IMG/VR virus record: IMGVR_UViG_3300042508_000221
Coordinates: 1-64,000 of that record
Source: a virus
Strand: one strand, 5' to 3'
DNA length: 64,000 nt
The notes under the pieces are model-generated. The model worked only from the letters and a program-made list of their open reading frames with translations. It was not told the origin of the DNA and did not search any database. Of this stretch, positions 1 to 64,000 are shown one piece after another. The first letter of the stretch is position 1, and each line of letters opens with the position of its first letter. A program made the translations under genes and the position numbers.

Positions 1-82
1 AGGGGGAAGACGCGAGGACAAAACTGGCGCTTTCGCTGGCCGGCTGTTCGCCGGCCAGCTTCTCCCTGTTTTTCCGACTCCT

Positions 83-112
83 TTGCACGCCCTAGAAGCC
101 GTTCTGTAGGCT
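83..112 (+). promoter_or_regulatory. Candidate sigma70-type promoter for terS, possibly leaderless
   Basis: TTGCAC (83-88), 18 nt spacer, TAGGCT (107-112); ATG at 120 with no SD. Confidence 0.4.
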
Positions 113-119
113 TGTAGGC

Positions 120-599
120 ATGAAGGGTCGCCCCCCAACGCCGAAACACATCCTCGCCATGCGTGGTTCCAAGCACGCCAAGAACCGCGAGGAGCTTGGT
201 GCCGCGCCGCCGGCCCCGATCCAGCCTGCCGAGTGGCTGAAACCTCGGGCGAAGGAGATTTTCTCCCGTGTCGTGGCGTGGCTGGACGGCATGGGCACCC
301 TGGCCGAATCCGACGAACACGTCATCACGAGGTACGCGACGACCTACGTTATGTGGGAGTACGCGACCCAGCAGCTCCAGGCGGTCGACTCAGCCTACGT
401 TGAGGTTCTGGCCCCCGACGGCTCGATCCGATTCTCTCGTCCAGTGGCAATGGCAATGCAGGCAAAAGAGTGCGGCGAGGCGCTTCGGCACCTCGAGACC
501 GTGCTCGGCCTGACCCCCGGCGATCGAACCCGCCTCGGCTACGGAGCCGTGAAGGTGGTCGTCGATCCGATGGATGCTCTGCTCGCCAAGCGTGGTTGA
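120..599 (+). CDS. terS: Terminase small subunit (P27 family)
   Basis: N-terminal GRPPTP motif, P..L...AK..F segment and C-terminal LGLTPGDRTRL; lies directly upstream of terL. Confidence 0.9.
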   Translation: MKGRPPTPKHILAMRGSKHAKNREELGAAPPAPIQPAEWLKPRAKEIFSRVVAWLDGMGTLAESDEHVITRYATTYVMWEYATQQLQAVDSAYVEVLAPDGSIRFSRPVAMAMQAKECGEALRHLETVLGLTPGDRTRLGYGAVKVVVDPMDALLAKRG

Positions 600-3162
600 T
601 ATCCGCGATTTCATCGGCCTGCTGAAGCACAGTCGCGGCGACTTTGCGGGGAAGCCTTTCGTCCTCGAGCGATGGCAGGACGAGTACCTCGACAAGCTCT
701 TCAACACGAAGAAGGCCGACGGCCTGCGGCAGTATCGAACGAGTTTACTTGCGTTGCCCCGCAAGAATGGAAAAGCGCTGGCCCTGGATACGCCTGTGCT
801 GACGACCACAGGCTGGTCGACAATGGGCGATCTGAATGTCGGCGATCACGTCTTCCACCCCAATGGCTACCCGGTAAGAGTAATTGCGGCGACAGAGGTA
901 ATGCACGGGCGGCCTTGCTATGGGGTCAAGTTCCGCAAAGGCGAAACTATCGTCGCTGACGCGGAGCATTTGTGGAAAACGGTGGCCTACAACGGCGGCC
1001 CCGGCGGCGGACGTGGCTTCAGGCACGCCGACCGCGGCGGCGAGGCTATCCGCACGACGCGGACGATTGCCAAAAGCTGCACGCTGAGTGGCAGGAAACA
1101 GGCTAACCATTCAATCCCAGTTGGCGGTGCCATCCAGCTCCCAGCGAAGAGCCTTCCGATAGACCCCTATGTCTTTGGTCTCTGGCTCGGCGACGGCTCA
1201 AAAACGCAGCCGATGATTGCCGTCGGTGCCGGCGACGAGCAGACGATCAGTAACATCGAGGACTGCGGCTACGACACGCGAGTCACGAGGCGAGTCACGC
1301 AAGGCAGGCCAAACAATGTGGTCAGCCTCGCGGGCCAGCTTACTCCAGACGGCCGTCGAGTCGTCGATCACCTGCGGTCCTTGGGTGTATTTGGCAACAA
1401 GCATGTACCTCGCGAATACATCGAATCGTCTGTCGAGCAGCGGCTCAGTCTTTTGCAGGGTCTCATGGATTCGGACGGATACGCGAGCGAGAGCGGATTG
1501 TGCGTATTCGTGAACAACAATAAGGCTATTGTTGACGGACTCGCCGAGGTCGTGCGTTCACTTGGGATGAAGGCTTATGTGACGGCGAAAAAGAGCACCA
1601 GCGCCGGCAAGGACTACGGAATCATCTATCAGGTAGTGTTTACTGCGTGGCACCCCACGCGAATTTTTCGCCTTTCGCGAAAACAGGAAAGAATCAAGCC
1701 GCGCCCAGAGAAAAGAAGCAAAACTGGCTTTCACTACATCGCGGAGTGCCAGCCGACCGACTCCGTCCCCGTCCGCTGCATTCAAGTCGATTCGCCTGAC
1801 GGGATGTTCCTCGTCGGCCGCTCGCTCATCCCGACGCACAACTCTGCGCTCTGCGCCGCCATCGGCATCTACATGATGTGCTGCGACGACGAGGGGGCAG
1901 AGGTGATCGTCGCGGCCGGCGACCGCGCGCAGGCTTCGCTCCTGCACACGGCTGCAAAGCAGTTCGTCGAGGGTTGTCCGTCACTGATGAAGAGATGCCG
2001 CATCTACAGAAATAGCATCGTCTTCCCTGAGAAGAACTCCACGATGCTGTGCATCAGCAGCGAAAGTGCCACGAAACACGGTTACAACCCAAGCTGCTGC
2101 CTCATTGACGAAATGCACGTCTTCCCCGACCGCGAGCTGATCGACGTTCTGGAGACCGGCATGGGTGCCAGAAGCCAGCCGCTGACCATCTACATCACGA
2201 CGGCCGGCACCGACATGGACGGCCCGTGCTACAAGGACTGGCAGCGGGCACTCAAGATTCGCGACGGCGTCCTGAAGGACGACTCGTTCCTGCCCTGCAT
2301 ATACGCCGCCGATCCCGAGGACGACCCGTTCATCGAGGAGACTTGGAAGAAGGCCAACCCGAACTACGGAATCACGCTAAAACCCGACTATTTCAGGCAA
2401 TTTTCGGAAAAAGCCAAGTCCTCACCCACCGACGAAGTCGTCTTCCGCACGCTGCACTTGAACCAGTGGCAGAAGTCGGAAACCAAGTGGATCAGGCACG
2501 GTGCCTGGGACGCCAACAACGTGCCGCTGCGGCCGACGGCGGGGCGGCCGTGCTGGTGCGGCGTCGACCTCGCCAGCACGTTCGACACGACGGCGTTCGT
2601 GGCGATCTGGCCTGACGCCGATGGAACGTATGACGTTCACGCCCACTTCTTCATCCCCGAGGAGAACGCGCACAGGCGGGCGAAGGAGGATCGGGTGCCG
2701 TATCACGCCTGGGCGGATGCGGGTTTTGTTACACTAACAGATGGCGACATAACGGATTACGACGCCGTCCGCGACTACATTCTCTCGTTCGCCGAGAAGA
2801 ATGCGGTTCGGGGTATTGCAATCGACCGCTGGAATGCGGTGCATCTGACGACGCAGCTCGTATCGGAGGGAATCGACGTTAAGCCGTTTGGACAAGGTTT
2901 TGCGAGCATGTCAGCGCCGAGCAAGCTGCTCGAAACCTTGACCATCTCCAGACGCTTGCGGCACGCCGGCAACCCTGTTCTGGCGTGGCAGATGTCGAAT
3001 GTTCAGGTCAAGATCGACGATGCCGGGAACATAAAGCCTACTAAGAAACACTCACATTCGACGGCCCGCATCGACGGCGCGGTCTCTCTGATCATGGCCC
3101 TCGGTATCTCCTCCAGCGAGAACCACGGCAACACCGACGAACCAACCCTCATGGTGCTCTAG
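592..3162 (+). CDS. terL: Terminase large subunit, intein-containing (GTG start at 592 preferred; ORF open from 574)
   Basis: Walker A RKNGK[intein]S, Walker B CLIDEMH, ITTAG, nuclease GVDLA, C-terminal IDGAVSLIMAL. Confidence 0.95.
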   Translation: MVDIRDFIGLLKHSRGDFAGKPFVLERWQDEYLDKLFNTKKADGLRQYRTSLLALPRKNGKALALDTPVLTTTGWSTMGDLNVGDHVFHPNGYPVRVIAATEVMHGRPCYGVKFRKGETIVADAEHLWKTVAYNGGPGGGRGFRHADRGGEAIRTTRTIAKSCTLSGRKQANHSIPVGGAIQLPAKSLPIDPYVFGLWLGDGSKTQPMIAVGAGDEQTISNIEDCGYDTRVTRRVTQGRPNNVVSLAGQLTPDGRRVVDHLRSLGVFGNKHVPREYIESSVEQRLSLLQGLMDSDGYASESGLCVFVNNNKAIVDGLAEVVRSLGMKAYVTAKKSTSAGKDYGIIYQVVFTAWHPTRIFRLSRKQERIKPRPEKRSKTGFHYIAECQPTDSVPVRCIQVDSPDGMFLVGRSLIPTHNSALCAAIGIYMMCCDDEGAEVIVAAGDRAQASLLHTAAKQFVEGCPSLMKRCRIYRNSIVFPEKNSTMLCISSESATKHGYNPSCCLIDEMHVFPDRELIDVLETGMGARSQPLTIYITTAGTDMDGPCYKDWQRALKIRDGVLKDDSFLPCIYAADPEDDPFIEETWKKANPNYGITLKPDYFRQFSEKAKSSPTDEVVFRTLHLNQWQKSETKWIRHGAWDANNVPLRPTAGRPCWCGVDLASTFDTTAFVAIWPDADGTYDVHAHFFIPEENAHRRAKEDRVPYHAWADAGFVTLTDGDITDYDAVRDYILSFAEKNAVRGIAIDRWNAVHLTTQLVSEGIDVKPFGQGFASMSAPSKLLETLTISRRLRHAGNPVLAWQMSNVQVKIDDAGNIKPTKKHSHSTARIDGAVSLIMALGISSSENHGNTDEPTLMVL
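775..1842 (+). mobile_element. Class 3 intein (356 aa) with LAGLIDADG homing endonuclease in the terL P-loop
   Basis: Starts ALALDTPV, ends PTHN followed by Ser; DAEHLW, VRCIQVD and PTHN give the W-C-T signature; GLWLGDG and LQGLMDSDG endonuclease motifs. Confidence 0.9.
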
Positions 3163-3163
3163 C

Positions 3164-4810
3164 GTGGACAAGATCGACGAGGAAGTCTCCGATCTGATTG
3201 AGCTTCGCGGCAATCTCTCCCGTATTTTCGAGGAGATTTCCAACACCAGACGCACGGCATCAGGCGTCACCGTCTCGCCAGAGACCGCTCTTGAATGCAC
3301 TGCCGTATTGGCGTGCGTTCGCGTCTTATCGGAATCGATTGCCAGCCTCCCGTTCAACGTCTACCGCAGGCTCCCCGGCGGCGGCAAGGAAATCGCCGAA
3401 GAACAGCACCTCCACGAGGTCATCTGCTACCAGCCCAACTCGTGGATGACGGGCTTCGAGTTCCGCGAGCTGATGCAAAGCTGGCTCCTCCTCTGGGGCA
3501 ACGCCTACGCCCACATCAAGGGCGGCCGTCAGGGCGGCGTGACTGAGCTGATCCCTCTGCATCCGTCGCGGATGGAGGTCAAGCGGCTCACCAACGGCAA
3601 GCTACGGTACTACTACACCGAGCCGACGACGCCGATCCAGCCACAGATCAACGTGACGGAGTATCGGCAGGACGAGATTTTTCATCTTCGCTGGCTCAGT
3701 TCGGACGGCGTGACCGGATTCGTTCCGACGACGCTCTCCAGGGACGCCATCGGACTGGCCCGAGCGACCGAATTGCACTCTGGTGCATTCTTCGGGAACG
3801 GTGCGACACCGGGCACCTATATCGAAACCGATCAGCCCCACAAGCCCGAGGTGCTGTCAAGATTCAAGGAACAGTGGAACGACGCTCATTCCGGCCCCGA
3901 CAAGGCTTACAAGACCGTTGTCATGCCGTTCGGCTTCCATCGGAAGCAGGTCGAGGTTCGGAATGACACGGCCCAGCTCATTGAGACCAGGAAGTATCAA
4001 GTCGAAGAGGTGGCTCGGGCATACCGCGTGCCGCCGCACCTGCTCGGCGATCTGTCGAACGTGCGTTTCTCGACGGTGGAGCAATCGGCCATCGACTTCG
4101 TCACGTTCTCGTTGATCCCGTGGTGCCGCCGATGGGAATCGGCCTGCCGCCGCGATCTAGTGGTCGATGACAAGCAGTATTTCTGTCAGTTCGACGTGAA
4201 TGCCCTGATGGCCGGTGACTATGCGGCGAGGTCGCAGTTCATTCGGGAGATGGCGAACCTCGGGGCACTTGATGTCGACGAAATCCGCGCTCAAATCGGC
4301 TACAACCCGCTACCGGACGGCCTGGGCAAGAAGCGGTTCGTGCAGGTCAACATGCAGTTGCTGGAGGCGTTCACTCCCGACAACCCGACCGGCCAGAAGC
4401 AGCAGCCGGAAGCGACCCCCTCGCCCCCGGTCAGCGTTGACGGGACGCCGGAACCGTCGGCCACCGACGCTCCCGCAGCCGCCGAGGACGCTCGCCAGCT
4501 TGCCGGTGCCGAAGTTATCTTCAAAACGACTCTTCGTCGACTCGCCGCCGTCGAAGCCGACGGAATCCTCGAGCGACGTGCCAAGCCCGAGAAGATCGCG
4601 ACGTGGTTCGATCAGACGAGCCAGCGGATGCGGGAAGAACTTCGCGAGGCCGCAGAGGCCACTGGCCGAGACATCGACAAGTTCGTAGGAGATTGGGTGA
4701 ACCGCTCGCGAGACCTCTTGCTTGAGTGTCATCGCAGCGGTCAGAAGTACGAAACCGTCACTGAAGGCTGGTGCGACAAGCACCTGACAACCGATGCCGC
4801 AAGCACCTGA
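3164..4810 (+). CDS. Portal protein (HK97 family) with C-terminal extension
   Basis: AVLACVRVLSESIASLP, LLLWGNAY, IPLHPSRM, EIFHLR, ARAYRVPPHLLG, E.R...GYNPLP. Confidence 0.95.
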   Translation: MDKIDEEVSDLIELRGNLSRIFEEISNTRRTASGVTVSPETALECTAVLACVRVLSESIASLPFNVYRRLPGGGKEIAEEQHLHEVICYQPNSWMTGFEFRELMQSWLLLWGNAYAHIKGGRQGGVTELIPLHPSRMEVKRLTNGKLRYYYTEPTTPIQPQINVTEYRQDEIFHLRWLSSDGVTGFVPTTLSRDAIGLARATELHSGAFFGNGATPGTYIETDQPHKPEVLSRFKEQWNDAHSGPDKAYKTVVMPFGFHRKQVEVRNDTAQLIETRKYQVEEVARAYRVPPHLLGDLSNVRFSTVEQSAIDFVTFSLIPWCRRWESACRRDLVVDDKQYFCQFDVNALMAGDYAARSQFIREMANLGALDVDEIRAQIGYNPLPDGLGKKRFVQVNMQLLEAFTPDNPTGQKQQPEATPSPPVSVDGTPEPSATDAPAAAEDARQLAGAEVIFKTTLRRLAAVEADGILERRAKPEKIATWFDQTSQRMREELREAAEATGRDIDKFVGDWVNRSRDLLLECHRSGQKYETVTEGWCDKHLTTDAAST

Positions 4811-5267
4811 AGGCGTGATCGACGCCCTGCAAGCCTCCGTTCGGCTGCACATGACCGCGATTGAGACGTATCAGTCGCAGGCCGAGCACTTCGATCGATG
4901 GGGCTACGGGAAGCTGGCCGACACGAGCCGCTTCGAGGCCGAAGAGGAACGCCGCCACCTGCATGAGGTGCAGGCTCGGCTTGAATACTACGACGTTCAG
5001 CCGGCCTACGACCACGACCAGCCCGACTGGCCGCGGCACGACTTCGAGGGCATCCTCGCAGCCAACCTGTCGCTTGAAACCGCCGCCGCGGAGGCCGAGC
5101 GAGCCAACGTGACGGCCTGCCGTGCCGTCGGCGACGAGATTTCCGCCGTCATCTTCACCCGGTTGCTCGAAGGCAGCGAAGAAGCGGTGGCCGCGATCGA
5201 AGCAAAACAGCGTGTGATCGAGCAGATCGGTGTGGACAACTACCTCGCGAATCAGGTGACGGCATGA
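4794..5267 (+). CDS. bfr: Bacterioferritin-like protein with degenerate ferroxidase and heme sites
   Basis: 157 aa, colinear by eye with Bfr: VIDAL..., AI..Y, WGY.KLA, EEERRH, NLSLE, D.IS, and the C-terminus IEQIGVDNYLANQ. Confidence 0.8.
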   Translation: MPQAPEGVIDALQASVRLHMTAIETYQSQAEHFDRWGYGKLADTSRFEAEEERRHLHEVQARLEYYDVQPAYDHDQPDWPRHDFEGILAANLSLETAAAEAERANVTACRAVGDEISAVIFTRLLEGSEEAVAAIEAKQRVIEQIGVDNYLANQVTA

Positions 5268-6931
5268 GCAATGAAATTGAACGGCGCACGACGGTCTCGG
5301 ACGCGACGATTGAGTACCGAGACATGGGAAACGGCGAGAAGAAGCCTGTGATTTCGGGCTACGCCGCCGTCTTCAACGCTGAGAGCCGCAACCTGGGCGG
5401 CTTCGTCGAGACGATTCACCCGAATGCGTTCGACGAAGTGCTGGCCGAGAACCCCGATGTCATCGGCGTGTTCAATCACGACCGCAATCTGCTCCTCGGC
5501 CGCACCGGAAACGGGTCGATGAAGCTCACGAAAGACCCCTATGGTCTTCGTTACGAGATCACGCCGAACGAAAACACGTCCATCGGCCGCGACGTGATCG
5601 AATGGGTGAAGGATAGGACAGTCGTGGGGTCAAGTTTCGCCTTCGCAATCCGTCGGGATAATGGCGATTCGTGGTCTACGGACAATACTCGTGGCATTCG
5701 GAAGCGAGAAGTGAGAGCAATTGGGCTGCTTGAAGATGTCGGGCCAGTGGTTCGGCCTGCATATGACTCGTCCAGCGTGGTGGTGAGCCGTCGAGCCATC
5801 GAAATGGCCCTCGGCGAGAGCCATCGGCCCATCCAAACGATGGCGAACGCGGCGAAACGCGGTCTGAAGCTCGCCCAGAAGGCAGAAAACATCGATTCTC
5901 GCCTCCTGTGCATCGCCGAACGTGTCGCAAACCGCGAAATCGTCTCCGTCGAGGAGGTTTCGTACCTCTCGGGAGTCTACGGACGCTGTTTGGCGGCGAA
6001 AGTGACGGGCTGGTCGGGCACGCCGGCCTGGATCGAGTGGCAACTGGCCGGCGGAGATGCAGGGCAGAAGTGGGTGGATCGGCGTGCTGCTTCCGCGCAG
6101 CCGGAAGCAGCCCCGTCGGTGGACTCTGCCACTGAAATCCCTGTTTCCGACGCTCCTGCCGAGGAACGAGCCGCCTCCGACGTGAATCTGAAGCCCACCG
6201 CGGGCATGGCAGCCGCCGCGAAGCGAGGATTGGCCCTCCACGAGGAAGGCCGATCGGGCGACGGGCTCAAGCCCGAGACGGTGGCGCGTGCCGGCAAGAT
6301 CGCCGACCGCGACGAACTCACTCCCGAGCACGTTCGCGAGATGCGGGCGTGGTTTCGGCGTCACAAGGTCGACAAGAAGGCCGGCTGGAGCGCGAAAGGC
6401 GCTGAGACCCCCGGCTATACCGCCTGGATGCTCTGGGGCGGCGACCCGGCGTGGCGGTGGAGTGAGGCCAAGGTCTCACAGATGGAGCGTGCCGCTGGAA
6501 AGCGAGACATCGTCGAAGGCGAGGAGATCGAGGAAGAGTACGAATCCATGCTCTCGCCCGCGAACCTCGCCCTGGCTGAGTCCTATGAGGGCATCGCCGA
6601 GGAATTCGGCGCGTTCTCGCAGAACGATGCCCACTACATGACCGAGAACCCGTTTGCCAAGGACGGCATGAAGTGCAGCAACTGCGTCTTCTTCGAGAGC
6701 GAGGAAGGCAGGTGCTACATCGTGCAAGGCGAGATCGCCGCTGATGCGATCTGCAAACTGTGGATCATCCCCGAGGAGCGTATGAGCGAAGAAAAGAAGC
6801 CGGAACCCGTCGACGAGAAGGTCGCCGAGGACATGCGGGCGGCCAAGGAACAGTTGGACATCGACGTGAAGCTGGCGGCTCTGAAGGCCACAATCCTTCG
6901 GACTCAGTTGCACGGTCTTCCGAAGGCTTGA
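5264..6931 (+). CDS. HK97-type prohead protease with two repeated AAKRGL...W..GGD domains and a C-terminal HiPIP-like Cys4 domain
   Basis: ISGYAAVFN, FNHDRNLLLGRT, GSSFAF, VGPVVRPAY; C-terminal KCSNCVFF..GRCYIVQGEI....ICKLW. Confidence 0.9.
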   Translation: MSNEIERRTTVSDATIEYRDMGNGEKKPVISGYAAVFNAESRNLGGFVETIHPNAFDEVLAENPDVIGVFNHDRNLLLGRTGNGSMKLTKDPYGLRYEITPNENTSIGRDVIEWVKDRTVVGSSFAFAIRRDNGDSWSTDNTRGIRKREVRAIGLLEDVGPVVRPAYDSSSVVVSRRAIEMALGESHRPIQTMANAAKRGLKLAQKAENIDSRLLCIAERVANREIVSVEEVSYLSGVYGRCLAAKVTGWSGTPAWIEWQLAGGDAGQKWVDRRAASAQPEAAPSVDSATEIPVSDAPAEERAASDVNLKPTAGMAAAAKRGLALHEEGRSGDGLKPETVARAGKIADRDELTPEHVREMRAWFRRHKVDKKAGWSAKGAETPGYTAWMLWGGDPAWRWSEAKVSQMERAAGKRDIVEGEEIEEEYESMLSPANLALAESYEGIAEEFGAFSQNDAHYMTENPFAKDGMKCSNCVFFESEEGRCYIVQGEIAADAICKLWIIPEERMSEEKKPEPVDEKVAEDMRAAKEQLDIDVKLAALKATILRTQLHGLPKA

Positions 6932-6951
6932 TAGTCTACAGGTAGACACAT

Positions 6952-7072
6952 TGCTTCACGACGGATGTCGTGAGGAGCAGTGCGAGCGTCTTGAGGATTC
7001 AAGCACGCGGCGCGCTAGCGGGATCACCCGCCGGCCGCCGCATCGTGCGTTAGGCCGGCTCAATCACAGGAG
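6952..7072 (+). promoter_or_regulatory. Structured capsid-gene leader with several GGA-loop hairpins (CsrA-type sites)
   Basis: TCACGAC-GGAT-GTCGTGA (6956-6973), CTTGA-GGAT-TCAAG (6990-7003), GCGGG-ATCA-CCCGC (7018-7031), ACAGGAG SD (7066-7072). Confidence 0.65.
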
Positions 7073-7082
7073 CAGGCCAAAC

Positions 7083-8435
7083 ATGGCATCGAATCTCAAG
7101 CGTCTTCAGGAACGTGCCGCGGCTGTCGCCGCTCGGATGACCGAACTGTCCGGTATCGAGGATCGCTCGGCCGAGCAGACCAAGGAACTCATCTCGCTCG
7201 GCACTCAGGCCGACGACCTGAAGACTTCCCTCGACTTCGAGGAGCGGATCGCCGCCAAGGAAGCCGAGCTGCGTGCGGTGGTCGAGAAGGCCGCCCCCGC
7301 CCCGGCCCCGGTTGCCGAAGTGGCCGCCAAGGCCGAGGACAAGAAGGTCGAGATTCGTTCGATCCAGCCCCACCACACCAGCCTGCGGGCGTTCAACGAC
7401 GGCCCCGAGGCCGTCGAGAGCGCGTATCGATGCGGCCGGTGGCTCCGGGCCCATATCTTCAAGAACGCCGAAGACCTTCGCTGGTGCAAGGATCACGGCG
7501 TCGAGAGCCGTGCCCTGGGCGAGAGCAGCAACTCGTCGGGTGGCGCTCTAGTGCCCGAAGAGTTTGCGGCCCGCGTGATTCGTCTCGTCGAAAACTACGG
7601 CACCTTCGCCGCGAGCAACGTCGAGAAGGTCACGATGACCCGCGACACCCTCGTGATCCCCAAGCGGGTTACGGGCACCGCAGCGTACTTCGTGGGCGAA
7701 GGGACGGCGGTAAACGAGAGCGAGCCCACTTATTCCAATGTGCAGCTTATCGCCAAAAAGCTGGCGGTTGGCACTCGGATGTCGAGCGAAATCGTAGAGG
7801 ACGCTCTGGTTTCGATTGCTGATGCTGTGGCAGTGGAGTTCAGCACCTCGCTGTCGCTCAAGCAGGATATGTGCGGTTGGTTGGGTGACGGCACCTCCAG
7901 CTTCGGCGGAATCCACGGCGTGGTGCCGAAGATCAACGACGGCACTCACACCGCTGGCGTGCTGACTGCCGGCACGGGTGCGACGGGCTTCGAGACCCTG
8001 ACCGTGACCGACTTCATCAAGCTGATCGGCCGGATGCCGCTGTACGCCCGCCAGGGTGCAGCCTTCTACATCTCGCCGGCCGGTTTCGCTGCCTCGATGG
8101 CCCGCCTCCGCTACGCGGCTGGTGGCAACACCGTCGAGCAGGTCGGTGGCGGCGTGAACGAGCAGTTCCTCGGCTACCCGGTGAACCTCGTCCACGTCAT
8201 GGACGGCACGCTCGGTGCCGACGCTGGCAAGGTGAAGGTGCTGTTCGCGAACCTCGGCCTGTCGAGCATCTACGCTCGTCGCCGTGACTTCTCGGTCAAG
8301 ATGTACGACCAAGTGTACGCCACGACCGACCAGTTGCTCCTCCAGGGAACGCTTCGCTTCGACATTAACCACCACTCGCTGGGCGACAACACGACCGCCG
8401 GCCCGGTGGTGGCCCTCAAGACCGCGGCGTCCTGA
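7083..8435 (+). CDS. Major capsid protein (HK97 fold, N-terminal coiled-coil delta domain)
   Basis: SD CAGGAG before ATG 7083; SSGGALVPEEF, YFVGEG, KKLAVGTRMSSEIVED, FLGYPV. Confidence 0.95.
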   Translation: MASNLKRLQERAAAVAARMTELSGIEDRSAEQTKELISLGTQADDLKTSLDFEERIAAKEAELRAVVEKAAPAPAPVAEVAAKAEDKKVEIRSIQPHHTSLRAFNDGPEAVESAYRCGRWLRAHIFKNAEDLRWCKDHGVESRALGESSNSSGGALVPEEFAARVIRLVENYGTFAASNVEKVTMTRDTLVIPKRVTGTAAYFVGEGTAVNESEPTYSNVQLIAKKLAVGTRMSSEIVEDALVSIADAVAVEFSTSLSLKQDMCGWLGDGTSSFGGIHGVVPKINDGTHTAGVLTAGTGATGFETLTVTDFIKLIGRMPLYARQGAAFYISPAGFAASMARLRYAAGGNTVEQVGGGVNEQFLGYPVNLVHVMDGTLGADAGKVKVLFANLGLSSIYARRRDFSVKMYDQVYATTDQLLLQGTLRFDINHHSLGDNTTAGPVVALKTAAS

Positions 8436-8475
8436 GCCTAACAACCAAAACCTCAAGGAAAGGAACCCCTAGACC

Positions 8476-8898
8476 ATGATCCACGCCCAGAATGAAAAGG
8501 TTGTGGCCTCCGTCCCGGCTTCGGTCGGCTCGAGTGCCGTGACCCTGACGATCGACACGCTCGGCTATGACCACGCGAGCGTGGCCGTGATGCGGGCCAG
8601 CAACGCCTCGACGGTTTTTGCCAGCGTCCTGAAGATCGAAGAGTCGGACGACAACTCGTCCTACTCGAACGTGACCGGCCTCGTGGGCGGCACCGACTTC
8701 ACGATCCCCGTCGTGTCCGACACGTCGGCCGTCGCGGTGGTGAAGCTGGATGTCGACACGAAGGCGAAGAAGCGTTACCTCAAGGTCACGGCGACCCCCG
8801 CGGTCAGCGTGAACACGGTGGTGACGGCTCGGCTGTCTCGTGGCGATGCCCCGACGACTGCTACTGAAGCTGGCTGCATCGGCTGGGTTAAGGGCTGA
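8476..8898 (+). CDS. Putative capsid decoration protein
   Basis: Beta-rich 140 aa directly after the capsid gene; IDTLGYD, KIEESDD, KRYLKV. Confidence 0.55.
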   Translation: MIHAQNEKVVASVPASVGSSAVTLTIDTLGYDHASVAVMRASNASTVFASVLKIEESDDNSSYSNVTGLVGGTDFTIPVVSDTSAVAVVKLDVDTKAKKRYLKVTATPAVSVNTVVTARLSRGDAPTTATEAGCIGWVKG

Positions 8899-8974
8899 TT
8901 CCCGAACTGCGGGACGGCCATGATGGCCGACAAAGGCGCATGGATGCGCGCCCGCTCCACATACGGAGCGATCC

Positions 8975-9703
8975 ATGCTGATCCGAGTCGGTAACGTCGA
9001 AGCGGAAATCAAAGTCGCGGCGGTGATGAGCACCCCGCGACTTGGATTTACCGACAATTTCTTCTGCGTCTCGTCGGCACTGGCCCCGCATGGCATCAGT
9101 CCCATCAAGGTGACGGGTGCTTTCTGGGGCCAGTGCCTTCAGCGAGCGATGGAGCAGGTCGTCGATACCCACGACGTGATCCTGACCATCGACTACGACA
9201 CAGTCTTCAATGCAAAGACTGTCGAGGCGCTGCTGGCTCTGCTTCTGCACTCTGGCTACGACGCCATCGCGCCGCTCCAGACCAAGCGGGAAGCGAATGC
9301 GGTCATGTTCGCCCTGCCGGGGAACACCCCCGACGAGAAGACGACTGTAGACGGCGACTTCTTCCAGAAGGTGGTGCAGCCGGTCGAGACGGCTCACTTC
9401 GGACTGACGTTCCTGCGGACGGCTGGCCTCAAGAAGATGAAGAAGCCCTGGTTCCTCGCCAGGGCGAATGATGATGGCGAGTGGACGGGCGGGCACACTG
9501 ACGAAGACATCGGCTTCTGGAAGGGCTGGGCCGCCTGCGGCAACAAGCTCGGGCTGGCAACGCACGTCAGCGTCGGGCACGCCGAACTGATGGTCACATG
9601 GCCCTCTCGGACGGCCGAGGGCGGCAAGGTGCAGCAGCACACGACTGAGTATTGGAACGGCGGCCAGAAGGCACCAGAGAACGCCTGGGGGCAGGTTCAT
9701 TGA
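8975..9703 (+). CDS. GT-A fold (family 2-like) glycosyltransferase in the head module
   Basis: ILTIDYD DxD motif, AHFGLTFL, KPWF, DEDIGFW, VGH. Confidence 0.7.
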   Translation: MLIRVGNVEAEIKVAAVMSTPRLGFTDNFFCVSSALAPHGISPIKVTGAFWGQCLQRAMEQVVDTHDVILTIDYDTVFNAKTVEALLALLLHSGYDAIAPLQTKREANAVMFALPGNTPDEKTTVDGDFFQKVVQPVETAHFGLTFLRTAGLKKMKKPWFLARANDDGEWTGGHTDEDIGFWKGWAACGNKLGLATHVSVGHAELMVTWPSRTAEGGKVQQHTTEYWNGGQKAPENAWGQVH

Positions 9704-9891
9704 AGATTCGCGTCCTCCAAAACTTTGACTGCTACGAAAAAGGCCAAGTCTTCGAGGACTGGGCTGGTGGGATGTGCGACATCCTCATCCGCCGTGGGCT
9801 GATCGAAGAGGTGGAGACGGCCGAGGCCGTTCCAGTGGCCGTCGAGCGAGCCGAAGTAACGACGAAGCAAGTACCAAAAAAGAGGCGATAG
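9700..9891 (+). CDS. Small head-associated hypothetical protein
   Basis: TTG start overlapping the upstream stop; LIRRGLIEEV pattern and basic tail. Confidence 0.5.
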   Translation: MKIRVLQNFDCYEKGQVFEDWAGGMCDILIRRGLIEEVETAEAVPVAVERAEVTTKQVPKKRR

Positions 9892-10530
9892 ATGGACACG
9901 ATTGTCTTCGGTACGCCGCAGAAGCCGACAGCGTCGATCACGCCGTTTCGCAGCCTAGTTCGCATCACACCGCCGGCCGTGGAGCCGGTCAGTCTGGCGT
10001 TCGCCAAGCAGCACTGCCGCGTCGATACGGATGCGGACGATCTCTACATCCAGTCGTTGATCTCGGTGGCGAGGCAGTACGTTGAGGATGTGCTGGACAT
10101 CACGATCTGCTCGACGGTCTGGGAGGTCAAGTATGACCTGTTCCCCGTCTGGGCGATCGTCCTGCCCCGCCTGCCCATGCTGGATCGTGCCGTGACGGTG
10201 ACTTACCGCAGCGGCGACGGCACCTATAGCCAGCTCTCGAGCGCCACCGACTTTCAGGTCGACGCCAGCGTGATCCCAGGCCGCATCTACCCGCAGTGGG
10301 CTCGCTCCTGGCCGGCGACCCGCGGCGACGAGAATTCGGTGACGGTGCGGTACTCGGCGGGCTACGGCGACGACGGGCAGGCAGCGCCCCCCATCGTGAA
10401 GCACCTGATTCTTCTTTTGACGGCCCATTGGTACGACACGAGACAGCCGGCCGTCGCCGGGGCTCCGCAGTCGGTGCCGCACACGTTCGACACGCTTCTG
10501 GCTGCGGCCAGCATGGGGGTCTACCGATGA
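9892..10530 (+). CDS. Head-tail connector (gp6/gp15-like)
   Basis: PAVEPVSLAFAKQHCRVD..DD.YI..LI..AR; ILLLTAHWYDTR. Confidence 0.9.
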   Translation: MDTIVFGTPQKPTASITPFRSLVRITPPAVEPVSLAFAKQHCRVDTDADDLYIQSLISVARQYVEDVLDITICSTVWEVKYDLFPVWAIVLPRLPMLDRAVTVTYRSGDGTYSQLSSATDFQVDASVIPGRIYPQWARSWPATRGDENSVTVRYSAGYGDDGQAAPPIVKHLILLLTAHWYDTRQPAVAGAPQSVPHTFDTLLAAASMGVYR

Positions 10531-10856
10531 CTGTACGGGCCCGAATCGACGTTGACGCCGTCTACCACGACGTGAGCGACTCGTCGCTGACAATCGGCAA
10601 CTTGGCGGAGCACCTTTCGCCGGCCCTGACAACGGCCCAGACGATCAGCGGGAGCGTCGGCACGGCGGCGGTGCAGATCGTCGGTGCCACGCCCCTGTCG
10701 ACGCTGGTGGTCAAGAACACGGGCTCGAGCGCCCTGCGGCTGGCTGGCAGCATCAACGTCTCAGCGGGCCGGCTGGCCGTCCTGCCCGTGACGGCGACGA
10801 TCACGGTCTCGGCTCCCTCGGGATCAGGCACCTACACCGCACTCTGGATGGGGTGA
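10527..10856 (+). CDS. Hypothetical virion protein
   Basis: ATGA-coupled beta-rich ORF among neck genes. Confidence 0.55.
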   Translation: MTVRARIDVDAVYHDVSDSSLTIGNLAEHLSPALTTAQTISGSVGTAAVQIVGATPLSTLVVKNTGSSALRLAGSINVSAGRLAVLPVTATITVSAPSGSGTYTALWMG

Positions 10857-10859
10857 TCC

Positions 10860-11180
10860 ATGATCAACTCCGGCACCATGCGGGAGAGGGTGACGATCCA
10901 GAAGCCGGTCGAGAGCCAAAGCTCGTTCGGCGAGACGACGTTGACCTGGGAGGACGAGGCCACGGTTTACGCCAGCATCATGGGCGTCAGGGCCAGTGAC
11001 TACTTCGCTGCCCAGCAGGCAGGCGCGCTGGTCACGCATCGCATTCGCATCCGATTCTTCCCTGGCATCACGCACCAGCACCGCCTCCTCTGGCGTGGCC
11101 GCGTGATGGAGATTTCCAGCGTGCTTGAACGCGACTCCCGCTCGATCCATGAGATACTGGCGAGGGAGGAAGCGACATGA
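10860..11180 (+). CDS. Head closure protein (SPP1 gp16-like)
   Basis: G.MRERVTIQ, W....TVYASI, THRIRIRF. Confidence 0.9.
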   Translation: MINSGTMRERVTIQKPVESQSSFGETTLTWEDEATVYASIMGVRASDYFAAQQAGALVTHRIRIRFFPGITHQHRLLWRGRVMEISSVLERDSRSIHEILAREEAT

Positions 11181-11914
11181 TTACGCAAGGCCAGGGATCG
11201 CCGCGAGATTTCGGCGGCAGCACCGGCAAGTCGCTCGCCGAGGGCTTCGTCACGGTCAAAACGGCTGGCGTCCGCGAGTTGGCGGAGCAGTTGCAGGCCA
11301 TCGCCATCAAGATGGGCGAGCCGAAGGCGCTCGAGGACGCGACCAAGAAGGCCGCCGAACACATTCGGCGCGGATACCGGGCCAAAGTCGGCAACGCCAC
11401 GGGCAACCTCAAAAAGTCGGTAAGGATCAAGACGAAAACCTACGACGCAGCCGCCGTCGCGATTGTCGGCCCGTGGCAGTCAGGCACCGCCGGCAGTCGC
11501 GAGGGGGCAGAATCGGGGAATCATGCGTGGCTCGTCGAATTCGGCACCGACCGCCGCAAGCCGGGAACGAAAGGCCGTCGGACGTACCTCAACGTCCACC
11601 AGATGATCAACGGGAAGATGCGGCGTCATTCGTCGGCGAACAACCAGCAGTTTGCCAATATGTCGAAGGGCTACTACTTCCTGATGGGCAGCATCAACGA
11701 GGCCACTCGGCAGGCCGGCATGGGCAAGGGCTACCCGCACGACTTCGGCTACTCCGGCGGCAAGATGCACCCCGTCACGCTACACCCTGGCGAAGACTAT
11801 GCCCCCATGCCGGCAAAGCACGCGATGCAGCAGACCATCGACGAGCAGCAGGGGGCAGTATTCAACACGCTCAAGGCCGCCATCGAAAACACGCTGGCGA
11901 GGCTGACGCAATGA
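11177..11914 (+). CDS. HK97 gp10-like neck/tail completion protein
   Basis: TGNLKKSV, HAWLVEFGT, MPAKH.M motifs. Confidence 0.75.
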   Translation: MITQGQGSPRDFGGSTGKSLAEGFVTVKTAGVRELAEQLQAIAIKMGEPKALEDATKKAAEHIRRGYRAKVGNATGNLKKSVRIKTKTYDAAAVAIVGPWQSGTAGSREGAESGNHAWLVEFGTDRRKPGTKGRRTYLNVHQMINGKMRRHSSANNQQFANMSKGYYFLMGSINEATRQAGMGKGYPHDFGYSGGKMHPVTLHPGEDYAPMPAKHAMQQTIDEQQGAVFNTLKAAIENTLARLTQ

Positions 11915-12336
11915 TCATTTCGCCAGAAAAACACGTTTTCCAGAGGCTCGTCACCACCCCGGCGGTGGCGAGGCTGGTCGGATTTCAGGTCTACCCGATC
12001 GCGGTGCCGAAGAACGCCGTTCTGCCGTTCTGCGTCTACAAGCGGAACAACATCACCCGCGAAGCCCATCTTGCGGGGCCGATGTTCCAGCCGATTGTTC
12101 ACCTCCAGATCGCCTCCTGGGCACTCTATTACGACGCAGCCCGCGAGCTGGCCGACGAGGTACGACTTGCCTTGGATGGCCGCACCGGCACCCTCTCAGG
12201 CGTTACAATTAGTGATATACGGCTCGTGTCGGAGACGGACGACTATCTAGACCCAGCCGCCGTGGGAGCCCAGCTCCCGCCAGCCTACGAGGTTCGACAA
12301 CTATTTCAGATTCGGTGGTCGGAAGCCACTGACTAA
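11911..12336 (+). CDS. Tail terminator (DUF3168-like)
   Basis: VYP..VP....LPFCVY, QIASWA..Y..A..LA..VR.ALDG. Confidence 0.8.
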   Translation: MIISPEKHVFQRLVTTPAVARLVGFQVYPIAVPKNAVLPFCVYKRNNITREAHLAGPMFQPIVHLQIASWALYYDAARELADEVRLALDGRTGTLSGVTISDIRLVSETDDYLDPAAVGAQLPPAYEVRQLFQIRWSEATD

Positions 12337-12360
12337 GACTTTAGCGCAAGGAGGCGCACT

Positions 12361-12696
12361 ATGGCCGGTGTTGCAGCGATGGGCGTGACCATGAACTACT
12401 CTGGTCAGACCCTGACGATCACGAGCTTCAATGTCAACGACCAGATCGACAACGCCGACGGTTCGCACCTCGGCCAAGCCGTGGGCAGCCGCCGCGAGTA
12501 CGTCCCGACGTTCGTGCAGCGGGAAATCTCCTGCGACTACATCGCGTCGACCGTCATTACGGTTCAGTCGGCTGCTCTCAGCATCACCGGCCCCGGCGGT
12601 CTCAGCTTCTCCGGCAACGCCACCCTCACGGCCTCGACCGTTGGCGGCACCGTCGGCGATCTCCTCAAGGGCAATGCGACTTGGCGGGTGGCCTAA
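12361..12696 (+). CDS. Putative tail tube-like protein 1
   Basis: Position after the terminator; ID.SHLG motif, SFSG.A, C-terminal G.L.KG.ATW. Confidence 0.55.
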   Translation: MAGVAAMGVTMNYSGQTLTITSFNVNDQIDNADGSHLGQAVGSRREYVPTFVQREISCDYIASTVITVQSAALSITGPGGLSFSGNATLTASTVGGTVGDLLKGNATWRVA

Positions 12697-12716
12697 CCGC
12701 CTGGAGGTGACCCGAC

Positions 12717-13082
12717 ATGGCCGGGGCCACCGCACATGGCGCGACGTTTACCTTCCTGACGTTCGTCGGCAAGCTGACGGGCATCTCGGTGGAGATGCCT
12801 TCGGCGGAGGTCACGAACATGACCGCCGCGACGGACAGTCTTGGATACACGTTCATGGTGCCGACCGGCGAATGGGCCGGCGGCACCATAACCGTGGACT
12901 TCTTGACCACCAACGCCGACCCCCAGTTGTTCGTCAGGAAGGTCGGCGATCTCAAGTTCTCCTCGGCTGGATACACCATTATCCGCCGCGTGGTCTGCGA
13001 GTCCGCGTCAGTGAGCGCCCAGGCGGGCGAACTGGTTCGCGGGTCGTTCAAGTTTCTGATGACTGATTATCAAGGCACATAG
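12717..13082 (+). CDS. Putative tail tube-like protein 2
   Basis: Similar N-terminus (MAGATAHGATF) and C-terminal GELVRGSFKF; GGTITVDF. Confidence 0.55.
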   Translation: MAGATAHGATFTFLTFVGKLTGISVEMPSAEVTNMTAATDSLGYTFMVPTGEWAGGTITVDFLTTNADPQLFVRKVGDLKFSSAGYTIIRRVVCESASVSAQAGELVRGSFKFLMTDYQGT

Positions 13083-13126
13083 CCGGCAGGATGCCGCACA
13101 GCAAGCACTTTCTGGAGCAGATTGAT

Positions 13127-13498
13127 ATGGCACTTGATCGTAAAAGCATCCTGGCAGTCGACGACGTTCGCAAGGAGAAGTTTGCCGTTCCCGAGTGGAA
13201 GGGCGACGTGTTTCTTCGTGTCCTCACTGGCACCGACCGCGATCGTTTCGAGGAGTCCTACGCCGACCAGAAGATGAAGGCGTTCCGTATCCGCTTCCTC
13301 CTGCTTGCCTTGTGCGATGACGACGGCAAGCGGTTGTTCAGCGACGATGAGGCCGACATCCTCGGCAAGAAGTCTTCGGTGGTAATCAACCGCCTGTTCG
13401 AGGCCGGCTGGAAGCTCAACGCCTTCACGCAGGAGGCAGTGGATGACCTGGGGGAAGATTCGCCCTCCGGCCAGAAAGGCGCTTCTACTTCCGCCTAG
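13127..13498 (+). CDS. Tail assembly chaperone (gpG-like)
   Basis: VPEW.G.V..R.LTG.DRD.FE, LCDDDG.RLFS; SD GGAG upstream. Confidence 0.85.
   Translation: MALDRKSILAVDDVRKEKFAVPEWKGDVFLRVLTGTDRDRFEESYADQKMKAFRIRFLLLALCDDDGKRLFSDDEADILGKKSSVVINRLFEAGWKLNAFTQEAVDDLGEDSPSGQKGASTSA
13450..13456 (+). other. Programmed -1 frameshift slippery site GGGGGAA
   Basis: The -1 frame continues RFALRPERRFYFRLAATLGMSVKRLL into ORF 13513-13773. Confidence 0.75.
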
Positions 13499-13773
13499 CG
13501 GCAACGCTGGGCATGAGCGTGAAGCGGCTTCTGGCAGAGGTCGACAGTAAGGAGATCGCCGAGTGGTATGCGTTTGATCAGAGATGGCCGCTGCCTGACC
13601 CCTGGGGTCAGACGGCCAGACTGTGCAGGGTGATCATGGCCTCGTCGGGAAACTACAAGAAGCACGACCTCCCCGACGAGTCAGCGTTCATCCCGAGCGT
13701 GGTCAAGCCAGAGCAGTCGAAGTCGCAGATCATGTCTGAGTTGATGAAGCTGAGCACGCCAATTCAAGGATGA
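13450..13773 (+). CDS. gpT-like C-terminal part of the frameshifted tail chaperone
   Basis: RRFYFRLA..LGMSV..LL...DS.EI.EW.AF, typical of gpT; directly precedes the tape measure gene. Confidence 0.75.
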   Translation, partial: GGRFALRPERRFYFRLAATLGMSVKRLLAEVDSKEIAEWYAFDQRWPLPDPWGQTARLCRVIMASSGNYKKHDLPDESAFIPSVVKPEQSKSQIMSELMKLSTPIQG

Positions 13774-13777
13774 ATCG

Positions 13778-16700
13778 ATGGCAAACGGCTACCTCGGCAA
13801 AATCAGTGCAGTTGTTTCGGCGAATACGGCCGACTTCTCGAGCAAGCTCAATGCTGCCGCGAAGGACGTTCAGAAGTTCGCCAGCAGCATGCAGGGATCG
13901 CTGACGAGCGCCCAGTCAAGCTCATCTTCTGCGCTTCGGGGGATATACACCGATGCGCAGAAGCTCGAGCGGGCTCTGACGGCGATCTCGACGAGGAAGT
14001 TGTCGTTTCGAGGCTTTGCCGACAAGGACATCGACACCGCCGTAGGGCGGATGCAGGCTCTGTACTCTGCGACGGAGCAGATAAACAAGCCGCTCGCGTC
14101 TGCCGCGAAAGCCTTCAGCAAACTCCCGGCGGAGATTCAGGGGGCTTTCCTGCCGGCGTTGATTTCGTCGCAGAAGGCCGCTGAGTCGCTTGCCGATGAG
14201 ATTAATCGAACCGGAAAAGTCAGCGAGCAGCGATTTGACGCCGTTGCCGCGAAGATCGAACGAACGACTGCGGCAATGTCCAGGCTCAAAGAGGCGTCAT
14301 CGCTCGTTTCTGGGCTGGCGACCGGCAGAGAATTGGCATTCCAGCGACCCGAAATGGTCGCTGAGACGCGGCGGTCAGCATCGCTTCAATCGGACATAGG
14401 CAGACTGCCGGCGGCAGACATCGGCGGATACGCCGACCTTGTCACGCAGCAGCGGGCCGCAGCAGTTGAGACCGAGCGGCTCGCCGCCGCCCTCGAGAAG
14501 GCGAAGCTTTCCCGAAACGCCGACGTAGCCGCCGCGACTGCCGCCTATCAGTCGCAGCTCGCTGCGCAGAGGCAGTTGAACGACGAGATAGAACGTCGCG
14601 TCGGGGCGCAGGAAGCTGCGAGCAAGAGGGCGGCAGCAGCGGCAGGTGCGGAGATCGCCGTCCTCCAGAGGCGTGCGCAAGCAGAGAAGACAGCAGAGCT
14701 AGAGCGACAGGCTCAGGCTCAGAGGACGGCCGACGCAGAGATCGCTCTTCTCCAGCGTCGAGCACAGTCGCAAAAAGATGCCGAACTTGAGCGACAGGCT
14801 CAGGCTCAGAGGACGGCCGACGCAGAGATCGCCGTCCTTCAGAGGGTTCAGCAGGCCGCCAAGGCCGCGGAGCTTGAGAGACAGGCCCAGGCCCAGAAGA
14901 TTGCCGACAGCGAGATCGCGAACCTCCAGAGGGTTCAGCAAGCCGCCAAGGCCGCCGAGATTGAGCGACAGGCTCAGGCTCAGAGGACTGTCGATGCAGA
15001 ACTCGCCGTCCTCCAGAGGCGTGCGCAAGCAGAGAAGACAGCAGAGCTAGAGCGACAGGCTCAGGCTCAGAGGACGGCCGACGCAGAGATCGCTCTTCTC
15101 CAAAGGGTTCAGCAGGCCGCCAAGGCCGCCGAGATCGAACGGCAGGCGCAGTCGCAGAAGACGGCAGACGATGAGATCGCATCGCTTATACGAAGAGAGC
15201 AGGCCGCGAGGGCGGGAGCCACGGGCGGCGAAGGCAGCCTCGGACTCGGCCTAGACATCGAAGCCCCCGCCCGACAGCTTGGTGTGCTCCAGGGGAGCAT
15301 CTCCTCGCTGAAGAGCGTGATCGACACACTGCCAGAGCCGATGCGGGCGAGGTTCGTCCCCGCGATCCGCGAGGCAGAGGCCGAGTTCATTCGACTGAGT
15401 ACGGCGGCGGTGCCGATTGCTGCCGACATTGAGGCCGCTCGGCAGCGACTCATTCATCTGACTCAGGATGCCACCCGAGCCACGCAGGCGATGAACTTCT
15501 CGCAGTCGTTCGGTGGCGCTGGCGCAACTGGCGTAAACCTCGGCCTGGATCAGCGCGCCCTTCAGGGCTACAACGCGCAGTTGCAGATTCTGCAAGGTGC
15601 GATCTCGCGGGGCAGTGCCGAGGCCAGAGGGCCAGCCGTCGCGGCGTTTGAGCGGTTTCGTGCCGCTGTCTCAACCGCCTTCGACGAGGGCACCATCGAC
15701 TCTCGCGCGATGCGAGCGCAACTCGCAGCGCTTCGCACTGAAGCCATCGCCGCAGCCGCCGCAGCGGGCGGGGTGCGCGTCGGCACGTTAACTCGCGAGG
15801 TTTCAAGGGCCGGTGACGTTGGCAGGGCTGGGTTTGACAGATTCGGTCTTGCCCTCAATCAGGCAGGCTACGCCATCGACGACTTCATGTCTTCGACGGG
15901 CGGCCTTGAGTTCAAGCTTCGCGCCGTCAGCAACAACATCACGCAGATGGCGTTCATCCTTGGCGGCACGACCGGCCTGTTCGTCGGGCTCGGTGCGGTC
16001 ATCGCAGGGCAGGCCGCCGTTGCCATCATAAAGTTTATGAACAGCGGTCGATCCGCAGAGGATCAGACAAAGGCACTCAACGACGCCCTTGCAAAACAGA
16101 AGAGCCTTGTCGACGGTTTGGCGGAGTCCCACAAAGCGCTCGCTGACGCGATTCTGCGAGGTACAACGTCAAGCTCGTCGGAGTCCGAAAGGAAGATCGT
16201 AGCTGGACAAGCCGACTTGCGGCGACAGTCCGCAGAACTGTCGGCCGAACGCAAGGCGACGGCGGACACGGCTCCTCTTGCTCCGCAGTCGATCTCGCGG
16301 ATGATCGGTGAGTTCCTCGAGACCCGCCAGAGACGCAACGAGTTTCAGGGGGTCGCCGAGCTTCGTGCCGAACTCAACAAGCTTGAGAAACAGCTCAAGG
16401 CAGCCACGACCGTCGGCGAGCGGGCGACGATTCAGGGTCGCATTCGCGACACGGGGCGAGCGGAACTGGCGACCAGGGGTCGTCTGGCGGCAGGGCAGAC
16501 ACCAGACCAGACCGTCGTTCAGTCGGCGATCAGGGGGTCGGCTGACTCGTCGGAAAATGCGTACAACGGCACATTCCTTGGGTTCAACACGGAGCAGATG
16601 TTTGCCAACGCAACTACGCTGGGTGGGTCGTACTTTTCGGGCGTCAATAATGCGAGATATGACCAGCAGATCGCAGCAAACGAAGGTCTCCGCGGCCTTG

Positions 16701-18931
16701 CAGCACAGGTGCCGACATCTGTTCAGGGTCAGATCGAGGCGTTGCGCAAGTCGCAGGAACTGAAAAGGCCCGAGCAAGGCCAGCGGGATCTGGGTTTCAT
16801 CCCGACTGGCGTAGCGATTGACGCCGACCGCGAGATCGCAAAGTTCGAGGCGATGATCCAGTCGCTGCAAAAAGTGATAGAAAGCGGAGTCGTCGATTCC
16901 GCCGCAAAGACATACGCCGCATCTGTTGACGCAGCCAATTCGATCAGGGCAGCGCAAGAGGACGTTGCAGACGCCATCAAGCGAGGCGTGCCCCCTGCGC
17001 TCGCGTTTCAGGCTGAGTTGGACAAGCTTTCGTCTGAGCTTGCCGCGGCAGACGACGAACTCCGCACGGCTGTTACCGCGAGCCCAGATGACCCCAACAT
17101 CACGCCTGAGAGGCGGGAATCCGCCATCAATCGCGCGCAGGAGCGTGTGGAGAGCGTCAATCAGCAGCGTGCCGACGTGGAGTCGCGGGCGAGGGAAGTG
17201 CGTCTGGGCCGCACGTTCGGCGGCGAGCGGACAACGAAAGCTCTGTCATCGCTTGAGGGCAACGACAGGTTCGCGAACGAGCAGGCTGGTCTGGTCGCTC
17301 GCCTAAAGCGAGCTGTCGACGACGAGGTGCAGGCCCGTCGCAAGGCGTCAGAGGCGGCGGCGAGAGAGGCAGCGATCGTCGACCTGATTGCCAAGAAGCG
17401 GACGGAGGTCGCGAATTCCGGCAGCGACATCAACAAGCGAATGATCGCGGAGGCCGACATCAAGGCCGCAGAGGCAGACCTTGAGAAGGCGAAGGCTGCG
17501 AGAGAGGCGGCGTCCGCTGCATCCGACCTCGCCCAGAAAGCCTCCGAAGCCGCCGCCGCCCTGGCCGAGGCCGCCGCCGGCATCGAAGCCGCGTTGACCC
17601 GCATCCGCAAAGTCGGCGAATCGGCGTTGCAGAGGTCTGAGCAGGGCGCGGACGCCGCACAGAGGGCGTTTGAGGAAAACCCGCTGCGGGCAGGGGCCCG
17701 CGAAGCCAGAGATGCAGCCGAGGAGCGGCTGATCAATGACCGCGCTACGGTCGGCGGTGCCCAGGCGAGCCTAGACAATCGCCGCCGCGAGATTCAGCAA
17801 GACCCGCAGATGCAGGCGATCAACAGCGAACTTGAAGCCGCCACGCAACGCCGTAAAGACCTTGAGGCCAAGGGTGCGATCGGCGGCGGGCTTAATCAGG
17901 CTGAGAGCGCGGAGCTTGACGCCGCGGCCAAGCGAGAGATTGAGCTGCTCCGGCAGCGAGAAATGATGGCGCGACAGTTGACCGAGGCCGAGCGGAAGCA
18001 GCTTGACGCCATCAACAACGGCATCCTGGCTCGCGAGAAGGAGCTTGAGAAGGGTCGCCAGCGGGCCGCTGAAGACCCGACATTTAAACGCAGCATCGAT
18101 GCGGCGAACCAGATCATGGCCGACAGCGAGCGGCAGGCGAACGAGGCGCAGCAGCGGTACATCAATAATCCGACCGAGAAGAACCGTAAGGAGCGGGACG
18201 AAGCCGATGCTCGCCTCCGCAGCGATCGCCAGCGCGCCCAGGAGTTGCAGGACAATCTGGACAACAAGCGGAAGGAGATTGAGCGAGACCCAGCCGTCGC
18301 GGCAAACAACAAGGCAATCGCAGCGAACGACAAGCGTTTGGCTGATCTGGCCGAGAAGGAGGCGAAGGGTGGGCTCACAGGCCTGGAGATACAAGAGAGG
18401 GAACGCATTCAGGGAGAGAACCGCAGAATGCGAGGCGAGAATGAGGCAGCCATAGACGCTGGTACTCGTGACGAACGCAAGTCAATCGACGGCGAGCAAT
18501 ACACCCGCAACCAACGCGATCGCGCCCGCCGCGGACGCGACCTGGGCATGACTGACCGCGAGCGGTTCCGCCGCGACTTCGAGGAAGGCGCAGGAGCCGA
18601 CATCAACGCCCGCGCCGCCGAAATGCGGCGAGCCGGCGAAGACCCCACAAAGTTTCTCCGCCAAGCCTTGCGGAACCAGATGGAGCAAGTCGCCCCGATG
18701 CTCAAGGGCTTCCAAGACGAGCGGCAGACCGCCGCCCTGCAAGGCCCGTCCCGCGCCGCCCTAAACGTCTCCGACGTTTCGACGAGCCAGGGTGCCAGCG
18801 AACTTACCCGACTTCTCCGAGGCGAAGATTCGGCGAAGGACGTGAATCTCGCGGAGCTACAGAAGCAGACGGGCTACCTTGCCGACATCAGGGCTGACCT
18901 CAAGGCAAACAACCCAGGAGTGCTCCTCTAA
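13778..18931 (+). CDS. Tail tape measure protein
   Basis: 1717 aa, Ala/Gln/Arg-rich and helical; N-terminal LGKISAVVSANTADF; hydrophobic segment near aa 725-755. Confidence 0.9.
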   Translation: MANGYLGKISAVVSANTADFSSKLNAAAKDVQKFASSMQGSLTSAQSSSSSALRGIYTDAQKLERALTAISTRKLSFRGFADKDIDTAVGRMQALYSATEQINKPLASAAKAFSKLPAEIQGAFLPALISSQKAAESLADEINRTGKVSEQRFDAVAAKIERTTAAMSRLKEASSLVSGLATGRELAFQRPEMVAETRRSASLQSDIGRLPAADIGGYADLVTQQRAAAVETERLAAALEKAKLSRNADVAAATAAYQSQLAAQRQLNDEIERRVGAQEAASKRAAAAAGAEIAVLQRRAQAEKTAELERQAQAQRTADAEIALLQRRAQSQKDAELERQAQAQRTADAEIAVLQRVQQAAKAAELERQAQAQKIADSEIANLQRVQQAAKAAEIERQAQAQRTVDAELAVLQRRAQAEKTAELERQAQAQRTADAEIALLQRVQQAAKAAEIERQAQSQKTADDEIASLIRREQAARAGATGGEGSLGLGLDIEAPARQLGVLQGSISSLKSVIDTLPEPMRARFVPAIREAEAEFIRLSTAAVPIAADIEAARQRLIHLTQDATRATQAMNFSQSFGGAGATGVNLGLDQRALQGYNAQLQILQGAISRGSAEARGPAVAAFERFRAAVSTAFDEGTIDSRAMRAQLAALRTEAIAAAAAAGGVRVGTLTREVSRAGDVGRAGFDRFGLALNQAGYAIDDFMSSTGGLEFKLRAVSNNITQMAFILGGTTGLFVGLGAVIAGQAAVAIIKFMNSGRSAEDQTKALNDALAKQKSLVDGLAESHKALADAILRGTTSSSSESERKIVAGQADLRRQSAELSAERKATADTAPLAPQSISRMIGEFLETRQRRNEFQGVAELRAELNKLEKQLKAATTVGERATIQGRIRDTGRAELATRGRLAAGQTPDQTVVQSAIRGSADSSENAYNGTFLGFNTEQMFANATTLGGSYFSGVNNARYDQQIAANEGLRGLAAQVPTSVQGQIEALRKSQELKRPEQGQRDLGFIPTGVAIDADREIAKFEAMIQSLQKVIESGVVDSAAKTYAASVDAANSIRAAQEDVADAIKRGVPPALAFQAELDKLSSELAAADDELRTAVTASPDDPNITPERRESAINRAQERVESVNQQRADVESRAREVRLGRTFGGERTTKALSSLEGNDRFANEQAGLVARLKRAVDDEVQARRKASEAAAREAAIVDLIAKKRTEVANSGSDINKRMIAEADIKAAEADLEKAKAAREAASAASDLAQKASEAAAALAEAAAGIEAALTRIRKVGESALQRSEQGADAAQRAFEENPLRAGAREARDAAEERLINDRATVGGAQASLDNRRREIQQDPQMQAINSELEAATQRRKDLEAKGAIGGGLNQAESAELDAAAKREIELLRQREMMARQLTEAERKQLDAINNGILAREKELEKGRQRAAEDPTFKRSIDAANQIMADSERQANEAQQRYINNPTEKNRKERDEADARLRSDRQRAQELQDNLDNKRKEIERDPAVAANNKAIAANDKRLADLAEKEAKGGLTGLEIQERERIQGENRRMRGENEAAIDAGTRDERKSIDGEQYTRNQRDRARRGRDLGMTDRERFRRDFEEGAGADINARAAEMRRAGEDPTKFLRQALRNQMEQVAPMLKGFQDERQTAALQGPSRAALNVSDVSTSQGASELTRLLRGEDSAKDVNLAELQKQTGYLADIRADLKANNPGVLL
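14648..15190 (+). repeat. About 6.3 tandem 87-nt (29-aa) repeats in the tape measure gene
   Basis: AEIA.LQR..QA.K.AELERQAQAQRTAD units starting at 14648, 14735, 14822, 14909, 14996, 15083 and a partial one at 15170. Confidence 0.9.
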
Positions 18932-20025
18932 TGCCCAAGCTCGTCTCCGAACTCGCCCAGGGCAAATCATTCAGCCGCAGCGCCGACGGCGGGCAGCTTG
19001 CCGATCAGGCCACGCGGACGTGGAAGATTCTGCTGAACTCGCCGAACGAGTCGTTCAACATAGCCCAGGCAGTCGGCGTCAACATCGGCGACCCCCTTGG
19101 CTCGGCGAACCCCATCCCGTGCGTCAGCCTGGACGTGAAGGCGGACGGCGAGAGCAGGCTCGTGCGGATCGTCACCGCGCAGTATCGCAGCAATGCGGGC
19201 ATGGGCACCATAGACCCGGGCACGCAAGAGCCAGCCCAGCGGCCTGCAATGTATTCGATGACCACGTCGCTGACGGAGATCGCGGCGTGGGGTGGCGCGC
19301 CGGTGACAGGTGGCGTGTCTGGTTCATGGATTCCAGCAGTCAACCCAGTCGGCGACTTAGTCGACGGCGTGACGCGACTTGAGCCGGTAGTGAACATCAA
19401 CATTGATCAGTATTCGTATTCCGACATGAGCCAGCTCCTGGCCTACTGCGGCTATGTAAACAGAGACAACTTCACCTTCTCCAACCTGTCGGTCGGCGTT
19501 CATTGCTGTATGTTACAGAGCATTGCGTCAACAGCCGTTGTCGAGCAGTTCGGCGACTTCAAGTTTCGCGGATTCAAGGTCTCGTTCGGCTTTGCAGTCA
19601 GAGCGCACTGGACGATCACCCGCGAAGGCTTCCAGGCGATTGGCTGGGACATGGCCGTTCCGCAGACGGGGTTCAATGTCATCAACTACGGCCTGTCGTC
19701 TCCGAATGAAGTCGACATTGAGTCGCTGACTCTTCAACATGACGAGATCGGGAAGGTGCAGCTCAACAGTGATGGAACGCCACAAACCTACGCTTTTGGG
19801 ACTCAAACCAAAAGGACGAGGGCGATGGTTACGGTGCCCGCAAACCAAGGCGGGTGGACACAGAGACCATCTGCCCAGCCGGTAGCGCTCAACGACGACG
19901 GTACGCCGCGGAATGTCCGTAACTTCCCGATGGCGCAGAAAGTCCTCATCAACCGTATCTGCATTCAGCCCGAGATGAATTTCGGCAACAACTTCGCGAA
20001 CTTCGGAATTAGGTGGTTTACCTAA
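18931..20025 (+). CDS. Putative distal tail / tail-tip protein
   Basis: Coupled to the tape measure stop (TAATG); NPVGD and P..LNDDG motifs. Confidence 0.6.
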   Translation: MPKLVSELAQGKSFSRSADGGQLADQATRTWKILLNSPNESFNIAQAVGVNIGDPLGSANPIPCVSLDVKADGESRLVRIVTAQYRSNAGMGTIDPGTQEPAQRPAMYSMTTSLTEIAAWGGAPVTGGVSGSWIPAVNPVGDLVDGVTRLEPVVNINIDQYSYSDMSQLLAYCGYVNRDNFTFSNLSVGVHCCMLQSIASTAVVEQFGDFKFRGFKVSFGFAVRAHWTITREGFQAIGWDMAVPQTGFNVINYGLSSPNEVDIESLTLQHDEIGKVQLNSDGTPQTYAFGTQTKRTRAMVTVPANQGGWTQRPSAQPVALNDDGTPRNVRNFPMAQKVLINRICIQPEMNFGNNFANFGIRWFT

Positions 20026-20735
20026 TGGCTGACGGCAAGTACCTCATCGGCGAGAGCCTCCGCGAGAAGCTGAAAAGCACGATCGCGAAGGTGGAGTCCA
20101 TACCCTTCGGCGGCCCGGTGAGCCGGATTCCGACGGTGATCGAAGGCGACGGGCAGTCGTTCGCCCCAAAAGTCTTCCGCGTCTGCACGGCCACGGGCGC
20201 ATGGCAGCTAAACGCGATCAAGGCCGTCGCTTACTACGGCGTCACCAGCACGCCCAACACCGTCAACGTCATCAACCAGATCGTGAGCCTGCCGGCACCA
20301 AAGAGCACGAACACCCCTCGAATCGTCAACATCGCCAAAGACGGCACGCAGTGGTATCTGGTCAGCTTCCAGATGGCGACGGCGACGGCGGTGTTTTCTG
20401 GGCGGACGCAGACGATGACATTCGTCGGCACAGCCGCCACTCAGAGGATCACGTTTGTTGGGACTGGCTCAACGCAGACTCTAACCTACGCCGCCCCGGG
20501 CACCGCCGACGCGACGGTGGTGACGGGCGTGTCTGCTTCGCTCAACACCACCAACTGCTCAATCTCGGTTGTCACGGCAACGGCAAGGCTGAAAACAGTT
20601 GGCGACCCCAGGACAGCCACCACCATATCCATGTCGGGCACGCAGACCGCCACGACCATATCCATGTCGGGCACGCAGACGGCGACCTTCATCACCAACA
20701 CGTTCACGGCCACGTTCGTGACCCTGGAGATATAA
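20025..20735 (+). CDS. Thr-rich putative tail-tip protein
   Basis: TAATG coupling; 33-nt tandem repeat encoding TATTISMSGTQ twice at ~20615-20685. Confidence 0.55.
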   Translation: MADGKYLIGESLREKLKSTIAKVESIPFGGPVSRIPTVIEGDGQSFAPKVFRVCTATGAWQLNAIKAVAYYGVTSTPNTVNVINQIVSLPAPKSTNTPRIVNIAKDGTQWYLVSFQMATATAVFSGRTQTMTFVGTAATQRITFVGTGSTQTLTYAAPGTADATVVTGVSASLNTTNCSISVVTATARLKTVGDPRTATTISMSGTQTATTISMSGTQTATFITNTFTATFVTLEI

Positions 20736-20737
20736 TC

Positions 20738-21340
20738 ATGGCGTGTCCATGCTGCGGCCAGACATGGCAATGCCTTGCGTGCTGCTGCCCGAGCGGCCAG
20801 CCATCGCCGCAGTCCATCCAGCTACGGCTTTATAACTGGCGAGTCTCCGATGTCGCACCGCGGCGAGGGCAGGGCGAGTACCTCTCATCTCGCGGAATGG
20901 GCGCGGTGACGTTCAGGGATTTTTCCGTCGAGGGCACTTACACGCTGTCGCTCACGACAATACCAGACCCCTTTTACACGCTCAACCAAGGGAATTCGGT
21001 CAGTTGTGTACGATATGTCTATCGCGAAGGCGCGCCGTCCGGCTGCCCGATGCTGGTGCAGTACCAAACTCTTCCACAAGGGGTTCCAGAAAACAACAAG
21101 AAACTTTTATTCGTAGCACGAATGGCCTGGGGCTCGAAGTATGTTTTTGCTTTTTCCGGCGAAAACCAGCAGGGGCGCTGCCTCTCCTTCGCGTCATCGT
21201 CGACTGCTGGAACTGGATACGACCTATGCACCGGCGTTCGCCAACAGAGGTTGCCGGGGGAACCTGACTCCGTCCCTTATGCGGTCTGCACGGTCGAGGG
21301 GCAGGAAGTGGCGATGCTGTTTGACGTTGAGCATATATAG
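20738..21340 (+). CDS. Hypothetical protein with Cys-rich N-terminus
   Basis: MACPCCG...CLACCCP; SD GGAG upstream. Confidence 0.6.
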   Translation: MACPCCGQTWQCLACCCPSGQPSPQSIQLRLYNWRVSDVAPRRGQGEYLSSRGMGAVTFRDFSVEGTYTLSLTTIPDPFYTLNQGNSVSCVRYVYREGAPSGCPMLVQYQTLPQGVPENNKKLLFVARMAWGSKYVFAFSGENQQGRCLSFASSSTAGTGYDLCTGVRQQRLPGEPDSVPYAVCTVEGQEVAMLFDVEHI

Positions 21341-21349
21341 GTAACTTCT

Positions 21350-21580
21350 ATGCCGTGCTATAGCGCCGCAAACGTCACTCTCTGGCTGGGCTACAAGAGG
21401 CTCGGCAAGGCATACGCCACGCAGCAGGAGTGCGAGCAGGAGTGTTCGCAGCCTTCGGGGGCGTGCTGTAACGCAGGAGTGTGCCGAACCGCAACGCCCT
21501 GCCAGTGCGCCGGACAGGGCGACTCTTTTCTGGGGATAGGAACACAATGCTCGCCAAACCCATGCAACCCACTTCCATGA
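21350..21580 (+). CDS. Small Cys-rich protein (GACC-type repeat)
   Basis: GACC...C....PCQC...G..F.G.GT.CSPNPC. Confidence 0.6.
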   Translation: MPCYSAANVTLWLGYKRLGKAYATQQECEQECSQPSGACCNAGVCRTATPCQCAGQGDSFLGIGTQCSPNPCNPLP

Positions 21581-22011
21581 TTACCTGCCACCGCATGCAC
21601 CTTGAGGTTCGCTGCGCCGAACGTGGCTACACGCTCGACGAAGTGATGCCGTGCGTTGTCGCCCGGGATGGCGACGAGTGGACAGTGGACATCGACCACC
21701 CCGCTTTCCCCCGGGACTCGCGATTTCCGCCGCCACCCCCGCCGCACGGCCCAGGCACGGAACTCAAAAAGCTCCTGGCCGGATGGCCGTTTCGCATCAC
21801 AGCTTCCCCAGACTGCTCGTGTAACCAAGTCGCCAACGAGATGGACGCCTGGGGCGTGGACGAGTGTGAGAAGCCCGACCGCGTCGAATACGTCCTTTCG
21901 GCCATGCGGGCCAATGCTGAGAAGCGCGGCCTGCCATTTCTTGACGCCGCCGGCAGGTTTCTGATCAAGCGTGCTATCAAGCAAGCGCGAAAATCAAAGG
22001 TTGACCCATAA
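21577..22011 (+). CDS. Hypothetical protein
   Basis: ATGA coupling; GPGTELKKLL, CSC, MDAWG..C. Confidence 0.65.
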   Translation: MITCHRMHLEVRCAERGYTLDEVMPCVVARDGDEWTVDIDHPAFPRDSRFPPPPPPHGPGTELKKLLAGWPFRITASPDCSCNQVANEMDAWGVDECEKPDRVEYVLSAMRANAEKRGLPFLDAAGRFLIKRAIKQARKSKVDP

Positions 22012-22029
22012 AGGCTACTCGGCCACACT
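22001..22029 (+). promoter_or_regulatory. Candidate sigma70 promoter
   Basis: TTGACC, 17 nt spacer, CACACT; ATG at 22036 would give a leaderless start. Confidence 0.45.
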
Positions 22030-22035
22030 ATGTCT

Positions 22036-22263
22036 ATGTCCAAGAAGCCGCCACGGGGATTGATACTTCCCCCTGAACTTGACGACGACGACGAGATCAC
22101 GGGCGGCGGCATCCCCGATGATGATGGATGGATTCACCTTGAGGGCAAGCCGAATGGACTTAGCGAAGGAGATCCTGGAGAGCGCGAAGCCGTCGGCAGG
22201 AAACCAAAGCTGGTTTCACGGTCTGTCAAGCGAGCACCAAGACGCCGTCCTCGCGGTTCGTGA
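22036..22263 (+). CDS. Small acidic hypothetical protein
   Basis: ORF directly after the candidate promoter; overlaps the next ORF by about 110 nt. Confidence 0.4.
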   Translation: MSKKPPRGLILPPELDDDDEITGGGIPDDDGWIHLEGKPNGLSEGDPGEREAVGRKPKLVSRSVKRAPRRRPRGS

Positions 22264-22399
22264 CCAGTGGCGGAAGACCGCCGAGGCCACCGGCATCTCG
22301 GCCTCCCAGATGGCGAAGACGATCGTCGCAAAGCTCACGGCCCGCGGGTACAAGACCTCCAAGTTCAGGCAGGTGCAGCGATGGCTGACGCAGGGTTGA
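22154..22399 (+). CDS. Small hypothetical protein, possibly HTH
   Basis: GAGGG SD; helical sequence ending QVQRWL; overlaps the phosphoesterase start. Confidence 0.55.
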   Translation: MDLAKEILESAKPSAGNQSWFHGLSSEHQDAVLAVRDQWRKTAEATGISASQMAKTIVAKLTARGYKTSKFRQVQRWLTQG

Positions 22400-23562
22400 C
22401 CGGCGACATCCTTTCGGCCGCGGCAGCCGCCGCCACGCCGAAGCCCGCCGCCGACGCAGAGCAGGTGACGCAGCGCCGCGAGGGAGACGTGCTGGAGGCG
22501 CGCTCCACGTCGAAGCGCATCAAGACGGTCGCCGACCTCCTGGCTCACATCGAAGCTGACATGCGGGCTTATGATGTCGCAGCATCCGAGGCGACCAAGT
22601 GGGAGGTCGCAACAGCCGACTCAAGCGGCGAGCCGACCGTCACTGAGCTGCACCGCGTCTGGGTCAGGCTCAAGCCCAAGGCTGGCCCAGGGATCAAGGA
22701 AGTCGTCGAGGCGATGATCGCGGCGGCGAGTAAGCAGATAGTGCAGGCGAAGATGCCCAGGCATCGCAAGCGGCGAGACGGCCTGTGGAGCGTAGTGGTC
22801 GTCAGCGACCTGCACGTTGGGTCGAAGTCTTGGCGGCACGCGACCGGGCACGACTACGACATCAACATCGCAGGACAGGTTGCGGCAAAAACGACCAGCG
22901 AGTTGATTCAGCGCAGCGACGGCCTCGGCGTTACGCGGCGATCGATCGTGCTGTGCGGCGATACGCTACACTTCGACACAATTGCGGGAACGACGACATC
23001 GGGCACCTACCTAGACCGAGACACTCGCATACAGAAAGCCATAGAATGCGCCGCCGAGGCGATATTTCGAGCCGTCGAGCATTCTGCGTCGTCGGTTCCG
23101 ACGGACGTTGTTCTGGTGCCTGGAAACCACGACTCCGCGATGACCTGGGCACTCCAGAAGATCGTGGTGGAGCGGTATCGCAACGACAAACGAATCAAGG
23201 TCAACGGCGAATTCACCAGCCGAAAATACCTGATCCACGGGAAAAACCTGATCGGCGTGACGCACGGCGACAAGGGGAAAAAGCGTCTTGGTGGCATCAT
23301 GGCCTTGGAGGCCGCCGAGCAGTGGTCAACCTGCGTTCACCGCGAATGGCACGTCGGACATCTACACCATCAAGCAGCCGAGATAAGCACAATCGACGGT
23401 GTCGTCGTCAGGACGCACCCGACGATCGTTCCGCCGGACGCATGGCACTTCGATAACGGCTTTGTCGGAGCAGAGCGGGCAATGCAGGGGTTCGTCTACG
23501 CCCCCGAGGGCGGGCTGCTTGAGCTGCATATGGCTTACGCAGGATGCGGGAGGGCGCATTGA
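22381..23562 (+). CDS. Calcineurin-like metallophosphoesterase
   Basis: SDLHVG, GDTLH, PGNHD, THGD, GHLHH. Confidence 0.85.
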   Translation: MADAGLTGDILSAAAAAATPKPAADAEQVTQRREGDVLEARSTSKRIKTVADLLAHIEADMRAYDVAASEATKWEVATADSSGEPTVTELHRVWVRLKPKAGPGIKEVVEAMIAAASKQIVQAKMPRHRKRRDGLWSVVVVSDLHVGSKSWRHATGHDYDINIAGQVAAKTTSELIQRSDGLGVTRRSIVLCGDTLHFDTIAGTTTSGTYLDRDTRIQKAIECAAEAIFRAVEHSASSVPTDVVLVPGNHDSAMTWALQKIVVERYRNDKRIKVNGEFTSRKYLIHGKNLIGVTHGDKGKKRLGGIMALEAAEQWSTCVHREWHVGHLHHQAAEISTIDGVVVRTHPTIVPPDAWHFDNGFVGAERAMQGFVYAPEGGLLELHMAYAGCGRAH

Positions 23563-24233
23563 GATTAGAGACTGAAGAGCAGCGAAGCCGTCGCCTCGCA
23601 GCCGGCCGAGAGCGGGCTGCCCGCTACAGAGCAAACGAAACACCAGAGCAGAGAGCAAAACGCCTTGCGTATTTTCAAGAGTATAGAAAGTCATACTACT
23701 CAGCCAACAAAGACAAGATAGCCGCCGGGAACAGGAAGAGATACGAGCAGAAGAAGCCTGAGATTTTAATGCAGTGCAAGGAATACAGACAGAAAAACAA
23801 AGACAAGATCACTGCCGCTTACTCGCATAAGCGAAGAACAGACCCGCAGACTCTCTTGGCAAGTCGCCTGCGGCACCGCCTATCCATGCTGCTTCGCGTC
23901 ACCGGAACCAGAAAAACAAAAGCAACCATGAGGCTTGTGGGGTGCGACCGGCCGTGCCTGAAGACATGGATTGAGATGCAGTTCCTCCCAGAAATGACTT
24001 GGGGCGTGTCACGCGAATGGCACATTGATCACATCATCCCGTGCAGCGCTTTTGATCTAACCTCCGAAAGTCAGCAGTCAGTTGCCTTTCACTACCTGAA
24101 CCTTCGGCCAATGTGGGCCAAAGACAACGTAGCCAAGCGAGACCGTCTGGTGGTTGAACGCCCCAGTGACGGCATTTGGACTCTTGATCACGTCATAAAA
24201 GCGCGCCGGATTACTGCCGGAGTTCGCCGATGA
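23544..24233 (+). CDS. HNH homing endonuclease-like protein
   Basis: Basic helical N-terminus; WHIDHIIP...HYLNLRPMWAKDN; visibly lower GC. Confidence 0.8.
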   Translation: MREGALRLETEEQRSRRLAAGRERAARYRANETPEQRAKRLAYFQEYRKSYYSANKDKIAAGNRKRYEQKKPEILMQCKEYRQKNKDKITAAYSHKRRTDPQTLLASRLRHRLSMLLRVTGTRKTKATMRLVGCDRPCLKTWIEMQFLPEMTWGVSREWHIDHIIPCSAFDLTSESQQSVAFHYLNLRPMWAKDNVAKRDRLVVERPSDGIWTLDHVIKARRITAGVRR

Positions 24234-24709
24234 ACGAACTGGACTACCTCCGCGAAGCCTGCCGCTACGCCTCAGAGCACTCCCACGACCCAGACACGCA
24301 GAACGGGGCCGTGCTCGTGACGGGCAGGCAGATCATCTACGCCGCCAACTGCGTTCCGGCGGGGGTGGCCCGCCCCGCGCACCGACTCGGGAGGCCGTTC
24401 AAGTACGACTTTATCGAGCACGCCGAGCGGGCGGCGATCCACAAGGCCGCGGCGGCCGGGGCGGCGACGGCCGGCGGGAAGCTCTACTGCCCCTGGTTCG
24501 CCTGCACCGACTGTGCCAGGGCGATCATTTCGGCGGGCATCACCGAGGTCGTCGGTCTGATCTCGCTCCGCAACGCCACGCCGGCCCGCTGGCTCCTCAA
24601 CGTGGAGCTGGCCGAAAAGATGCTCGAAGAGGCGTGCGTGAGCCAGCGGCTCCTGGCAGACACAGTCGGCGTCACACTTCGCTTCGACGGGAGGGATTTC
24701 TCATGCTGA
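24230..24709 (+). CDS. dCMP deaminase
   Basis: SHDPDTQNGAV, EHAERAAI, PWFACTDCARAII. Confidence 0.9.
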   Translation: MNELDYLREACRYASEHSHDPDTQNGAVLVTGRQIIYAANCVPAGVARPAHRLGRPFKYDFIEHAERAAIHKAAAAGAATAGGKLYCPWFACTDCARAIISAGITEVVGLISLRNATPARWLLNVELAEKMLEEACVSQRLLADTVGVTLRFDGRDFSC

Positions 24710-25245
24710 TCGGACTCTGCGGGGCCGCCGGGGCTGGGAAGAATACGGTGGCAGAATTTCTTACGGATTCCGACGGCTGCACATTCATGCAGATCGCCTT
24801 CGCCGACCCGCTCTACGAGTGCGTCTCGACGATCACGGGCCTGCCGGCGGCCCGCCTCAAGGATCGCGTCGTCAAGGAGACCGTCATCCCCTGGCTGGGC
24901 AAGTCGCCCAGGCAACTGCTCCAGACCCTCGGCACCGAGTGGGGCCGCGGCACCGTCCATCCCGAAATCTGGGTTCGCATCGCGATGGAGCGAGCCGCCC
25001 AGCACCTGACCGTCAATCGCTGCGTGGTCATCACCGACGTTCGGTTCGACAACGAGGCTCAGGCCATCATCGACGCCGGAGGCGAGGTGTGGCGGGTTGA
25101 GCGGCCGGGGTGGCGGTGCCTCGCCGCCGAGGCGGCCACGCACCAGAGCGAGGCCGGGGTGAGCGACCATCTTGTCGCCCGAACCATCGACAATTCCGGC
25201 TCCTTGGATGCCCTCAGACTGCAACTCGTCGCTGCTACAATTTAG
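24703..25245 (+). CDS. Deoxynucleoside monophosphate kinase
   Basis: G.AGAGKNT, FADPL, PRQLLQTLGTEWGR, ITDVRFDNE, HQSE. Confidence 0.9.
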   Translation: MLIGLCGAAGAGKNTVAEFLTDSDGCTFMQIAFADPLYECVSTITGLPAARLKDRVVKETVIPWLGKSPRQLLQTLGTEWGRGTVHPEIWVRIAMERAAQHLTVNRCVVITDVRFDNEAQAIIDAGGEVWRVERPGWRCLAAEAATHQSEAGVSDHLVARTIDNSGSLDALRLQLVAATI

Positions 25246-25288
25246 ATAGGCTACCGGCCTGCATACTGTAGTTTTCGCGGAGTGGCAG

Positions 25289-25588
25289 ATGAGCAGCGAA
25301 TCATTCGTCGAGGCCGCGTTCCGCGTGGCCGAGCGTTTCGGCGTTCCGTTGGTGCTTCTGGCGGTCGGCATCTGGTTTATGAGGGATGCGGCAGTGACGC
25401 TCCACGGCACCGTCGTGGTGCCGATTGTGAAGTCGCACACCGAGTTCCTCGATTCGACCAGAGAGACGCTCGACGAGATCGGGAAAACGCAGTTCAAGCA
25501 GGCCGAGACCCTCCAAGAAATCGCCGCTGGGCAGCAGGAAATCAAGCAGGCCGTCGTGAAAAAGACCGGCCAGCCGGCTCAAAACTGA
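25289..25588 (+). CDS. Single-TM membrane protein, holin-like
   Basis: ERFGVP followed by a hydrophobic helix and a coiled coil. Confidence 0.45.
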   Translation: MSSESFVEAAFRVAERFGVPLVLLAVGIWFMRDAAVTLHGTVVVPIVKSHTEFLDSTRETLDEIGKTQFKQAETLQEIAAGQQEIKQAVVKKTGQPAQN

Positions 25589-25597
25589 GGTGCCGCC

Positions 25598-25963
25598 TTG
25601 CCCGTCTTCAGCCAGCTTCCTGGGAATTTAGATTTAGAACTTGTGCCCGGGGACGAGTGTAATGTCGCGCTGAACCTTCAGCGCGACGTTACGTCGCATT
25701 CGTTCACGAGCTACATCTACCGCACCGACATCGTCGGCACCGGCGGCGGCCTGGGCTCGATCTCCAGCTTCGGCCAGACCGTCACCTCCCCGACGATCGG
25801 CATCGCCAACGCCTCGACCGGCTCCATGATCCTGGGGCTCTCCGAGACCCAGACTTCCCTGCTTTCCCCCGGCCAGACCTACCGCTGGTATCTCCGCTGG
25901 GTGGCCCCGGGGCAGATCACCCGCACGATTGTGAGCGGTAGCGTGACGGCGGTGGCCCCATGA
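25598..25963 (+). CDS. BppU-like fibre adaptor protein
   Basis: G...L.LSETQT..L...Y.W.L.W...RT...G.V; paralog of 34638-34964. Confidence 0.55.
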   Translation: MPVFSQLPGNLDLELVPGDECNVALNLQRDVTSHSFTSYIYRTDIVGTGGGLGSISSFGQTVTSPTIGIANASTGSMILGLSETQTSLLSPGQTYRWYLRWVAPGQITRTIVSGSVTAVAP

Positions 25964-28900
25964 GTGAAATCAGCGTCGTTGTCGTCGGCTCGACGAGCAT
26001 CAATAGCGTCGTGGGCAACGGCGACACGGTCAACGTCACCGTTGGCAGCAGCACGGGCGGCGGCGGCAGCGGCACGGCGGCGACCATCGAGGCCGGGACT
26101 GTCACGACGATCGACGCGACCCAGACGGCCACCGTCACCAACGTCGGGTCAGCCTTCGCCGCCAAGTTCAACTTCTCGCTGCCGCGAGGCTTTACGGGCT
26201 TGCAGGGTCAGGCTGGCCCAGCCGGCCCTGGCAACTCGCTGTCGATTGGGACGGTCTCGACGGGCACCGCGGCGAGCGCGACGATCACGGGCACCTCGCC
26301 ATCGCAAACGCTCAGTCTCGTGCTCCCGCAGGGCAACGCCGGCCCGCAGGGCGCAGTGGGCGCAGCAGGCCCCGCCAACTCTCTGACGGTTGGGAGCGTA
26401 ACGACCGGCGCGACCGCGGCCGTGTCGATCACGGGGAGTGCCCCGTCGCAGCAGATTTCTTTTGTGATCCCAGCAGGCCCGAGCGGCCCCGCCGGCCCCG
26501 CCAATTCACTGGAAGTCGGGAGCGTGACGACCGGCGCGACCGCTGCCGTGTCGATCACCGGAAGCGCCCCGTCGCAGCAAATCTCATTCGTAATCCCCCA
26601 GGGGCCGAGCGGCCCCACCGGCCCCGCGGGCGGTCTGGCGACGGTGAGCGTTGGCACAGTCACCACCGGCAGCCCAGGGACTCCTGCCGCCGTGCAGGCT
26701 GTCGCAAACGGCTCGACCGTCACGTTGAACTTCACGATTCCCAGGGGCTCAGACGGCACGTCGAACCTCGCGGACGAGACGCCGCAGCCACTCGGAGTTG
26801 CCTCTGCGGGGTCGGCTCTCAAGGCGGCGCGGGCCGATCACATTCACGCCGTGCCGACGATTGACTACAGCTCCCTGGCGGGGGTGCCGAGCACTTTTGT
26901 TCCGGTTTCCCATCAGCACCTCATAACCGACGTGACGGGGCTGGAGACCGCGCTCAATGCCAAGCAGGCTGCGGGCAACTACGCCACACTCGTGGGCGGG
27001 ACAGTACCCAGCAGCCAACTGCCGGGGTTCGTCGATGACGTTGTCGAGGCCGCGTCTTTTGGGACGCTGCCCTCACCCGGCGAGTCTGGGAAGCTGTATG
27101 TTGCCGTCGACACTCGCAAGGTGTATCGCTGGAGCGGCGGTTCCGTTGGCTACGTCGAGATTGCAGCCTCCCCCGGCTCGACCGATGCCGTGCCAGAAGG
27201 CGCGACGAATCTGTATTTCACAAGCGTCCGCGCCGCAGCGGCGGCGCCGGTGCAGAGCGTGGCGGGCCGCACGGGGGCGGTGACGCTCGCAAAGTCTGAC
27301 GTGGGGCTTGGCAGCGTCGACAACACGTCAGACGCAAACAAACCTGTAAGCACCGCTCAAGCGTCTGCTGACTCTGCCGTGCAGTCGTATTCCATCCAGC
27401 GTGCTAACCACACCGGCACGCAGACGGCATCGACCATCAGCGACTTCGCCGCCGAAGCAGCAAAGTACGGCCCGGTCGCCAGTCTGAACTCGCTCACTGG
27501 CGCGTTGACGCTTGCGCCAGGAAACGGCGTGACGATCACGCCGAGCGGCACGACGCTGACCATCGCATCGACGGCCACGGGGCTTGGTGCTGACGATGCC
27601 ATTGACGGCGGTGCCTTCGGAGGCAGCGCCAGTCTGGGCGGCGGGGTATCGTGGACGCAGCGGACGCTGGCGGCGAACGCAGAATGGCTGCAAGTTGCCT
27701 ACGGCAACGGCGTGTTTGTGGCAGTAGCTCTTGGCACAACCGCAGCCACAAGCACAGACGGCATCACATGGACACAGCGGACGATGCCCAGCGGGGATTA
27801 CCACGCTTTCGCCCACGGCAACGGCGTGTTCGTCGCGATTAGCTTGGGGGGCGGGTGGACTGCAAGAAGCGCCGACGGCATCACATGGACCAAAACCGGG
27901 ATGCTTGCGGGAGGTGATAATTGGAATGGCACTTCTTTCTGGCGCGTGGCGTATGGCAACGGCACATTCGTTGCGGTGTCCATTAGTGGCACAACCGCAG
28001 CCACAAGCGTAGACGGCATCACATGGACGAGCCGCACGCTTCCGGGCTCTTACCCATATCGGTGCATAGCCTACGGCAGCGGCACATTTGTCGCGCTGAC
28101 ATATAACAGCAATACGGCGGCCACGAGCGCTGACGGCATCACATGGACGGCACGCACACTGCCAAGCAATCAGGGGTGGACCGGCATCACATACGGCAAC
28201 GGCCTGTTCGTGGCGGTTGCGAGTAATACCGGATATACAGCGCGAAGCGCCGACGGTATCACATGGACGCAGAGCGGTACGCTTCCTACGGGACTGATCG
28301 AACCAGCCGTCACCTATGGCGCTGGCACGTTTGTGATAGTTGGGCAAGGCGGCTCAGGCAGCGGCACCTCCGTCGCCGCGACAAGCATCGACGGGATTAA
28401 CTGGACGCAACGCACACTTCCAGCCAGCGGCGTCTGGCAATCGGTGGCTTATGGCAGCGACCTTTTTGTTGCAATAGCCGGCGGCGGCACACCGACAACG
28501 CTTGCGGCCACTTCTCCCGGTTCCTTCGCGTCTGCGGACGTAGTCAAGCCAAAGCGGAGCTACACGGCTGGCATTACGCCAGCAACGGCAGAGCTAGAGA
28601 CGCACGAGTTGGCTGTGTCGTGGGCAGACGGCAAGCTCTTCACGAAGGACGTCGACGGCAACCTCGTCACGTTGACGCTCGGCGGCGGCTCCGGTGCTGA
28701 CGATGCCATCGATGGCGGTTGGTTTTACGGCACGAGCGGCCATACGGCATCGGTCACGATCACGTCGCCGCCTGCCAACAAGACGGCCAGCAGCGGGGCT
28801 GCGACGTTTGCGGTCACGGCGACCGTTGACCCCAGCGGATCGCCGTCGTACCAGTGGCAGAAAAGCGATGCCAACAGCACGATTGTGACGCAGCGCACGA

Positions 28901-29901
28901 TGCCCGCCGCGCGGGATTGGAAAAGCGTGGCATACGGCAACGGAGTGTTTGTCGCGGTGTCATACAACGGCGACACAGCGGCCACAAGCACCGATGGCAT
29001 CAACTGGACGCAGCGAACGCTGCCAGTTAGCGGGTATTGGAGTGGCGTGACCCATGGAAACGGCACGTTTCTTGCAATTCCGTACACGGGCACTTACGCC
29101 GCCACTAGCGCGGACGGCATTACTTGGACGCAGCGGACACTGCCATCCGACTCGCCTTGGCGAGCCGGCGTATATGGCGGTGGCACGTTCGTAGCGGTTG
29201 CTGCCGCCAGCTCAATCGCCGCTACGAGCACTGACGGCGTTAGCTGGACTCAGCGAACGCTGCCCTTCAACGGGTCTTGGGAGAGCGTGACCTACGGCAA
29301 CGGAATGTTTGTTGCGATTGCCAACAACAGCACTTACGCCGCCACCAGCACGGACGGCGTTACTTGGACGCAGCGGACGCTGCCGTCCGCCGCCTTCTGG
29401 CGAAGCGTCACATACGGAAACGGAATGTTTGTTGCCGTTGCAAGCAACAGCACTATCGCCGCCACAAGCACGAACGGCATTGAGTGGACGCAGCGGACAA
29501 TGCCCGTCTTGGAAGGATGGTCATCTGAGGATTGGTACGGTGTTGCCTACGGAAGCGGAGCGTTCGTCGCGGTATCGTATACCCATGGTGCTGCGGCCCG
29601 CAGCGCAGATGGCGTCAACTGGACGCTGTTTGCGATGCCGGTTAGCGCAGGATGGCAAAGCATCACATACGGCGGCGGCAAGTTTGTCTCGGTGGCTGGC
29701 GGGATAAACACTACTATCGCCGCAACTGTCGAGGTGGGTGTTTATTCGCCGTTCGCCAACATCAGCAGTGCCACGTCCTCCTCGCTCGCTCTTTCCGGCC
29801 TATCAAAAGCCGCCGATGATGGCGATCGCTTTCGGGTTGTCGTGTCTGCCACAGGGGCTGCAAGCGTAACAAGCCAACCCGCAACACTCACGGTGTCGTG
29901 A
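25960..29901 (+). CDS. Large mosaic fibre/adhesin: collagen-like segments, two BNR-like propeller arrays, Mtd-N-like and Ig-like domains
   Basis: GPAGP triplets; repeated W..V.YGNG.FVAV...ATS.DGITWT.RT; SYQWQ...DGDRFRVVV. Confidence 0.8.
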   Translation: MSEISVVVVGSTSINSVVGNGDTVNVTVGSSTGGGGSGTAATIEAGTVTTIDATQTATVTNVGSAFAAKFNFSLPRGFTGLQGQAGPAGPGNSLSIGTVSTGTAASATITGTSPSQTLSLVLPQGNAGPQGAVGAAGPANSLTVGSVTTGATAAVSITGSAPSQQISFVIPAGPSGPAGPANSLEVGSVTTGATAAVSITGSAPSQQISFVIPQGPSGPTGPAGGLATVSVGTVTTGSPGTPAAVQAVANGSTVTLNFTIPRGSDGTSNLADETPQPLGVASAGSALKAARADHIHAVPTIDYSSLAGVPSTFVPVSHQHLITDVTGLETALNAKQAAGNYATLVGGTVPSSQLPGFVDDVVEAASFGTLPSPGESGKLYVAVDTRKVYRWSGGSVGYVEIAASPGSTDAVPEGATNLYFTSVRAAAAAPVQSVAGRTGAVTLAKSDVGLGSVDNTSDANKPVSTAQASADSAVQSYSIQRANHTGTQTASTISDFAAEAAKYGPVASLNSLTGALTLAPGNGVTITPSGTTLTIASTATGLGADDAIDGGAFGGSASLGGGVSWTQRTLAANAEWLQVAYGNGVFVAVALGTTAATSTDGITWTQRTMPSGDYHAFAHGNGVFVAISLGGGWTARSADGITWTKTGMLAGGDNWNGTSFWRVAYGNGTFVAVSISGTTAATSVDGITWTSRTLPGSYPYRCIAYGSGTFVALTYNSNTAATSADGITWTARTLPSNQGWTGITYGNGLFVAVASNTGYTARSADGITWTQSGTLPTGLIEPAVTYGAGTFVIVGQGGSGSGTSVAATSIDGINWTQRTLPASGVWQSVAYGSDLFVAIAGGGTPTTLAATSPGSFASADVVKPKRSYTAGITPATAELETHELAVSWADGKLFTKDVDGNLVTLTLGGGSGADDAIDGGWFYGTSGHTASVTITSPPANKTASSGAATFAVTATVDPSGSPSYQWQKSDANSTIVTQRTMPAARDWKSVAYGNGVFVAVSYNGDTAATSTDGINWTQRTLPVSGYWSGVTHGNGTFLAIPYTGTYAATSADGITWTQRTLPSDSPWRAGVYGGGTFVAVAAASSIAATSTDGVSWTQRTLPFNGSWESVTYGNGMFVAIANNSTYAATSTDGVTWTQRTLPSAAFWRSVTYGNGMFVAVASNSTIAATSTNGIEWTQRTMPVLEGWSSEDWYGVAYGSGAFVAVSYTHGAAARSADGVNWTLFAMPVSAGWQSITYGGGKFVSVAGGINTTIAATVEVGVYSPFANISSATSSSLALSGLSKAADDGDRFRVVVSATGAASVTSQPATLTVS
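26215..26630 (+). repeat. Collagen-interrupted tandem repeats of about 42-48 aa
   Basis: PANSL.VGSVTTGATAAVSITGSAPSQQISFVIP units; 126-nt period between 26371 and 26497. Confidence 0.8.
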
Positions 29902-31289
29902 TGCCTGAACCTGTGAAACCAAAAAGAAGCTACACGGCTGGCGTCGTGCCAACGGCGGCGGAGCTACAGTCGCACGAATGCTCTATCAACTGGGCAGACC
30001 GCGTTCTGTTCGTGAAGTCGGCGGACGGCGCTATTCAGTCAGTGACACTCGGTGGCGGCAGCGGCACTCTGCCAACTGCATCAGACACGGTGCTTGGCGG
30101 CATCAAGGTTGGCAGCGGGTTGTCGATCTCGTCTGGCGTGTTGTCTGCAACTGGCGGCAGCGGCACAATCGACGGCGGCGTCTACGCCAACATCGCGACC
30201 ATCACAATCTCGTCGCAGCCGTCGAATCAGACGGCTGGCGTGAACGGGGCGACGTTCACTGTCACGGCGTCTGTGACCGAGAACGCCACGCTGGCGTACC
30301 AGTGGCAGCGGCAGGCGGGCGGTGCAGGGTCGTGGGCGAATGTCGGCACAAATTCGGCGAGTCTCAGCCTCACGAACCTCACGACGCAATCGAACGACGG
30401 CGACAAGTATCGCGTCGTTCTTACCGCGACGGGCGGTGCCGAGAGCGTGACGAGCAACGCCGCAACGCTTACCGTGCCAGCCGTGGCGGTCGTGGACTAC
30501 CTCGTTGTCGCGGGAGGTGGCAGCGGGTCAAGGGACTGGAGCGGCGGCGGCGGTGCGGGTGGTATGCTGACCGGCACGACAACCTTTGGAGTTGGCTCGA
30601 CAACCACGGTCACGGTCGGCGCGGGCGCGGCTGGGGCCACCGGAAATTATGGCCGTGGCAACTCGGGGAACGCCTCGTCTCTCGGCTCTCTGTCGGCCGT
30701 TGGCGGCGGTTCCGGCGGTGACAGCGATAATTGGGACTCATCCGGCCTGCGTCAAGCTGGAGGAAGCGGCGGATCGGGCGGCGGCGGCGGTCGCAGTCCG
30801 AACTCGTTTTCCGACCCGGTCAACACTGCGTTTGGCGGGCTCGGCACGGCGAACCAAGGCAATAGCGGCGGCGAAGGCACCTATGCACTGGCAGGAGGGT
30901 CTGGGGGCAGGGGCGGCGGCGGCGGCGGCGCTGGCGCTGCCGGCGGCAGTGGCGCTGCTGGCGGCAACGGCGGCAGCGGCCTCGCGTGGCTCGACGGTGT
31001 TACCTACGCGGGCGGCGGCGGTGGAGGAACTGACGGAGCCGGCGGTTCGGGCGGCGGTGGAGGCGCGGCGGGCGCGGCCACGGGCCAGCCCGGTTCGGCG
31101 AACACGGGCGGCGGCGGCAGCGGCTCGGCCATGCCGCACTTCAGCGTGCCCAGCGCCGGCGGCGGCTCTGGCGTTGTCATCATCCGCACAACAGCCACCG
31201 CAGCGTCCACGACAGGCTCGCCGACCGTGACGCAGTCCGGTGGATACAACTTCTACAAGTTCACGGGCAGCGGGAGCATCACGTTCTAG
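29898..31289 (+). CDS. Fibre protein with Mtd-N-like, Ig-like and glycine-rich domains
   Basis: VKPKRSYTAG; YQWQ; YLVVAGGG...GGSGVVIIR...FTGSGSITF. Confidence 0.75.
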   Translation: MMPEPVKPKRSYTAGVVPTAAELQSHECSINWADRVLFVKSADGAIQSVTLGGGSGTLPTASDTVLGGIKVGSGLSISSGVLSATGGSGTIDGGVYANIATITISSQPSNQTAGVNGATFTVTASVTENATLAYQWQRQAGGAGSWANVGTNSASLSLTNLTTQSNDGDKYRVVLTATGGAESVTSNAATLTVPAVAVVDYLVVAGGGSGSRDWSGGGGAGGMLTGTTTFGVGSTTTVTVGAGAAGATGNYGRGNSGNASSLGSLSAVGGGSGGDSDNWDSSGLRQAGGSGGSGGGGGRSPNSFSDPVNTAFGGLGTANQGNSGGEGTYALAGGSGGRGGGGGGAGAAGGSGAAGGNGGSGLAWLDGVTYAGGGGGGTDGAGGSGGGGGAAGAATGQPGSANTGGGGSGSAMPHFSVPSAGGGSGVVIIRTTATAASTTGSPTVTQSGGYNFYKFTGSGSITF

Positions 31290-31291
31290 GC

Positions 31292-31642
31292 ATGGCACAC
31301 TTCGCGCAAATCAACGAAGACAACGTCGTGACTCAGGTCATCGTTGTTAATAACAGCGAACTCCTCGAAGACGGCGTCGAAATCGAGGCCAAGGGGATTG
31401 CTTTCTGCAAGTCTCTGATCGACGGGGATTGGGTGCAGACCAGCTATAACGGAAGTATGCGGAAGCAGTTCGCGGGAGTCGGCTACAAGTACGACCAGCA
31501 GGCGGACGTGTTTGTAACGCCGAGGCCGTACCCTTCGTGGTCGCTGGACGCGAACCACGACTGGCAACCCCCTGTCGCAATGCCGACCGATGGTGGCAGC
31601 TACGGATGGAACGAAGAAACACAGTCGTGGGTTAGCCGATGA
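31292..31642 (+). CDS. Fibre-associated protein, MAHFAQ family copy 1
   Basis: MAHFAQ..E.NVVTQVIVV, QTSYNG, FAG.GY.YD, PYPSW. Confidence 0.75.
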   Translation: MAHFAQINEDNVVTQVIVVNNSELLEDGVEIEAKGIAFCKSLIDGDWVQTSYNGSMRKQFAGVGYKYDQQADVFVTPRPYPSWSLDANHDWQPPVAMPTDGGSYGWNEETQSWVSR

Positions 31643-33093
31643 GCGACATTATCAGGCTGAAGCGGACTGCCGTTCAGGGCGTTGCACCAACGTCGCTTGA
31701 TTTTGGCGAGCTTGCGCTCAACTACCACTCGTCCGGCGGGAAGCTGTATTACAAGAACTCAGCGGGCACGATCGTAGAGTTCACTCTCGCCTCCGGTGCC
31801 ACCGAGATTTTCGAGGCAACCACAACCGCAGGCTTTCCCGCCACTGGTTCGGCGGGCGTGCTGTATGTAAGTCGTGATGCCTCTCGCGTGTTTCGCTGGG
31901 ATTCGTCGGGCGTGTACATCGAGATCGGCACGGCGGGTGGTGGTGGTGGTGGCAATGGCGAGGACGCGGTGCTTCGTGCGTTGTTCGTGCCGCCTGCGCC
32001 GACAAGCGTCACGGCGGGCGGATTCGACGGTCAGGCCGTAGTGCAGTGGACTGCGCCAACGGTTCTTTCGCAGACTCCGATCACAGACTACACGTTGCAG
32101 TTCCGTCAGGGCAGCGGCGATTGGACAACCGTCACGCGATCTGCCTCGACGGCAGCGAGCGCGACGGTGACGGGGCTTCAAAACGGCTCTGCCTACACCT
32201 TCAGAGTCGCAGCGGTGAACGGCGTGGGCACTGGTGCTTATTCGGCGGCGAGTAGTTCCGTGACGCCCAATTCCGGCGTGGCCGTAACCTACTTGCTCGT
32301 CGGCGGTGGCGGCGGTGGTGGTGATGGTCGCGGTGGCGGTGGCGGTGCTGGTGGATACTTGTACGGATCAGGGATTGCCGCCCTCGCCAGTTCGCTGTCG
32401 GTTGTTGTCGGCGCTGGTGGCAGCAACAGCACGAACGGCGAAAACTCCACTTTCGCGCTTTCGTCGGGGTCGCTGACTGCCTTCGGTGGGGGCGGCGGCG
32501 CGGACGGCCTTAAGGGGCTGTTTACCGGTTCTGGCGAGGCGGGTGGTTCTGGCGGCTCCGGCGGCGGCGGCAGCGGATATCCGCCTGTCGGCGATGGCGG
32601 CAGCGGCAGTCAAGGCTACGCCGGCGGTAGCGGCTATGGCTTAGGGGAGCCATACAACGGCGGCAGCGGCGGTGGCGCAGGCGGCGCTGGCAGTACCGGC
32701 CACACGGCACCGGGCGGTCCCGGCAGGAGTAACGAGTCTGACTTCCTTGCTGCCGCTAACGCCGGCGTAGATGTAAGCGGAACAAGATACATCGCTGCTG
32801 GCGGCTCTGGTGGCTCTTACGGGCCGACACCGGGCAGCGGTGGCGTCGGTGGCGGCGGCGCAGGTGGCAACTCAGGGGCACAAGGCAGCAGCGGCGCTGC
32901 GTTCACTGGCTCTGGCGGCGGCGGCGGCGGCAACGGAGCAAACGGCGGTTATGGCGGCTCTGGCGTGGTGATCCTGCGAATCCCAACCACGCACACCGCG
33001 ACAACCACAGGATCGCCTGACATTTATGTGACCGGCGGATACCGCTATTACAAGTTCACGCAAAACGGAACCATTCAATTCTCCGTCGCATGA
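31639..33093 (+). CDS. Fibre protein with Mtd-N-like, fibronectin type III and glycine-rich domains
   Basis: IRLKR..GELALN; PPAPTSV...WTAP...TGLQNG.AY.FRVAAVN..G.G.YS. Confidence 0.8.
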   Translation: MSDIIRLKRTAVQGVAPTSLDFGELALNYHSSGGKLYYKNSAGTIVEFTLASGATEIFEATTTAGFPATGSAGVLYVSRDASRVFRWDSSGVYIEIGTAGGGGGGNGEDAVLRALFVPPAPTSVTAGGFDGQAVVQWTAPTVLSQTPITDYTLQFRQGSGDWTTVTRSASTAASATVTGLQNGSAYTFRVAAVNGVGTGAYSAASSSVTPNSGVAVTYLLVGGGGGGGDGRGGGGGAGGYLYGSGIAALASSLSVVVGAGGSNSTNGENSTFALSSGSLTAFGGGGGADGLKGLFTGSGEAGGSGGSGGGGSGYPPVGDGGSGSQGYAGGSGYGLGEPYNGGSGGGAGGAGSTGHTAPGGPGRSNESDFLAAANAGVDVSGTRYIAAGGSGGSYGPTPGSGGVGGGGAGGNSGAQGSSGAAFTGSGGGGGGNGANGGYGGSGVVILRIPTTHTATTTGSPDIYVTGGYRYYKFTQNGTIQFSVA

Positions 33094-33122
33094 GAGACTC
33101 CATCTACCTCGGCGTAGCTTGA
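33090..33122 (+). pseudogene. Truncated remnant (MRDSIYLGVA*) of the small gene at 34506-34634
   Basis: Identical 16-mer GACTCCATCTACCTCG at 33096 and 34512. Confidence 0.55.
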
Positions 33123-33137
33123 TATAAAGGACTGCAC

Positions 33138-34151
33138 ATGCCATTCAACTTCCCCACAAGTAACCTCACCGTTGGACAGGTGTCGATCCAAAACGGCAGG
33201 TCGTACACCTACGCTGGCGGCTCGGTTTGGGAACTCACCGCGACCGGTGGCTCGGGCCTGTCATGGTCAAGCGCGCCAGCGTCTGCGACGGCGACGGGCG
33301 TGGCGGGCGAGATCGCGTATGACGGCGACAACCTCTGGGTGGCGACGGCTGCGAATACGTGGAAGCGGACGCCTCTCACTACTCCTGTGAATCTCAGCTA
33401 TCTGGTGGTCGGCGGCGGCGGCGGCGGCGGGCGCTATTTTTCTGGCGGCGGTGGTGCTGGCGGGTATCGGTCTGGCACGACAACCATCACCGCAGGGACC
33501 GCATACGCGGTCGTGGTTGGCGGCGGTGGTGCTGCCCTCACGGCATCGCAGGTCGGCATCGGCTCCTCGGGCAGTGCCAGTTCATTCGCTGGCATAGAGT
33601 CCGCAGGCGGCGGCTACGGTGCGGGCAGCGACAGCGCGGGCGTGGTTGGCGGCTCGGGAGGCTCTGGTGGCGGCGGTGGTGGCGCGGGGTCGGCGGCTGG
33701 TGGTGCTGGCAACACACCTGCGACCTCGCCTTCGCAGGGTAACAACGGCGGCGCGACGACTTACGGCGGCGCAGGCGGCGGCGGCGCGGGTGGTGTCGGG
33801 ATTGCCACGGCCAGCGGCTCGACGGGTGGTAGTGGTGCCTCCTCAACAATCACCGGCACCGCAGTAGTGCGTGCAGGCGGCGGCGGCGGCAGCGCACCGA
33901 CGAGCGGGTCGGGTTCCGGCGGTGGCGGAAATGGCGCGACCGATAGCGTGGCTGGCACCAGCGGCGCAACGAACACCGGCTCGGGAGGCGGCGGCGGATC
34001 GTATCCGCAGCAGGGCGGCTCGGGCGGCTCGGGCGTTGTCATCATTCGCGCCCCCGTTGCAGCAGCTTCGACCACCGGATCGCCAACCGTCTCCACGGTC
34101 GCAGGCGAGACGGTCTATGTGTTCACGTCCACCGGGAGTATCACTTTTTAA
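33138..34151 (+). CDS. Glycine-rich fibre protein
   Basis: G.AGEIAYD..LWVA.A.NTWKR; YLVVGGGG...GGSGVVIIR...FTSTGSITF. Confidence 0.75.
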   Translation: MPFNFPTSNLTVGQVSIQNGRSYTYAGGSVWELTATGGSGLSWSSAPASATATGVAGEIAYDGDNLWVATAANTWKRTPLTTPVNLSYLVVGGGGGGGRYFSGGGGAGGYRSGTTTITAGTAYAVVVGGGGAALTASQVGIGSSGSASSFAGIESAGGGYGAGSDSAGVVGGSGGSGGGGGGAGSAAGGAGNTPATSPSQGNNGGATTYGGAGGGGAGGVGIATASGSTGGSGASSTITGTAVVRAGGGGGSAPTSGSGSGGGGNGATDSVAGTSGATNTGSGGGGGSYPQQGGSGGSGVVIIRAPVAAASTTGSPTVSTVAGETVYVFTSTGSITF

Positions 34152-34153
34152 TC

Positions 34154-34513
34154 ATGGCACACTTTGCACAACTTGACGAAAACAACGTCGTCACGCAGGT
34201 GATCGTTGTCGCCAACGCGGAACTGCTTGACAACGGCGTGGAGAGCGAGGCCAAGGGGGTCGCGTTCTGCCACTCGCTGTTCGGCGGCAAATGGCGGCAG
34301 ACGAGCTACAGTGGCGGGTTTCGCGGGCGATTCGCGGGCATTGGCTACCGCTACGACGCGGATGCGGAAGTGTTTATCTCGCCGCAGCCATTCCCCTCAT
34401 GGACGCTAGATGCCAGCCATGACTGGCAACCGCCGACACCGATGCCAGCCGATGACAAGCTGTATCGCTGGGATGAGCCGACGCTGGCGTGGGTGGAGGT
34501 TCCCGGTGCGTGA
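34154..34513 (+). CDS. Fibre-associated protein, MAHFAQ family copy 2
   Basis: Paralog of 31292-31642. Confidence 0.75.
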   Translation: MAHFAQLDENNVVTQVIVVANAELLDNGVESEAKGVAFCHSLFGGKWRQTSYSGGFRGRFAGIGYRYDADAEVFISPQPFPSWTLDASHDWQPPTPMPADDKLYRWDEPTLAWVEVPGA

Positions 34514-34634
34514 CTCCATCTACCTCGCCGCGATCCTAACAGCCGCAGCGTCCGCGCTGCTGCTCTCGGCTCGCGCGGGGCAAACAGCGATGCGGTGGGT
34601 GATTGGCAAGGCGATACAAAACACTCTCGGGTAA
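34506..34634 (+). CDS. Small hydrophobic protein
   Basis: GTG start with GGAGG upstream; hydrophobic helix. Confidence 0.45.
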   Translation: MRDSIYLAAILTAAASALLLSARAGQTAMRWVIGKAIQNTLG

Positions 34635-34637
34635 CAC

Positions 34638-34964
34638 ATGAGCAACACCTACTCAGTCCTGCCGGGGTCGATGAATCTCGCTTTCAAGAAGGCCGGAGAC
34701 TTCGCCGCCCTCATCGACTTCGACGGCACCTCGCTCGTCGGGTACACCGCCACGGCGACCGTGACGAGCCTCGTCACCGGAGCGGCCGTCGTGCCGTTCA
34801 CGACGAGCGTGGCTGACGCCTCGGCCGGTCAGGTCAACATCTCGCTGACCGACACGCAGACCGCCGCCCTGCCCGCCGGAACCTACGGCTGGCGGCTCGA
34901 CTGGACGGCACCGGGCAGCGTGCAGAGGACGGCGCTGCAAGGCACCGTGGAGGTCTACGCATGA
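34638..34964 (+). CDS. BppU-like fibre adaptor protein, copy 2
   Basis: GQVNISLTDTQTAALPAGTYGW.L.W...RT...G.V. Confidence 0.6.
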   Translation: MSNTYSVLPGSMNLAFKKAGDFAALIDFDGTSLVGYTATATVTSLVTGAAVVPFTTSVADASAGQVNISLTDTQTAALPAGTYGWRLDWTAPGSVQRTALQGTVEVYA

Positions 34965-35236
34965 GCGCGATCACGGCAACAGTTGTCTCGCAGCCGATCA
35001 CGGCGAGCGTGAGCAACGCGGGCGGCATCTCCGCGAACGTCGGGGCATCGTCGGTGAGCGTCACGGCAGGCGGCGGCATCGGGCCGCAGGGGCCAGCGGG
35101 AACGGACGGCGGGCTGCTGGAGCAACTCAGCAACGTGCAGATCAGCGGCGCGGTGGACGGCGACGTGCTGCGGTACTCAGCGAACAAGTGGAAGAACTAT
35201 CCCGACGCCGACATCGTAGACGGCGGCAATTGGTAA
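34961..35236 (+). CDS. Small collagen-motif fibre protein
   Basis: GPQGPAG, L.QLSNV, GDVL.Y...KW.N; ends VDGGNW. Confidence 0.65.
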   Translation: MSAITATVVSQPITASVSNAGGISANVGASSVSVTAGGGIGPQGPAGTDGGLLEQLSNVQISGAVDGDVLRYSANKWKNYPDADIVDGGNW

Positions 35237-35257
35237 CGCACAACTAGGAGGTGCAAC

Positions 35258-35959
35258 GTGGCAAATACTCTCAGGATTCGTCGAAGGGCACTGGGCGGCG
35301 CGAGCGGGGCACCGTCCTCGCTGGCACAGAGTGAGCTTGCATGGTCGGAGGTCGATCAGAGCCTTTTTATTGGTCAAGGCTCGGGCGGCTCCGCGACTGT
35401 CATCTGCATCGGCGGGCCGGGCACCTACGCAACGAAGTCTTATGTCACCTCGGCTGTCGCTGCCGTTGACGTGTCGAGCCAGCTTGCCAACTACCTGACC
35501 GCCGCGAACGCTGCATCGACCTACCTGACGATCTCGTCCGCGAGCAGCACCTACCTGACGCAGTCGAGCGCGAGCAGCACCTATGCGCCGCTGGCGTCTC
35601 CGACGTTCACGGGCACGCCCGCCTCAGTGACGCCGACGAGCGGAGACAACTCGACCAAGATTGCCACGACGGCGTTCGTGTCTGCGGCAGTGGCGGCACT
35701 CGTGAACGGGGCACCGGAAGCCCTCAACACCTTGGCGGAACTCAGCGCAGCGTTGAACTCGGATGCCTCGTTCTCCACGACCGTCTCGGCCAGCATCGGC
35801 GGCAAGCTCGCCAAGGCGTCTAACCTGAGTGACTTGGCTGACGTTGCCACCGCGAGGTCAAACCTCGGCCTCGGCGGCATCGCCACACAGGCGGCGAACA
35901 ACGTCAATCTGACCGGCGGCTTACTAGACAACTTCGACATCTCAGGCGGCACCTTTTAA
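35258..35959 (+). CDS. Fibre protein (Mtd-N-like plus tail-fibre repeats)
   Basis: YAPLASPTFTGTP, NSTKIATTAFV, APEALNTLAEL, NLSDL..ARSNLGL. Confidence 0.8.
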   Translation: MANTLRIRRRALGGASGAPSSLAQSELAWSEVDQSLFIGQGSGGSATVICIGGPGTYATKSYVTSAVAAVDVSSQLANYLTAANAASTYLTISSASSTYLTQSSASSTYAPLASPTFTGTPASVTPTSGDNSTKIATTAFVSAAVAALVNGAPEALNTLAELSAALNSDASFSTTVSASIGGKLAKASNLSDLADVATARSNLGLGGIATQAANNVNLTGGLLDNFDISGGTF

Positions 35960-35962
35960 GCG

Positions 35963-36487
35963 ATGGCGAACACCGTCCGCATCCTCCGAAGCACGACCGC
36001 CGGAAATACACCGGCATCGCTCGTCAGCGGCCAGATCGCTGTCAACGAGGCGGATGGACGCTTGTTCTATCGGGCCAGCAACGGCACGGTCACGACGTTT
36101 TCTTCGATTGCTTCGTTTGCCACGACGGCCAGTTTCCCCGCCGCAGGGTCGAGCAGCGTCCTGTATCTGGCGTCCGACACGTCGAAACTCCATCAATGGA
36201 CAGGCAGCGTCTATGTAGAGATTGGCGTCTCTGGTGGCAGTAGCGGAGGCGGCGGATCAACGACCGATGCCAGCTTGCTGACCAGCGGCACGCTGGACGA
36301 CGCGCGTCTCAGTGCGACGGTGACGACCGCGTTGACCAACGCTCGCACGCCAACCGGGGCGGCTGGTGGCGACCTAACGGGCACCTACCCAAATCCGACT
36401 ATCGCCGCCGGTGCCGTGACTGAGGCCGACCTCGCCAACGCCGTCCGCAATTCACTGTTTCATCCATTCCTCTTGATGGGAGGCTGA
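35963..36487 (+). CDS. Fibre protein (Mtd-N-like)
   Basis: GQIAVNEADGRLFY, FPAAG...LY, GGDLTGTYPNPTI. Confidence 0.75.
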   Translation: MANTVRILRSTTAGNTPASLVSGQIAVNEADGRLFYRASNGTVTTFSSIASFATTASFPAAGSSSVLYLASDTSKLHQWTGSVYVEIGVSGGSSGGGGSTTDASLLTSGTLDDARLSATVTTALTNARTPTGAAGGDLTGTYPNPTIAAGAVTEADLANAVRNSLFHPFLLMGG

Positions 36488-36488
36488 C

Positions 36489-36815
36489 ATGCCGCAGGCA
36501 CATAAAGTTTTGGGGCAGTCCAACCCATCGGCCACAACGCTGACCACGCTATACACCGTCCCGTCCTCCACGCAGGCAATCGCATCCACGTTGTCGGTAT
36601 GCAATCTTGGCGTGTCAACGACGTTCCGCGTGGCTGTTCGTCCTGCGGGTGCCACGCTGGCGAATCAGCATTACATCGTCTACGACGCCTCGGTGAACGC
36701 GAACGATTCTTTCTACTTGACGCTCGGCATCTCGCTTGCCGCTACCGATGTTGTGTCGGTTTTTGCGGGCACGGCCAATATCTCGTTCTCGTTGTTTGGC
36801 GTGGAGATAACGTGA
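36489..36815 (+). CDS. Small virion/fibre-associated protein
   Basis: KVLGQ.NP..T..TLYTVP...FG.EI. Confidence 0.65.
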   Translation: MPQAHKVLGQSNPSATTLTTLYTVPSSTQAIASTLSVCNLGVSTTFRVAVRPAGATLANQHYIVYDASVNANDSFYLTLGISLAATDVVSVFAGTANISFSLFGVEIT

Positions 36816-38224
36816 CCGTCACTTCCGCATCTCGCCCGCGACTGAGCAACAACCGCAGCCTGTGGACCACGGCTTCGCCCGTCACGCCGTGGGTGCGGCC
36901 GTCCGAATGGCTATCTCTACCAGACGTGACTGGGCAGCAGCGATTTGCTGGCTTACATCGAATTGACGTTGATGGCAATTTCGCTGCGATCACTGCGGCT
37001 GGCGCGTACACCGTGGACTGGGGCGACGGCACAACAACCAATCACGCCACCGGCACAACGGCTCAAAAGCAGTACGACTATGCGACGATCAGCAGCACTG
37101 GAGAATCGACGCTCGGCTACAGGCAGGTGATCATTCAAGTCTATCCGCAGAGCGGACAAAACTTGACAAGCGTGAATCTCTCCGTCCGACACAGCGCGAC
37201 AGCCAACAACTATTCTAGCGGCTGGTTGGATGTTGTGGTCAATGGCAACTCCATCGCGACGTTGGTATTTGGCGGAGCTAATGTGGCCGCCCGGTATCTC
37301 CAGCAGGCCACGGTGCTGCAAAATGCACTAACGTCCACAGCAAGTATGTTTCAGAACTGCCATGTGCTTCAGTCGGTGCCGCTGTTCAACACAGCCTCTG
37401 TAACAACGATGACAAGCATGTTCCACGGCTGTCACTCCCTTCAGACCGTGCCGCTGTTCAACACAGCGCTGGTGACCAACATGTCCAATATGTTCTCCTA
37501 CTGTCACTCCCTTCAGACCGCGCCGCTGTTTAACACCGCCGCAGCGACGAACATCTCCGGTATGTTCTCAAACTGTTATTCCCTTCAGTCGGTGCCGCTG
37601 TTTAATACCGCCGCAGCGACGAACACCTCCAGTATGTTCGCAAACTGTTATTCCCTTCAGACCGTGCCGCTATTCAATACGGCACTGGTGACCAACATGT
37701 CCGCTATGTTTCAAAACTGCCCATCGCTTCAATCTATTCCGCTATTCAATACGGCGATGGTGACCTTCATGTCCAATATGTTTCAAAACTGCCAATCGCT
37801 TCAAGCTATTCCGCTATTCAATACTGCATCTGCTACTAGCATGGATCGTATGTTTAGCGGATGCTCGGGGCTTGTGACGGTTCCGCAACTCAATACGTCG
37901 GCGTGCGTAAATGCTTTCCAGATGTTTAACCAAGCCTTTTCTTTGGCTTCTTTGCCAGCGCTAAACCTGCCGGCTGTGTCATTAGCCGCTAACATAAGTG
38001 GATTTGTATCCCAATGCCCTTCGCTTGCATCCGTCGCTTGCACCGGCATCAACCAGACGGTGTCGTTTGCGTCCTGCAAACTCTCTGCGGCACAGATCAA
38101 CGCAATCTTCACCAACCTCTCGTCATCCGGCTCTGGCAAGACGATCACGGTCGCTGGAAACTACGGTGCCGCGACCTGCACTCCATCTATTGCCACCGCC
38201 AAGGGATGGACGGTGACGACATGA
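36812..38224 (+). CDS. BspA/DUF285-like leucine-rich-repeat surface protein with a PKD-like N-terminal part
   Basis: About ten 22-aa repeats MF..C.SLQ.VPLFNT..VT.M; TVDWGDG. Confidence 0.85.
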   Translation: MTVTSASRPRLSNNRSLWTTASPVTPWVRPSEWLSLPDVTGQQRFAGLHRIDVDGNFAAITAAGAYTVDWGDGTTTNHATGTTAQKQYDYATISSTGESTLGYRQVIIQVYPQSGQNLTSVNLSVRHSATANNYSSGWLDVVVNGNSIATLVFGGANVAARYLQQATVLQNALTSTASMFQNCHVLQSVPLFNTASVTTMTSMFHGCHSLQTVPLFNTALVTNMSNMFSYCHSLQTAPLFNTAAATNISGMFSNCYSLQSVPLFNTAAATNTSSMFANCYSLQTVPLFNTALVTNMSAMFQNCPSLQSIPLFNTAMVTFMSNMFQNCQSLQAIPLFNTASATSMDRMFSGCSGLVTVPQLNTSACVNAFQMFNQAFSLASLPALNLPAVSLAANISGFVSQCPSLASVACTGINQTVSFASCKLSAAQINAIFTNLSSSGSGKTITVAGNYGAATCTPSIATAKGWTVTT

Positions 38225-38409
38225 GCGAAGAGGCAGGGTTCTACAAGCGCGACCCAGATTCGGGCGAGTTGTTGTTTGCGCCGAATGGTGTCTACGGGCC
38301 GGGGTTTACGTTGCTCGCACCGCAGCGCGCGGAATACAGCTACCCAGTGGATGGCTGGGGGTGGTTTGAAACCCGCGAAGAGGCGACGAGGGCGTGGCGT
38401 GAAGGGTGA
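38221..38409 (+). CDS. Small hypothetical protein
   Basis: ATGA coupling; GFYK...APN.V...YPVDGW.WF. Confidence 0.65.
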   Translation: MSEEAGFYKRDPDSGELLFAPNGVYGPGFTLLAPQRAEYSYPVDGWGWFETREEATRAWREG

Positions 38410-38557
38410 GCCACTCTCCCGTGAATACTTGCTCGCCAGAGGAAAATGCTGCGGCATGAGCTGCGTGAACTGCCCGTATGGAGATGAGCAGTGCTCAATT
38501 GGCTGCGAAGACAAACCGACGACCTCTTCGGTCGCTCAGGCGCATGGGCCAGGGTGA
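38399..38557 (+). CDS. Small Cys-rich protein (DUF5522-like)
   Basis: L.RG.CCG.SC.NCPY. Confidence 0.55.
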   Translation: MKGEPLSREYLLARGKCCGMSCVNCPYGDEQCSIGCEDKPTTSSVAQAHGPG

Positions 38558-38796
38558 GGCGGGAGCATCTATCCAGGGAGCCGGCCTGCATCGCGTGCGG
38601 GCGCGACGATGAGCTGGAGGTGCATCACATCCAGCCGTACCACGCAGACCCGGCGCTCGAGCTTGATCCCGGCAACCTCGCGACCATGTGCCGAGACTGC
38701 CACTACTCCGTCGCGCACGCCTACGACTGGAGGTCGTGGAGGCCCGACGTGCGGAGGATTGCCGAGGCTATCAAGACCGCTGAAGTGAAACGCTAG
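38491..38796 (+). CDS. HNH endonuclease (packaging-associated type)
   Basis: W..VR..HL..EP.C..CG, VHHI.P, NL..MCRDCH. Confidence 0.85.
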   Translation: MLNWLRRQTDDLFGRSGAWARVRREHLSREPACIACGRDDELEVHHIQPYHADPALELDPGNLATMCRDCHYSVAHAYDWRSWRPDVRRIAEAIKTAEVKR

Positions 38797-39683
38797 ACCA
38801 CCTTCGGCAGCACGCTCGGGGCGGGCACGCCTGGGCTGACGATGCGAGGGTCGAGGTACTTCTTCGTCACCGCTGGGCTGGAGTGATCAAGAAGTCGCTG
38901 GGCCGACCCGCCGGCAGCCTCGTAGTAGCTCGCCGTCGTCTTGCGGATGCGGTGAAACTTGCACCGGCGGTCGCTGGGCAGGCCCGCCCGCTGGAGGATG
39001 ATCTTCAGTATCCGCCAGAGACAGGTGTGGTGCCGATCCCACGGGATCGCGGTGTCGTCGGGGCCGCGGCGAATCGCCAGGAGGGCGTCGGCGCACTCGA
39101 CGCTGATCTCGCGGAGGATGTCCCGCCGCCTGCCCTTCCGCTCCTCGGCCCTGAAGATGACGTTGCACCCGCGCACGTCGGAGGCCCGCACCTCGACGAC
39201 CGAGGCGATGCGCTCCCCCGTGTCGTAGCACAGCAAGAGAATGGCCTTCCACACCGAGGCGGCCTGAAAGCCACCGATGCGGCCTTGCTCCTGGGCGGCA
39301 GACGCCAGGATCGCCTTCATCTCGTCAGTCAGCCACGCCTCTGGGATTCGCTCGGGCACGATGATCCTGGGCACCTGCGGCCAAGTGTCACAGAGCTTCC
39401 GGCGGGCGCAGAACTCCCAGAGGGCGCGAAGCTGGGCCCGGTCTTTCGCCGCCGTGGCCGCCGACATCTCGCGGACGCGGTGGGCCAGAAAACGGGCAAC
39501 CGCGAGTTCTTCGAGGTCGCTTGTCTCTGGCGGTCGCCCGAGCACCGCCCCCCAGGAGCGGAGGGTGTAGCCATAGAGGGTGATGGTGCGGTCGCTGACT
39601 CCGGTCAGCGGAGCGTAAAGATCGACGAGAACGCGATGCAATGTCACGGTGTGATTCTCCCTCTTGAGAAGTACCACCTCCAT
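38793..39683 (-). CDS. int: Tyrosine integrase (start codon uncertain)
   Basis: Catalytic residues present: TGER, FHRIRK, LLDHS, TKKY. Confidence 0.9.
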   Translation of the reverse strand: MEVVLLKRENHTVTLHRVLVDLYAPLTGVSDRTITLYGYTLRSWGAVLGRPPETSDLEELAVARFLAHRVREMSAATAAKDRAQLRALWEFCARRKLCDTWPQVPRIIVPERIPEAWLTDEMKAILASAAQEQGRIGGFQAASVWKAILLLCYDTGERIASVVEVRASDVRGCNVIFRAEERKGRRRDILREISVECADALLAIRRGPDDTAIPWDRHHTCLWRILKIILQRAGLPSDRRCKFHRIRKTTASYYEAAGGSAQRLLDHSSPAVTKKYLDPRIVSPGVPAPSVLPKVV

Positions 39684-39701
39684 GCGAAACAGCAATCCCG
39701 A

Positions 39702-39725
39702 CGCGCCCCCCCGGTGGGGGGCGCG
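39702..39725. other. Perfect GC-rich inverted repeat upstream of int
   Basis: CGCGCCCCCC-CGGT-GGGGGGCGCG. Confidence 0.7.
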
Positions 39726-39744
39726 AATGGTCGGTTTTTGCGGC

Positions 39745-39954
39745 CTATAGCAGCTTGGCTAACTTTTCCGGCGTCAGGACAAATGCGTTCGTGAGCCGGC
39801 AGGTCGGCCACTCGGCCCCAATGGTCAGCCGCCATTTTTTTCTCGCCTTCTCCACGGCCAGAGCCGGGGTGTCAGTCACAACCACGATCTCGTCGGCGTC
39901 CTCGACGGCGTTCCCAGAGTCCGACCACTCGCAAATCACGGTGTAGCGGGGCAT
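39745..39954 (-). CDS. Small hypothetical protein (69 aa)
   Basis: GGAGG SD 6 nt before ATG on the minus strand. Confidence 0.6.
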   Translation of the reverse strand: MPRYTVICEWSDSGNAVEDADEIVVVTDTPALAVEKARKKWRLTIGAEWPTCRLTNAFVLTPEKLAKLL

Positions 39955-40034
39955 CAGGCACCTCCATGTGTCCTTGTGGCGGCTGGCTTTTTGCCGGCCG
40001 GTCGGGCACCATGCGGGGGTGCCCGACGCCACTA

Positions 40035-40054
40035 TTCAAATCCCCTATCCTCCA
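40035..40054 (+). other. Putative attP core matching a tRNA-Ala 3' end
   Basis: TTCAAAT CCCCT ATCCTCC A corresponds to T-loop, 3' T-stem, 3' acceptor strand with U70, and discriminator A73. Confidence 0.7.
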
Positions 40055-40154
40055 TTTGTAAATAGGAGCCGTGGCGGTTTTTCGGGAAATTGGCTTTTGT
40101 CCCTGTCCCAGGGGTATCCTGCCCGTGGCGGCAAGACCGCCAGAAGGCGGACAC

Positions 40155-40697
40155 ATGGCGAAGAAGAAGCAGATCGATCAAGCGATTGGAAGCTGGGAGG
40201 CGGCGTGCCTCCTGGGCGTTCATTGGACGACCCCGGCCCGAATGGTCGAAAAGGGGCTCCTGACGAGCCGCACGCTGGCATCCCCAGTGGTCAGCGACCC
40301 CGAGCGGGTCTTCACGGTCTACTCGCTCGCCGAGTGCGAGGCAGACTGGGAAGAATACGCCGAACAGTTGAAGCATGGCGGTTCTGGCAAACGGCCGCGT
40401 GCTGGAGTCGACCTCCGGCCTCCGATGGTCAAGGCGCTAGCCGCGCTCGAGCACAAGATCGCATTCGGCGATGCCGTCTCCACGGGTGAGGCCGCAGAGA
40501 TCATGGGCGTCCATTGGACGTTTCCGCCGCGGATGGCGCAGCAGGGAAAGATCGTCGGTCGCATCGTCGTGAACGCGAGGAACAAGCGAAGCCGATGTTG
40601 GATTTTCTCGCGGGCGAGCTGCGAAGCAAACGTGTCCACTGCCCGCCGTCTCCAAGCCGCTGGCAAGAAAAAAGGCCGGCACCGAAACCTCGCTTGA
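40155..40697 (+). CDS. Tandem MerR/Xis-like HTH DNA-binding protein
   Basis: Two copies of EAA..(L/M)GVHWT.P.RM...G. Confidence 0.75.
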   Translation: MAKKKQIDQAIGSWEAACLLGVHWTTPARMVEKGLLTSRTLASPVVSDPERVFTVYSLAECEADWEEYAEQLKHGGSGKRPRAGVDLRPPMVKALAALEHKIAFGDAVSTGEAAEIMGVHWTFPPRMAQQGKIVGRIVVNARNKRSRCWIFSRASCEANVSTARRLQAAGKKKGRHRNLA

Positions 40698-40723
40698 CGA
40701 AGTGTTGATCAGTCGCCTATCAT
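40694..40723 (+). promoter_or_regulatory. Candidate sigma70 promoter for the replication genes
   Basis: TTGACG, 18 nt spacer, TATCAT. Confidence 0.55.
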
Positions 40724-40750
40724 CCTGCCCACGCAAAGGAGTGCAGCAGG

Positions 40751-42139
40751 ATGTTGTGGACCCATCAGCAGGAAGCGATCTCGTGGGCCGACGGCCGCAG
40801 GGATGTCCTTCTCTGGATCGGCATGGGGGCCGGGAAAACACGCACGACGCTCGAGATCATCAAGCGGGCCATGCTGGCCGGGTCGTTTCGTCGCATTCTC
40901 GTCGGCTGCCCGAAAGCCGTGATTCCCGCCTGGGCGAAGCAGGCGGCGATGTGGCTGCCTGAAATCCGCGTTGTCTTGCTTGACCGCGGCACCTCGGCCG
41001 ACAAAGGCCGGCAGATCGTGGCAGCGATGGCCGATACGTCGCCCGTGATCATCGTCGGCAACTACGAGTCGCTTTGGCGAATCAAAGAAGTTGAAAAGCT
41101 CTCCTGGGACTGCCTCGTGTGGGACGAAGTCCATCGCCTCAAGTCACCGTCGGGGGCGGCGAGCAAATGGGCGGCAAAGCTGTGCAAGAAGAACCCGACC
41201 GCGAAGCGGATCGGACTCTCGGGCACGCTCCTCGCCCAAAGCCCGCTCGACGCCTACGGGACATGGCGAGCCGTCGAATCGCCGGAATGTGCCACCTTTG
41301 GCACGACCTACACGCTGTTCAAGGCCACCTACGCGATCACGAATCCAGCCATCCCCGGCATGGTCATCGGCTGGAGGAACAAGGAGCAGTTTGCGGCCAG
41401 GGTCGCGGCCACGACGTTCCAGCGCAAAAGCGAGGATGTCCTTGACCTGCCGCCGATTCACCACGTTGAAGTGCCGGTCGAAATGACGGCCAAAGAAGGC
41501 AAGGTATACACGCAGCTTGAGAAGGACTTCTGCGCCGAGGTCGACGGGGGGTACATCACTCCCCAGAACGCGATGGTCGGTCTGCTGCGGATGCTCCAGG
41601 CCACCAGCGGCTTCATGCGGCTCGACGACACCGTCGCCGCGAGGCAGATCGACGAGACCCCGTCGAAGCGGGCGGCGTTCGCGGAGATGCTTGAGGATAT
41701 GCCCGAGCACGAACCGCTCGTCGTCTTCTGTCGGTTTCGCAGCGACATCGACAGCGTCCTCCACGTTTGCGACCAACTGGGTCGCACGGTGGGCGAGTTG
41801 TCGGGTAAAGTGGACGACCTTGCCGCGTGGCAGGCCGGGAAGACCGCCGTGCTGGTCGCTCAGATTCAAAGCGGCGGCATCGGCATCGACTTAACGCGGG
41901 CGAACGTGGGCGTCTTCTACAGCCTCGGCCACTCGCTCTCCGAATGGCTCCAGGCGATCGCCCGACTGCACCGCCCCGGCCAGGAACGACACACGCGATT
42001 TTTTAGTCTGGTTGCACAGCTACACGGCAAGACAACGGCCGACGGCCGCGTGTATGAAGCCCTCTCCAATCGAAAGGAAGTGATTGATGTCGTCTGCAAT
42101 TCCTACCGTGCAAGACAGTGCGCTGTCGACCGCACTTGA
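40751..42139 (+). CDS. SNF2-family helicase
   Basis: MGAGKT, DEVH, LSGT, GGIGIDLT, QAIARLHRPGQ. Confidence 0.9.
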   Translation: MLWTHQQEAISWADGRRDVLLWIGMGAGKTRTTLEIIKRAMLAGSFRRILVGCPKAVIPAWAKQAAMWLPEIRVVLLDRGTSADKGRQIVAAMADTSPVIIVGNYESLWRIKEVEKLSWDCLVWDEVHRLKSPSGAASKWAAKLCKKNPTAKRIGLSGTLLAQSPLDAYGTWRAVESPECATFGTTYTLFKATYAITNPAIPGMVIGWRNKEQFAARVAATTFQRKSEDVLDLPPIHHVEVPVEMTAKEGKVYTQLEKDFCAEVDGGYITPQNAMVGLLRMLQATSGFMRLDDTVAARQIDETPSKRAAFAEMLEDMPEHEPLVVFCRFRSDIDSVLHVCDQLGRTVGELSGKVDDLAAWQAGKTAVLVAQIQSGGIGIDLTRANVGVFYSLGHSLSEWLQAIARLHRPGQERHTRFFSLVAQLHGKTTADGRVYEALSNRKEVIDVVCNSYRARQCAVDRT

Positions 42140-42545
42140 ACAGATCAGTCAGATCGACCGCGAAATCGACGTGGCCGAGCTGACGGTGAAAGAACTGAAA
42201 AAGAAGCGGGATGTGCTCGCGAATCTGGCCGTCGAGGAGATGACGGCGGGGAGACTCGACGGAGTTCGGGTCGCCGGACGGAGTTGGCGAGTCGAGTGGG
42301 ATCACTCGATCAGCGCCACGGCCGAAAACAAGGATGCGGTCTTGGCTGCGGCACGGGCGGCAGGGATGGAGAAGCAGCTCATTGGCGTGAACACAAGCCA
42401 ATTGAAGTCTGTGCTCAAGGAGATGCACAAGGCAGCGGGAAAGGATGCCCGCGAGCCTTGGGCCGACGGCACGGCGTTCGCCGGCCTCGTCAGCGAGTTC
42501 GTTCGCCCCGTCCTGCGGCACCTCACGGTTGGAGGTGGCTCGTGA
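42087..42545 (+). CDS. Hypothetical protein with coiled-coil N-terminus
   Basis: AAGGA SD; position in the replication/recombination module. Confidence 0.65.
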   Translation: MSSAIPTVQDSALSTALEQISQIDREIDVAELTVKELKKKRDVLANLAVEEMTAGRLDGVRVAGRSWRVEWDHSISATAENKDAVLAAARAAGMEKQLIGVNTSQLKSVLKEMHKAAGKDAREPWADGTAFAGLVSEFVRPVLRHLTVGGGS

Positions 42546-42829
42546 GCAACGTCATCTCGCGACGAGTTGAGTTCCTCCCCAGCGGCGGCACCTGCACCAC
42601 GATTGAGTGGGAGGGCGGATTCAAGGTCTCGACCTACACGATGCCGACGCCCGACGGGGGCGTCTTGATTCGGCAGAACCGTGGCCCTCGCTACTCCCCA
42701 GGCAGCAACGGCTACCAGCGGGCGATGCGGACGATCGACGCCCGCGTTGAAGGCGGCGTGATCACGGCTGACGAGGGGCGGCGGATGGAGGAGGACTGCA
42801 TCACGCGGCTCGACCGCGAGGGCTGGTGA
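42542..42829 (+). CDS. Hypothetical protein
   Basis: GGAGG SD and GTGA coupling. Confidence 0.55.
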   Translation: MSNVISRRVEFLPSGGTCTTIEWEGGFKVSTYTMPTPDGGVLIRQNRGPRYSPGSNGYQRAMRTIDARVEGGVITADEGRRMEEDCITRLDREGW

Positions 42830-42901
42830 CAAGCGTTGCCGTCTCGGCGTGTTGCCGGGGCGGTGTGTTGATGGATCGATGACAAGCTCTAGGAGAAAAC
42901 C

Positions 42902-43684
42902 ATGAGCACAGCAATTTCGACGAACCTGAAGACGATCGACTACCCCGCGCTCTCGCCGACCAGTCGGCAGGCGCGGATCATCCAGGCCAATCTGGAAGGC
43001 GAGCCGATGCGGGAGCAGGACTTGATCCGCGTCCCCACGCCGGCCGGTGGGGGTACGATGTGGAGCATCGACAATCAGGGCAACGTGGAGACGACCGAGG
43101 AGATCGTCGGCCTGCTCGTCGCCGAGGGTCGCCGCGGCACGCTCTGGCCGAAAGACGACCCGTCGGATATGCGTCCCGTGATCGTGACGCACGATCTGCT
43201 CGTCGGATACCGCGTCTCGGATGATCTCGGAGATTGTGATCCAAAGGCCCTGGAACGGTATCGTATCGGCGATAGGAAATATGACTGGGCGGCACTGTCT
43301 ACCGGCCCAGAGTTCGGTTGGGGTAGCGGCAAGGGCGGCGGACGCAGCCGGAAGGTCAAGGAAAACCGCGTGCTCGCCATCCTCCGCGAGGGCGAGACAT
43401 GGCCGATGCTTGTGACCGTCGGGCCGGGGTCGCTTGCGAACTGGCTGCCGTTCAGGAAGCGGATGCCCTCGTTCGTCTACGAGTGCGTCATCGGCCTGAA
43501 GCTCCAGAAGATCAAGAATGCTGGCGGCCAGCCTTACTCGCAGATCGTGCCGCGAATCGTCGGCACCGTCAGCGAGGAGCAGGGCGATGTCGCTCTGAGG
43601 GTCTACCACACGCCCCTGACGCAGATGTTCAACGCGCCGCCCGCCGGTGCCACCGTGAACGCTGCCGACCTGGGCGACGAGTAG
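42902..43684 (+). CDS. Putative ssDNA-binding/annealing protein
   Basis: Strong SD; P....V.PGSL, KIKNAGGQPYS, acidic C-terminus. Confidence 0.5.
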   Translation: MSTAISTNLKTIDYPALSPTSRQARIIQANLEGEPMREQDLIRVPTPAGGGTMWSIDNQGNVETTEEIVGLLVAEGRRGTLWPKDDPSDMRPVIVTHDLLVGYRVSDDLGDCDPKALERYRIGDRKYDWAALSTGPEFGWGSGKGGGRSRKVKENRVLAILREGETWPMLVTVGPGSLANWLPFRKRMPSFVYECVIGLKLQKIKNAGGQPYSQIVPRIVGTVSEEQGDVALRVYHTPLTQMFNAPPAGATVNAADLGDE

Positions 43685-43904
43685 TTCTTTGCCGTCGGGC
43701 CGGCGGCGAGACACGCCGGTCTCCATCGTCCCTGCGTGCCGGTCGCCTATGCCTCGGCGTGGCGTCGTAACCCGAGGAAGTCGTCGCAGCTCACCCGTGC
43801 CAACTCTCGCGGGCCTGTGATGGCGAATTTAAACCCCGCGGGGCCGTCAGCTTTTGGCGGCTCCGCGGGGGGTTCTTTGCACAACAAACCAAAGGAGTGG
43901 ATCA

Positions 43905-44786
43905 ATGAGTTGGAAGGCGATATCGAGCGACAAGGAAAAGTATCAGGCGTATCTATGTAGTCGCGAGTGGTGCGCCAGACGCGAGGCCGTCAGGAAGCGA
44001 AGCGACGGCAAGTGCGAACGATGTCGCGTGAACGAGATGGATCACGTTCATCATCTGACATATGCCCGCAAATACGACGAGCCGCTGGATGACCTCCAGG
44101 CTCTCTGCAAGCAGTGCCATGAGTTTACGCACGGCAAGTGCGATTATGACCCTCGGGTCAACTCGCCGCTGTTTCTTGAGAGAGGAAAGCCAATCCGATC
44201 TGTCTATCTGGCAGGGAAAATCACTGGCGACGATTGGCGCGACGAGATAGTTGATGGCTGGAGCTACCAGAACCACTCTCCGTTTTATTATCAAGCAGTC
44301 GATTCTGACAGAGGCGACAAATGGGAAGTGGTTCCTCGCGCTGTTTCAGCGGCGTTTGGGTCTCGCCTTGATTACTTAGGGCCGTGGTGGTGCGATTTCG
44401 GTAGAGGCGGCGGTCACGGAGACTCTAATTGGTGCGGCGAGCCTCACGCATACACGCCCGTTGAATTTGATGATCACGGGGTCGGCGCGCTCCCGAGCGG
44501 AGCTGACCGAAGGCGTGCAATGTCGATCGTTCACAAAAACATCGACTCGGCGATCACTAAGTGCGACCTCCTGTTTGCTTGGATCAACTCAGACGACTGC
44601 TTCGGCACAATCTTTGAGATCGGATTGGCTGTCGCGCGAAGGAAGACAGTGGTCGTCGCAAGTCCGAAGGAATTCGATGATCACCAGATGTGGTTGTGCC
44701 AGCAGTTTGCGGCGACTCGCATTTTTGCGAATACGGCGGGAGAGGCGTGGAAGAAGCTCTGGAACCAAGTGGAGGCGAATGTATGA
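43905..44786 (+). CDS. HNH nuclease fused to a nucleoside 2-deoxyribosyltransferase-like domain
   Basis: Y..YL.S.EW...R, CERC, HVHHLTY, LCKQCH; then VYLAGKI ... I..CD...A.....GT..EIG.A....K.V. Confidence 0.7.
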   Translation: MSWKAISSDKEKYQAYLCSREWCARREAVRKRSDGKCERCRVNEMDHVHHLTYARKYDEPLDDLQALCKQCHEFTHGKCDYDPRVNSPLFLERGKPIRSVYLAGKITGDDWRDEIVDGWSYQNHSPFYYQAVDSDRGDKWEVVPRAVSAAFGSRLDYLGPWWCDFGRGGGHGDSNWCGEPHAYTPVEFDDHGVGALPSGADRRRAMSIVHKNIDSAITKCDLLFAWINSDDCFGTIFEIGLAVARRKTVVVASPKEFDDHQMWLCQQFAATRIFANTAGEAWKKLWNQVEANV

Positions 44787-46540
44787 ACGACATATTCAAA
44801 GCAGCAGCAGGATACGCCGCCAATCAAGGCTGGCCGATGGTGCAGAACTGGGGCATGCGAGAAGACGGCGGGTGCATGTGCCATCGCCGCAAGTCATGCG
44901 CCACCCCAGGGAAGCACCCCATCCACGATGACTGGCTTCTTCATGTCACAACAGACGAAGACGTGATTGCGTCGTGGTTCGAGGATGACGCGATGTTCAA
45001 CATCGGCCTCCCCCTCGGCCCGTCCAGCGGTGTGATCGATACCGAATGGGACGACGAGAAGTCTTTTGCCACGGCGAAGAGGTTTGGCCTGCTCAACATC
45101 CCGACCCCCGGCTTCGTCTCCTCTCGTGGCGGTCACAGGCTCTGGAAGATGGACAAGCGTCTGATCGACATCTCGAAGGGCGTCAAGAAGATCGACGGAC
45201 TGGAGGTGCGGTTCGGTGGTGGCGGCAAGATGACGCAGTCCATCATCCCGCCCAGCGTGCATCACACGGGCAAGAAGTATGCGTGGGAGCCCGGTAGATC
45301 GCCGGATGAGGTCGAGCTGGCGACGATGCCAGAAGCTCTTGTGCTCGCGGTCATCGCCGCATGCGGTGGCGAAGGGGGGGAAGGCGAGATCACCAAAAAC
45401 ACGATCTACGAGCGGATCATTCAGGAGGGCGAGCGGAATGATGCTCTCGTCGCCTGGATTTCGTCAGAGATCATGCGGATGAGAGACCCACACGACCCCG
45501 TCGAGCAGCAGAACGTGCTGATGATCTGCCGGTCGCTCAACCAAACGCGGCTCGCAGACCCCCTAAAAGACCCGCAGGTCGTCTCAATCTGGCAGGGGCA
45601 GCTCCGCTGGGGCATGAAGGCTAGGGCGTCTGGGGCCACCAAGATCGCCAGCACCGACAAGGATGCCGACGAGAAGGTTCGCGAGATGAAGGCGAAGAGT
45701 CCACATACCGCCAGCGGTCTGGAAATCCGCAGCGGCGAGTGGTTCCCGGGTCTGTGGCGGCTCACAGTCGTTCACTCCGACCCCAAGGAGTTTCGCCTGG
45801 GCGTGCCCCTGCCTGGGGCCACCCAAGATGACGAAGAAGACGAGAAGATGCGGGTCTTCGTCTCGCTGACCAGCGCCGACTGGTCTAGCCCCATCGCCGT
45901 CGCCAGGAAGGTGCTCGAGGCCACAGGCACGATCGACGTGACCGACCCGAACCCCAAGGAGTGGGCCAAAATCTGGAACGGCTACTCCTACAAGCCCGAG
46001 GGGGAGAAGAAGACGGTCAAGGTGCGCGGCCTCAAGGTCAAGTTGATGGATGACCGCGACGAGGAGTGGCCGCCGGCCGAGCAGCAGCGGTATGCGGTCG
46101 TGGCTGGGTGGCTGCTAGACGGCTTGTCGAACATCGCCAAGCCGGAGCCGGACATGGACGACTCCATGCCCCACCCGTCGGGCAGGCCATGCTGGGTGCG
46201 GTCTGGCGACGGCACCTACGAACTCTACTTCTCGTGGACTCGCGTATTCGAGGACATCCAGAAGACGAGGAAGGTCAGGCTCAACGAGGGCGACATGGTG
46301 GCCCTGAAGAGGCGGATGCTGGCAGCCGCGGAAGAGAACGAGTTCAAGATCGAACGGGTGCGGACGGAGACCGGAGTCAGGCGGCGCTACGTCGTCTGGA
46401 CGCAAGCCCATATTGCCCATCTTGAAAACATTGCCCATCCTGACGGCATTCTTGGCCCAAAAGCCCTTATATATAGGGGCCAAATTGATTTTCAGGAACC
46501 AATTGTAGACGCGGGAAAGCTGGTTTGTGGGCCAGCGTGA
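44783..46540 (+). CDS. Bifunctional primase-polymerase (prim-pol) with PriCT-like region
   Basis: C.C...C..PGKHP, NIG...G..SGVIDTEWD, GGHR, PPSVH.TG..Y.W, EGERND. Confidence 0.85.
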   Translation: MNDIFKAAAGYAANQGWPMVQNWGMREDGGCMCHRRKSCATPGKHPIHDDWLLHVTTDEDVIASWFEDDAMFNIGLPLGPSSGVIDTEWDDEKSFATAKRFGLLNIPTPGFVSSRGGHRLWKMDKRLIDISKGVKKIDGLEVRFGGGGKMTQSIIPPSVHHTGKKYAWEPGRSPDEVELATMPEALVLAVIAACGGEGGEGEITKNTIYERIIQEGERNDALVAWISSEIMRMRDPHDPVEQQNVLMICRSLNQTRLADPLKDPQVVSIWQGQLRWGMKARASGATKIASTDKDADEKVREMKAKSPHTASGLEIRSGEWFPGLWRLTVVHSDPKEFRLGVPLPGATQDDEEDEKMRVFVSLTSADWSSPIAVARKVLEATGTIDVTDPNPKEWAKIWNGYSYKPEGEKKTVKVRGLKVKLMDDRDEEWPPAEQQRYAVVAGWLLDGLSNIAKPEPDMDDSMPHPSGRPCWVRSGDGTYELYFSWTRVFEDIQKTRKVRLNEGDMVALKRRMLAAAEENEFKIERVRTETGVRRRYVVWTQAHIAHLENIAHPDGILGPKALIYRGQIDFQEPIVDAGKLVCGPA

Positions 46541-46618
46541 CGTAAGTGGCTACTGACTAACACTTTAGGGTGGACCGAAAACCCGCCCACAAAACCCCAA
46601 GGAAGGAAAAGCGGTCCA

Positions 46619-48262
46619 ATGCAAGTTGCAAGGCTCATCGGTGGTGCTGGAACAGGGAAGACAACGGAGTTACTCGGGATCATGAAGTCGGTGCTCGAGC
46701 AGATCGGCGACACGCCGTCTGCCATCGGGTTTGCCAGCTTCACGACGGCGGCCCGCGAGGAGATGGTGAACCGGGCGGCAGCGGCGTTTGACTGCCACCC
46801 CTCCATGCTGGACAAGCATGGCTGGTTTCGGACGGTGCATTCGACGTGCTTCAAGATGCTCGACCTGAAGACCGAGCAGATGCTCACCAGGGACGACAAG
46901 GCGTCGAAATGGATCGCCGACCGGCTCCGCGTCTCGGTCTCGTGGAAGAAGGTCGGGGATAGCGGGTACGCGGCCTGTGTGGGCGACGACGAGGCGGCTG
47001 CCTCCCTGACGCTCTGGGACATCGCCAGAAGCCGTATCGTGCCTTTGGCCTCTGTTCACGCCGAGAAGTCCCATGCGGGGCTGGACGTGCCTCCTATCGC
47101 CACCGTGAGGCATTTCATCAGGAAGTACGAGGATGCCAAGCGGATCGACGGCAAATCCGACTTCGTGGACATCCTCGGCCGGTATGCCGGAGTGAGGTTC
47201 CCTTTGGAGGGGCCGGAGGAAATGGAGCCGGAGGGTGATTTGCCAGAGGGCGTGCAGGCGTGGGTATTCGATGAGGCTCAGGACTCGTCAGCACTGGTCG
47301 ATCGCGTCTGCCGGCGGTTGGCGTATGGGCGGGGGGTCAAGTGGACGTACCTAGCCGCGGACCCTTTTCAGTCGGTCTTCGGCTTCGGCGGCGCAGACTA
47401 CAACAACTTCCTGTCGTGGAACGTCGACAAGGAGCGGACGATGCCGCAGTCCTGGCGGTGCCCAAAGCCCGTAATGGAGCTTGGCGAGCGGTGCTTGCGG
47501 CGGATGCACAAGGGATACTTCGACCGGAAGATCGCCCCTGCATCCCACGACGGGTGCGTCATCCGCGAGGCGTCCGTCGAGCGGGCGCTGAGTCAGGTCG
47601 ATGGTAGCCGCTCGACACTGGTGCTAGCTCGCTGCAACTACTCGCTGGCGAAGTTCTCCCAGGTGCTCGAGTCTAGGCGGATTCCTCACGCCGGCATCAA
47701 CGACAAGGACGACACAAAGGGGCTGGTGGCCTACAACGCCTACTGGAAGCTTCAACACGGCCAGGGCATTGGAGGGCATGAGTGGAAGGCGGCCATCGAG
47801 CTGACGCCCGTAAAGGCTACTGGTGACGCCATCTTTCTGCGGCGGGGCGCGAAGTCGGCCTGGAGCAAGGGTGCCAGGGACGACGTTGACTTCATCGCGG
47901 CCGACGAAATCGCCGACCTCGGCGGCGTGACTCCGGCCCTGATGGAGCTGATCCAGTCTGGCGGATGGGCGTCCCTGCTGGACGGCGGGAAGAAGTGGTA
48001 CGACTCTGCAAAGAGGCACGGGCCGGCGACCGCGACGAAGCCGAATGTTCGTCTGTCGACCATTCACGGGGCCAAGGGGATGGAGGCCCAAGACGTGATC
48101 CTGGCGACCGAGACGGCCGCCCGCGTCGAGCAGGAGCGAGAACTTGACCCACGGTGCCACGACGAGGAGTGCCGGCTTGAGTACGTCGGCGTCACTCGGG
48201 CAAAAGAACGGCTGATTGTGTGCGAATCTGACGAACCCTACGCAATGGAGCTGCCACGCTGA
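46619..48262 (+). CDS. UvrD/Rep-like SF1 helicase
   Basis: GGAGTGKTT, FRTVHS, DEAQD, DPFQS, STIHGAKGME, YVGVTRAKE. Confidence 0.9.
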   Translation: MQVARLIGGAGTGKTTELLGIMKSVLEQIGDTPSAIGFASFTTAAREEMVNRAAAAFDCHPSMLDKHGWFRTVHSTCFKMLDLKTEQMLTRDDKASKWIADRLRVSVSWKKVGDSGYAACVGDDEAAASLTLWDIARSRIVPLASVHAEKSHAGLDVPPIATVRHFIRKYEDAKRIDGKSDFVDILGRYAGVRFPLEGPEEMEPEGDLPEGVQAWVFDEAQDSSALVDRVCRRLAYGRGVKWTYLAADPFQSVFGFGGADYNNFLSWNVDKERTMPQSWRCPKPVMELGERCLRRMHKGYFDRKIAPASHDGCVIREASVERALSQVDGSRSTLVLARCNYSLAKFSQVLESRRIPHAGINDKDDTKGLVAYNAYWKLQHGQGIGGHEWKAAIELTPVKATGDAIFLRRGAKSAWSKGARDDVDFIAADEIADLGGVTPALMELIQSGGWASLLDGGKKWYDSAKRHGPATATKPNVRLSTIHGAKGMEAQDVILATETAARVEQERELDPRCHDEECRLEYVGVTRAKERLIVCESDEPYAMELPR

Positions 48263-48738
48263 TGGACACGCTTTTCGATGTATCTCCCGACGAACCTGTT
48301 CGGTCTAAAGGGAAACGCCTTACTCGCGCGCAGCCTGTTGCTCCCTTACAAGAACCAGAAAAGCCGGTTCTTTTTAGGGCATTCCAGCAGGACAGAGCGA
48401 TCCTGCCCATCGGCATGATCGATCACACCTACGACTGCGCCGACGCCGCCTGCGGCACGCAGCTCCACGACATCCTCCACGAGGATGGCGGCGAGTGGTA
48501 TCTGTCGTGCGTGTTCTGCCATACCGGCCAGTGGGTAAAGGCGATCAAGGGTCACCTGAAGCCAAAGGAACGTGAGTTCGTGCTGCGAGACGGCCGCTTC
48601 GCCGGCCTCACGCTGCCCGAGGTGGAGAAGCAGCCGCGTGGCCTTGACTACCTGAAGTGGGCGGCCGAGAGCCATCCGCGACCGACTGTCAGGGCCGAGT
48701 GCCAAAGACATCTAGACAAGACATCTGGTGTTCGTTAG
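48262..48738 (+). CDS. Hypothetical protein with Zn-ribbon-like Cys pairs
   Basis: C...CG, CVFC; GRFAG.TL.EV...YLKW. Confidence 0.6.
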   Translation: MDTLFDVSPDEPVRSKGKRLTRAQPVAPLQEPEKPVLFRAFQQDRAILPIGMIDHTYDCADAACGTQLHDILHEDGGEWYLSCVFCHTGQWVKAIKGHLKPKEREFVLRDGRFAGLTLPEVEKQPRGLDYLKWAAESHPRPTVRAECQRHLDKTSGVR

Positions 48739-48759
48739 GCTACTGACACCCACATCGGA

Positions 48760-49125
48760 ATGGAGTCCGCGGTTATGTATGGCGCATCTACACGCTTCCG
48801 AAAGCACTCTGCCTCGTGCGACACGGTGGAGGTGTCGCTATACATGGCCGGCGACATCGAGCACGCAAAACAAGTCATCAGGTTGTATTGCAAGAACAAC
48901 CCGACGTGCGTGACCGTGACGCCGACGACGTTCATCTACCGCGGCGGCGAAGAGGCCGGTTTTGTTGTGGGGTTCCGCAACTATCCGAGGTTTCCGACCG
49001 ACTTGGCCGCGCTTGAGGCTCACGCCGCGCCTCTTGCAGACGAGCTGCGAGAACAGCTTGGGCAGGACTCGCACATGATCGTAACGGCCACAAGTACGAC
49101 GTGGAGCACCAACCGCGATGCCTGA
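48760..49125 (+). CDS. Hypothetical protein
   Basis: CVTVTPT.FIY.GGEE.G...G..NYPRFP. Confidence 0.65.
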   Translation: MESAVMYGASTRFRKHSASCDTVEVSLYMAGDIEHAKQVIRLYCKNNPTCVTVTPTTFIYRGGEEAGFVVGFRNYPRFPTDLAALEAHAAPLADELREQLGQDSHMIVTATSTTWSTNRDA

Positions 49126-49966
49126 GTATCATTTTCTCAACCTGGGTGCGGGCGTTCAATCAACTGCTCTGTACCTCATGAGCATCGACGGTAGTGAGCC
49201 AGAAGTGCCGAAGTTTGATGCCGCGATCTTTGCCGATGTGCAGGAGGAGCCAGATGAGGTCTACACACACCTCGAGCACCTCAAGACGCTCGGAGGCCCG
49301 CCGATCATCGTGACCACTGCGGGCAAGCTTGGTGACGCACTGGATCACAAAGGAAGCGGAAAAACAGGGCACTACACAGCAATCCCGTCTTACACGCTCA
49401 ACCCGACAACTGGCAGCAGGGGGATCATCCAGCGTCAATGCACCGCCGACTTCAAGGTGAAGCCGATTGAACGCACCATTCGCGAGGAATGCGGAGGTCA
49501 GTTTGGTAAGCCCCTGCCGAAAGGCGTCGTTGTTCACCAGTACATGGGCCTATCTTTTGACGAGCCGAAGCGAGTGATCCGAGTTAAGCAGCGGTTCCTC
49601 GCCAAGCCAGCAAGCTGGCAAGTTCATTTCCCTCTTTGGGAAATGCAGATGACGCGATCCGACTGCGTGGCGTACCTAAATTCAAGGATAACCTATGAGG
49701 TGCCACGATCTGCTTGCGTGTTTTGCCCTTTCAAGGCGGACTCGGAGTGGCGCAGGCTCAAGGAAGAAGACCCGAAGGGCTGGGAGCGGGCGGTGCATAT
49801 CGACAAGGTGTGCCGCACTGGGAATGGTCTAGATTCCCATCGGTATCTGCACAAGGCGTGCGTGCCGCTTGATCAAGTTGACCTGCGGCCTGCCGACGAG
49901 AAGAGCGGCCAGAAGCACCTGTTCAGCGGGTTTCAAGACGAGTGCGAAGGCTACTGTGGCAATTAG
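49118..49966 (+). CDS. PP-loop (PAPS-reductase/QueC-like) protein 1
   Basis: LNLGAGVQS, IFADV.EEP, RQCT..FK, SACVFCPF, ECEGYCG. Confidence 0.75.
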   Translation: MPEYHFLNLGAGVQSTALYLMSIDGSEPEVPKFDAAIFADVQEEPDEVYTHLEHLKTLGGPPIIVTTAGKLGDALDHKGSGKTGHYTAIPSYTLNPTTGSRGIIQRQCTADFKVKPIERTIREECGGQFGKPLPKGVVVHQYMGLSFDEPKRVIRVKQRFLAKPASWQVHFPLWEMQMTRSDCVAYLNSRITYEVPRSACVFCPFKADSEWRRLKEEDPKGWERAVHIDKVCRTGNGLDSHRYLHKACVPLDQVDLRPADEKSGQKHLFSGFQDECEGYCGN

Positions 49967-50020
49967 GCTACTGGCCGACACTCACAAAGGATCGCCGCCG
50001 AAGAAGCCAAGCGAAAACCT

Positions 50021-50872
50021 ATGAAAAAGCGAATCCTAAACCTCGGAGCTGGCGTCCAGTCGACGGCTCTGTACCTGATGGCGATGGACGGCGAGATCGA
50101 GCCGTTTGACGTGGCGATATTCGCCGACACCCAGGAGGAGCCGGCTGATGTTTATCAGCACTTGGCTTGGATGGAATCACTGGGCGGCCCCACGATTTTG
50201 AAAGCGTCGGCTGGAAGCCTTGGTGACTGCCTGCTTGCCGGCAGCGATGCCCGCGGCAATATGAGGCGAGACGGTTCGCACTTCTCTTCAATTCCCGCCT
50301 ACGTCATGGACGGAGACAAGAAAAAAGGCATCGGCCAGCGGCAATGCACGAAGGAGTTTAAGGTCGATGTCGTCGAGAGGGTTATCCGCCGTCAGATATT
50401 CGGCGTAGAGCCGGGGCGACCGCTGCCGAAAGACTCCGTCTGCGTTCAGCTAATGGGGCTGTCTTTCGACGAGCCGAAAAGAGTAATCCGCGTCAAGCAG
50501 CGGTACTCTGCGAGGCCGAAGCAGTGGCTGGTTGAGTTCCCGCTATTTGACCTTGAGATGTCGCGAGGCGACTGCGTGTCTTACCTGAAGGACAGGGTTC
50601 CGCACAAAGTGCCACGGTCGGCGTGCGTCTTCTGCCCGTACAAGACCAACAAGGAATGGCTTGAACTAAAAGAGACAGACCCAGTCTCGTGGGCCAGGGC
50701 CGTGCAGATCGACGAGGGCGTCCGCGGCGACGGGTCTCGCGGCCTGAACTTCCTTCACCGCTCGTACCAGCCCCTGGCTGTTGTCGACCTGCGATCCGAG
50801 GAAGAAAAGTCTGGTCAGAGGTCTTTGTTCTCGAATTTCAACGACGAGTGCGAAGGCATGTGCGGCGTATAG
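50021..50872 (+). CDS. PP-loop (PAPS-reductase/QueC-like) protein 2
   Basis: Tandem paralog with the same motifs. Confidence 0.75.
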   Translation: MKKRILNLGAGVQSTALYLMAMDGEIEPFDVAIFADTQEEPADVYQHLAWMESLGGPTILKASAGSLGDCLLAGSDARGNMRRDGSHFSSIPAYVMDGDKKKGIGQRQCTKEFKVDVVERVIRRQIFGVEPGRPLPKDSVCVQLMGLSFDEPKRVIRVKQRYSARPKQWLVEFPLFDLEMSRGDCVSYLKDRVPHKVPRSACVFCPYKTNKEWLELKETDPVSWARAVQIDEGVRGDGSRGLNFLHRSYQPLAVVDLRSEEEKSGQRSLFSNFNDECEGMCGV

Positions 50873-50877
50873 GCTAC

Positions 50878-50906
50878 TGGACGATACTCCCGGCGTAGTT
50901 TAGATT
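50878..50906 (+). promoter_or_regulatory. Candidate sigma70 promoter for csrA-queD-queE
   Basis: TGGACG, 17 nt spacer, TAGATT. Confidence 0.4.
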
Positions 50907-50936
50907 CTCCCCGCACACAACGGAAAGGATTCCCGT

Positions 50937-51125
50937 ATGGCACTCTGCTTAACACGTCGCCCCGGTCAGAAGCTGATTCTGGATCGACCGCATATCGAGA
51001 TCACGGTGGAATCCGTGGTCGGCAAGACGGTGCGTCTGGTCATCGACGCCCCCAGGCACGTCAAGATCGTGCGTGAGGAGCTGATCTATCGGGCTCCGCC
51101 GAAGACCGAGGAGGCCGCGTCGTGA
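50937..51125 (+). CDS. csrA: Carbon storage regulator CsrA/RsmA homolog
   Basis: L.LTRR.G..L.....IEITV..V.G..VRL.IDAP..V.I.REEL. Confidence 0.9.
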   Translation: MALCLTRRPGQKLILDRPHIEITVESVVGKTVRLVIDAPRHVKIVREELIYRAPPKTEEAAS

Positions 51126-51526
51126 TCGTCACAGTCACCAAGCAGTTTCACTTCTACGCAGCTCACCGCAACGAAGAGATCGGCGGCAAGTGCGCGAACA
51201 TTCACGGGCATCGCTACGGTCTGACCGTCACGGTAGCAGGACAAAGAGAAGGCAGCGTGACCGTTCTTTTTGAGCAATTAGAGCGATGGGTGCAGGCTGA
51301 AATAATCGATCCGGCAGATCACTCGCTCATGCTGAACCGCGAAGACCCAGCGGCCGATGCCCTTCTGGCATCCGGCGCATGCGGGAAGGTCTTCTGGGTG
51401 AGCGGCCCGACATCGTGCGAAAACATTGCAGAGCTTTTTTTCTCAATGTTGCAGTCAGTCTGCGCCTCGGTCGTTTCGGTAACGCTGAAGGAAACCGACA
51501 CATCCTCAGTCACGGTGACGGCATGA
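51122..51526 (+). CDS. queD: 6-carboxy-5,6,7,8-tetrahydropterin synthase
   Basis: F.AAH, C.NIHGH.Y, DH..L, TSCENIA, ET. Confidence 0.9.
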   Translation: MIVTVTKQFHFYAAHRNEEIGGKCANIHGHRYGLTVTVAGQREGSVTVLFEQLERWVQAEIIDPADHSLMLNREDPAADALLASGACGKVFWVSGPTSCENIAELFFSMLQSVCASVVSVTLKETDTSSVTVTA

Positions 51527-52107
51527 AGCTAAAACTTGCCAGCCAGGGCGTGTATTGGACGATCCAAGGCGAAGGCCACTTCGCAGGCGAGCCGATGGTT
51601 TTCATTAGGCTGGCAGGATGCTCCGTCGGCTGTCCGAAGTGCGACACGAACTACAAGCCCTCTCGCGAGGCAACGGTTGATGAGATCGTCGCCGAGTGCG
51701 TGCGTGCGCGCGACGAGAACGGCCGTGCGAAGTACGTCTGGGTGACCGGCGGCGAGCCAACCGACCAAGACCTGACCAAGCTAAATCGGGCGGTTTGGGA
51801 CGCTGGGTTCAAGCCGTGTCTTGCGACCAGTGGCATACGGAAGGTCGGGGGTCACTGGTGGTGGCTTTCCGTCTCGCCACATGCGAACGGCTTTGAGCAG
51901 CGGATGGGTGCCGAGCTGAAGCTCGTGCCTGGGCTGAACGGCCTCTCGTTGGACGACATCGACCTCTCTGGCACCGACTTCGGATATCGCTATGTCCAGC
52001 CTATGGCGGGCAACGCGGAGTCTCTTGTCGCCTGCATCGAGTGGGTGAAGACCCACAGCGACTACACCCTCTGCCAGCAGAGCCACAAGGAATGGGGTGT
52101 GCCATGA
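51523..52107 (+). CDS. queE: 7-carboxy-7-deazaguanine synthase (radical SAM)
   Basis: TIQGEG...G.P.VFIRLAGC..GC..CDT, TGGEP, SVSP, QP, Q.HK. Confidence 0.9.
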   Translation: MKLKLASQGVYWTIQGEGHFAGEPMVFIRLAGCSVGCPKCDTNYKPSREATVDEIVAECVRARDENGRAKYVWVTGGEPTDQDLTKLNRAVWDAGFKPCLATSGIRKVGGHWWWLSVSPHANGFEQRMGAELKLVPGLNGLSLDDIDLSGTDFGYRYVQPMAGNAESLVACIEWVKTHSDYTLCQQSHKEWGVP

Positions 52108-52511
52108 AGGCCGTCTACCTAGCTGGGCCGATCAACGGGTGCTCCGACGACGAGTGCATGGCGTGGCGTTCCAGAGCGCGGAAGCTCCTTGAAGGGCAGT
52201 TCGACATCTACGACCCGTTGGATCGCGACTTTCGTGGCTGCGAGGCTATTTATGCAGAAGCAATTGTCAACACAGACCTGCACGCGATCGCCGCCTGCGA
52301 CTTTTTGCTCGTGAACGCTTCTCGCCCCTCCTGGGGGACGGCGATGGAGGTGGTTCGGGCATGGGACAGCGGCAAGGGCGTCGTCGCGTTCTCCGATGCG
52401 GAAGCACCAAGCCCGTGGCTGACGGTTCATACACACGCGATCGTCAAGTCGCTCGAGGCCGCCGTTGTGTTCGTGATGAACTTCGACGCGATGGCGAGGA
52501 GCCGCACATGA
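52104..52511 (+). CDS. Nucleoside 2-deoxyribosyltransferase-like protein
   Basis: VYLAGPI, WR, DL..I..CD, SWGTAME, SPWL. Confidence 0.8.
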   Translation: MKAVYLAGPINGCSDDECMAWRSRARKLLEGQFDIYDPLDRDFRGCEAIYAEAIVNTDLHAIAACDFLLVNASRPSWGTAMEVVRAWDSGKGVVAFSDAEAPSPWLTVHTHAIVKSLEAAVVFVMNFDAMARSRT

Positions 52512-53185
52512 CCGTCTACCTCGCCAGCCCCGGCAACCAGCAGCAGGCCGAGCATGTGAAAGATATGCCGGTGCTCCTGTCGTTCGGCTTGTACGACCCG
52601 TTTCTGGACAAGTACCAGCATTCGTTCCGTCGGCTGCTGATCGATAGCGGCGCGTACTCGGTGCTGAACTCTGGGCAGAAGATCGACATCGCAGCGTATG
52701 CCGACTGGTCGCTCCGCTGGGAGGGCCACGCCGATGCGGTCGCCGGTCTTGACGACATCGCAGGCGACTGGCGGCAGAGCCTCCGCAACTACGAGGCGAT
52801 GCCGAACGGATTTCCTACTATGCACGACTCTGACCCGCCGGAGTTGCTGAAGGATTTGGTTGCCATCGCTCGCGAGCGAGGCAACTGGATCGGCATCGGC
52901 CTTGTGCCGCCCCGCGAAGGCAAGGAGCGGTTCGTTCGCTGGGCATGCGACAACATTCCCGAGGACATGCACATTCACGGCTGGGCCTTGCGAGCGTACA
53001 CAAAGGTCAGGCGGCTCGACAGCGTCGACAGCACGAACTGGTGGCGCGACGCATTTAAGGTTCGTCGGGATTTGCCGTGGCTGACCTACGGCGAGGCGTT
53101 GGAAATCATTGTGAAGCGGTATCAGCGTGAAAACCGCGTGATCGTCGATGACACTCAGAAAACCATGTTTGAGGAGGTCGCGTGA
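52508..53185 (+). CDS. dpdA: TGT/DpdA-like guanine transglycosylase
   Basis: LIDSGAYS, LDDI, P..H, IGIG, HIHG, DSVDSTNW; clustered with queD and queE. Confidence 0.7.
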   Translation: MTVYLASPGNQQQAEHVKDMPVLLSFGLYDPFLDKYQHSFRRLLIDSGAYSVLNSGQKIDIAAYADWSLRWEGHADAVAGLDDIAGDWRQSLRNYEAMPNGFPTMHDSDPPELLKDLVAIARERGNWIGIGLVPPREGKERFVRWACDNIPEDMHIHGWALRAYTKVRRLDSVDSTNWWRDAFKVRRDLPWLTYGEALEIIVKRYQRENRVIVDDTQKTMFEEVA

Positions 53186-53424
53186 GCAAGAAGAAGCCAG
53201 CTTTCAGCGTCGAGCAGTCTCTCGCCGGTATCGCGAAGACGGTCCACGAGCTGCGCGAGGAGGGCGAGTCGACCGACCGCATGGTGGTGGTCGCCAGCAG
53301 GGGGCTCGCCGCCTTGACTGCCCGCGTCGAGGCTCTGGAGAAGTCGTGGGCAGCGGTGCTGTTCGATGTCGAGCAGCTCAAGAAGCCGCCCAGAACGTGG
53401 TTCCAATTTCTCAACGGCGAGTGA
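53182..53424 (+). CDS. Hypothetical protein
   Basis: GGAGG SD, GTGA coupling. Confidence 0.55.
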   Translation: MSKKKPAFSVEQSLAGIAKTVHELREEGESTDRMVVVASRGLAALTARVEALEKSWAAVLFDVEQLKKPPRTWFQFLNGE

Positions 53425-53549
53425 TGCTCCTGGGCATGAATGAAATCGAACAGTCGATCAGCGTCTGGCTGAACGTCGCGACGCTCCTCGTGTTCGTTGG
53501 GGCGGTCGCGTACATCAGCCTCATCCCGTACATGACGAGGGATAAGTGA
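53424..53549 (+). CDS. Small membrane protein
   Basis: Single hydrophobic helix; TGATG coupling. Confidence 0.45.
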   Translation: MLLGMNEIEQSISVWLNVATLLVFVGAVAYISLIPYMTRDK

Positions 53550-53764
53550 AACCCCCTGCACCGATCGACATCGACGACGAGTTGTTCTGCATGGTGTGCA
53601 GGCCGTCAGAGGACGGGGCGGCGTCGTATGTCGACTGCCGCTTCGATAGCGTCCCTCCGACGAATGACGATCCAGACTATTCGGAGAATCCAGACGCGCT
53701 GCGGAAAGTCGCGGCGTGGCTGGTGAAGGCGGCCGATTGGCTTGAGAAGGAGCAGGGGCGATGA
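53546..53764 (+). CDS. Hypothetical protein
   Basis: Coupled ORF. Confidence 0.55.
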   Translation: MKPPAPIDIDDELFCMVCRPSEDGAASYVDCRFDSVPPTNDDPDYSENPDALRKVAAWLVKAADWLEKEQGR

Positions 53765-54102
53765 TGAAAGACTTTTCATCGGCGTTCGCCGATTTTTTGA
53801 ATTCAGATGGATCGATGAAGCTGCCAATCACTTTTTATCACGCTTTTGAGGCAGGCCCGATTCACACCAACATCGACCCTGACGGAATCATCGTGACAGT
53901 TACAGTGCATTCGATTGACACAGAAGAGCCATGCCTTCTGACGATGCTTTTTCCGATGCCGTTGGGTGCCGCCAAGGCGAAGCTGCGGCAAGGACGGCTT
54001 CCTGTTTTGCAAAGCAGCGCGGTAACAGTGCTGCGAAAGATCGACGAAGTAGTCGGAGATTCTGGTGAGCGGTACTCACGGTTTAAGGTCGAGGTGACAT
54101 GA
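53761..54102 (+). CDS. Hypothetical protein
   Basis: Coupled ORF with SD. Confidence 0.55.
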   Translation: MMKDFSSAFADFLNSDGSMKLPITFYHAFEAGPIHTNIDPDGIIVTVTVHSIDTEEPCLLTMLFPMPLGAAKAKLRQGRLPVLQSSAVTVLRKIDEVVGDSGERYSRFKVEVT

Positions 54103-54830
54103 CCCCCATCGAAGACAAAGCCCTCGCCGCCTTCCTTCTGGGCGTTCCTGCCGCGATGGCCGGCACGACCGACGACGCCGTGCCGGACGCGAGGTACATC
54201 GAGTACGGTTCTCGATTCCGCGATTACACAGTTCGCTTCTCCGGCCGCGACGATGACGGCAAATACTCGGAGGCGACGGCAACTCTGCTGTCCCCGCACT
54301 GGGCGATCACTGCGGCGCACGTTGCCGTCGGCGTCAGCGGGATCACGCTGTCGAACCGTCTGGTTGACCGAGTGGTCATCCACCCGGACTGGGACGACGA
54401 CAAGAACGGATTTCACGATCTGGCCCTGCTGCACTGTGACAAGCCCGCTGGCATTGCCTACTATCCACCACTTAGCGACGGCGACGAGAAGGTCGGACAG
54501 ACGGTCAGCATCGTCGGCTACGGCCTCTACGGGAAGCTGACTGCGGGGCACGAGGGCTACGACGGCAAGCTGCGGGCGGGGACGCAGACGATCGAGCGTT
54601 TCGAGCGGTCGGTCATCGTCTGCCACGCTCAGTGTGGGACGAGCACGCTCGAGTTCTGCATCTCGCCTGGGGACTCAGGAGGCCCGCTTTTCGCCGGAGG
54701 CAAGCTGGCCGGGGTCAATAGTTTCACGATGGCCCCGAGGGGGCCGCTGAAGAGCCGCCAGGGCGAGGAGACGGCGCACACGCGGGTGAGTTTGTATCGG
54801 GAGTGGATCAAGGAGGTAACCGGAGAATGA
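54099..54830 (+). CDS. Trypsin-like (S1) serine protease, probably exported
   Basis: ITAAH, HDLALL and GDSGGPL catalytic triad; hydrophobic N-terminus ending AMA. Confidence 0.9.
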   Translation: MTPIEDKALAAFLLGVPAAMAGTTDDAVPDARYIEYGSRFRDYTVRFSGRDDDGKYSEATATLLSPHWAITAAHVAVGVSGITLSNRLVDRVVIHPDWDDDKNGFHDLALLHCDKPAGIAYYPPLSDGDEKVGQTVSIVGYGLYGKLTAGHEGYDGKLRAGTQTIERFERSVIVCHAQCGTSTLEFCISPGDSGGPLFAGGKLAGVNSFTMAPRGPLKSRQGEETAHTRVSLYREWIKEVTGE

Positions 54831-55084
54831 GCGTCGAACGACTTGAAGAGCTTACCGAGATCAACCCCGAAGCGCTCCTGGCCGACGGCCTCGAGTCGGC
54901 GTTCATCGGCTACACGGCGAATCATCATCACGCCGTCGTCGCCGTCTACGACTACGACAAGTGCGTCCAGGCTCTCGTCGACCGCGACGGCATGACGCAC
55001 GAGGAGGCCGACGAGTTCCTCGAGTTCAACACGCTCGGAGCCTACGTCGGCGAGAACGGCCCGCTGTATGTGAGGCTTGGTTAA
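54827..55084 (+). CDS. Conserved-looking phage hypothetical protein
   Basis: ADG.E.AFIG, VAVYD, EEA.EF.EFN..GAYVGE..P. Confidence 0.7.
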   Translation: MSVERLEELTEINPEALLADGLESAFIGYTANHHHAVVAVYDYDKCVQALVDRDGMTHEEADEFLEFNTLGAYVGENGPLYVRLG

Positions 55085-55488
55085 TGGAACTCTTCATCCT
55101 CAAGACCTCCCGCCTGCGCCGCTCCGAGCGGCGATTCATCGCCGACCACCTGACGCGACCGGAGAGCGAATTCCAGCGTGCTCTGCTCGCCGGCACCGTG
55201 ACCGGCACGATCGCCATCTGCCTAGATCAAGGCGAGATCATTGGATGGGCGAGGACTGAGGTCTGGCAGGGCATCCCGACGCTTGAGGCGTTCGTGTCGC
55301 CCGCCTACCGCCGCCGCGGCGTGGCAACGCTCTGCGCCGCCGGCCTGCGGACAGAGGGCGTGTTCCGCGACCACGAATTCGTAGCCGTATTCCGGCCGAC
55401 GATGATCCCGCTCGCCCGCCGACTGAATCTGTCGACCGCGACCTTCGACCGGAAGCCCGACGGGACGTGGCGAGAGGCGAAAGCGTGA
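55084..55488 (+). CDS. GNAT acetyltransferase
   Basis: FVSPAYRRRGVAT acetyl-CoA binding motif. Confidence 0.75.
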   Translation: MELFILKTSRLRRSERRFIADHLTRPESEFQRALLAGTVTGTIAICLDQGEIIGWARTEVWQGIPTLEAFVSPAYRRRGVATLCAAGLRTEGVFRDHEFVAVFRPTMIPLARRLNLSTATFDRKPDGTWREAKA

Positions 55489-55697
55489 CGCCCGAAGACA
55501 AGCTCCTGATCGCGCTGCGGATGATGAACATCGAGCGGATGTTGTCCACGACGATTCCGGCGATCAAGGCGACTGCGAGGGCTGCACAAGAGGTAGAAGC
55601 ACTGGGGCTGGCGACTGCATCGTATTTGCTGGCGGAGTCGGTCGAGGTGTATGCCACTGAGATGAGGAAGTTCGTCGACAGCATCGATCAGTCTTGA
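55485..55697 (+). CDS. Hypothetical protein
   Basis: Coupled ORF. Confidence 0.5.
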   Translation: MTPEDKLLIALRMMNIERMLSTTIPAIKATARAAQEVEALGLATASYLLAESVEVYATEMRKFVDSIDQS

Positions 55698-55766
55698 CAG
55701 GTTGACTACCGCGCCAGACAATGCCGGCCGGTTTGGTTTCCGTTTCACTTCATGGAGGATTTTCGC

Positions 55767-56093
55767 ATGCGTTCCTTTTTTCTTGTTTTCGCCATCGCCT
55801 GTTGCACCACGGTCGCCAGTGGCGGCGACGTGATCGTGACAACGACGACCGTGATCTCGGCGCAGGAGACGGCCGACGAGTGTGCTCGAACCGGGCTGCT
55901 CAAGCACTGCCGCGTGCTCGGCGGTCGCCGCGAGGGCATCGGCTTCTCGACCGTCAGCCCCGAGGCGGCGGAGAAGTCGGCGTGCTTCTACTCCGAGGCC
56001 GTCCGCGGTCGTTACCGCATCGTCGAGCGAGGGTATGCCTACTCGCCGGCTCGCCGCGGCTGGTTCGCGGTGCTCCGGTACAGCGGGAATTGA
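55767..56093 (+). CDS. Small secreted protein
   Basis: Signal-peptide-like N-terminus; own candidate promoter TTGACA (55695) ... GACAAT and GGAGG SD. Confidence 0.65.
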   Translation: MRSFFLVFAIACCTTVASGGDVIVTTTTVISAQETADECARTGLLKHCRVLGGRREGIGFSTVSPEAAEKSACFYSEAVRGRYRIVERGYAYSPARRGWFAVLRYSGN

Positions 56094-56112
56094 TCTTATT
56101 CATCCGCGCCGC

Positions 56113-56150
56113 GCCGGGGGTGGTGGTTCTCGTCTGCCACCGCCCCCGGC
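56113..56150. other. Strong intergenic hairpin without U-tract
   Basis: GCCGGGGGTGGTGG, 10-nt loop, CCACCGCCCCCGGC. Confidence 0.6.
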
Positions 56151-56168
56151 CCCCGATGGGAAAACACC

Positions 56169-56468
56169 ATGCAAGACCTAATCGAAAAGATTGAATCCTG
56201 GGCCCGCGATCGGCGGATCATCCCGAACAGCACCCCGATGGCCCAGTTGATGAAGACGGTCAGCGAACTCGGCGAACTCGCCGACGCCACGCTCAAGAAC
56301 GACCGCGAGGGCATCGTTGACGGCGTGGGCGACGTGATCGTGACGCTCATCATCTACGCGGCTCTCCAGGGCGTGACCGTCGAGGACTGCCTCGCGTCGG
56401 CGTATGGGGAGATCAAGGACAGGAAGGGCACGCTGACGCCGGAGGGCGTGTTTGTCAAGGAGACATGA
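56169..56468 (+). CDS. MazG-like nucleotide pyrophosphohydrolase
   Basis: WA.DR, Q..K...E.GELA, DGVGD..VTL, AY.EIKDRKG....GVFVKE. Confidence 0.85.
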   Translation: MQDLIEKIESWARDRRIIPNSTPMAQLMKTVSELGELADATLKNDREGIVDGVGDVIVTLIIYAALQGVTVEDCLASAYGEIKDRKGTLTPEGVFVKET

Positions 56469-56469
56469 A

Positions 56470-56673
56470 ATGTTCGACTGGCTGTTTGGTAAGAAGCGAA
56501 TTCGCCTGCTTGAGTCCAAGCTGGCCGACGCGAACGGAATTATCTCCAAGCTCGACGAGATGTGGAAAGCACGGTGCCGGGAGTGCGAGCAGCAGCGTGT
56601 GCTCATCACCGCGCTCCGCGATGTGAACGCGACCCTGGACAAGCGGTGTAACGATCTTGAGGGAGTTCGATGA
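56470..56673 (+). CDS. Hypothetical coiled-coil protein
   Basis: ORF with SD. Confidence 0.5.
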   Translation: MFDWLFGKKRIRLLESKLADANGIISKLDEMWKARCRECEQQRVLITALRDVNATLDKRCNDLEGVR

Positions 56674-57026
56674 GTCCCGAACTTGAAAACAAGCTGTACG
56701 CCGACTTTCCTCTGCTATTCGCGAATCGCGAAAGCAGGGGGAGCTGCATGGTCTTCGGATGCGAACACGGCGACGGCTGGTACGGCATCCTGCGTGCGGC
56801 GTGCAAGGAAATCGCAAGGCACGCAGGGCCGCACTTTCAGTTCACTCAGGTGAAGGAAAAGTACGGCACGCTGCGTCTCTACTTCGTTGGCGGCGACTCG
56901 TACTGCGAAGGCGTCATCGACATGGCCGAGGCTATGTCAGCCGTAACGTGCGAGCAGTGCGGCAATCCGGGGAAGCCGAACGACGGCGGATGGATTACGA
57001 CTCTCTGTGAGGGGTGCCGGAAGTAA
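56670..57026 (+). CDS. Phage protein with C-terminal Zn ribbon
   Basis: GDGWY, QVKEKYGTLR.Y, CEQCG.PG, WI.TLC..C. Confidence 0.75.
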   Translation: MSPELENKLYADFPLLFANRESRGSCMVFGCEHGDGWYGILRAACKEIARHAGPHFQFTQVKEKYGTLRLYFVGGDSYCEGVIDMAEAMSAVTCEQCGNPGKPNDGGWITTLCEGCRK

Positions 57027-57238
57027 TGCCACACGTCATCATTCGATTCAGATTGCCAGAGGATCAAGGCGACTTCAACGCTGCGATGCAGGGGCGTGAC
57101 GCCAAGAGCGTCATCTGGGAAGTGGATCAATACTGCCGAACTATCCTGAAGCACGGCGAGCCGAGCGATGACGAGCGGCGGCACCTTGGGCGGATACGCG
57201 ACATACTGCGAGAGCGGCCGGGACTGCTTGATGACTGA
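57026..57238 (+). CDS. Hypothetical protein
   Basis: F.LPED..., LKHG; coupled. Confidence 0.6.
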   Translation: MPHVIIRFRLPEDQGDFNAAMQGRDAKSVIWEVDQYCRTILKHGEPSDDERRHLGRIRDILRERPGLLDD

Positions 57239-57482
57239 GCGAAACTGGATTCCCGTGAGCGAGCGACTGCCGGAGATCGCCCCGCTTGGCGTTACTGCGA
57301 CTGTCATCGTTGCCCATGCCGAGTACGACACCAACAGAGAGCCGACAGGAAACGTCAAGGTTTCTCCAGCGTCATTCCTCGGCAGTGACCAACAAGGGCC
57401 GTTCTTCAAGAGCATGATCAACGGGCGGCGTCTTGACTCAAAGGCGTGGATGCCGCTCCCAGAGCCACCGGAGGTAGAGTAA
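57231..57482 (+). CDS. DUF551-like protein
   Basis: WIPVSERLPE ... WMPLPEPP. Confidence 0.75.
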   Translation: MTERNWIPVSERLPEIAPLGVTATVIVAHAEYDTNREPTGNVKVSPASFLGSDQQGPFFKSMINGRRLDSKAWMPLPEPPEVE

Positions 57483-58207
57483 TGGGCATCACAAAAGCCG
57501 ACTTAGACGCACAGCGTGCCATGCTGAAGCGTGGCGAAGAGAGGCGAAGAGCAGCCAAGCAGGAGAAAGAACGCGAGCGACTCCGCGACACGTTCGCCGC
57601 TGCGGCGTTGACGGGGCTGCTTTCACGCTCCATCGCGCCAGAACAGGCGATGAGCCAATACGTTCGCATAGCAGCAGCCTATGCCGACGCTATGCTCCGC
57701 GAGCGTGAGCGAACAAATCATGACGCTGTGCCGGAAGCGATAGCCTATCCATCTGAATCCTCCGTTCCACGGGGGAATGGGGGCGGATGCGGCGGGACTG
57801 ATAAACCCGTTACGCTACCCGCTATGGGCACCGGCGACATTCCAGTTTCCAGAACGCGAGGACGGGTAGGCACGATACTATCCGAGGCCGAAATCGACGC
57901 TCTGGAATACGTCGCCGAGGAGGGACGCATCGCCAGCATGGATGATTACGGCATCCTGCGGTCGCTGCTCGTCAGGGTGCGGCCGGAATGGGAGAGCCAA
58001 TCGTATGAGAAAAACGACGAAAAACGCACGAACGCTGCTATGAATCGGGACGCTACACCGAGCGAGGGTAGTGTGCAGGGCGAGGGTGCGCTCACTGACG
58101 CGGAGCGAGAGGCGATTTCATTTTTTGCTACGTTACGCGGCGGCGACTTTGATTCCTGCCTACCGCGCGCCGCCACCCTCCGAGAACTGCTGGAGAGACT
58201 GAAGTGA
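57482..58207 (+). CDS. Mosaic hypothetical protein
   Basis: LRD.FAAAALTGLL...AY..ADAML.ER module; C-terminal LTDAEREAI module. Confidence 0.65.
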   Translation: MGITKADLDAQRAMLKRGEERRRAAKQEKERERLRDTFAAAALTGLLSRSIAPEQAMSQYVRIAAAYADAMLRERERTNHDAVPEAIAYPSESSVPRGNGGGCGGTDKPVTLPAMGTGDIPVSRTRGRVGTILSEAEIDALEYVAEEGRIASMDDYGILRSLLVRVRPEWESQSYEKNDEKRTNAAMNRDATPSEGSVQGEGALTDAEREAISFFATLRGGDFDSCLPRAATLRELLERLK

Positions 58208-58425
58208 AAACAAAGCCCGTAGCATGGCGTGTAACAAGCGAAGGCCAGTCGTACATCTACTACACCAAATCAGAAGCGATGTTTTGGGCCGATTTTAAAG
58301 CTGGCTACAGTACCACTCCTGTTCTGGTGAGTCCGCTGTTCGCCGGAGATTCAAAAGAGTTCGCGCCGCGAGCCGCAAAACGACGGAAGCCAGTAAAGCT
58401 GTGGATCAGAAAGGTCATGTGGTAG
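58204..58425 (+). CDS. Hypothetical protein (KPVAW module)
   Basis: Coupled ORF. Confidence 0.5.
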   Translation: MKTKPVAWRVTSEGQSYIYYTKSEAMFWADFKAGYSTTPVLVSPLFAGDSKEFAPRAAKRRKPVKLWIRKVMW

Positions 58426-58433
58426 GAGGAATT

Positions 58434-58781
58434 ATGAGACTTCAACACGCTGGGTCATGCGATGAATGCGGAACCAACACTGGGCCGTTCGTCCACTTCG
58501 GAGGTGGAACGATGGCGTCCGAGGATTGCTTGATTTGTATGCCGTGCATTTACGCTGCATACAGGTCTACGCACTTGCTGACGATGGTGAATGGGCCGAT
58601 GGCAGGAATGCGAATGGACGCATCTACGGAGAAGATGAAGCCATTCGTAGACACAAATGGGCGAGTGTATTGGTACGAACTCTCCGATTGGAGTAGGGAA
58701 GGCGAAAACACTCCCCACTGCGTGTGGCTGTTTCGCGGCGAGACTGACTCCTACTCAAAACCACCAGAGGTGAAGAGATGA
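58434..58781 (+). CDS. Hypothetical protein with Cys pairs
   Basis: CDEC, ICMPC; SD present. Confidence 0.5.
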   Translation: MRLQHAGSCDECGTNTGPFVHFGGGTMASEDCLICMPCIYAAYRSTHLLTMVNGPMAGMRMDASTEKMKPFVDTNGRVYWYELSDWSREGENTPHCVWLFRGETDSYSKPPEVKR

Positions 58782-59167
58782 GCAAACCCGTCGCCTACGC
58801 TGCCGTTGCTGCTGATGGCAGCGAATCTGTCTATGTTGCGAGTCTCAAGGAACAGGCGGAGGAATGCTGCCGAGAGAACGGGTGGTTTCTTTCGCCTCTC
58901 TACGCTGCTCCTCCGACATGGCAAGAGGAGGTAGCCGCAGTCGAAGCCGCGTTTGAGAGAAGCGGCGTGCAGCCGACATGGCCCGATGACGAGGCGGGGA
59001 ATGTCGGGCCGATGGCCGAAGCAATGGCAGATGATATTGAGCGTCTGCGACTCGCCGCCGATGAGCGTGAGGCGATTGCATTTTTTGCTGAGTTACGCGG
59101 CGGCGACTTTGATTCTTGCTTACCGCACGCCGTCACGCTTCGCAACCTGCTGGAGCGACTCAAATGA
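58778..59167 (+). CDS. Mosaic hypothetical protein
   Basis: KPVAY N-terminus; C-terminus shared with 57482-58207. Confidence 0.6.
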   Translation: MSKPVAYAAVAADGSESVYVASLKEQAEECCRENGWFLSPLYAAPPTWQEEVAAVEAAFERSGVQPTWPDDEAGNVGPMAEAMADDIERLRLAADEREAIAFFAELRGGDFDSCLPHAVTLRNLLERLK

Positions 59168-59475
59168 CCCAAAACGACGACACGTCACCGAAACCTGTCG
59201 CCGCCAGCGACATCGTCGCCGACGCACGGCAGTGGCTCGCGGACATCGGCGGCGAGCGTTTGCAAACGCACTCTGATAACTGTCACCAGTGGCACTCGAC
59301 GTGCCTCGTCGGAAAGCTGATCAGAGAGATCGAGGTGCAGCGGGCCTGCACGGCGGCGGGTCGCGACGAGATTACGCGACTACGCGATCTCGTCGATGGC
59401 CTGGGTGCCGCCATCGAAACGGCCGGCTACATCTACCGCAACACCGACTCCGGCCCCAATCTTGTTCGACCGTAA
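59164..59475 (+). CDS. Hypothetical protein
   Basis: THS..CH.WH..CL motif; coupled. Confidence 0.55.
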   Translation: MTQNDDTSPKPVAASDIVADARQWLADIGGERLQTHSDNCHQWHSTCLVGKLIREIEVQRACTAAGRDEITRLRDLVDGLGAAIETAGYIYRNTDSGPNLVRP

Positions 59476-59512
59476 GTTCTGTTTCGTTTCATCACTTCAA
59501 GGAGGAATCCTC

Positions 59513-59851
59513 ATGCACTGCCCCCCAGTCGACCTCAAGCACCTCACGCAGCTCTGGAAAAGCGAGATGAAGAGCGACCAGATATGCCTGGAACTCGGCG
59601 TGACTCGCGGCCACCTATACAACCTCGTCCGCAAGCACGCCCTGGGCTGCCGGCCGCCGCAGTTTAGCGCAGCCAGGAACACCGAGACCCCCGACCCCAC
59701 CGAGGCCGAGATCGCCGAGCGGGCCGCCGCCATCCGCGCAACGTGGACGCCAGAAGAGCGGCGCAACCGTCTGGCGAAGTGCTACCGCCCGAAGCGGGTC
59801 GAGATCAGTAACTTTAACTTCGACCGCGAGACGTATTCTTTTTCGTCTTGA
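59513..59851 (+). CDS. HTH protein (GcrA-like N-terminus)
   Basis: L..LW.......I..ELGV; DPT..EI.ER...IR..W...ER. Confidence 0.6.
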   Translation: MHCPPVDLKHLTQLWKSEMKSDQICLELGVTRGHLYNLVRKHALGCRPPQFSAARNTETPDPTEAEIAERAAAIRATWTPEERRNRLAKCYRPKRVEISNFNFDRETYSFSS

Positions 59852-59876
59852 CGAATAGACTACTAATACCCACAAT
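59848..59876 (+). promoter_or_regulatory. Candidate sigma70 promoter for the VRR-NUC/glycosyltransferase genes
   Basis: TTGACG, 17 nt spacer, CACAAT; ATG 7 nt downstream. Confidence 0.5.
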
Positions 59877-59882
59877 CAAGGG

Positions 59883-60176
59883 ATGCAACGGAAAGCTCCT
59901 CTGGAGAAGACCATTGTTGCAAACGTCATGGCTCAAGGACGAGCCTTGGGCTTCTGGGTCACGAAGTTCCACGGGAACGCCTACACCATGTCGGGCGTGC
60001 CCGACGTGCTGATGATCAAGGACGGCAGGGCGTTTTGGCTTGAGTGCAAACGCCCAGGCGAGGAGCCGACGAAAATCCAGAATCACCGGATGCGGGAACT
60101 CGCATCGGCAGGATGCCCCGTAGCCGTCGTTACCTCGGCGGCAGATGCACGGCATTTTCTGGAGAACGTCTCGTGA
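59883..60176 (+). CDS. VRR-NUC domain nuclease
   Basis: E..I, GVPD, LECKRPG, Q......L...G..V.V. Confidence 0.85.
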   Translation: MQRKAPLEKTIVANVMAQGRALGFWVTKFHGNAYTMSGVPDVLMIKDGRAFWLECKRPGEEPTKIQNHRMRELASAGCPVAVVTSAADARHFLENVS

Positions 60177-60805
60177 AGGTTGCCCTGGTGACGAGCGTGT
60201 CGGCGAACATCGCTGAGTTGGCGTCCGTTACGGTGCCAAATAAGCTGGAATATTGCATCCGACACGACTACTCGCTGATTGTCGACAACCGCCCTTATGC
60301 CGAGGCTATCCGCGATATCCGCAGGGTGCTCGTCCCCCTACTTGAGGTCTACGACCTCGTCTGGACGCTGGACTGTGACGCCGTCATCACCGACATGACG
60401 AAGCCGGTGCATACCCTGCCCTGCTTGGGCCAAGGGGTCACTGTCTGCGAGGAAGGCATCGTCGGGTGGAACAGGCTGAACTGCGGCAGCATGGTATGGC
60501 GGGCAGGCTCGCGGTCGCGATACCTCCTTGAACGCATCGACGAGTCGGTTACCGAGTGGGCCGCCGCGCCCTGCGTCTGGCAGACGTGGCTCGGGCAGTA
60601 TGCACCGGCTCTGTCTGACGAGATGACCGTCGCACCGCTGCGATCGTTCAACTCGTGCGCGTGGAACCGCCCAGGCGGCTCTAGCGGCGACCCCGGCAGC
60701 CACTGGGAGCACGGCGATTTTGTGTTTCACCCGTGCGGCGTGTTTCCGCATGAAGAGCGGATTGGGATCATTCGATCCGTACTTGATGCGGGAGTTTCCA
60801 GATGA
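60173..60805 (+). CDS. Glycosyltransferase (GT34/MNN10-like) 1
   Basis: NK.EYC.RHDY, VWTLDCDAVI, LNCG, W..GDFVFH..G. Confidence 0.75.
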   Translation: MKVALVTSVSANIAELASVTVPNKLEYCIRHDYSLIVDNRPYAEAIRDIRRVLVPLLEVYDLVWTLDCDAVITDMTKPVHTLPCLGQGVTVCEEGIVGWNRLNCGSMVWRAGSRSRYLLERIDESVTEWAAAPCVWQTWLGQYAPALSDEMTVAPLRSFNSCAWNRPGGSSGDPGSHWEHGDFVFHPCGVFPHEERIGIIRSVLDAGVSR

Positions 60806-61320
60806 CCGGCTGGCGTGAATTCGTCGACTTCCTTGACGACTCGCATCCGATGACGACCGACCGTCGCCACATCGCGAAGCTCTGCGAGGCCGTCGAAGGC
60901 CAAGCGTGGCGAATCCTTGAGCTAGGCAGCCACGAAGGCCGATCGGCCGCAGCGATGGCCTGGGCGGCTCCCAGAAGCACGATCACCGCCGTCGACCTGT
61001 GCGACACGGTGGCGGAGGCCATGCGGACTGTCTACTGGGCCACCCTCGGGATCACGAACATCACGCCCGTGGCGGGGAGTGCCGGCGACTTCTTGTCCGC
61101 CTGCGTGCTGGGGCAGTTCGACTTCATCTTCCACGACGCTGTCCACGGGCCTGCGGCGTTCTTTGAATATCTGGGGTGCGCTGAGATTGCCAGCGGTCTG
61201 GCGATCCACGACTTCGAGCAGTTGCCGCCTGAGATGCAGCAGGCGATCGCGGCGAAGTTCTCGCACACGGCGACCGACGCCGATGGCAAGGGGCGGGTCT
61301 TGTTCATGGGGCGGAAATGA
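60802..61320 (+). CDS. Class I SAM methyltransferase (Methyltransf_24-like)
   Basis: ILELGS..GRS, ITAVD, FDFIFHDAVH, IHD. Confidence 0.8.
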   Translation: MTGWREFVDFLDDSHPMTTDRRHIAKLCEAVEGQAWRILELGSHEGRSAAAMAWAAPRSTITAVDLCDTVAEAMRTVYWATLGITNITPVAGSAGDFLSACVLGQFDFIFHDAVHGPAAFFEYLGCAEIASGLAIHDFEQLPPEMQQAIAAKFSHTATDADGKGRVLFMGRK

Positions 61321-61934
61321 CCAAGGCTCTCACCACGTTCGGATTTGGGCCGATGGCCGAGCTGCTGGACGTGGCGCTGCCGACGTTCGCGTGGTACGCG
61401 CAGAAGCACGGCTATGACCTGTTCGTCCCGTCGGGGGAGCAGTACAAGGGCATGAGCCGGCATCCTGCGTGGGGAAAGATACCGCTGATCATCTCGCTCC
61501 TGAAGGGCGGGTATGACACGGTTCTCTGGCTGGACGCCGATGTTGCCGTCGTCAGGCACGACCGCGACATCCTTGACGATCTGCCGGCCGACGCCCCGAT
61601 GGGGCTGGTGGTGCATCACACGCCCGACGGGGCGGTGCCGAACAGCGGCGTATGGATCGTGCGAAAAGAGGCCGTCGAGCTGCTCGAAAGCCTCTGGCCG
61701 CTGAACGGGTTCGACCGCTCGGGCTGCTGGTGGGAGCAGGCGGCTCTGATCGCAGCCCTCGGCGGCGACCCCGACGCCAAGCAGGTCGAAGTACCCGCGG
61801 GCAGGGCATGGGCGGAACTGCCGTATGAGTGGAATCCGCACTGCCGCGACCCCAGGGGTGTAGCGGCTTGTCGCTTCTTCCACGCCACCTGCTTCCCCGA
61901 CCGTAAGGCCGCCATGATCGAGGCGCTTCGATGA
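61317..61934 (+). CDS. Glycosyltransferase (GT34/MNN10-like) 2
   Basis: YA.KHGY, PAWGKI, VLWLDAD, PNSGVWI, WEQAAL, WN, FFH. Confidence 0.8.
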   Translation: MTKALTTFGFGPMAELLDVALPTFAWYAQKHGYDLFVPSGEQYKGMSRHPAWGKIPLIISLLKGGYDTVLWLDADVAVVRHDRDILDDLPADAPMGLVVHHTPDGAVPNSGVWIVRKEAVELLESLWPLNGFDRSGCWWEQAALIAALGGDPDAKQVEVPAGRAWAELPYEWNPHCRDPRGVAACRFFHATCFPDRKAAMIEALR

Positions 61935-62797
61935 AACTCCGCTACCGCTCCGGCATGACGATTCGACGGCCAGAGGATTTCTGGGATGTCGACTATGTCG
62001 AGTCCTACAAGGAACACGTCGAATACGGCCGCGTCGAGGCCCGCCGGCAGAAGCTGGCGATCGTCAGCATCTGCCGCAACGCGATGCCGCACTTGACGAA
62101 CACGCTGAGGCTGGTCGACGAGCTGGCCGGATTGTGGCGTGACTGTTCTTACTACATCTACGAGAACGACTCGGCCGACGAGACCGCGGCGGTGCTGGAT
62201 GACTTCGCCATCCGGCAGTGGGTCACGGTCGAGCACGACACGCTGGGGGGCGAGGATGCCCGCGGGTTTGAGCCCGAGCGGACGGCGCGGCTGGCGAAGT
62301 GCCGAGCCCGCTGCCAGGAGTGGGTTCGGAATCACGCCGCCGACGCCGGGTATGTGCTCGTGCTGGACGCCGACCCGCAGGGCGGGTTCAGTGTCGACGG
62401 CGTGCTCAACAGCCTCGGCTGGTTCTGCCAGATGCTCGGCGAGTCGTTTCATCGGCGGCAGCCGGGGGCGATGGCGAGCTACTCGCTCTTCATGCGGGAG
62501 GAGTCGCCGGGGGTGTTCGGCGCGGCCCAGTACGATGCCTGGGCCGCGAGGCCGAATCACTGGGAAGACGATCGCCAGATGGCGTGGTTCCATCTCTTCA
62601 TGCCGCCCGTCGGCAGCCATCCGATCTCCATGAACTCCGCGTTCGGCGGCTTGTGCCTCTATAGCCGCGAGGCGTTCCTGGCCGGCACCTACGAGGGCGG
62701 CGACTGCGAGCACGTCTTCCTGCACCGCTCCATGCAGCGGGCCGGCTACCAGCTTTTCTTAAACCCAGGATCGAGGTACGTCGCTCTCCTCCCATGA
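61931..62797 (+). CDS. Glycosyltransferase (CAP59/GT69-like)
   Basis: ICRN, IYENDS.D.T, LA.CR, VLDAD, SAFGGL.LY, CEHV..H, LNP. Confidence 0.75.
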   Translation: MKLRYRSGMTIRRPEDFWDVDYVESYKEHVEYGRVEARRQKLAIVSICRNAMPHLTNTLRLVDELAGLWRDCSYYIYENDSADETAAVLDDFAIRQWVTVEHDTLGGEDARGFEPERTARLAKCRARCQEWVRNHAADAGYVLVLDADPQGGFSVDGVLNSLGWFCQMLGESFHRRQPGAMASYSLFMREESPGVFGAAQYDAWAARPNHWEDDRQMAWFHLFMPPVGSHPISMNSAFGGLCLYSREAFLAGTYEGGDCEHVFLHRSMQRAGYQLFLNPGSRYVALLP

Positions 62798-63150
62798 AGT
62801 TGACCGCGAACCAGAAACGGAGTTTGCGGCGTCTATGGAAGGGCGACTCGACGACAGAGGAAATCTGCGTCGAATTGGAATTCACGGTCGACGAGCTGGC
62901 GGCGGCGGCGGCGTTCCTGGGGCTGCCGGAGCGGGCCGAGCCCGAGTTCTACCTGCCCGACGAGGCGACGATTCGCCTGGAGTGCGCCAAGATTCGCGCC
63001 AAATGGCATCCCGCCGAGAGGGAACTGCGATTGGGTAGAATAAATGTACCTACTGGAGCAGACAACGATGCTAGCGAAAGTCGAGCTGGTCATCGCTCCA
63101 AAAGAGGCTCGTCTGACGCTCTACAAAGGCGATCAGATCGTCGAGGATGA
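62794..63150 (+). CDS. HTH protein, paralog of 59513-59851
   Basis: L.RLW......EI..EL; P....I...CA.IR.KW...ER. Confidence 0.55.
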   Translation: MKLTANQKRSLRRLWKGDSTTEEICVELEFTVDELAAAAAFLGLPERAEPEFYLPDEATIRLECAKIRAKWHPAERELRLGRINVPTGADNDASESRAGHRSKRGSSDALQRRSDRRG

Positions 63151-63262
63151 GGTCTGGTCATTTGGCCGGCAGATCGGAAAGACCGAGGCGGCCGAGTTCG
63201 CCAGGGCTGTTTTCGACGACGCCTACGACGGGATGAATTTCATGGTGCATGGCGACGAGTGA
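63044..63262 (+). CDS. Hypothetical protein
   Basis: ORF with an alternative SD-supported start at 63068. Confidence 0.5.
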   Translation: MYLLEQTTMLAKVELVIAPKEARLTLYKGDQIVEDEVWSFGRQIGKTEAAEFARAVFDDAYDGMNFMVHGDE

Positions 63263-63447
63263 TGCCAATCGACGACGAAGACATCGACCAGCGTGAGTTT
63301 GAAAGCCGCCGCGGCAACGACTCGACGCCGTTGATGGCCCTGGTTCGCGATCAGCCTTACTCACGGGGGAAGTTGACGAGCGAGGGCCGCACGGCCAGCC
63401 GCGAATATCAGGCATTTCTTGAAAGGAACCGCAATGGACGGAAGTGA
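63259..63447 (+). CDS. Hypothetical protein
   Basis: Coupled ORF. Confidence 0.45.
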   Translation: MMPIDDEDIDQREFESRRGNDSTPLMALVRDQPYSRGKLTSEGRTASREYQAFLERNRNGRK

Positions 63448-63724
63448 AGAGCAGTTCGGTGCCTACGGCGGGCTGTCGCTGGTCGGCAAGATCGCCCTGC
63501 TGGCCCAGTGGGCTCCACTCTTGGCGAAGCTCGAGGCCGTCGCCACGGCGAAGACGCCGCAGGACAGGTCGCTGGCATTGGTGGCCGCCCTCCGGCTGGC
63601 CGCCGACAAGACTGCCACCGACAAAGACAACGACGTGCTCACGCTCGTCGAGAACGTGCTCAAGACGCCCGAGGGGGCCGCCCTCGTCAACTGGTTCGCC
63701 AACGCCGCCGGGGGGATCAAATGA
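63434..63724 (+). CDS. Hypothetical protein
   Basis: AAGGA SD; KTATDKDND motif, reminiscent of small holin/virion proteins. Confidence 0.55.
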   Translation: MDGSEEQFGAYGGLSLVGKIALLAQWAPLLAKLEAVATAKTPQDRSLALVAALRLAADKTATDKDNDVLTLVENVLKTPEGAALVNWFANAAGGIK

Positions 63725-63990
63725 CCGTCGAGCAGATCGGAGCAGGAGCCATCGCGGCCGTGGTGGTGGCGTGGCCGAAGATCGTGCAGGCCGCCAAGTT
63801 CCTGCGGGGCGTCGTGCCTGCCGGCCCGACCCCTCCGCCGGCTCCTGTGACCTATGAGGAGGCCATCCGCAACCTTGCCCTGGTTCGGGCCCGCCTGAAC
63901 GCCACGGGCTTCCTGGGCGACGAGAAGAGCCCGCAGAGGGGTGCCATCGACACACTGACGCTGGCCCTCGTGGCCGGGAGCGATAAGTAG
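63721..63990 (+). CDS. Small membrane-anchored protein
   Basis: N-terminal TM helix and Pro linker; ATGA coupling. Confidence 0.55.
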   Translation: MTVEQIGAGAIAAVVVAWPKIVQAAKFLRGVVPAGPTPPPAPVTYEEAIRNLALVRARLNATGFLGDEKSPQRGAIDTLTLALVAGSDK

Positions 63991-64000
63991 TGAACATCCA

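Follow-up and report, generated by a model that had tools for sequence, protein, structure and literature searches.

The protein encoded between the portal and prohead protease genes of a lake-water phage has a full-length bacterioferritin (Bfr) fold, with a match far beyond chance; its predicted metal site is remodelled, and its gene is under purifying selection. The gene lies in a window of 64,000 nucleotides (the whole stretch of DNA that was analysed), taken from a genome record of 74 kb. It occupies positions 4794-5267 of the plus strand, starts with ATG and specifies 157 residues with a pI of 4.6. Its 5′ end overlaps the 3′ end of the portal reading frame by 17 nt, and its stop codon overlaps the start of the protease reading frame by 4 nt (ATGA); these coordinates and overlaps agree with those of a preliminary description. 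Neither a promoter-like site nor a plus-strand terminator-like site was found around the gene.

The neighbouring genes, all on the plus strand, are confirmed as head genes. The first large gene of the operon encodes the large terminase (574-3162), which carries an insert of about 330 residues with LAGLIDADG/Hom_end matches. The portal protein (3164-4810) matches PF04860 with E 1e-93. Downstream of the Bfr-like gene, the S78 prohead protease (5264-6931; E 1.7e-36) has its S78 domain at residues 20-180 and a C-terminal extension of about 370 residues; near the C-terminus of this reading frame is a HiPIP-like Cys4 domain (6590-6817; C-x2-C ... C ... C-K-L-W). The HK97-type major capsid protein (6951-8435) matches PF05065 at residues 197-472, behind an N-terminal extension of about 190 residues.

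Subunit fold and metal site

Pfam Ferritin (PF00210) matches residues 9-140 with E 1.8e-12 and 47.8 bits, above the gathering score of 24.5, and the protein is colinear, at a constant offset of +1, with 48 solved Bfr-family sequences, the best PDB sequence match being 5zur (E 2.3e-13). The TIGR00754 bfr model scores 65.9 bits, below its equivalog cut-off of 125.55, and no cellular Bfr is more than about 30% identical to the protein. The AlphaFold2 monomer model (pLDDT 97.9) consists of five helices (residues 8-35, 39-65, 84-111, 115-145 and 147-152), which form the ferritin four-helix bundle with a short fifth helix. The top Foldseek match is the Bfr of S. coelicolor (ScBfr, 7y6f; TM 0.95, rmsd 1.1 Å), and all the top matches are Bfr. 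The colinearity with Bfr that had been noticed by eye is thus upheld by both profile search and model. Matches in the ESM Atlas are generic bacterioferritin clusters and one viral ferritin-like cluster; PHROGs gave none at E ≤0.01, 50,697 GenBank phage records held zero matches, and a second ferritin-fold gene was not found within the phage record.

Seven residues precede helix A and the C-terminus corresponds to the Bfr E helix; the main clade has nothing beyond the Bfr fold, and no cargo-loading peptide of the encapsulin type was found. The protein is acidic, like ordinary Bfr, and lacks a DNA-binding tail. The E helix and N149 are conserved in the family, a sign no more than suggestive that the subunits may form a 24-subunit, iron-mineralising cage.

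In E. coli Bfr numbering, E51, H54 and E94 are retained, while E18 is replaced by H19 of the phage protein, M52 by R53, E127 by S128 and H130 by A131; alignment to solved Bfr shows that the preliminary description had called all four replacements correctly. The six positions of the di-iron ferroxidase centre (E18, E51, H54, E94, E127 and H130 in Bfr) consequently read H19, E52, H55, E95, S128 and A131, with three of the six replaced. At the position of the axial haem ligand Met52, 120 of the 121 closest relatives have arginine, and no family member has methionine. H19 is found in 157 of 159 family sequences; E52, H55, E/D95 and S/T128-E129 are conserved, and helix D is without histidine. Also replaced are His46 of the inner surface and two acidic residues of the B-pore, D34 and D132, positions that we presume from the E. 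coli and P. aeruginosa proteins. With the ferroxidase centre, the haem ligand and these three residues changed, classical iron oxidation and storage are doubtful. The conserved His2-Glu2/3 cluster that remains is probably a site for a single metal ion and not a di-iron ferroxidase.

Across about 160 sequences, with identities as low as 35%, the replacement residues do not vary; every locus has an uninterrupted reading frame, and dN/dS of the gene is 0.09-0.19. The whole family shares the substitutions and purifying selection acts on the gene, so the word ‘degenerate’, which the preliminary description had applied, is misleading; its suggestion of a remodelled metal binder fits the conserved residues.

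The family is a viral or metagenomic clade, which we read as phage-specific and as descended from Bfr-like proteins without haem; at 50% identity its H-type members form roughly 45 clusters. Its closest neighbours on the tree outside the family lack the haem methionine and have threonine at position 127; cluster look-ups for these sister sequences yielded no taxonomy. Scans of viral sequences with family members P0141, P0151, P0144 and P0139, and of metagenomes with P0133 and P0139, gave no matches, and a weak search for fused forms longer than 275 residues found none.

Gene context and distribution

Of 38 loci, 34 preserve the order portal-Bfr-protease, as do another 13 contigs, which makes at least 47 contigs; these counts take in a minority of the distant family members P0123-P0165. 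The same junction is seen in an unrelated head module. In contig L047 (GC 52%) the sole homologue of the window is the Bfr-like gene itself, whose product is 44% identical and of the H type; it has 4-nt overlaps on both sides and lies between a lambda-type portal (PF05136) and a ClpP-type protease-scaffold-capsid fusion, and this single locus documents the second head-module type. The distant member P0152 carries a 55-residue N-terminal phrog_2423 motif. In other phages this motif is the N-terminus of DUF2213 head-maturation proteases and of NUDIX proteins, the genes of which sit between the portal/MuF and capsid genes.

The placement is not universal. In four distant relatives (L030, L031, L034 and L035) the gene belongs to the replication module instead, flanked by a helicase-linked 157-aa gene and a gene for a DNA methylase; the record that contains L030 (G001) shares capsid, tail and replication genes with the phage of the window. 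In 18 contigs of a sister clade the terminase, portal, protease and capsid genes are homologous, the portal gene abuts the protease gene and the Bfr-like gene is absent. An essential head-assembly protein, such as a scaffold, would be expected in every phage with the head module, and the gene is dispensable in these. The genes flanking it in L028 have 88% identity to those of the window, against just 55% for the Bfr-like gene, indicating that alleles have been swapped between backbones. This mixed context marks the gene as a mobile accessory cassette.

At least ten coded studies of lake-water metagenomes contain half or more of the sampled head-region words of the phage; since it is common there, any iron-related role would matter ecologically too. 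One freshwater metatranscriptome gave just two 151-nt contigs, both within the capsid gene and none over the Bfr-like gene. No DNA contig joined across the Bfr-like gene, and these two results bear on neither expression nor deletion variants. A host in the Microbacteriaceae is hinted at by one 1.2-kb contig binned in a Microbacteriaceae MAG. The capsid protein has no match among GenBank phages, and the portal matches there are generic (38% identity) and point to no host.

Possible roles of the protein

We tentatively favour the reading that the phage places this protein, as an optional component with a single-metal site, inside its procapsids or virions, although the odds are somewhat against it. 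The subunit keeps the whole Bfr architecture, down to the short E helix, but is without the second iron site (E127S, H130A/S), the haem ligand (M52R) and further residues that handle iron in Bfr; with histidine fixed at the E18 position, the His2-Glu2/3 cluster is left as a predicted single-metal site. Translated together with portal, protease and capsid protein from an optional cassette of the head operon, the protein would most likely end up inside the procapsid or virion as a non-essential, cargo-like component, where it may bind iron or a different metal close to the packaged DNA, or itself be passed on to the next cell. In a capsid large enough for 74 kb, a 12-nm 24-mer would take up less than 1% of the volume. 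The preliminary description had also proposed capsid cargo, and this fares unevenly. The shared junction in L047, the head-protein motif of P0152 and the presence in BFVD of ferritin/Dps-like folds (TM 0.66-0.71) within proteins named prohead protease argue for it indirectly; BFVD also has such folds within long ‘Dps’ proteins of uncultured tailed phages. The lack of a targeting extension, the gene-free sister clade, the four replication-module copies and the swapping of alleles between backbones argue against it. The synteny survey that it had proposed accordingly gives a divided answer: the gene order recurs widely, but the sporadic placement that it had taken as a counter-argument is partly seen.

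The main rival, which we regard as possible but doubtful, is that the protein is a cytoplasmic iron or oxidative-stress buffer. The product of an auxiliary metabolic gene, it would never enter the capsid, and its position in the head operon would set only timing and dosage; a ferritin-like cage of the phage would buffer or sequester iron, limit Fenton damage or hold iron for phage Fe-S proteins. Phage-borne Bfr has been interpreted as an iron-utilisation gene (bioRxiv 10.64898/2026.05.02.722434). The phage encodes iron-dependent proteins, namely a radical-SAM QueE-like enzyme and the HiPIP-like domain, and the dispensability for the head module, the replication-module copies, the exchange as a cassette and the ordinary acidic Bfr form, free of targeting extension and DNA-binding tail, would all suit such a role. 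Against it stands the replacement of the ferroxidase centre, the haem ligand and, presumably, His46, D34 and D132. Moreover, neither the portal-protease junction in two non-homologous head modules nor the fusion to a head-protein motif is expected of a random accessory gene.

It is improbable that the subunit co-assembles with ferritin or Bfr cages of the host, as a dominant negative or in the manner of an L chain, and so releases or redirects host iron. Natural hetero-oligomeric Bfr cages do include inactive or haem-free subunits (9iig SoBfr12, 9bts and 9h1u are among the matches), and the nearest non-family sequences, haem ligand-free and with Thr at position 127, are of a similar kind. The low identity to cellular Bfr speaks against such mixing, as do the charged residues that, when mapped onto the alignment, would replace haem-pocket and dimer-interface residues. 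In the family to which the host hint points, none of 301 sampled genomes has a TIGR00754 match above the cut-off, and no bona fide Bfr was found there. The dominant-negative subunit of the preliminary description is therefore unsupported, and poisoning of host Bfr is poorly supported.

It is very improbable that the protein serves the HiPIP-like [4Fe-4S] domain of the neighbouring protease as a redox or iron partner, either in an analogue of the Bfr-Bfd pair or as an iron donor for cluster assembly. The two genes are adjacent and translationally coupled, and every main-clade locus covering the region retains the Cys4 domain; a PDB search with the Cys4 profile returned only HiPIPs at the top (3h31, E 0.0017, and PioC), with the four cysteines aligned. 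A family-conserved loop, W79-P-R-H-D, aligns with the BfrB region that presumably holds the Bfd-binding residue E81. However, the Cys4 domain is found on at least 577 viral contigs, the 18 sister-clade loci have it and lack the Bfr-like gene, L047 and G001 carry the Bfr-like gene with no Cys4 motif, and the haem needed for an electron relay is absent. With each occurring independently, an obligate pair was rejected on co-occurrence. A complex prediction with two Bfr-like copies, the HiPIP-like domain and a 4Fe-4S cluster, run without controls, scored 0.00, which speaks neither for nor against a partnership. Finally, a decaying, functionless relic of a captured host bfr gene, which the loss of half the ferroxidase ligands and of the haem ligand might suggest, is already contradicted by the dN/dS values, the invariant replacements, the intact frames and the confident model.

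Significance and comparison with known systems

Ferritin-family proteins are textbook cellular iron stores. A branch specific to phages, with its metal site rebuilt and maintained by selection, would put this old scaffold to a new chemical use. The occurrence at the same portal-protease junction in two head modules of different portal and protease families makes the protein a candidate non-scaffold cargo of phage heads. According to one proposal (bioRxiv 10.1101/2025.06.18.659913), encapsulins are close to procapsids in evolution, and biochemical functions may reside in procapsids; the cassette described here makes this proposal directly testable. It is conceivable, if rather speculative, that tailed phages load a bacterioferritin-derived cage into procapsids as optional cargo, and that its remodelled single-metal site shields the packaged DNA against iron-driven damage or brings metal into the next host. 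If that is true, the phages would represent a living counterpart, or a precursor, of encapsulin-ferritin compartments.

The closest structural comparison is with Bfr itself (TIGR00754, PF00210; E. coli 1bcf, S. coelicolor 7y6f, P. aeruginosa BfrB 3is7), which has the same five-helix subunit fold. The two are colinear over 150 residues with zero indels, and E51, H54, E94, Y25, the W35-G36 turn, N148 of the E helix and the acidic pI are all kept. In contrast, identity is just 22-30% and the TIGR00754 score about half of the cut-off; E18H, E127S and H130A/S do away with the di-iron site, and M52R with the haem ligand, and the gene is phage-encoded, inside a head operon. A cage fold lacking a working ferroxidase centre is likewise found in hetero-bacterioferritins (Shewanella SoBfr12, 9iig; Acinetobacter, 9bts) and in the L-ferritin of mammals, and the best PDB sequence match, 5zur, has Thr at position 127, like the nearest non-family sequences. 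Inactive hetero-cage subunits have their catalytic partner encoded nearby, whereas none was found in the phage record, and only the viral family has His at position 18.

Other phage proteins of the ferritin superfamily are of the Dps or Ftn type rather than Bfr-derived, and none has the H19/S128 signature. Those in BFVD (a non-haem ferritin of an uncultured marine phage, a Dps-like protein of Lactobacillus phage Semele, and the ‘prohead protease’ and long ‘Dps’ proteins mentioned above) are at most 18% identical to the protein described here. Gp217 of the Vi01-like phage Sajous1 also has a ferritin-superfamily fold (PMC10892097). Several such folds occur within head proteins or have been detected in virion mass spectrometry.

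Encapsulin systems (EncFtn/Flp, IMEF) carry ferritin-like cargo that has a targeting peptide at one terminus and a di-iron site that is active; EncFtn is a half-ferritin decamer. Such systems are discussed in bioRxiv 10.1101/2025.06.18.659913. They differ from the phage protein, which is a full Bfr fold with no extension and a disabled di-iron site, encoded by an optional gene of a phage that packages DNA. What the two have in common, seen in the phage at the level of genes, is a ferritin-superfamily gene directly beside the genes of an HK97-fold shell.

The Bfr-like gene and its protein

The source record is 74,090 bp long and rated 100% complete, and the window covers most of it. The head operon lies at the left end of the window on the + strand, with genes for a small terminase (120-599), a large terminase (574-3162), a portal protein (3164-4810; PF04860, E 1e-93), the Bfr-like protein (4794-5267), an S78 prohead protease (5264-6931; long C-terminal extension) and an HK97-type capsid protein (6951-8435). 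The Bfr-like ORF shares 17 nt with the portal gene and an ATGA with the protease gene, and a simple consensus scan around it returned no promoter-like and no plus-strand terminator-like sites.

Within the large terminase, an insert of intein-like appearance (~330 aa; ~nt 778-1773, TerL residues 69-400) matches Hom_end/LAGLIDADG; the terminases of L002, L008, L009 and L020 are without it, residue 68 being joined directly to 401. In several relatives, tandem Cys-rich, zinc-ribbon-like segments (CxxC ... CxxC, 3-4 copies) lie upstream of the small terminase (L002:140-760, L003:1412-2030, L018:137-900, L028:335-950 and L032:140-760); the window has none at the corresponding place. Elsewhere in the window (51122-52511 and 54099-54830), a gene run encodes QueD/PTPS-like (PF01242), radical-SAM QueE-like (PF04055) and nucleoside deoxyribosyltransferase-like proteins, and is followed at some distance by a gene for a trypsin-like serine protease (PF00089).

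The Bfr-like protein matches Pfam Ferritin with E 1.8e-12; its score against the NCBIfam bacterioferritin equivalog, 65.9 bits, is roughly half of the 125.55-bit cut-off. The 48 solved Bfr-family sequences align to it with no indels and a constant offset of +1. The AlphaFold2 model, built from an alignment of 68 sequences, has a pLDDT of 97.9 and consists of four long helices and a short fifth helix; its best Foldseek match is Streptomyces Bfr (7y6f, TM 0.95, rmsd 1.1 Å), and all leading matches are bacterioferritins. The preliminary description, which reported colinearity with Bfr and the two gene overlaps, is confirmed in every detail, including coordinates and fold. Its residue calls (E. 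coli numbering) are all correct: E51, H54 and E94 are kept, while E18 is replaced by His, M52 by Arg, E127 by Ser and H130 by Ala.

A word-indexed search found 179 near-length relatives, and an exhaustive search of 50%-identity representatives gave 55 clusters with E-values of 1e-10 or lower; 256 sequences entered the scoring of key sites. Among the 159 with at least 35% identity to the query, H19 (query numbering; the E18 position) is present in 157, E52 and H55 are nearly invariant, and positions 95, 128, 129 and 131 are E/D, S/T, E and A/S/G, respectively. In ordinary Bfr (identity below 33%) the canonical positions read E, E, M, H, E, E, H. Other conserved residues specific to this H-type family are S15, L63, E64, E102, A118 and G127. 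The conserved H19, E52, H55 and E/D95, together with small residues at the second-iron position, suggest a single-metal site. Dps-like DNA binding is unlikely, judging from the sequence, since the protein is acidic (pI 4.6) and lacks a basic tail.

The H-type family forms a single clade (FastTree support 0.94), whose nearest neighbours (support 0.92) are metagenomic sequences lacking the haem Met and having Thr at position 127. No match to the protein was found among GenBank phages or in PHROG; the window head region occurs in many lake-water metagenomes.

Genomic position in related and unrelated phages

The position of the gene across phages is the main evidence on its function. The order portal-Bfr-protease was found in 34 of the 38 IMG/VR loci retrieved with the protein, and again in 13 further contigs from a later scan. 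In one of these relatives, L028, portal, protease and capsid are 88-90% identical to those of the window and the Bfr-like gene only 55%; Bfr-like alleles evidently move between phage backbones.

In four loci (L030, L031, L034 and L035; 51-54% identity) the gene is part of a replication module that runs primase-polymerase, UvrD-type helicase, 157-aa gene, Bfr-like gene, DNA methylase. The whole 75.6-kb record around L030 (G001) has a capsid 46% identical to that of the window and also shares head-tail, tail and replication genes; by these similarities the two phages are distantly related. Its terminase differs, and a 1754-aa ORF stands in place of portal and protease (L042:1514-6778, in G001); this ORF has DUF5824 as its sole match and is directly upstream of the capsid gene. 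The window homologue of the 157-aa gene directly follows the window helicase, with no Bfr-like gene there. This helicase-linked gene, conserved in both lineages (window 48262-48738, L030:5482-5955; 30% identity, E 7e-9), belongs to no known family, and its paired Cys/His positions suggest a small metal-binding fold.

Eighteen sister-clade loci encode homologues of the terminase, the portal (46-64%) and the protease (40-44%), and those that reach far enough also one of the capsid (63-68%). None has a Bfr-like gene between portal and protease, where the gap is 9-21 nt, and five sister-clade records (41-67% complete) lack one throughout the available part. This head can therefore be assembled without the gene.

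The locus L047 (GC 52%) has no window homologue besides a Bfr-like gene, and evidently comes from an unrelated phage. Its family member is 44% identical, and has His at the E18 position. On one side of its gene is that of a lambda-type portal (PF05136), on the other that of a ClpP-type protease with scaffold and capsid parts in the same fusion; each neighbour is overlapped by 4 nt. This is the portal/protease junction again, in a head module of different protein families; the two modules have no portal or protease family in common.

Possible functions

In one distant family member, P0152, the N-terminus is extended by 55 aa that match phrog_2423. This motif (45 aa, MPL..GSS..IS.NI.ELI..G.P.DQAAAIAY) occurs in at least 196 viral contigs (L048-L127 among them; examples are L053:6001-7857, L059:6001-7425, L093:6001-7308 and L056:6001-6138), where it either forms an ORF of ~45 aa by itself or begins a DUF2213 head-maturation protease or a NUDIX protein. 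A DUF6582 protein also carries it. In two annotated loci it lies between portal/MuF and capsid genes, and it may serve as a leader for head targeting or for processing. BFVD matches to the model include ferritin/Dps-like folds within proteins named prohead protease and within long proteins called 'Dps' from uncultured tailed phages (TM 0.66-0.71 for both groups).

The shared junction in two head modules, the leader on P0152 and the ferritin-superfamily domains in head proteases of other phages favour a head-associated role, and we tentatively regard the protein as an optional procapsid or virion-internal component. There is physical room for packaging, since a Bfr-sized cage would by our own estimate occupy less than 1% of a capsid built for 74 kb. 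Conversely, the dispensability of the gene, its replication-module placement in four relatives, the swapping of alleles and the lack of a targeting extension favour a free cytoplasmic accessory protein; that it buffers iron or oxidative stress is a reading we hold somewhat less likely than the first.

Co-assembly with host ferritin is improbable. The sole match in a cellular genome, a weak hint of the host, lies on a contig of 1.2 kb from the bin of a Microbacteriaceae MAG. None of 301 sampled Microbacteriaceae genomes gave a Bfr equivalog match at or above the cut-off, and such ferritin/Dps-like matches as they did give were weak. If this hint holds, the host would have no Bfr that could be poisoned; the earlier suggestion of a dominant-negative subunit finds no support.

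A HiPIP-like Cys4 domain (6590-6817) lies near the C-terminus of the protease. It scores 16.4 bits against Pfam HIPIP, under the cut-off of 22; with a 19-sequence profile, the top four PDB matches are all HiPIPs with the four Cys aligned (3h31, E 0.0017; PioC). The domain is present in the protease ORF of every main-clade locus covering the region and in at least 577 IMG/VR viral contigs (L140-L210 among them), including head modules whose portals are no more than distantly related. For a capsid protease, carrying an Fe-S-type domain is in itself unusual. A partnership of the Bfr-Bfd kind is unlikely as a general function because each part is found without the other: the sister clade has the domain without the Bfr-like gene, and L047 and G001 the reverse. 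That the Bfr-like protein is a partner of this domain is thus highly improbable.

With a dN/dS of 0.09-0.19 against seven close loci, the Bfr-like gene is remodelled, not decayed, and that it is a relic is hardly credible. A small share of the probability falls to none of the readings considered here.

Comparison with known systems

A literature search found no paper describing the phage H-type family. A phage-borne Bfr has been remarked on as an iron gene (bioRxiv 10.64898/2026.05.02.722434), a ferritin-like virion protein is described in a Vi01-like phage (PMC10892097), and the idea that procapsids might carry cargo has been raised (bioRxiv 10.1101/2025.06.18.659913). The phage protein shares the fold of bacterioferritin but fails three of its defining features, namely the di-iron ligands, the haem Met and the equivalog score. 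Its sole likeness to encapsulin ferritin cargo is that the gene adjoins those of an HK97-fold shell. Although the phage record encodes no partner subunit, the protein resembles the catalytically inactive or haem-free subunits of hetero-oligomeric ferritin cages, of which 9iig and 9bts are among the matches.

What the first reader, a model, noticed from the sequence alone, without database searches (positions are those of the whole stretch)
6952..51125. Candidate phage CsrA regulon: phage csrA plus GGA-loop hairpins in structural-gene leaders
Seen: a csrA homolog at 50937-51125, and short hairpins displaying ANGGA(T/G) at or in the loop upstream of the major capsid gene (6956-6973, 6990-7003, 7018-7031), head glycosyltransferase (GCGCA-TGGA-TGCGC, 8936-8949), tube gene 1 (GCGC-AAGGAG-GCGC, 12344-12357), tube gene 2 (CGCC-TGGA-GGTG, 12698-12709), tail chaperone (CGGC-AGGAT-GCCG, 13084-13096), tape measure (ATTCA-AGGA-TGAAT, 13762-13775), fibre gene 35258 (35238-35254) and csrA itself (50920-50936). 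Several sit 25-120 nt upstream of the start, so SD function does not explain them. Established: CsrA/RsmA dimers bind GGA in hairpin loops and block ribosome loading. Inference: the phage uses its own or the host CsrA to time late translation or set virion protein stoichiometry. No CI-type repressor, Q antiterminator or sigma factor is recognisable in the window.
Basis: partly seen in the sequence, partly recalled or inferred. Interest (0 to 1): 0.88.

Follow-up and report, generated by a model that had tools for sequence, protein, structure and literature searches.

The report
Phage CsrA with conserved GGA-loop leaders
A 74-kb lake-water phage carries its own CsrA translation regulator, and the messages for its capsid, head glycosyltransferase, tail tube and CsrA itself begin with conserved RNA hairpins that display the CsrA recognition motif. 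The phage therefore probably controls its own virion protein synthesis after transcription, though no binding has been tested.

Summary
The ten sites are not equivalent.

Comparison with over 140 related IMG/VR contigs shows strong conservation for:
- two GGAN tetraloop hairpins in the 151-nt capsid leader, with covarying stems and GGA in 91/91 leaders;
- an A-N-GGA-N hexaloop 33 nt upstream of a GT-A-fold glycosyltransferase gene (48/48);
- an AAGGAG hexaloop over the tail-tube Shine-Dalgarno site (32/32, two compensatory changes);
- a hairpin over csrA's own Shine-Dalgarno site, in four different stem versions.

A hairpin upstream of the tail chaperone is kept only in closer relatives. The third capsid hairpin is conserved but does not display GGA. 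The tube-2, tape-measure and fibre sites are not conserved and look like chance stems on Shine-Dalgarno sites. Within the genome, enrichment is modest (6 ANGGAN hexaloop hairpins against 1.6 expected).

csrA is present in all 7 near-complete relatives. A sister clade without csrA (0/5 complete genomes) has a different capsid leader with no GGA loops (1/51 against 85/91).

The capsid leader is a new structured RNA with no Rfam match and an alternative helix that buries its ribosome site. CsrA binding is plausible (about 0.5) but untested. The scan has noted the same theme in other phage genomes.

The parts
50937..51125 (+). csrA, 62 aa. Its stop overlaps the GTG start of queD (GTGA), so it is the first gene of a coupled csrA-queD-queE-NDT run.
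   Evidence: Pfam PF02599 E 2.6e-15. Alignment to E. coli CsrA 1Y00 keeps LTRR, G-x-x-VR, AP and REE. Present in 7/7 near-complete relatives.
50922..50933 (+). csrA Shine-Dalgarno hairpin GGAA-AGGA-UUCC, ending 3 nt before the ATG. Candidate autoregulatory operator.
   Evidence: Kept in 8 close relatives. Distant relatives place the same SD GGA in a loop with other stems: GCUGA/UCAGC, GCAA/UUGC, GAGG/CCUC.
6932..7082 (+). 151-nt major-capsid leader, a conserved structured RNA with no Rfam family.
   Evidence: Alignment A1 (52 sequences): 99% of cells paired, 16 pairs with compensatory changes against 7.0 +/- 1.5 in shuffles and 3-6 in slid controls. 40 further leaders. No Rfam match. Non-coding.
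6954..6975 (+). P1: 9-bp stem with a GGAU tetraloop, GGA 120 nt upstream of the ATG.
   Evidence: 7 of 9 pairs show compensatory changes. The loop is GGAU 61, GGAA 16, GGAC 12, GGAG 2, so GGA is present in 91/91.
6990..7003 (+). P2: 5-bp stem with a GGAU tetraloop, nested inside a long-range helix (6979-6988 with 7006-7016).
   Evidence: The three outer pairs covary (UA/GC/CG/AU). GGA(U/C) is kept wherever P2 exists. P2 is deleted in about 8 relatives.
7018..7031 (+). P3: GCGGG/CCCGC hairpin. Structural only, it does not display GGA.
   Evidence: The stem covaries (GC to AU). The loop varies in length and sequence. The GGGA is lost in the variants whose stem has changed (GCGAG/CUCGC).
7032..7078 (+). 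P4 (7032-7037 with 7052-7057) and the competing helix GGCCGGCUC/GAGC-GGCC (7053-7061 with 7070-7078), which buries the SD AGGAG at 7068-7072. A candidate two-state switch.
   Evidence: P4 GC to AU compensation in 6 sequences. Three-way covariation: all 11 CCAGCC/GGCUGG leaders have AGCC after the SD, and the one CCGGUC/GACCGG leader has GGUC.
8899..8974 (+). 76-nt leader of the GT-A glycosyltransferase gene (8975-9703). Contains hairpins at 8900-8914 and 8915-8929, the operator-like hairpin 8936-8949, and an SD-sequestering hairpin CGCUCC/GGAGCG at 8953-8970.
   Evidence: Alignment A3 (48 sequences): stems invariant, loops variable. GT-A fold, best match STIV A197 at E 8.6e-10.
8936..8949 (+). 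GCGC-A[U/A/G]GGA[U/G/C/A]-GCGC hexaloop hairpin, GGA 33 nt before the start and about 22 nt before the SD GGA.
   Evidence: A, G, G and A invariant in 48/48 while both N positions vary. Same position in 6/6 whole genomes.
12344..12357 (+). GCGC-AAGGAG-GCGC hairpin presenting the SD of the tail-tube gene (12361-12696).
   Evidence: Loop invariant in 32/32 distinct relatives down to 40% protein identity while the flanks diverge. Two independent compensatory changes: GCGU/ACGC and ACGC/GCGU. Tube fold.
13084..13096 (+). CGGC-AGGAU-GCCG hairpin, GGA 38 nt upstream of the tail-assembly-chaperone start (13127).
   Evidence: Kept as A(N)GGA(N) loops, with one compensatory outer pair, in relatives of at least about 81% identity plus L072. 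Absent in distant genomes G001-G003.
12698..12709 (+). Tube-2 'hairpin'. Not a conserved feature.
   Evidence: Only the SD GGAGGUGA is conserved; the 5' arm varies freely.
13762..13775 (+). Tape-measure 'hairpin'. Not a conserved feature.
   Evidence: Lies in the coding end of the upstream ORF. GGA is replaced by GGG in many relatives.
35238..35254 (+). Fibre-gene 'hairpin'. Not a conserved feature.
   Evidence: Both available orthologues (G007, G008) keep only an SD.

Best explanation
The phage makes its own CsrA from a middle-region operon. The CsrA dimer binds conserved hairpins that display A(N)GGA or GGA in the leaders of a small set of phage messages: major capsid, head-module GT-A glycosyltransferase, tail tube, in part the tail chaperone, and csrA itself. 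Binding tunes translation initiation.

Shown:
- The gene, its conservation, and the motifs it shares with E. coli CsrA.
- The RNA structures, their covariation, and the invariance of GGA in the loops.
- Their absence from a csrA-less sister clade.

Inferred:
- At the tube gene and at csrA, the site is the Shine-Dalgarno sequence itself, so binding would block the ribosome. For csrA this would be autoregulation, as I recall for E. coli csrA.
- In the glycosyltransferase leader, an upstream hexaloop and the Shine-Dalgarno GGA about 22 nt away could be bridged by one dimer.
- In the capsid leader, the two tetraloops 32 nt apart sit upstream of a two-state element: P4 against a helix that buries the Shine-Dalgarno site. 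Binding could bias that switch in either direction.

The sign of regulation, and whether abundant late transcripts titrate CsrA, are open.
For: - csrA is real and its aligned motifs are conserved.
- csrA is a core gene: 7/7 relatives at least 90% complete, plus fragments.
- Capsid leader: 99% of cells paired, 16 compensatory pairs against 7 in shuffles, GGA in the P1 loop in 91/91.
- Glycosyltransferase leader: A-N-GGA-N hexaloop, with A and GGA invariant in 48/48 while the N positions vary.
- Tube: AAGGAG hexaloop in 32/32 with two compensatory events.
- csrA: the Shine-Dalgarno site sits in a loop in four different stem versions.
- ANGGAN hexaloop hairpins: 6 against 1.58 expected, 1 on the opposite strand.
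- The hexaloop-on-GC-stem shape is that of RsmZ stem-loop 2, used as the RsmA-binding positive control in PMC4066749.
- Sister clade: csrA in 0/5 complete genomes, and GGA-loop hairpins in 1/51 capsid leaders against 85/91 here.
- The hairpins are not intrinsic terminators, and no sigma-70-type promoter is found in the region.
Against: - No binding or expression data exist. The one metatranscriptome run held only two 151-nt contigs, both inside the capsid gene.
- GGA is also the core of the Shine-Dalgarno sequence, so loops over ribosome sites (tube, csrA) could simply present that site.
- P1 and P2 are 4-nt loops, shorter than the 5-6-nt loops I recall from solved Csr/Rsm complexes.
- Stems in the glycosyltransferase leader are invariant, so they give no covariation evidence.
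- The contrast between csrA presence and absence rests on a single evolutionary split.
- Motif counting shows no regulon-wide signal.
- The host is unknown, so a host CsrA could be the binder.
Confidence: 0.5

Rival explanations
1. The conserved hairpins are cis-acting elements that need no CsrA. They present or sequester the Shine-Dalgarno site to set translation rates of abundant virion proteins, protect 5' ends, or mark RNase processing sites. The two-state capsid leader would fold kinetically or respond to ribosome traffic. On this view the phage CsrA has other, host, targets.
For: - The tube and csrA sites coincide with Shine-Dalgarno sites.
- Both the capsid and the glycosyltransferase leaders hide their Shine-Dalgarno site in a stem.
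- The leaders follow a recurrent box right after stop codons that could be a promoter or a processing site.
- The published view is that phage CsrA manipulates the host (PMC8450108).
Against: - It does not explain why A and GGA are invariant in apical loops 33-120 nt upstream while neighbouring loop positions and other loops (P3, P4, hairpin B) vary freely.
- It does not explain why the csrA-less sister clade has a capsid leader without GGA loops.
Confidence: 0.22
2. The GGA loops do bind CsrA-family protein, but the purpose is directed at the host. Either the host's CsrA regulates phage late genes, or the abundant capsid leader acts as a small CsrB/RsmZ-like decoy that titrates CsrA, while phage CsrA reprogrammes host messages such as defence or metabolism genes.
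For: - Campa et al. report many phage RsmA/CsrA homologues, correlated with hosts that have their own CsrA, and propose host manipulation.
- A note on this same genome (e1-6075277) proposed the decoy reading.
Against: - Only two conserved GGA loops plus the Shine-Dalgarno site are present, far fewer than the many GGA repeats I recall in CsrB or RsmZ.
- There is no terminator, and the leader runs directly into the capsid ORF.
- P2 is dispensable in about 8 relatives.
- The only host clue is a sphingomonad MAG. Its sole CsrA gene lies on the contig that also carries the phage capsid gene, and 60 other genomes of that family showed no CsrA. This host assignment is weak.
Confidence: 0.13
3. The loops are recognised by another factor: a different phage RNA-binding protein (for instance capsid or scaffold autoregulation, or a RegA/RegB-like protein), or a small-molecule ligand sensed by the capsid leader as a riboswitch.
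For: - The capsid leader has a multi-helix architecture and mutually exclusive helices, like riboswitch expression platforms.
- Many phage genes remain unannotated.
Against: - The same GGA-in-loop signature recurs in four unrelated leaders, including csrA's own. That fits one trans-acting GGA reader encoded by the phage.
- The loops are mostly GGAU, GGAA or GGAC rather than GGAG, which as I recall is the RegB cleavage motif.
- No Rfam riboswitch match.
Confidence: 0.1

Closest known systems
Bacterial CsrA/RsmA/RsmE with GGA-hairpin operators on mRNA leaders (E. coli glgC and csrA leaders; P. fluorescens RsmE-hcnA, PDB 2jpp)
   Same: - A small CsrA-family protein with conserved LTRR, VR, AP and REE motifs.
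- Target-like sites with A(N)GGA in hairpin loops, one overlapping the Shine-Dalgarno site.
- Pairs of sites 22-32 nt apart.
- A site on csrA's own ribosome-binding site.
   Different: - Regulator and candidate targets are both encoded by a virus, and the targets are virion genes.
- Two sites are 4-nt GGAN tetraloops.
- The capsid leader adds a multi-helix domain with a competing Shine-Dalgarno-burying helix.
- No sponge RNA, FliW or CsrD partner was found (FliW search negative).
Phage- and MGE-encoded RsmA/CsrA homologues (Campa et al. 2021, PMC8450108; Burkholderia phage CSP3/DC1, PMC10269572)
   Same: A csrA homologue carried by a tailed phage. In the CSP3 record the CsrA-like gene sits next to the capsid gene.
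   Different: - Those papers propose action on host genes such as CRISPR-Cas, and report a correlation with hosts that have CsrA.
- Here the evidence points to conserved sites on the phage's own late leaders.
- The CSP3 protein as read lacks the LTRR and REE motifs, and its capsid 'leader' appears by eye to hold a reverse-strand ORF, so it is not a clean parallel.
CsrB/RsmZ-type sponge RNAs
   Same: GGA motifs displayed in hairpin loops. The hexaloop-on-GC-stem shape equals RsmZ stem-loop 2.
   Different: Only 2-3 sites, no terminator, not a separate transcript, and followed directly by the capsid ORF.
B. subtilis / Campylobacter CsrA-FliW-flagellin checkpoint (PMC4894983, title and abstract only)
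   Same: CsrA controlling translation of the major subunit of a self-assembling structure.
   Different: No FliW-like gene in the phage, and no evidence of coupling to assembly.

Membership tests
CsrA/RsmA protein family (Pfam PF02599) | Profile match above the curated threshold over the whole domain | tested here: met
   E 2.6e-15, 56.6 bits against a cut-off of 27, profile positions 2-48 of 53. Eight PDB CsrA/RsmE chains matched.
CsrA/RsmA protein family (Pfam PF02599) | Conserved RNA-contact residues in strands beta1 and beta5 (E. coli L4, R6, R7, V40, V42, R44, I47; the residue list is from memory of Mercante et al. 2006) | tested here: met
   The alignment to 1Y00 shows LTRR, VR, AP and V-x-[VI]-x-REE-[IL] kept. 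Also kept in 11 phage relatives.
CsrA/RsmA protein family (Pfam PF02599) | Interdigitated homodimer that binds GGA RNA | not tested
RNA binding cannot be tested with these tools.
CsrA-regulated mRNA leader (operator sites) | GGA, ideally A(N)GGA, exposed in the loop of a short hairpin | tested here: met
   P1, P2, 8936, 12344, 13084 and 50922. Loops conserved across 32-91 relatives.
CsrA-regulated mRNA leader (operator sites) | One site overlapping the Shine-Dalgarno sequence or start codon | tested here: met
   The tube and csrA hairpins are the Shine-Dalgarno sites. The capsid and glycosyltransferase leaders have an A(N)GGAG Shine-Dalgarno site.
CsrA-regulated mRNA leader (operator sites) | Two or more sites within bridging distance of one dimer (under 60 nt in PMC4066749) | tested here: met
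   P1-P2 32 nt; 8936 loop to the Shine-Dalgarno site about 22 nt. The tube leader has a single conserved site.
CsrA-regulated mRNA leader (operator sites) | Regulon-level excess of leaders meeting the CSRA_TARGET sequence rules | tested here: not met
   9 genes pass against 8.2 expected. The signal lies in structure and conservation, not in motif counts.
CsrA-regulated mRNA leader (operator sites) | Direct binding and CsrA-dependent change in translation | not testable with these tools
   Needs EMSA, ITC, toeprinting or reporters.
CsrB/RsmZ sponge RNA | Many GGA loops on a separate, terminated small RNA | tested here: not met
   Two conserved GGA loops, no terminator, continuous with the capsid ORF.
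Any Rfam family | Covariance-model match | tested here: not met
   No match at gathering score in the 64 kb. In the capsid leader the only match was a chance-level symR hit, E 1.1.

The most novel reading that the evidence does not exclude
A large group of lake-water phages runs a self-contained CsrA circuit. The virus supplies both the regulator and a set of private operators on its capsid, glycosyltransferase, tail-tube and csrA messages. The capsid leader would be a protein-responsive two-state RNA switch that sets the timing or stoichiometry of virion proteins, possibly in a host lineage with no Csr system of its own.
Probability: 0.3. Interest if true: 0.8.

Novelty: new variant of a known kind. 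Interest (0 to 1): 0.66.

Why it matters
Phage-borne csrA genes are known, but the papers read here treat them as tools for manipulating the host. Conserved CsrA-type operators on the phage's own virion messages would give these genes a different job: post-transcriptional control of particle production. They would also provide a compact, portable regulator-operator set.

The capsid leader is a well-supported new structured RNA. It is found in at least 140 related contigs (over 570 capsid relatives in IMG/VR), has covariation in five helices, and has a competing helix over the ribosome site. That makes the hypothesis directly testable with purified protein and short RNAs, even though the host is uncultured.

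Other notes of this scan report the same theme in unrelated phages. If those hold, the phenomenon is general.

Tried and rejected
- Megablast of 20 kb against GenBank phages found nothing. tblastn with the capsid protein found only distant hits of 30% identity or less, and csrA gave one weak hit.
- Rfam gave no family.
- A genome-wide count of loosely defined GGA 'loops' is uninformative, since 27% of all GGAs qualify.
- Motif counting by CSRA_TARGET-like rules shows no excess.
- A FliW search in the phage was negative.
- The Burkholderia phage CSP3 csrA-capsid junction was examined as an independent lineage. Its protein lacks the LTRR and REE motifs, and the spacer appears by eye to hold a reverse ORF, so it is not informative.
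- Host inference: the only cellular hits are two MAG contigs. No capsid relative was found in 400 other genomes of the sphingomonad family, so the host stays unknown.
- Metatranscriptome run X20 held only two 151-nt contigs inside the capsid gene, which says nothing about the 5' end or the leader.
- The hairpin at 59937 looked like a sixth site. It lies inside the coding sequence (the true start is probably ATG 59925) and is not kept in distant relatives.
- No sigma-70-type promoter and no + strand terminator were found in 6500-13900.

Full report
**What the DNA is.** The window is the first 64 kb of a 74,090-bp single-contig virus record with 62% G+C. It is held almost entirely by lake-water metagenomes. 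It has no close relative in GenBank phages but hundreds in IMG/VR: 208, then 572, capsid relatives.

Gene order, by my own codon-bias gene call and family searches:
- large terminase, portal, prohead protease;
- major capsid protein (Pfam Phage_capsid);
- a 140-aa protein, then a 242-aa protein with a GT-A glycosyltransferase fold (best PDB match STIV A197, E 8.6e-10);
- head-tail adaptor and tail completion protein;
- a 111-aa protein with a tail-tube fold (siphophage R4C, GTA and lambda gpV tubes);
- a chaperone-like gene (weak Pfam Phage_TAC_1 match below the cut-off), a 1717-aa ORF in the tape-measure position that I did not search, and tail and fibre genes;
- a tyrosine integrase on the minus strand;
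- helicases, a primase-polymerase, two unassigned 280-aa genes, then csrA-queD-queE-NDT.

The csrA ORF (50937-51125) matches Pfam CsrA at E 2.6e-15. It aligns to E. coli CsrA (1Y00) with the LTRR, VR, AP and REE motifs intact. One correction matters: the capsid gene starts at ATG 7083, not at the upstream TTG. Eighty relatives align from residue 1, and 60 of 91 leaders carry in-frame stops upstream. So 6932-7082 is a 151-nt untranslated leader.

**Is it more than chance within this genome?** Only modestly.
- With loose rules (4-bp stem, loop of 4-9 nt), 27% of all GGA triplets sit in a 'loop'.
- For GGAs in the Shine-Dalgarno zone I swapped 5' and 3' flanks among leaders. This keeps leader composition but breaks complementarity. 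The result is 25 hairpins seen against 18.2 +/- 3.6 expected, and 13 against 7.3 for loops of 6 nt or less (P 0.024). Stems of 5 bp or more show no excess.
- ANGGAN hexaloops closed by four Watson-Crick pairs occur 6 times on the coding strand, against 1.58 +/- 1.28 in dinucleotide shuffles (P 0.005) and once on the other strand. Six control hexaloops are not enriched.
- Counting A(N)GGA motifs by rules modelled on the published CSRA_TARGET criteria gives no signal: 9 genes against 8.2 expected.

A handful of real sites on a background of chance stems is what these numbers suggest.

**Conservation sorts the sites.**

*Capsid leader.* I aligned 52 and then 40 further distinct capsid leaders, at capsid identity 64-97%. 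The leader is a conserved multi-helix RNA. On alignment A1, 99% of cells pair, and 16 of 40 pairs show compensatory changes, against 7.0 +/- 1.5 in shuffles and 3-6 when partners are slid.
- P1 (6954-6975) is a 9-bp stem in which 7 pairs covary. Its tetraloop is GGAU, GGAA, GGAC or GGAG, so GGA is present in 91 of 91.
- P2 (6990-7003) has a covarying stem and a GGAU loop, nested in a long-range helix. It is deleted in about eight relatives.
- The loops of P3 and P4 vary freely, which makes the invariance of GGA in P1 and P2 stand out.
- The 3' arm of P4 can instead pair with the four bases just after the Shine-Dalgarno sequence, forming a longer hairpin that buries AGGAG (7068-7072). All 11 leaders in which P4 changed to CCAGCC/GGCUGG carry AGCC after the Shine-Dalgarno site. 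The one leader with CCGGUC/GACCGG carries GGUC. That three-way covariation supports two mutually exclusive states.
- Rfam has no family for this RNA. It is not a terminator.

*Glycosyltransferase leader (8899-8974).* This leader is almost invariant in 48 distinct relatives. In its third hairpin the loop reads A-N-GGA-N: A, G, G and A are fixed in 48 of 48, while both N positions take three or four different bases. The Shine-Dalgarno site is sequestered in a 6-bp stem downstream.

*Tube gene.* The Shine-Dalgarno site sits in GCGC-AAGGAG-GCGC in 32 of 32 relatives, down to 40% protein identity, while the flanks diverge. There are two independent compensatory changes.

*csrA.* Its Shine-Dalgarno site sits in a loop in close relatives (GGAA/UUCC). 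In three distant genomes the stems are entirely different: GCUGA/UCAGC, GCAA/UUGC and GAGG/CCUC.

*Chaperone.* The hairpin upstream of the chaperone gene is kept, with A(N)GGA(N) loops and one compensatory pair, only in the closer part of the clade.

*Not conserved.* The tube-2, tape-measure and fibre sites: the arms vary, or GGA becomes GGG.

**Link to csrA.** csrA is present in all seven relatives that CheckV rates at least 90% complete, spanning 71-95% capsid identity, and in several fragments. A sister clade whose capsid protein is about 41-42% identical (326 contigs) has no csrA in five of five complete genomes. Its capsid leader is a different conserved structure without GGA loops: 1 of 51 leaders has a GGA-loop hairpin upstream of the Shine-Dalgarno zone, against 85 of 91 here. 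This is one evolutionary contrast, not a statistic, but it goes the way the hypothesis predicts.

**Mechanism.** I think the most likely reading (about 0.5) is that the phage CsrA dimer binds these loops.
- At the tube gene and at csrA, the site is the ribosome-binding site, so binding should repress. For csrA that gives autoregulation.
- In the glycosyltransferase leader, the hexaloop and the Shine-Dalgarno GGA are about 22 nt apart. In the capsid leader, the two loops are 32 nt apart. Both distances are within the under-60-nt spacing used for dual-site binding.
- The hexaloop-on-GC-stem shape is that of RsmZ stem-loop 2, the positive control for RsmA binding in PMC4066749.
- Whether binding locks the capsid leader off or holds P4 and turns it on cannot be told from sequence.
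- csrA lies in the replication and DNA-modification region and is translationally coupled to queD. It is therefore probably made before the late genes. This is inference.

Rivals are:
- CsrA-independent presentation or sequestration of the Shine-Dalgarno site, or mRNA stabilisation;
- a host-directed CsrA, with the leaders as decoys or as host-CsrA targets;
- another trans factor or a ligand.

**Host.** The only cellular hits are MAG contigs. One is binned as Chakrabartia (Sphingomonadaceae). That MAG's only CsrA gene lies on the contig that also carries the phage capsid gene, and 60 other genomes of the family showed none. But 400 genomes of the family hold no capsid relative either. The host is therefore unproven, and the idea of a CsrA-less host is only a lead.

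**Literature.** Phage csrA homologues are documented and are interpreted as host manipulators (PMC8450108; PMC10269572). Two full-text searches found no paper on a phage CsrA acting on the phage's own virion leaders.

**Earlier notes of this scan.** The scan's own notes report the same pattern in many other phage genomes. These are unchecked AI notes and I did not use them as evidence, but the scan has seen this before on other DNA.

**Verdict.** It is a new variant of a known regulatory kind, carrying a well-supported new leader RNA.

Noticed in passing
window 6932, 22012, 25246, 46547, 48736, 49964, 50870, 12325; genome 67588(-), 67566(-): A recurrent box, TAGGCTAC(T/C)G followed by an A/C-rich stretch, lies directly after stop codons and often includes the TAG. 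Matches number 13 against 5.7 expected at 2 mismatches or fewer. It precedes the capsid leader and csrA in relatives too. It may be a phage-specific promoter or an RNA processing site. No sigma-70-type promoter is found nearby.
   Followed up: partly
window 7032-7078: The capsid leader has two mutually exclusive helices with three-way covariation, so it behaves like an expression platform. What flips it is unknown.
   Followed up: partly
window 8975-9703: A 242-aa head-module protein with no Pfam or PHROG match has a GT-A glycosyltransferase fold (pLDDT 80; STIV A197, collagen galactosyltransferases) and an invariant DYD motif. It may glycosylate the capsid.
   Followed up: partly
window 38793-39647 (-) and 39745-39954 (-): A tyrosine integrase (Pfam Phage_integrase plus the SAM-like N domain) and a small adjacent gene lie on the minus strand. 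The phage is probably temperate. The attachment site was not sought.
   Followed up: no
window 21341-21546: A 206-nt stretch without a called gene holds three GCAGGAGUG repeats in predicted hairpins. It shares the 9-mer AGTGCGAGC with the capsid leader. It may be a small gene or another RNA element.
   Followed up: no
window 50937-53185: The csrA stop overlaps the queD start (GTGA). Next come a radical-SAM (QueE-like) gene, a nucleoside deoxyribosyltransferase-like gene and a 225-aa gene with no Pfam match. This is a 7-deazaguanine-type DNA-modification run headed by csrA.
   Followed up: partly
L200-L279 (sister clade), about 60 nt upstream of the capsid start: The csrA-less sister clade has its own conserved capsid-leader hairpin (GGCGAUGCG-UCC-GCGUCGCC type) before the Shine-Dalgarno site. 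This looks like another undescribed leader motif.
   Followed up: no
window 13513-13773: An 86-aa ORF with no Shine-Dalgarno site lies between the chaperone gene and the 1717-aa ORF in the tape-measure position. It is probably the frameshift extension of the chaperone (G/GT type).
   Followed up: no
window 59925-60176: My gene call started this gene at TTG 59946. Conservation of the upstream codons in relatives points to ATG 59925, which puts the GGCUC-AAGGAC-GAGCC hairpin inside the coding sequence.
   Followed up: partly
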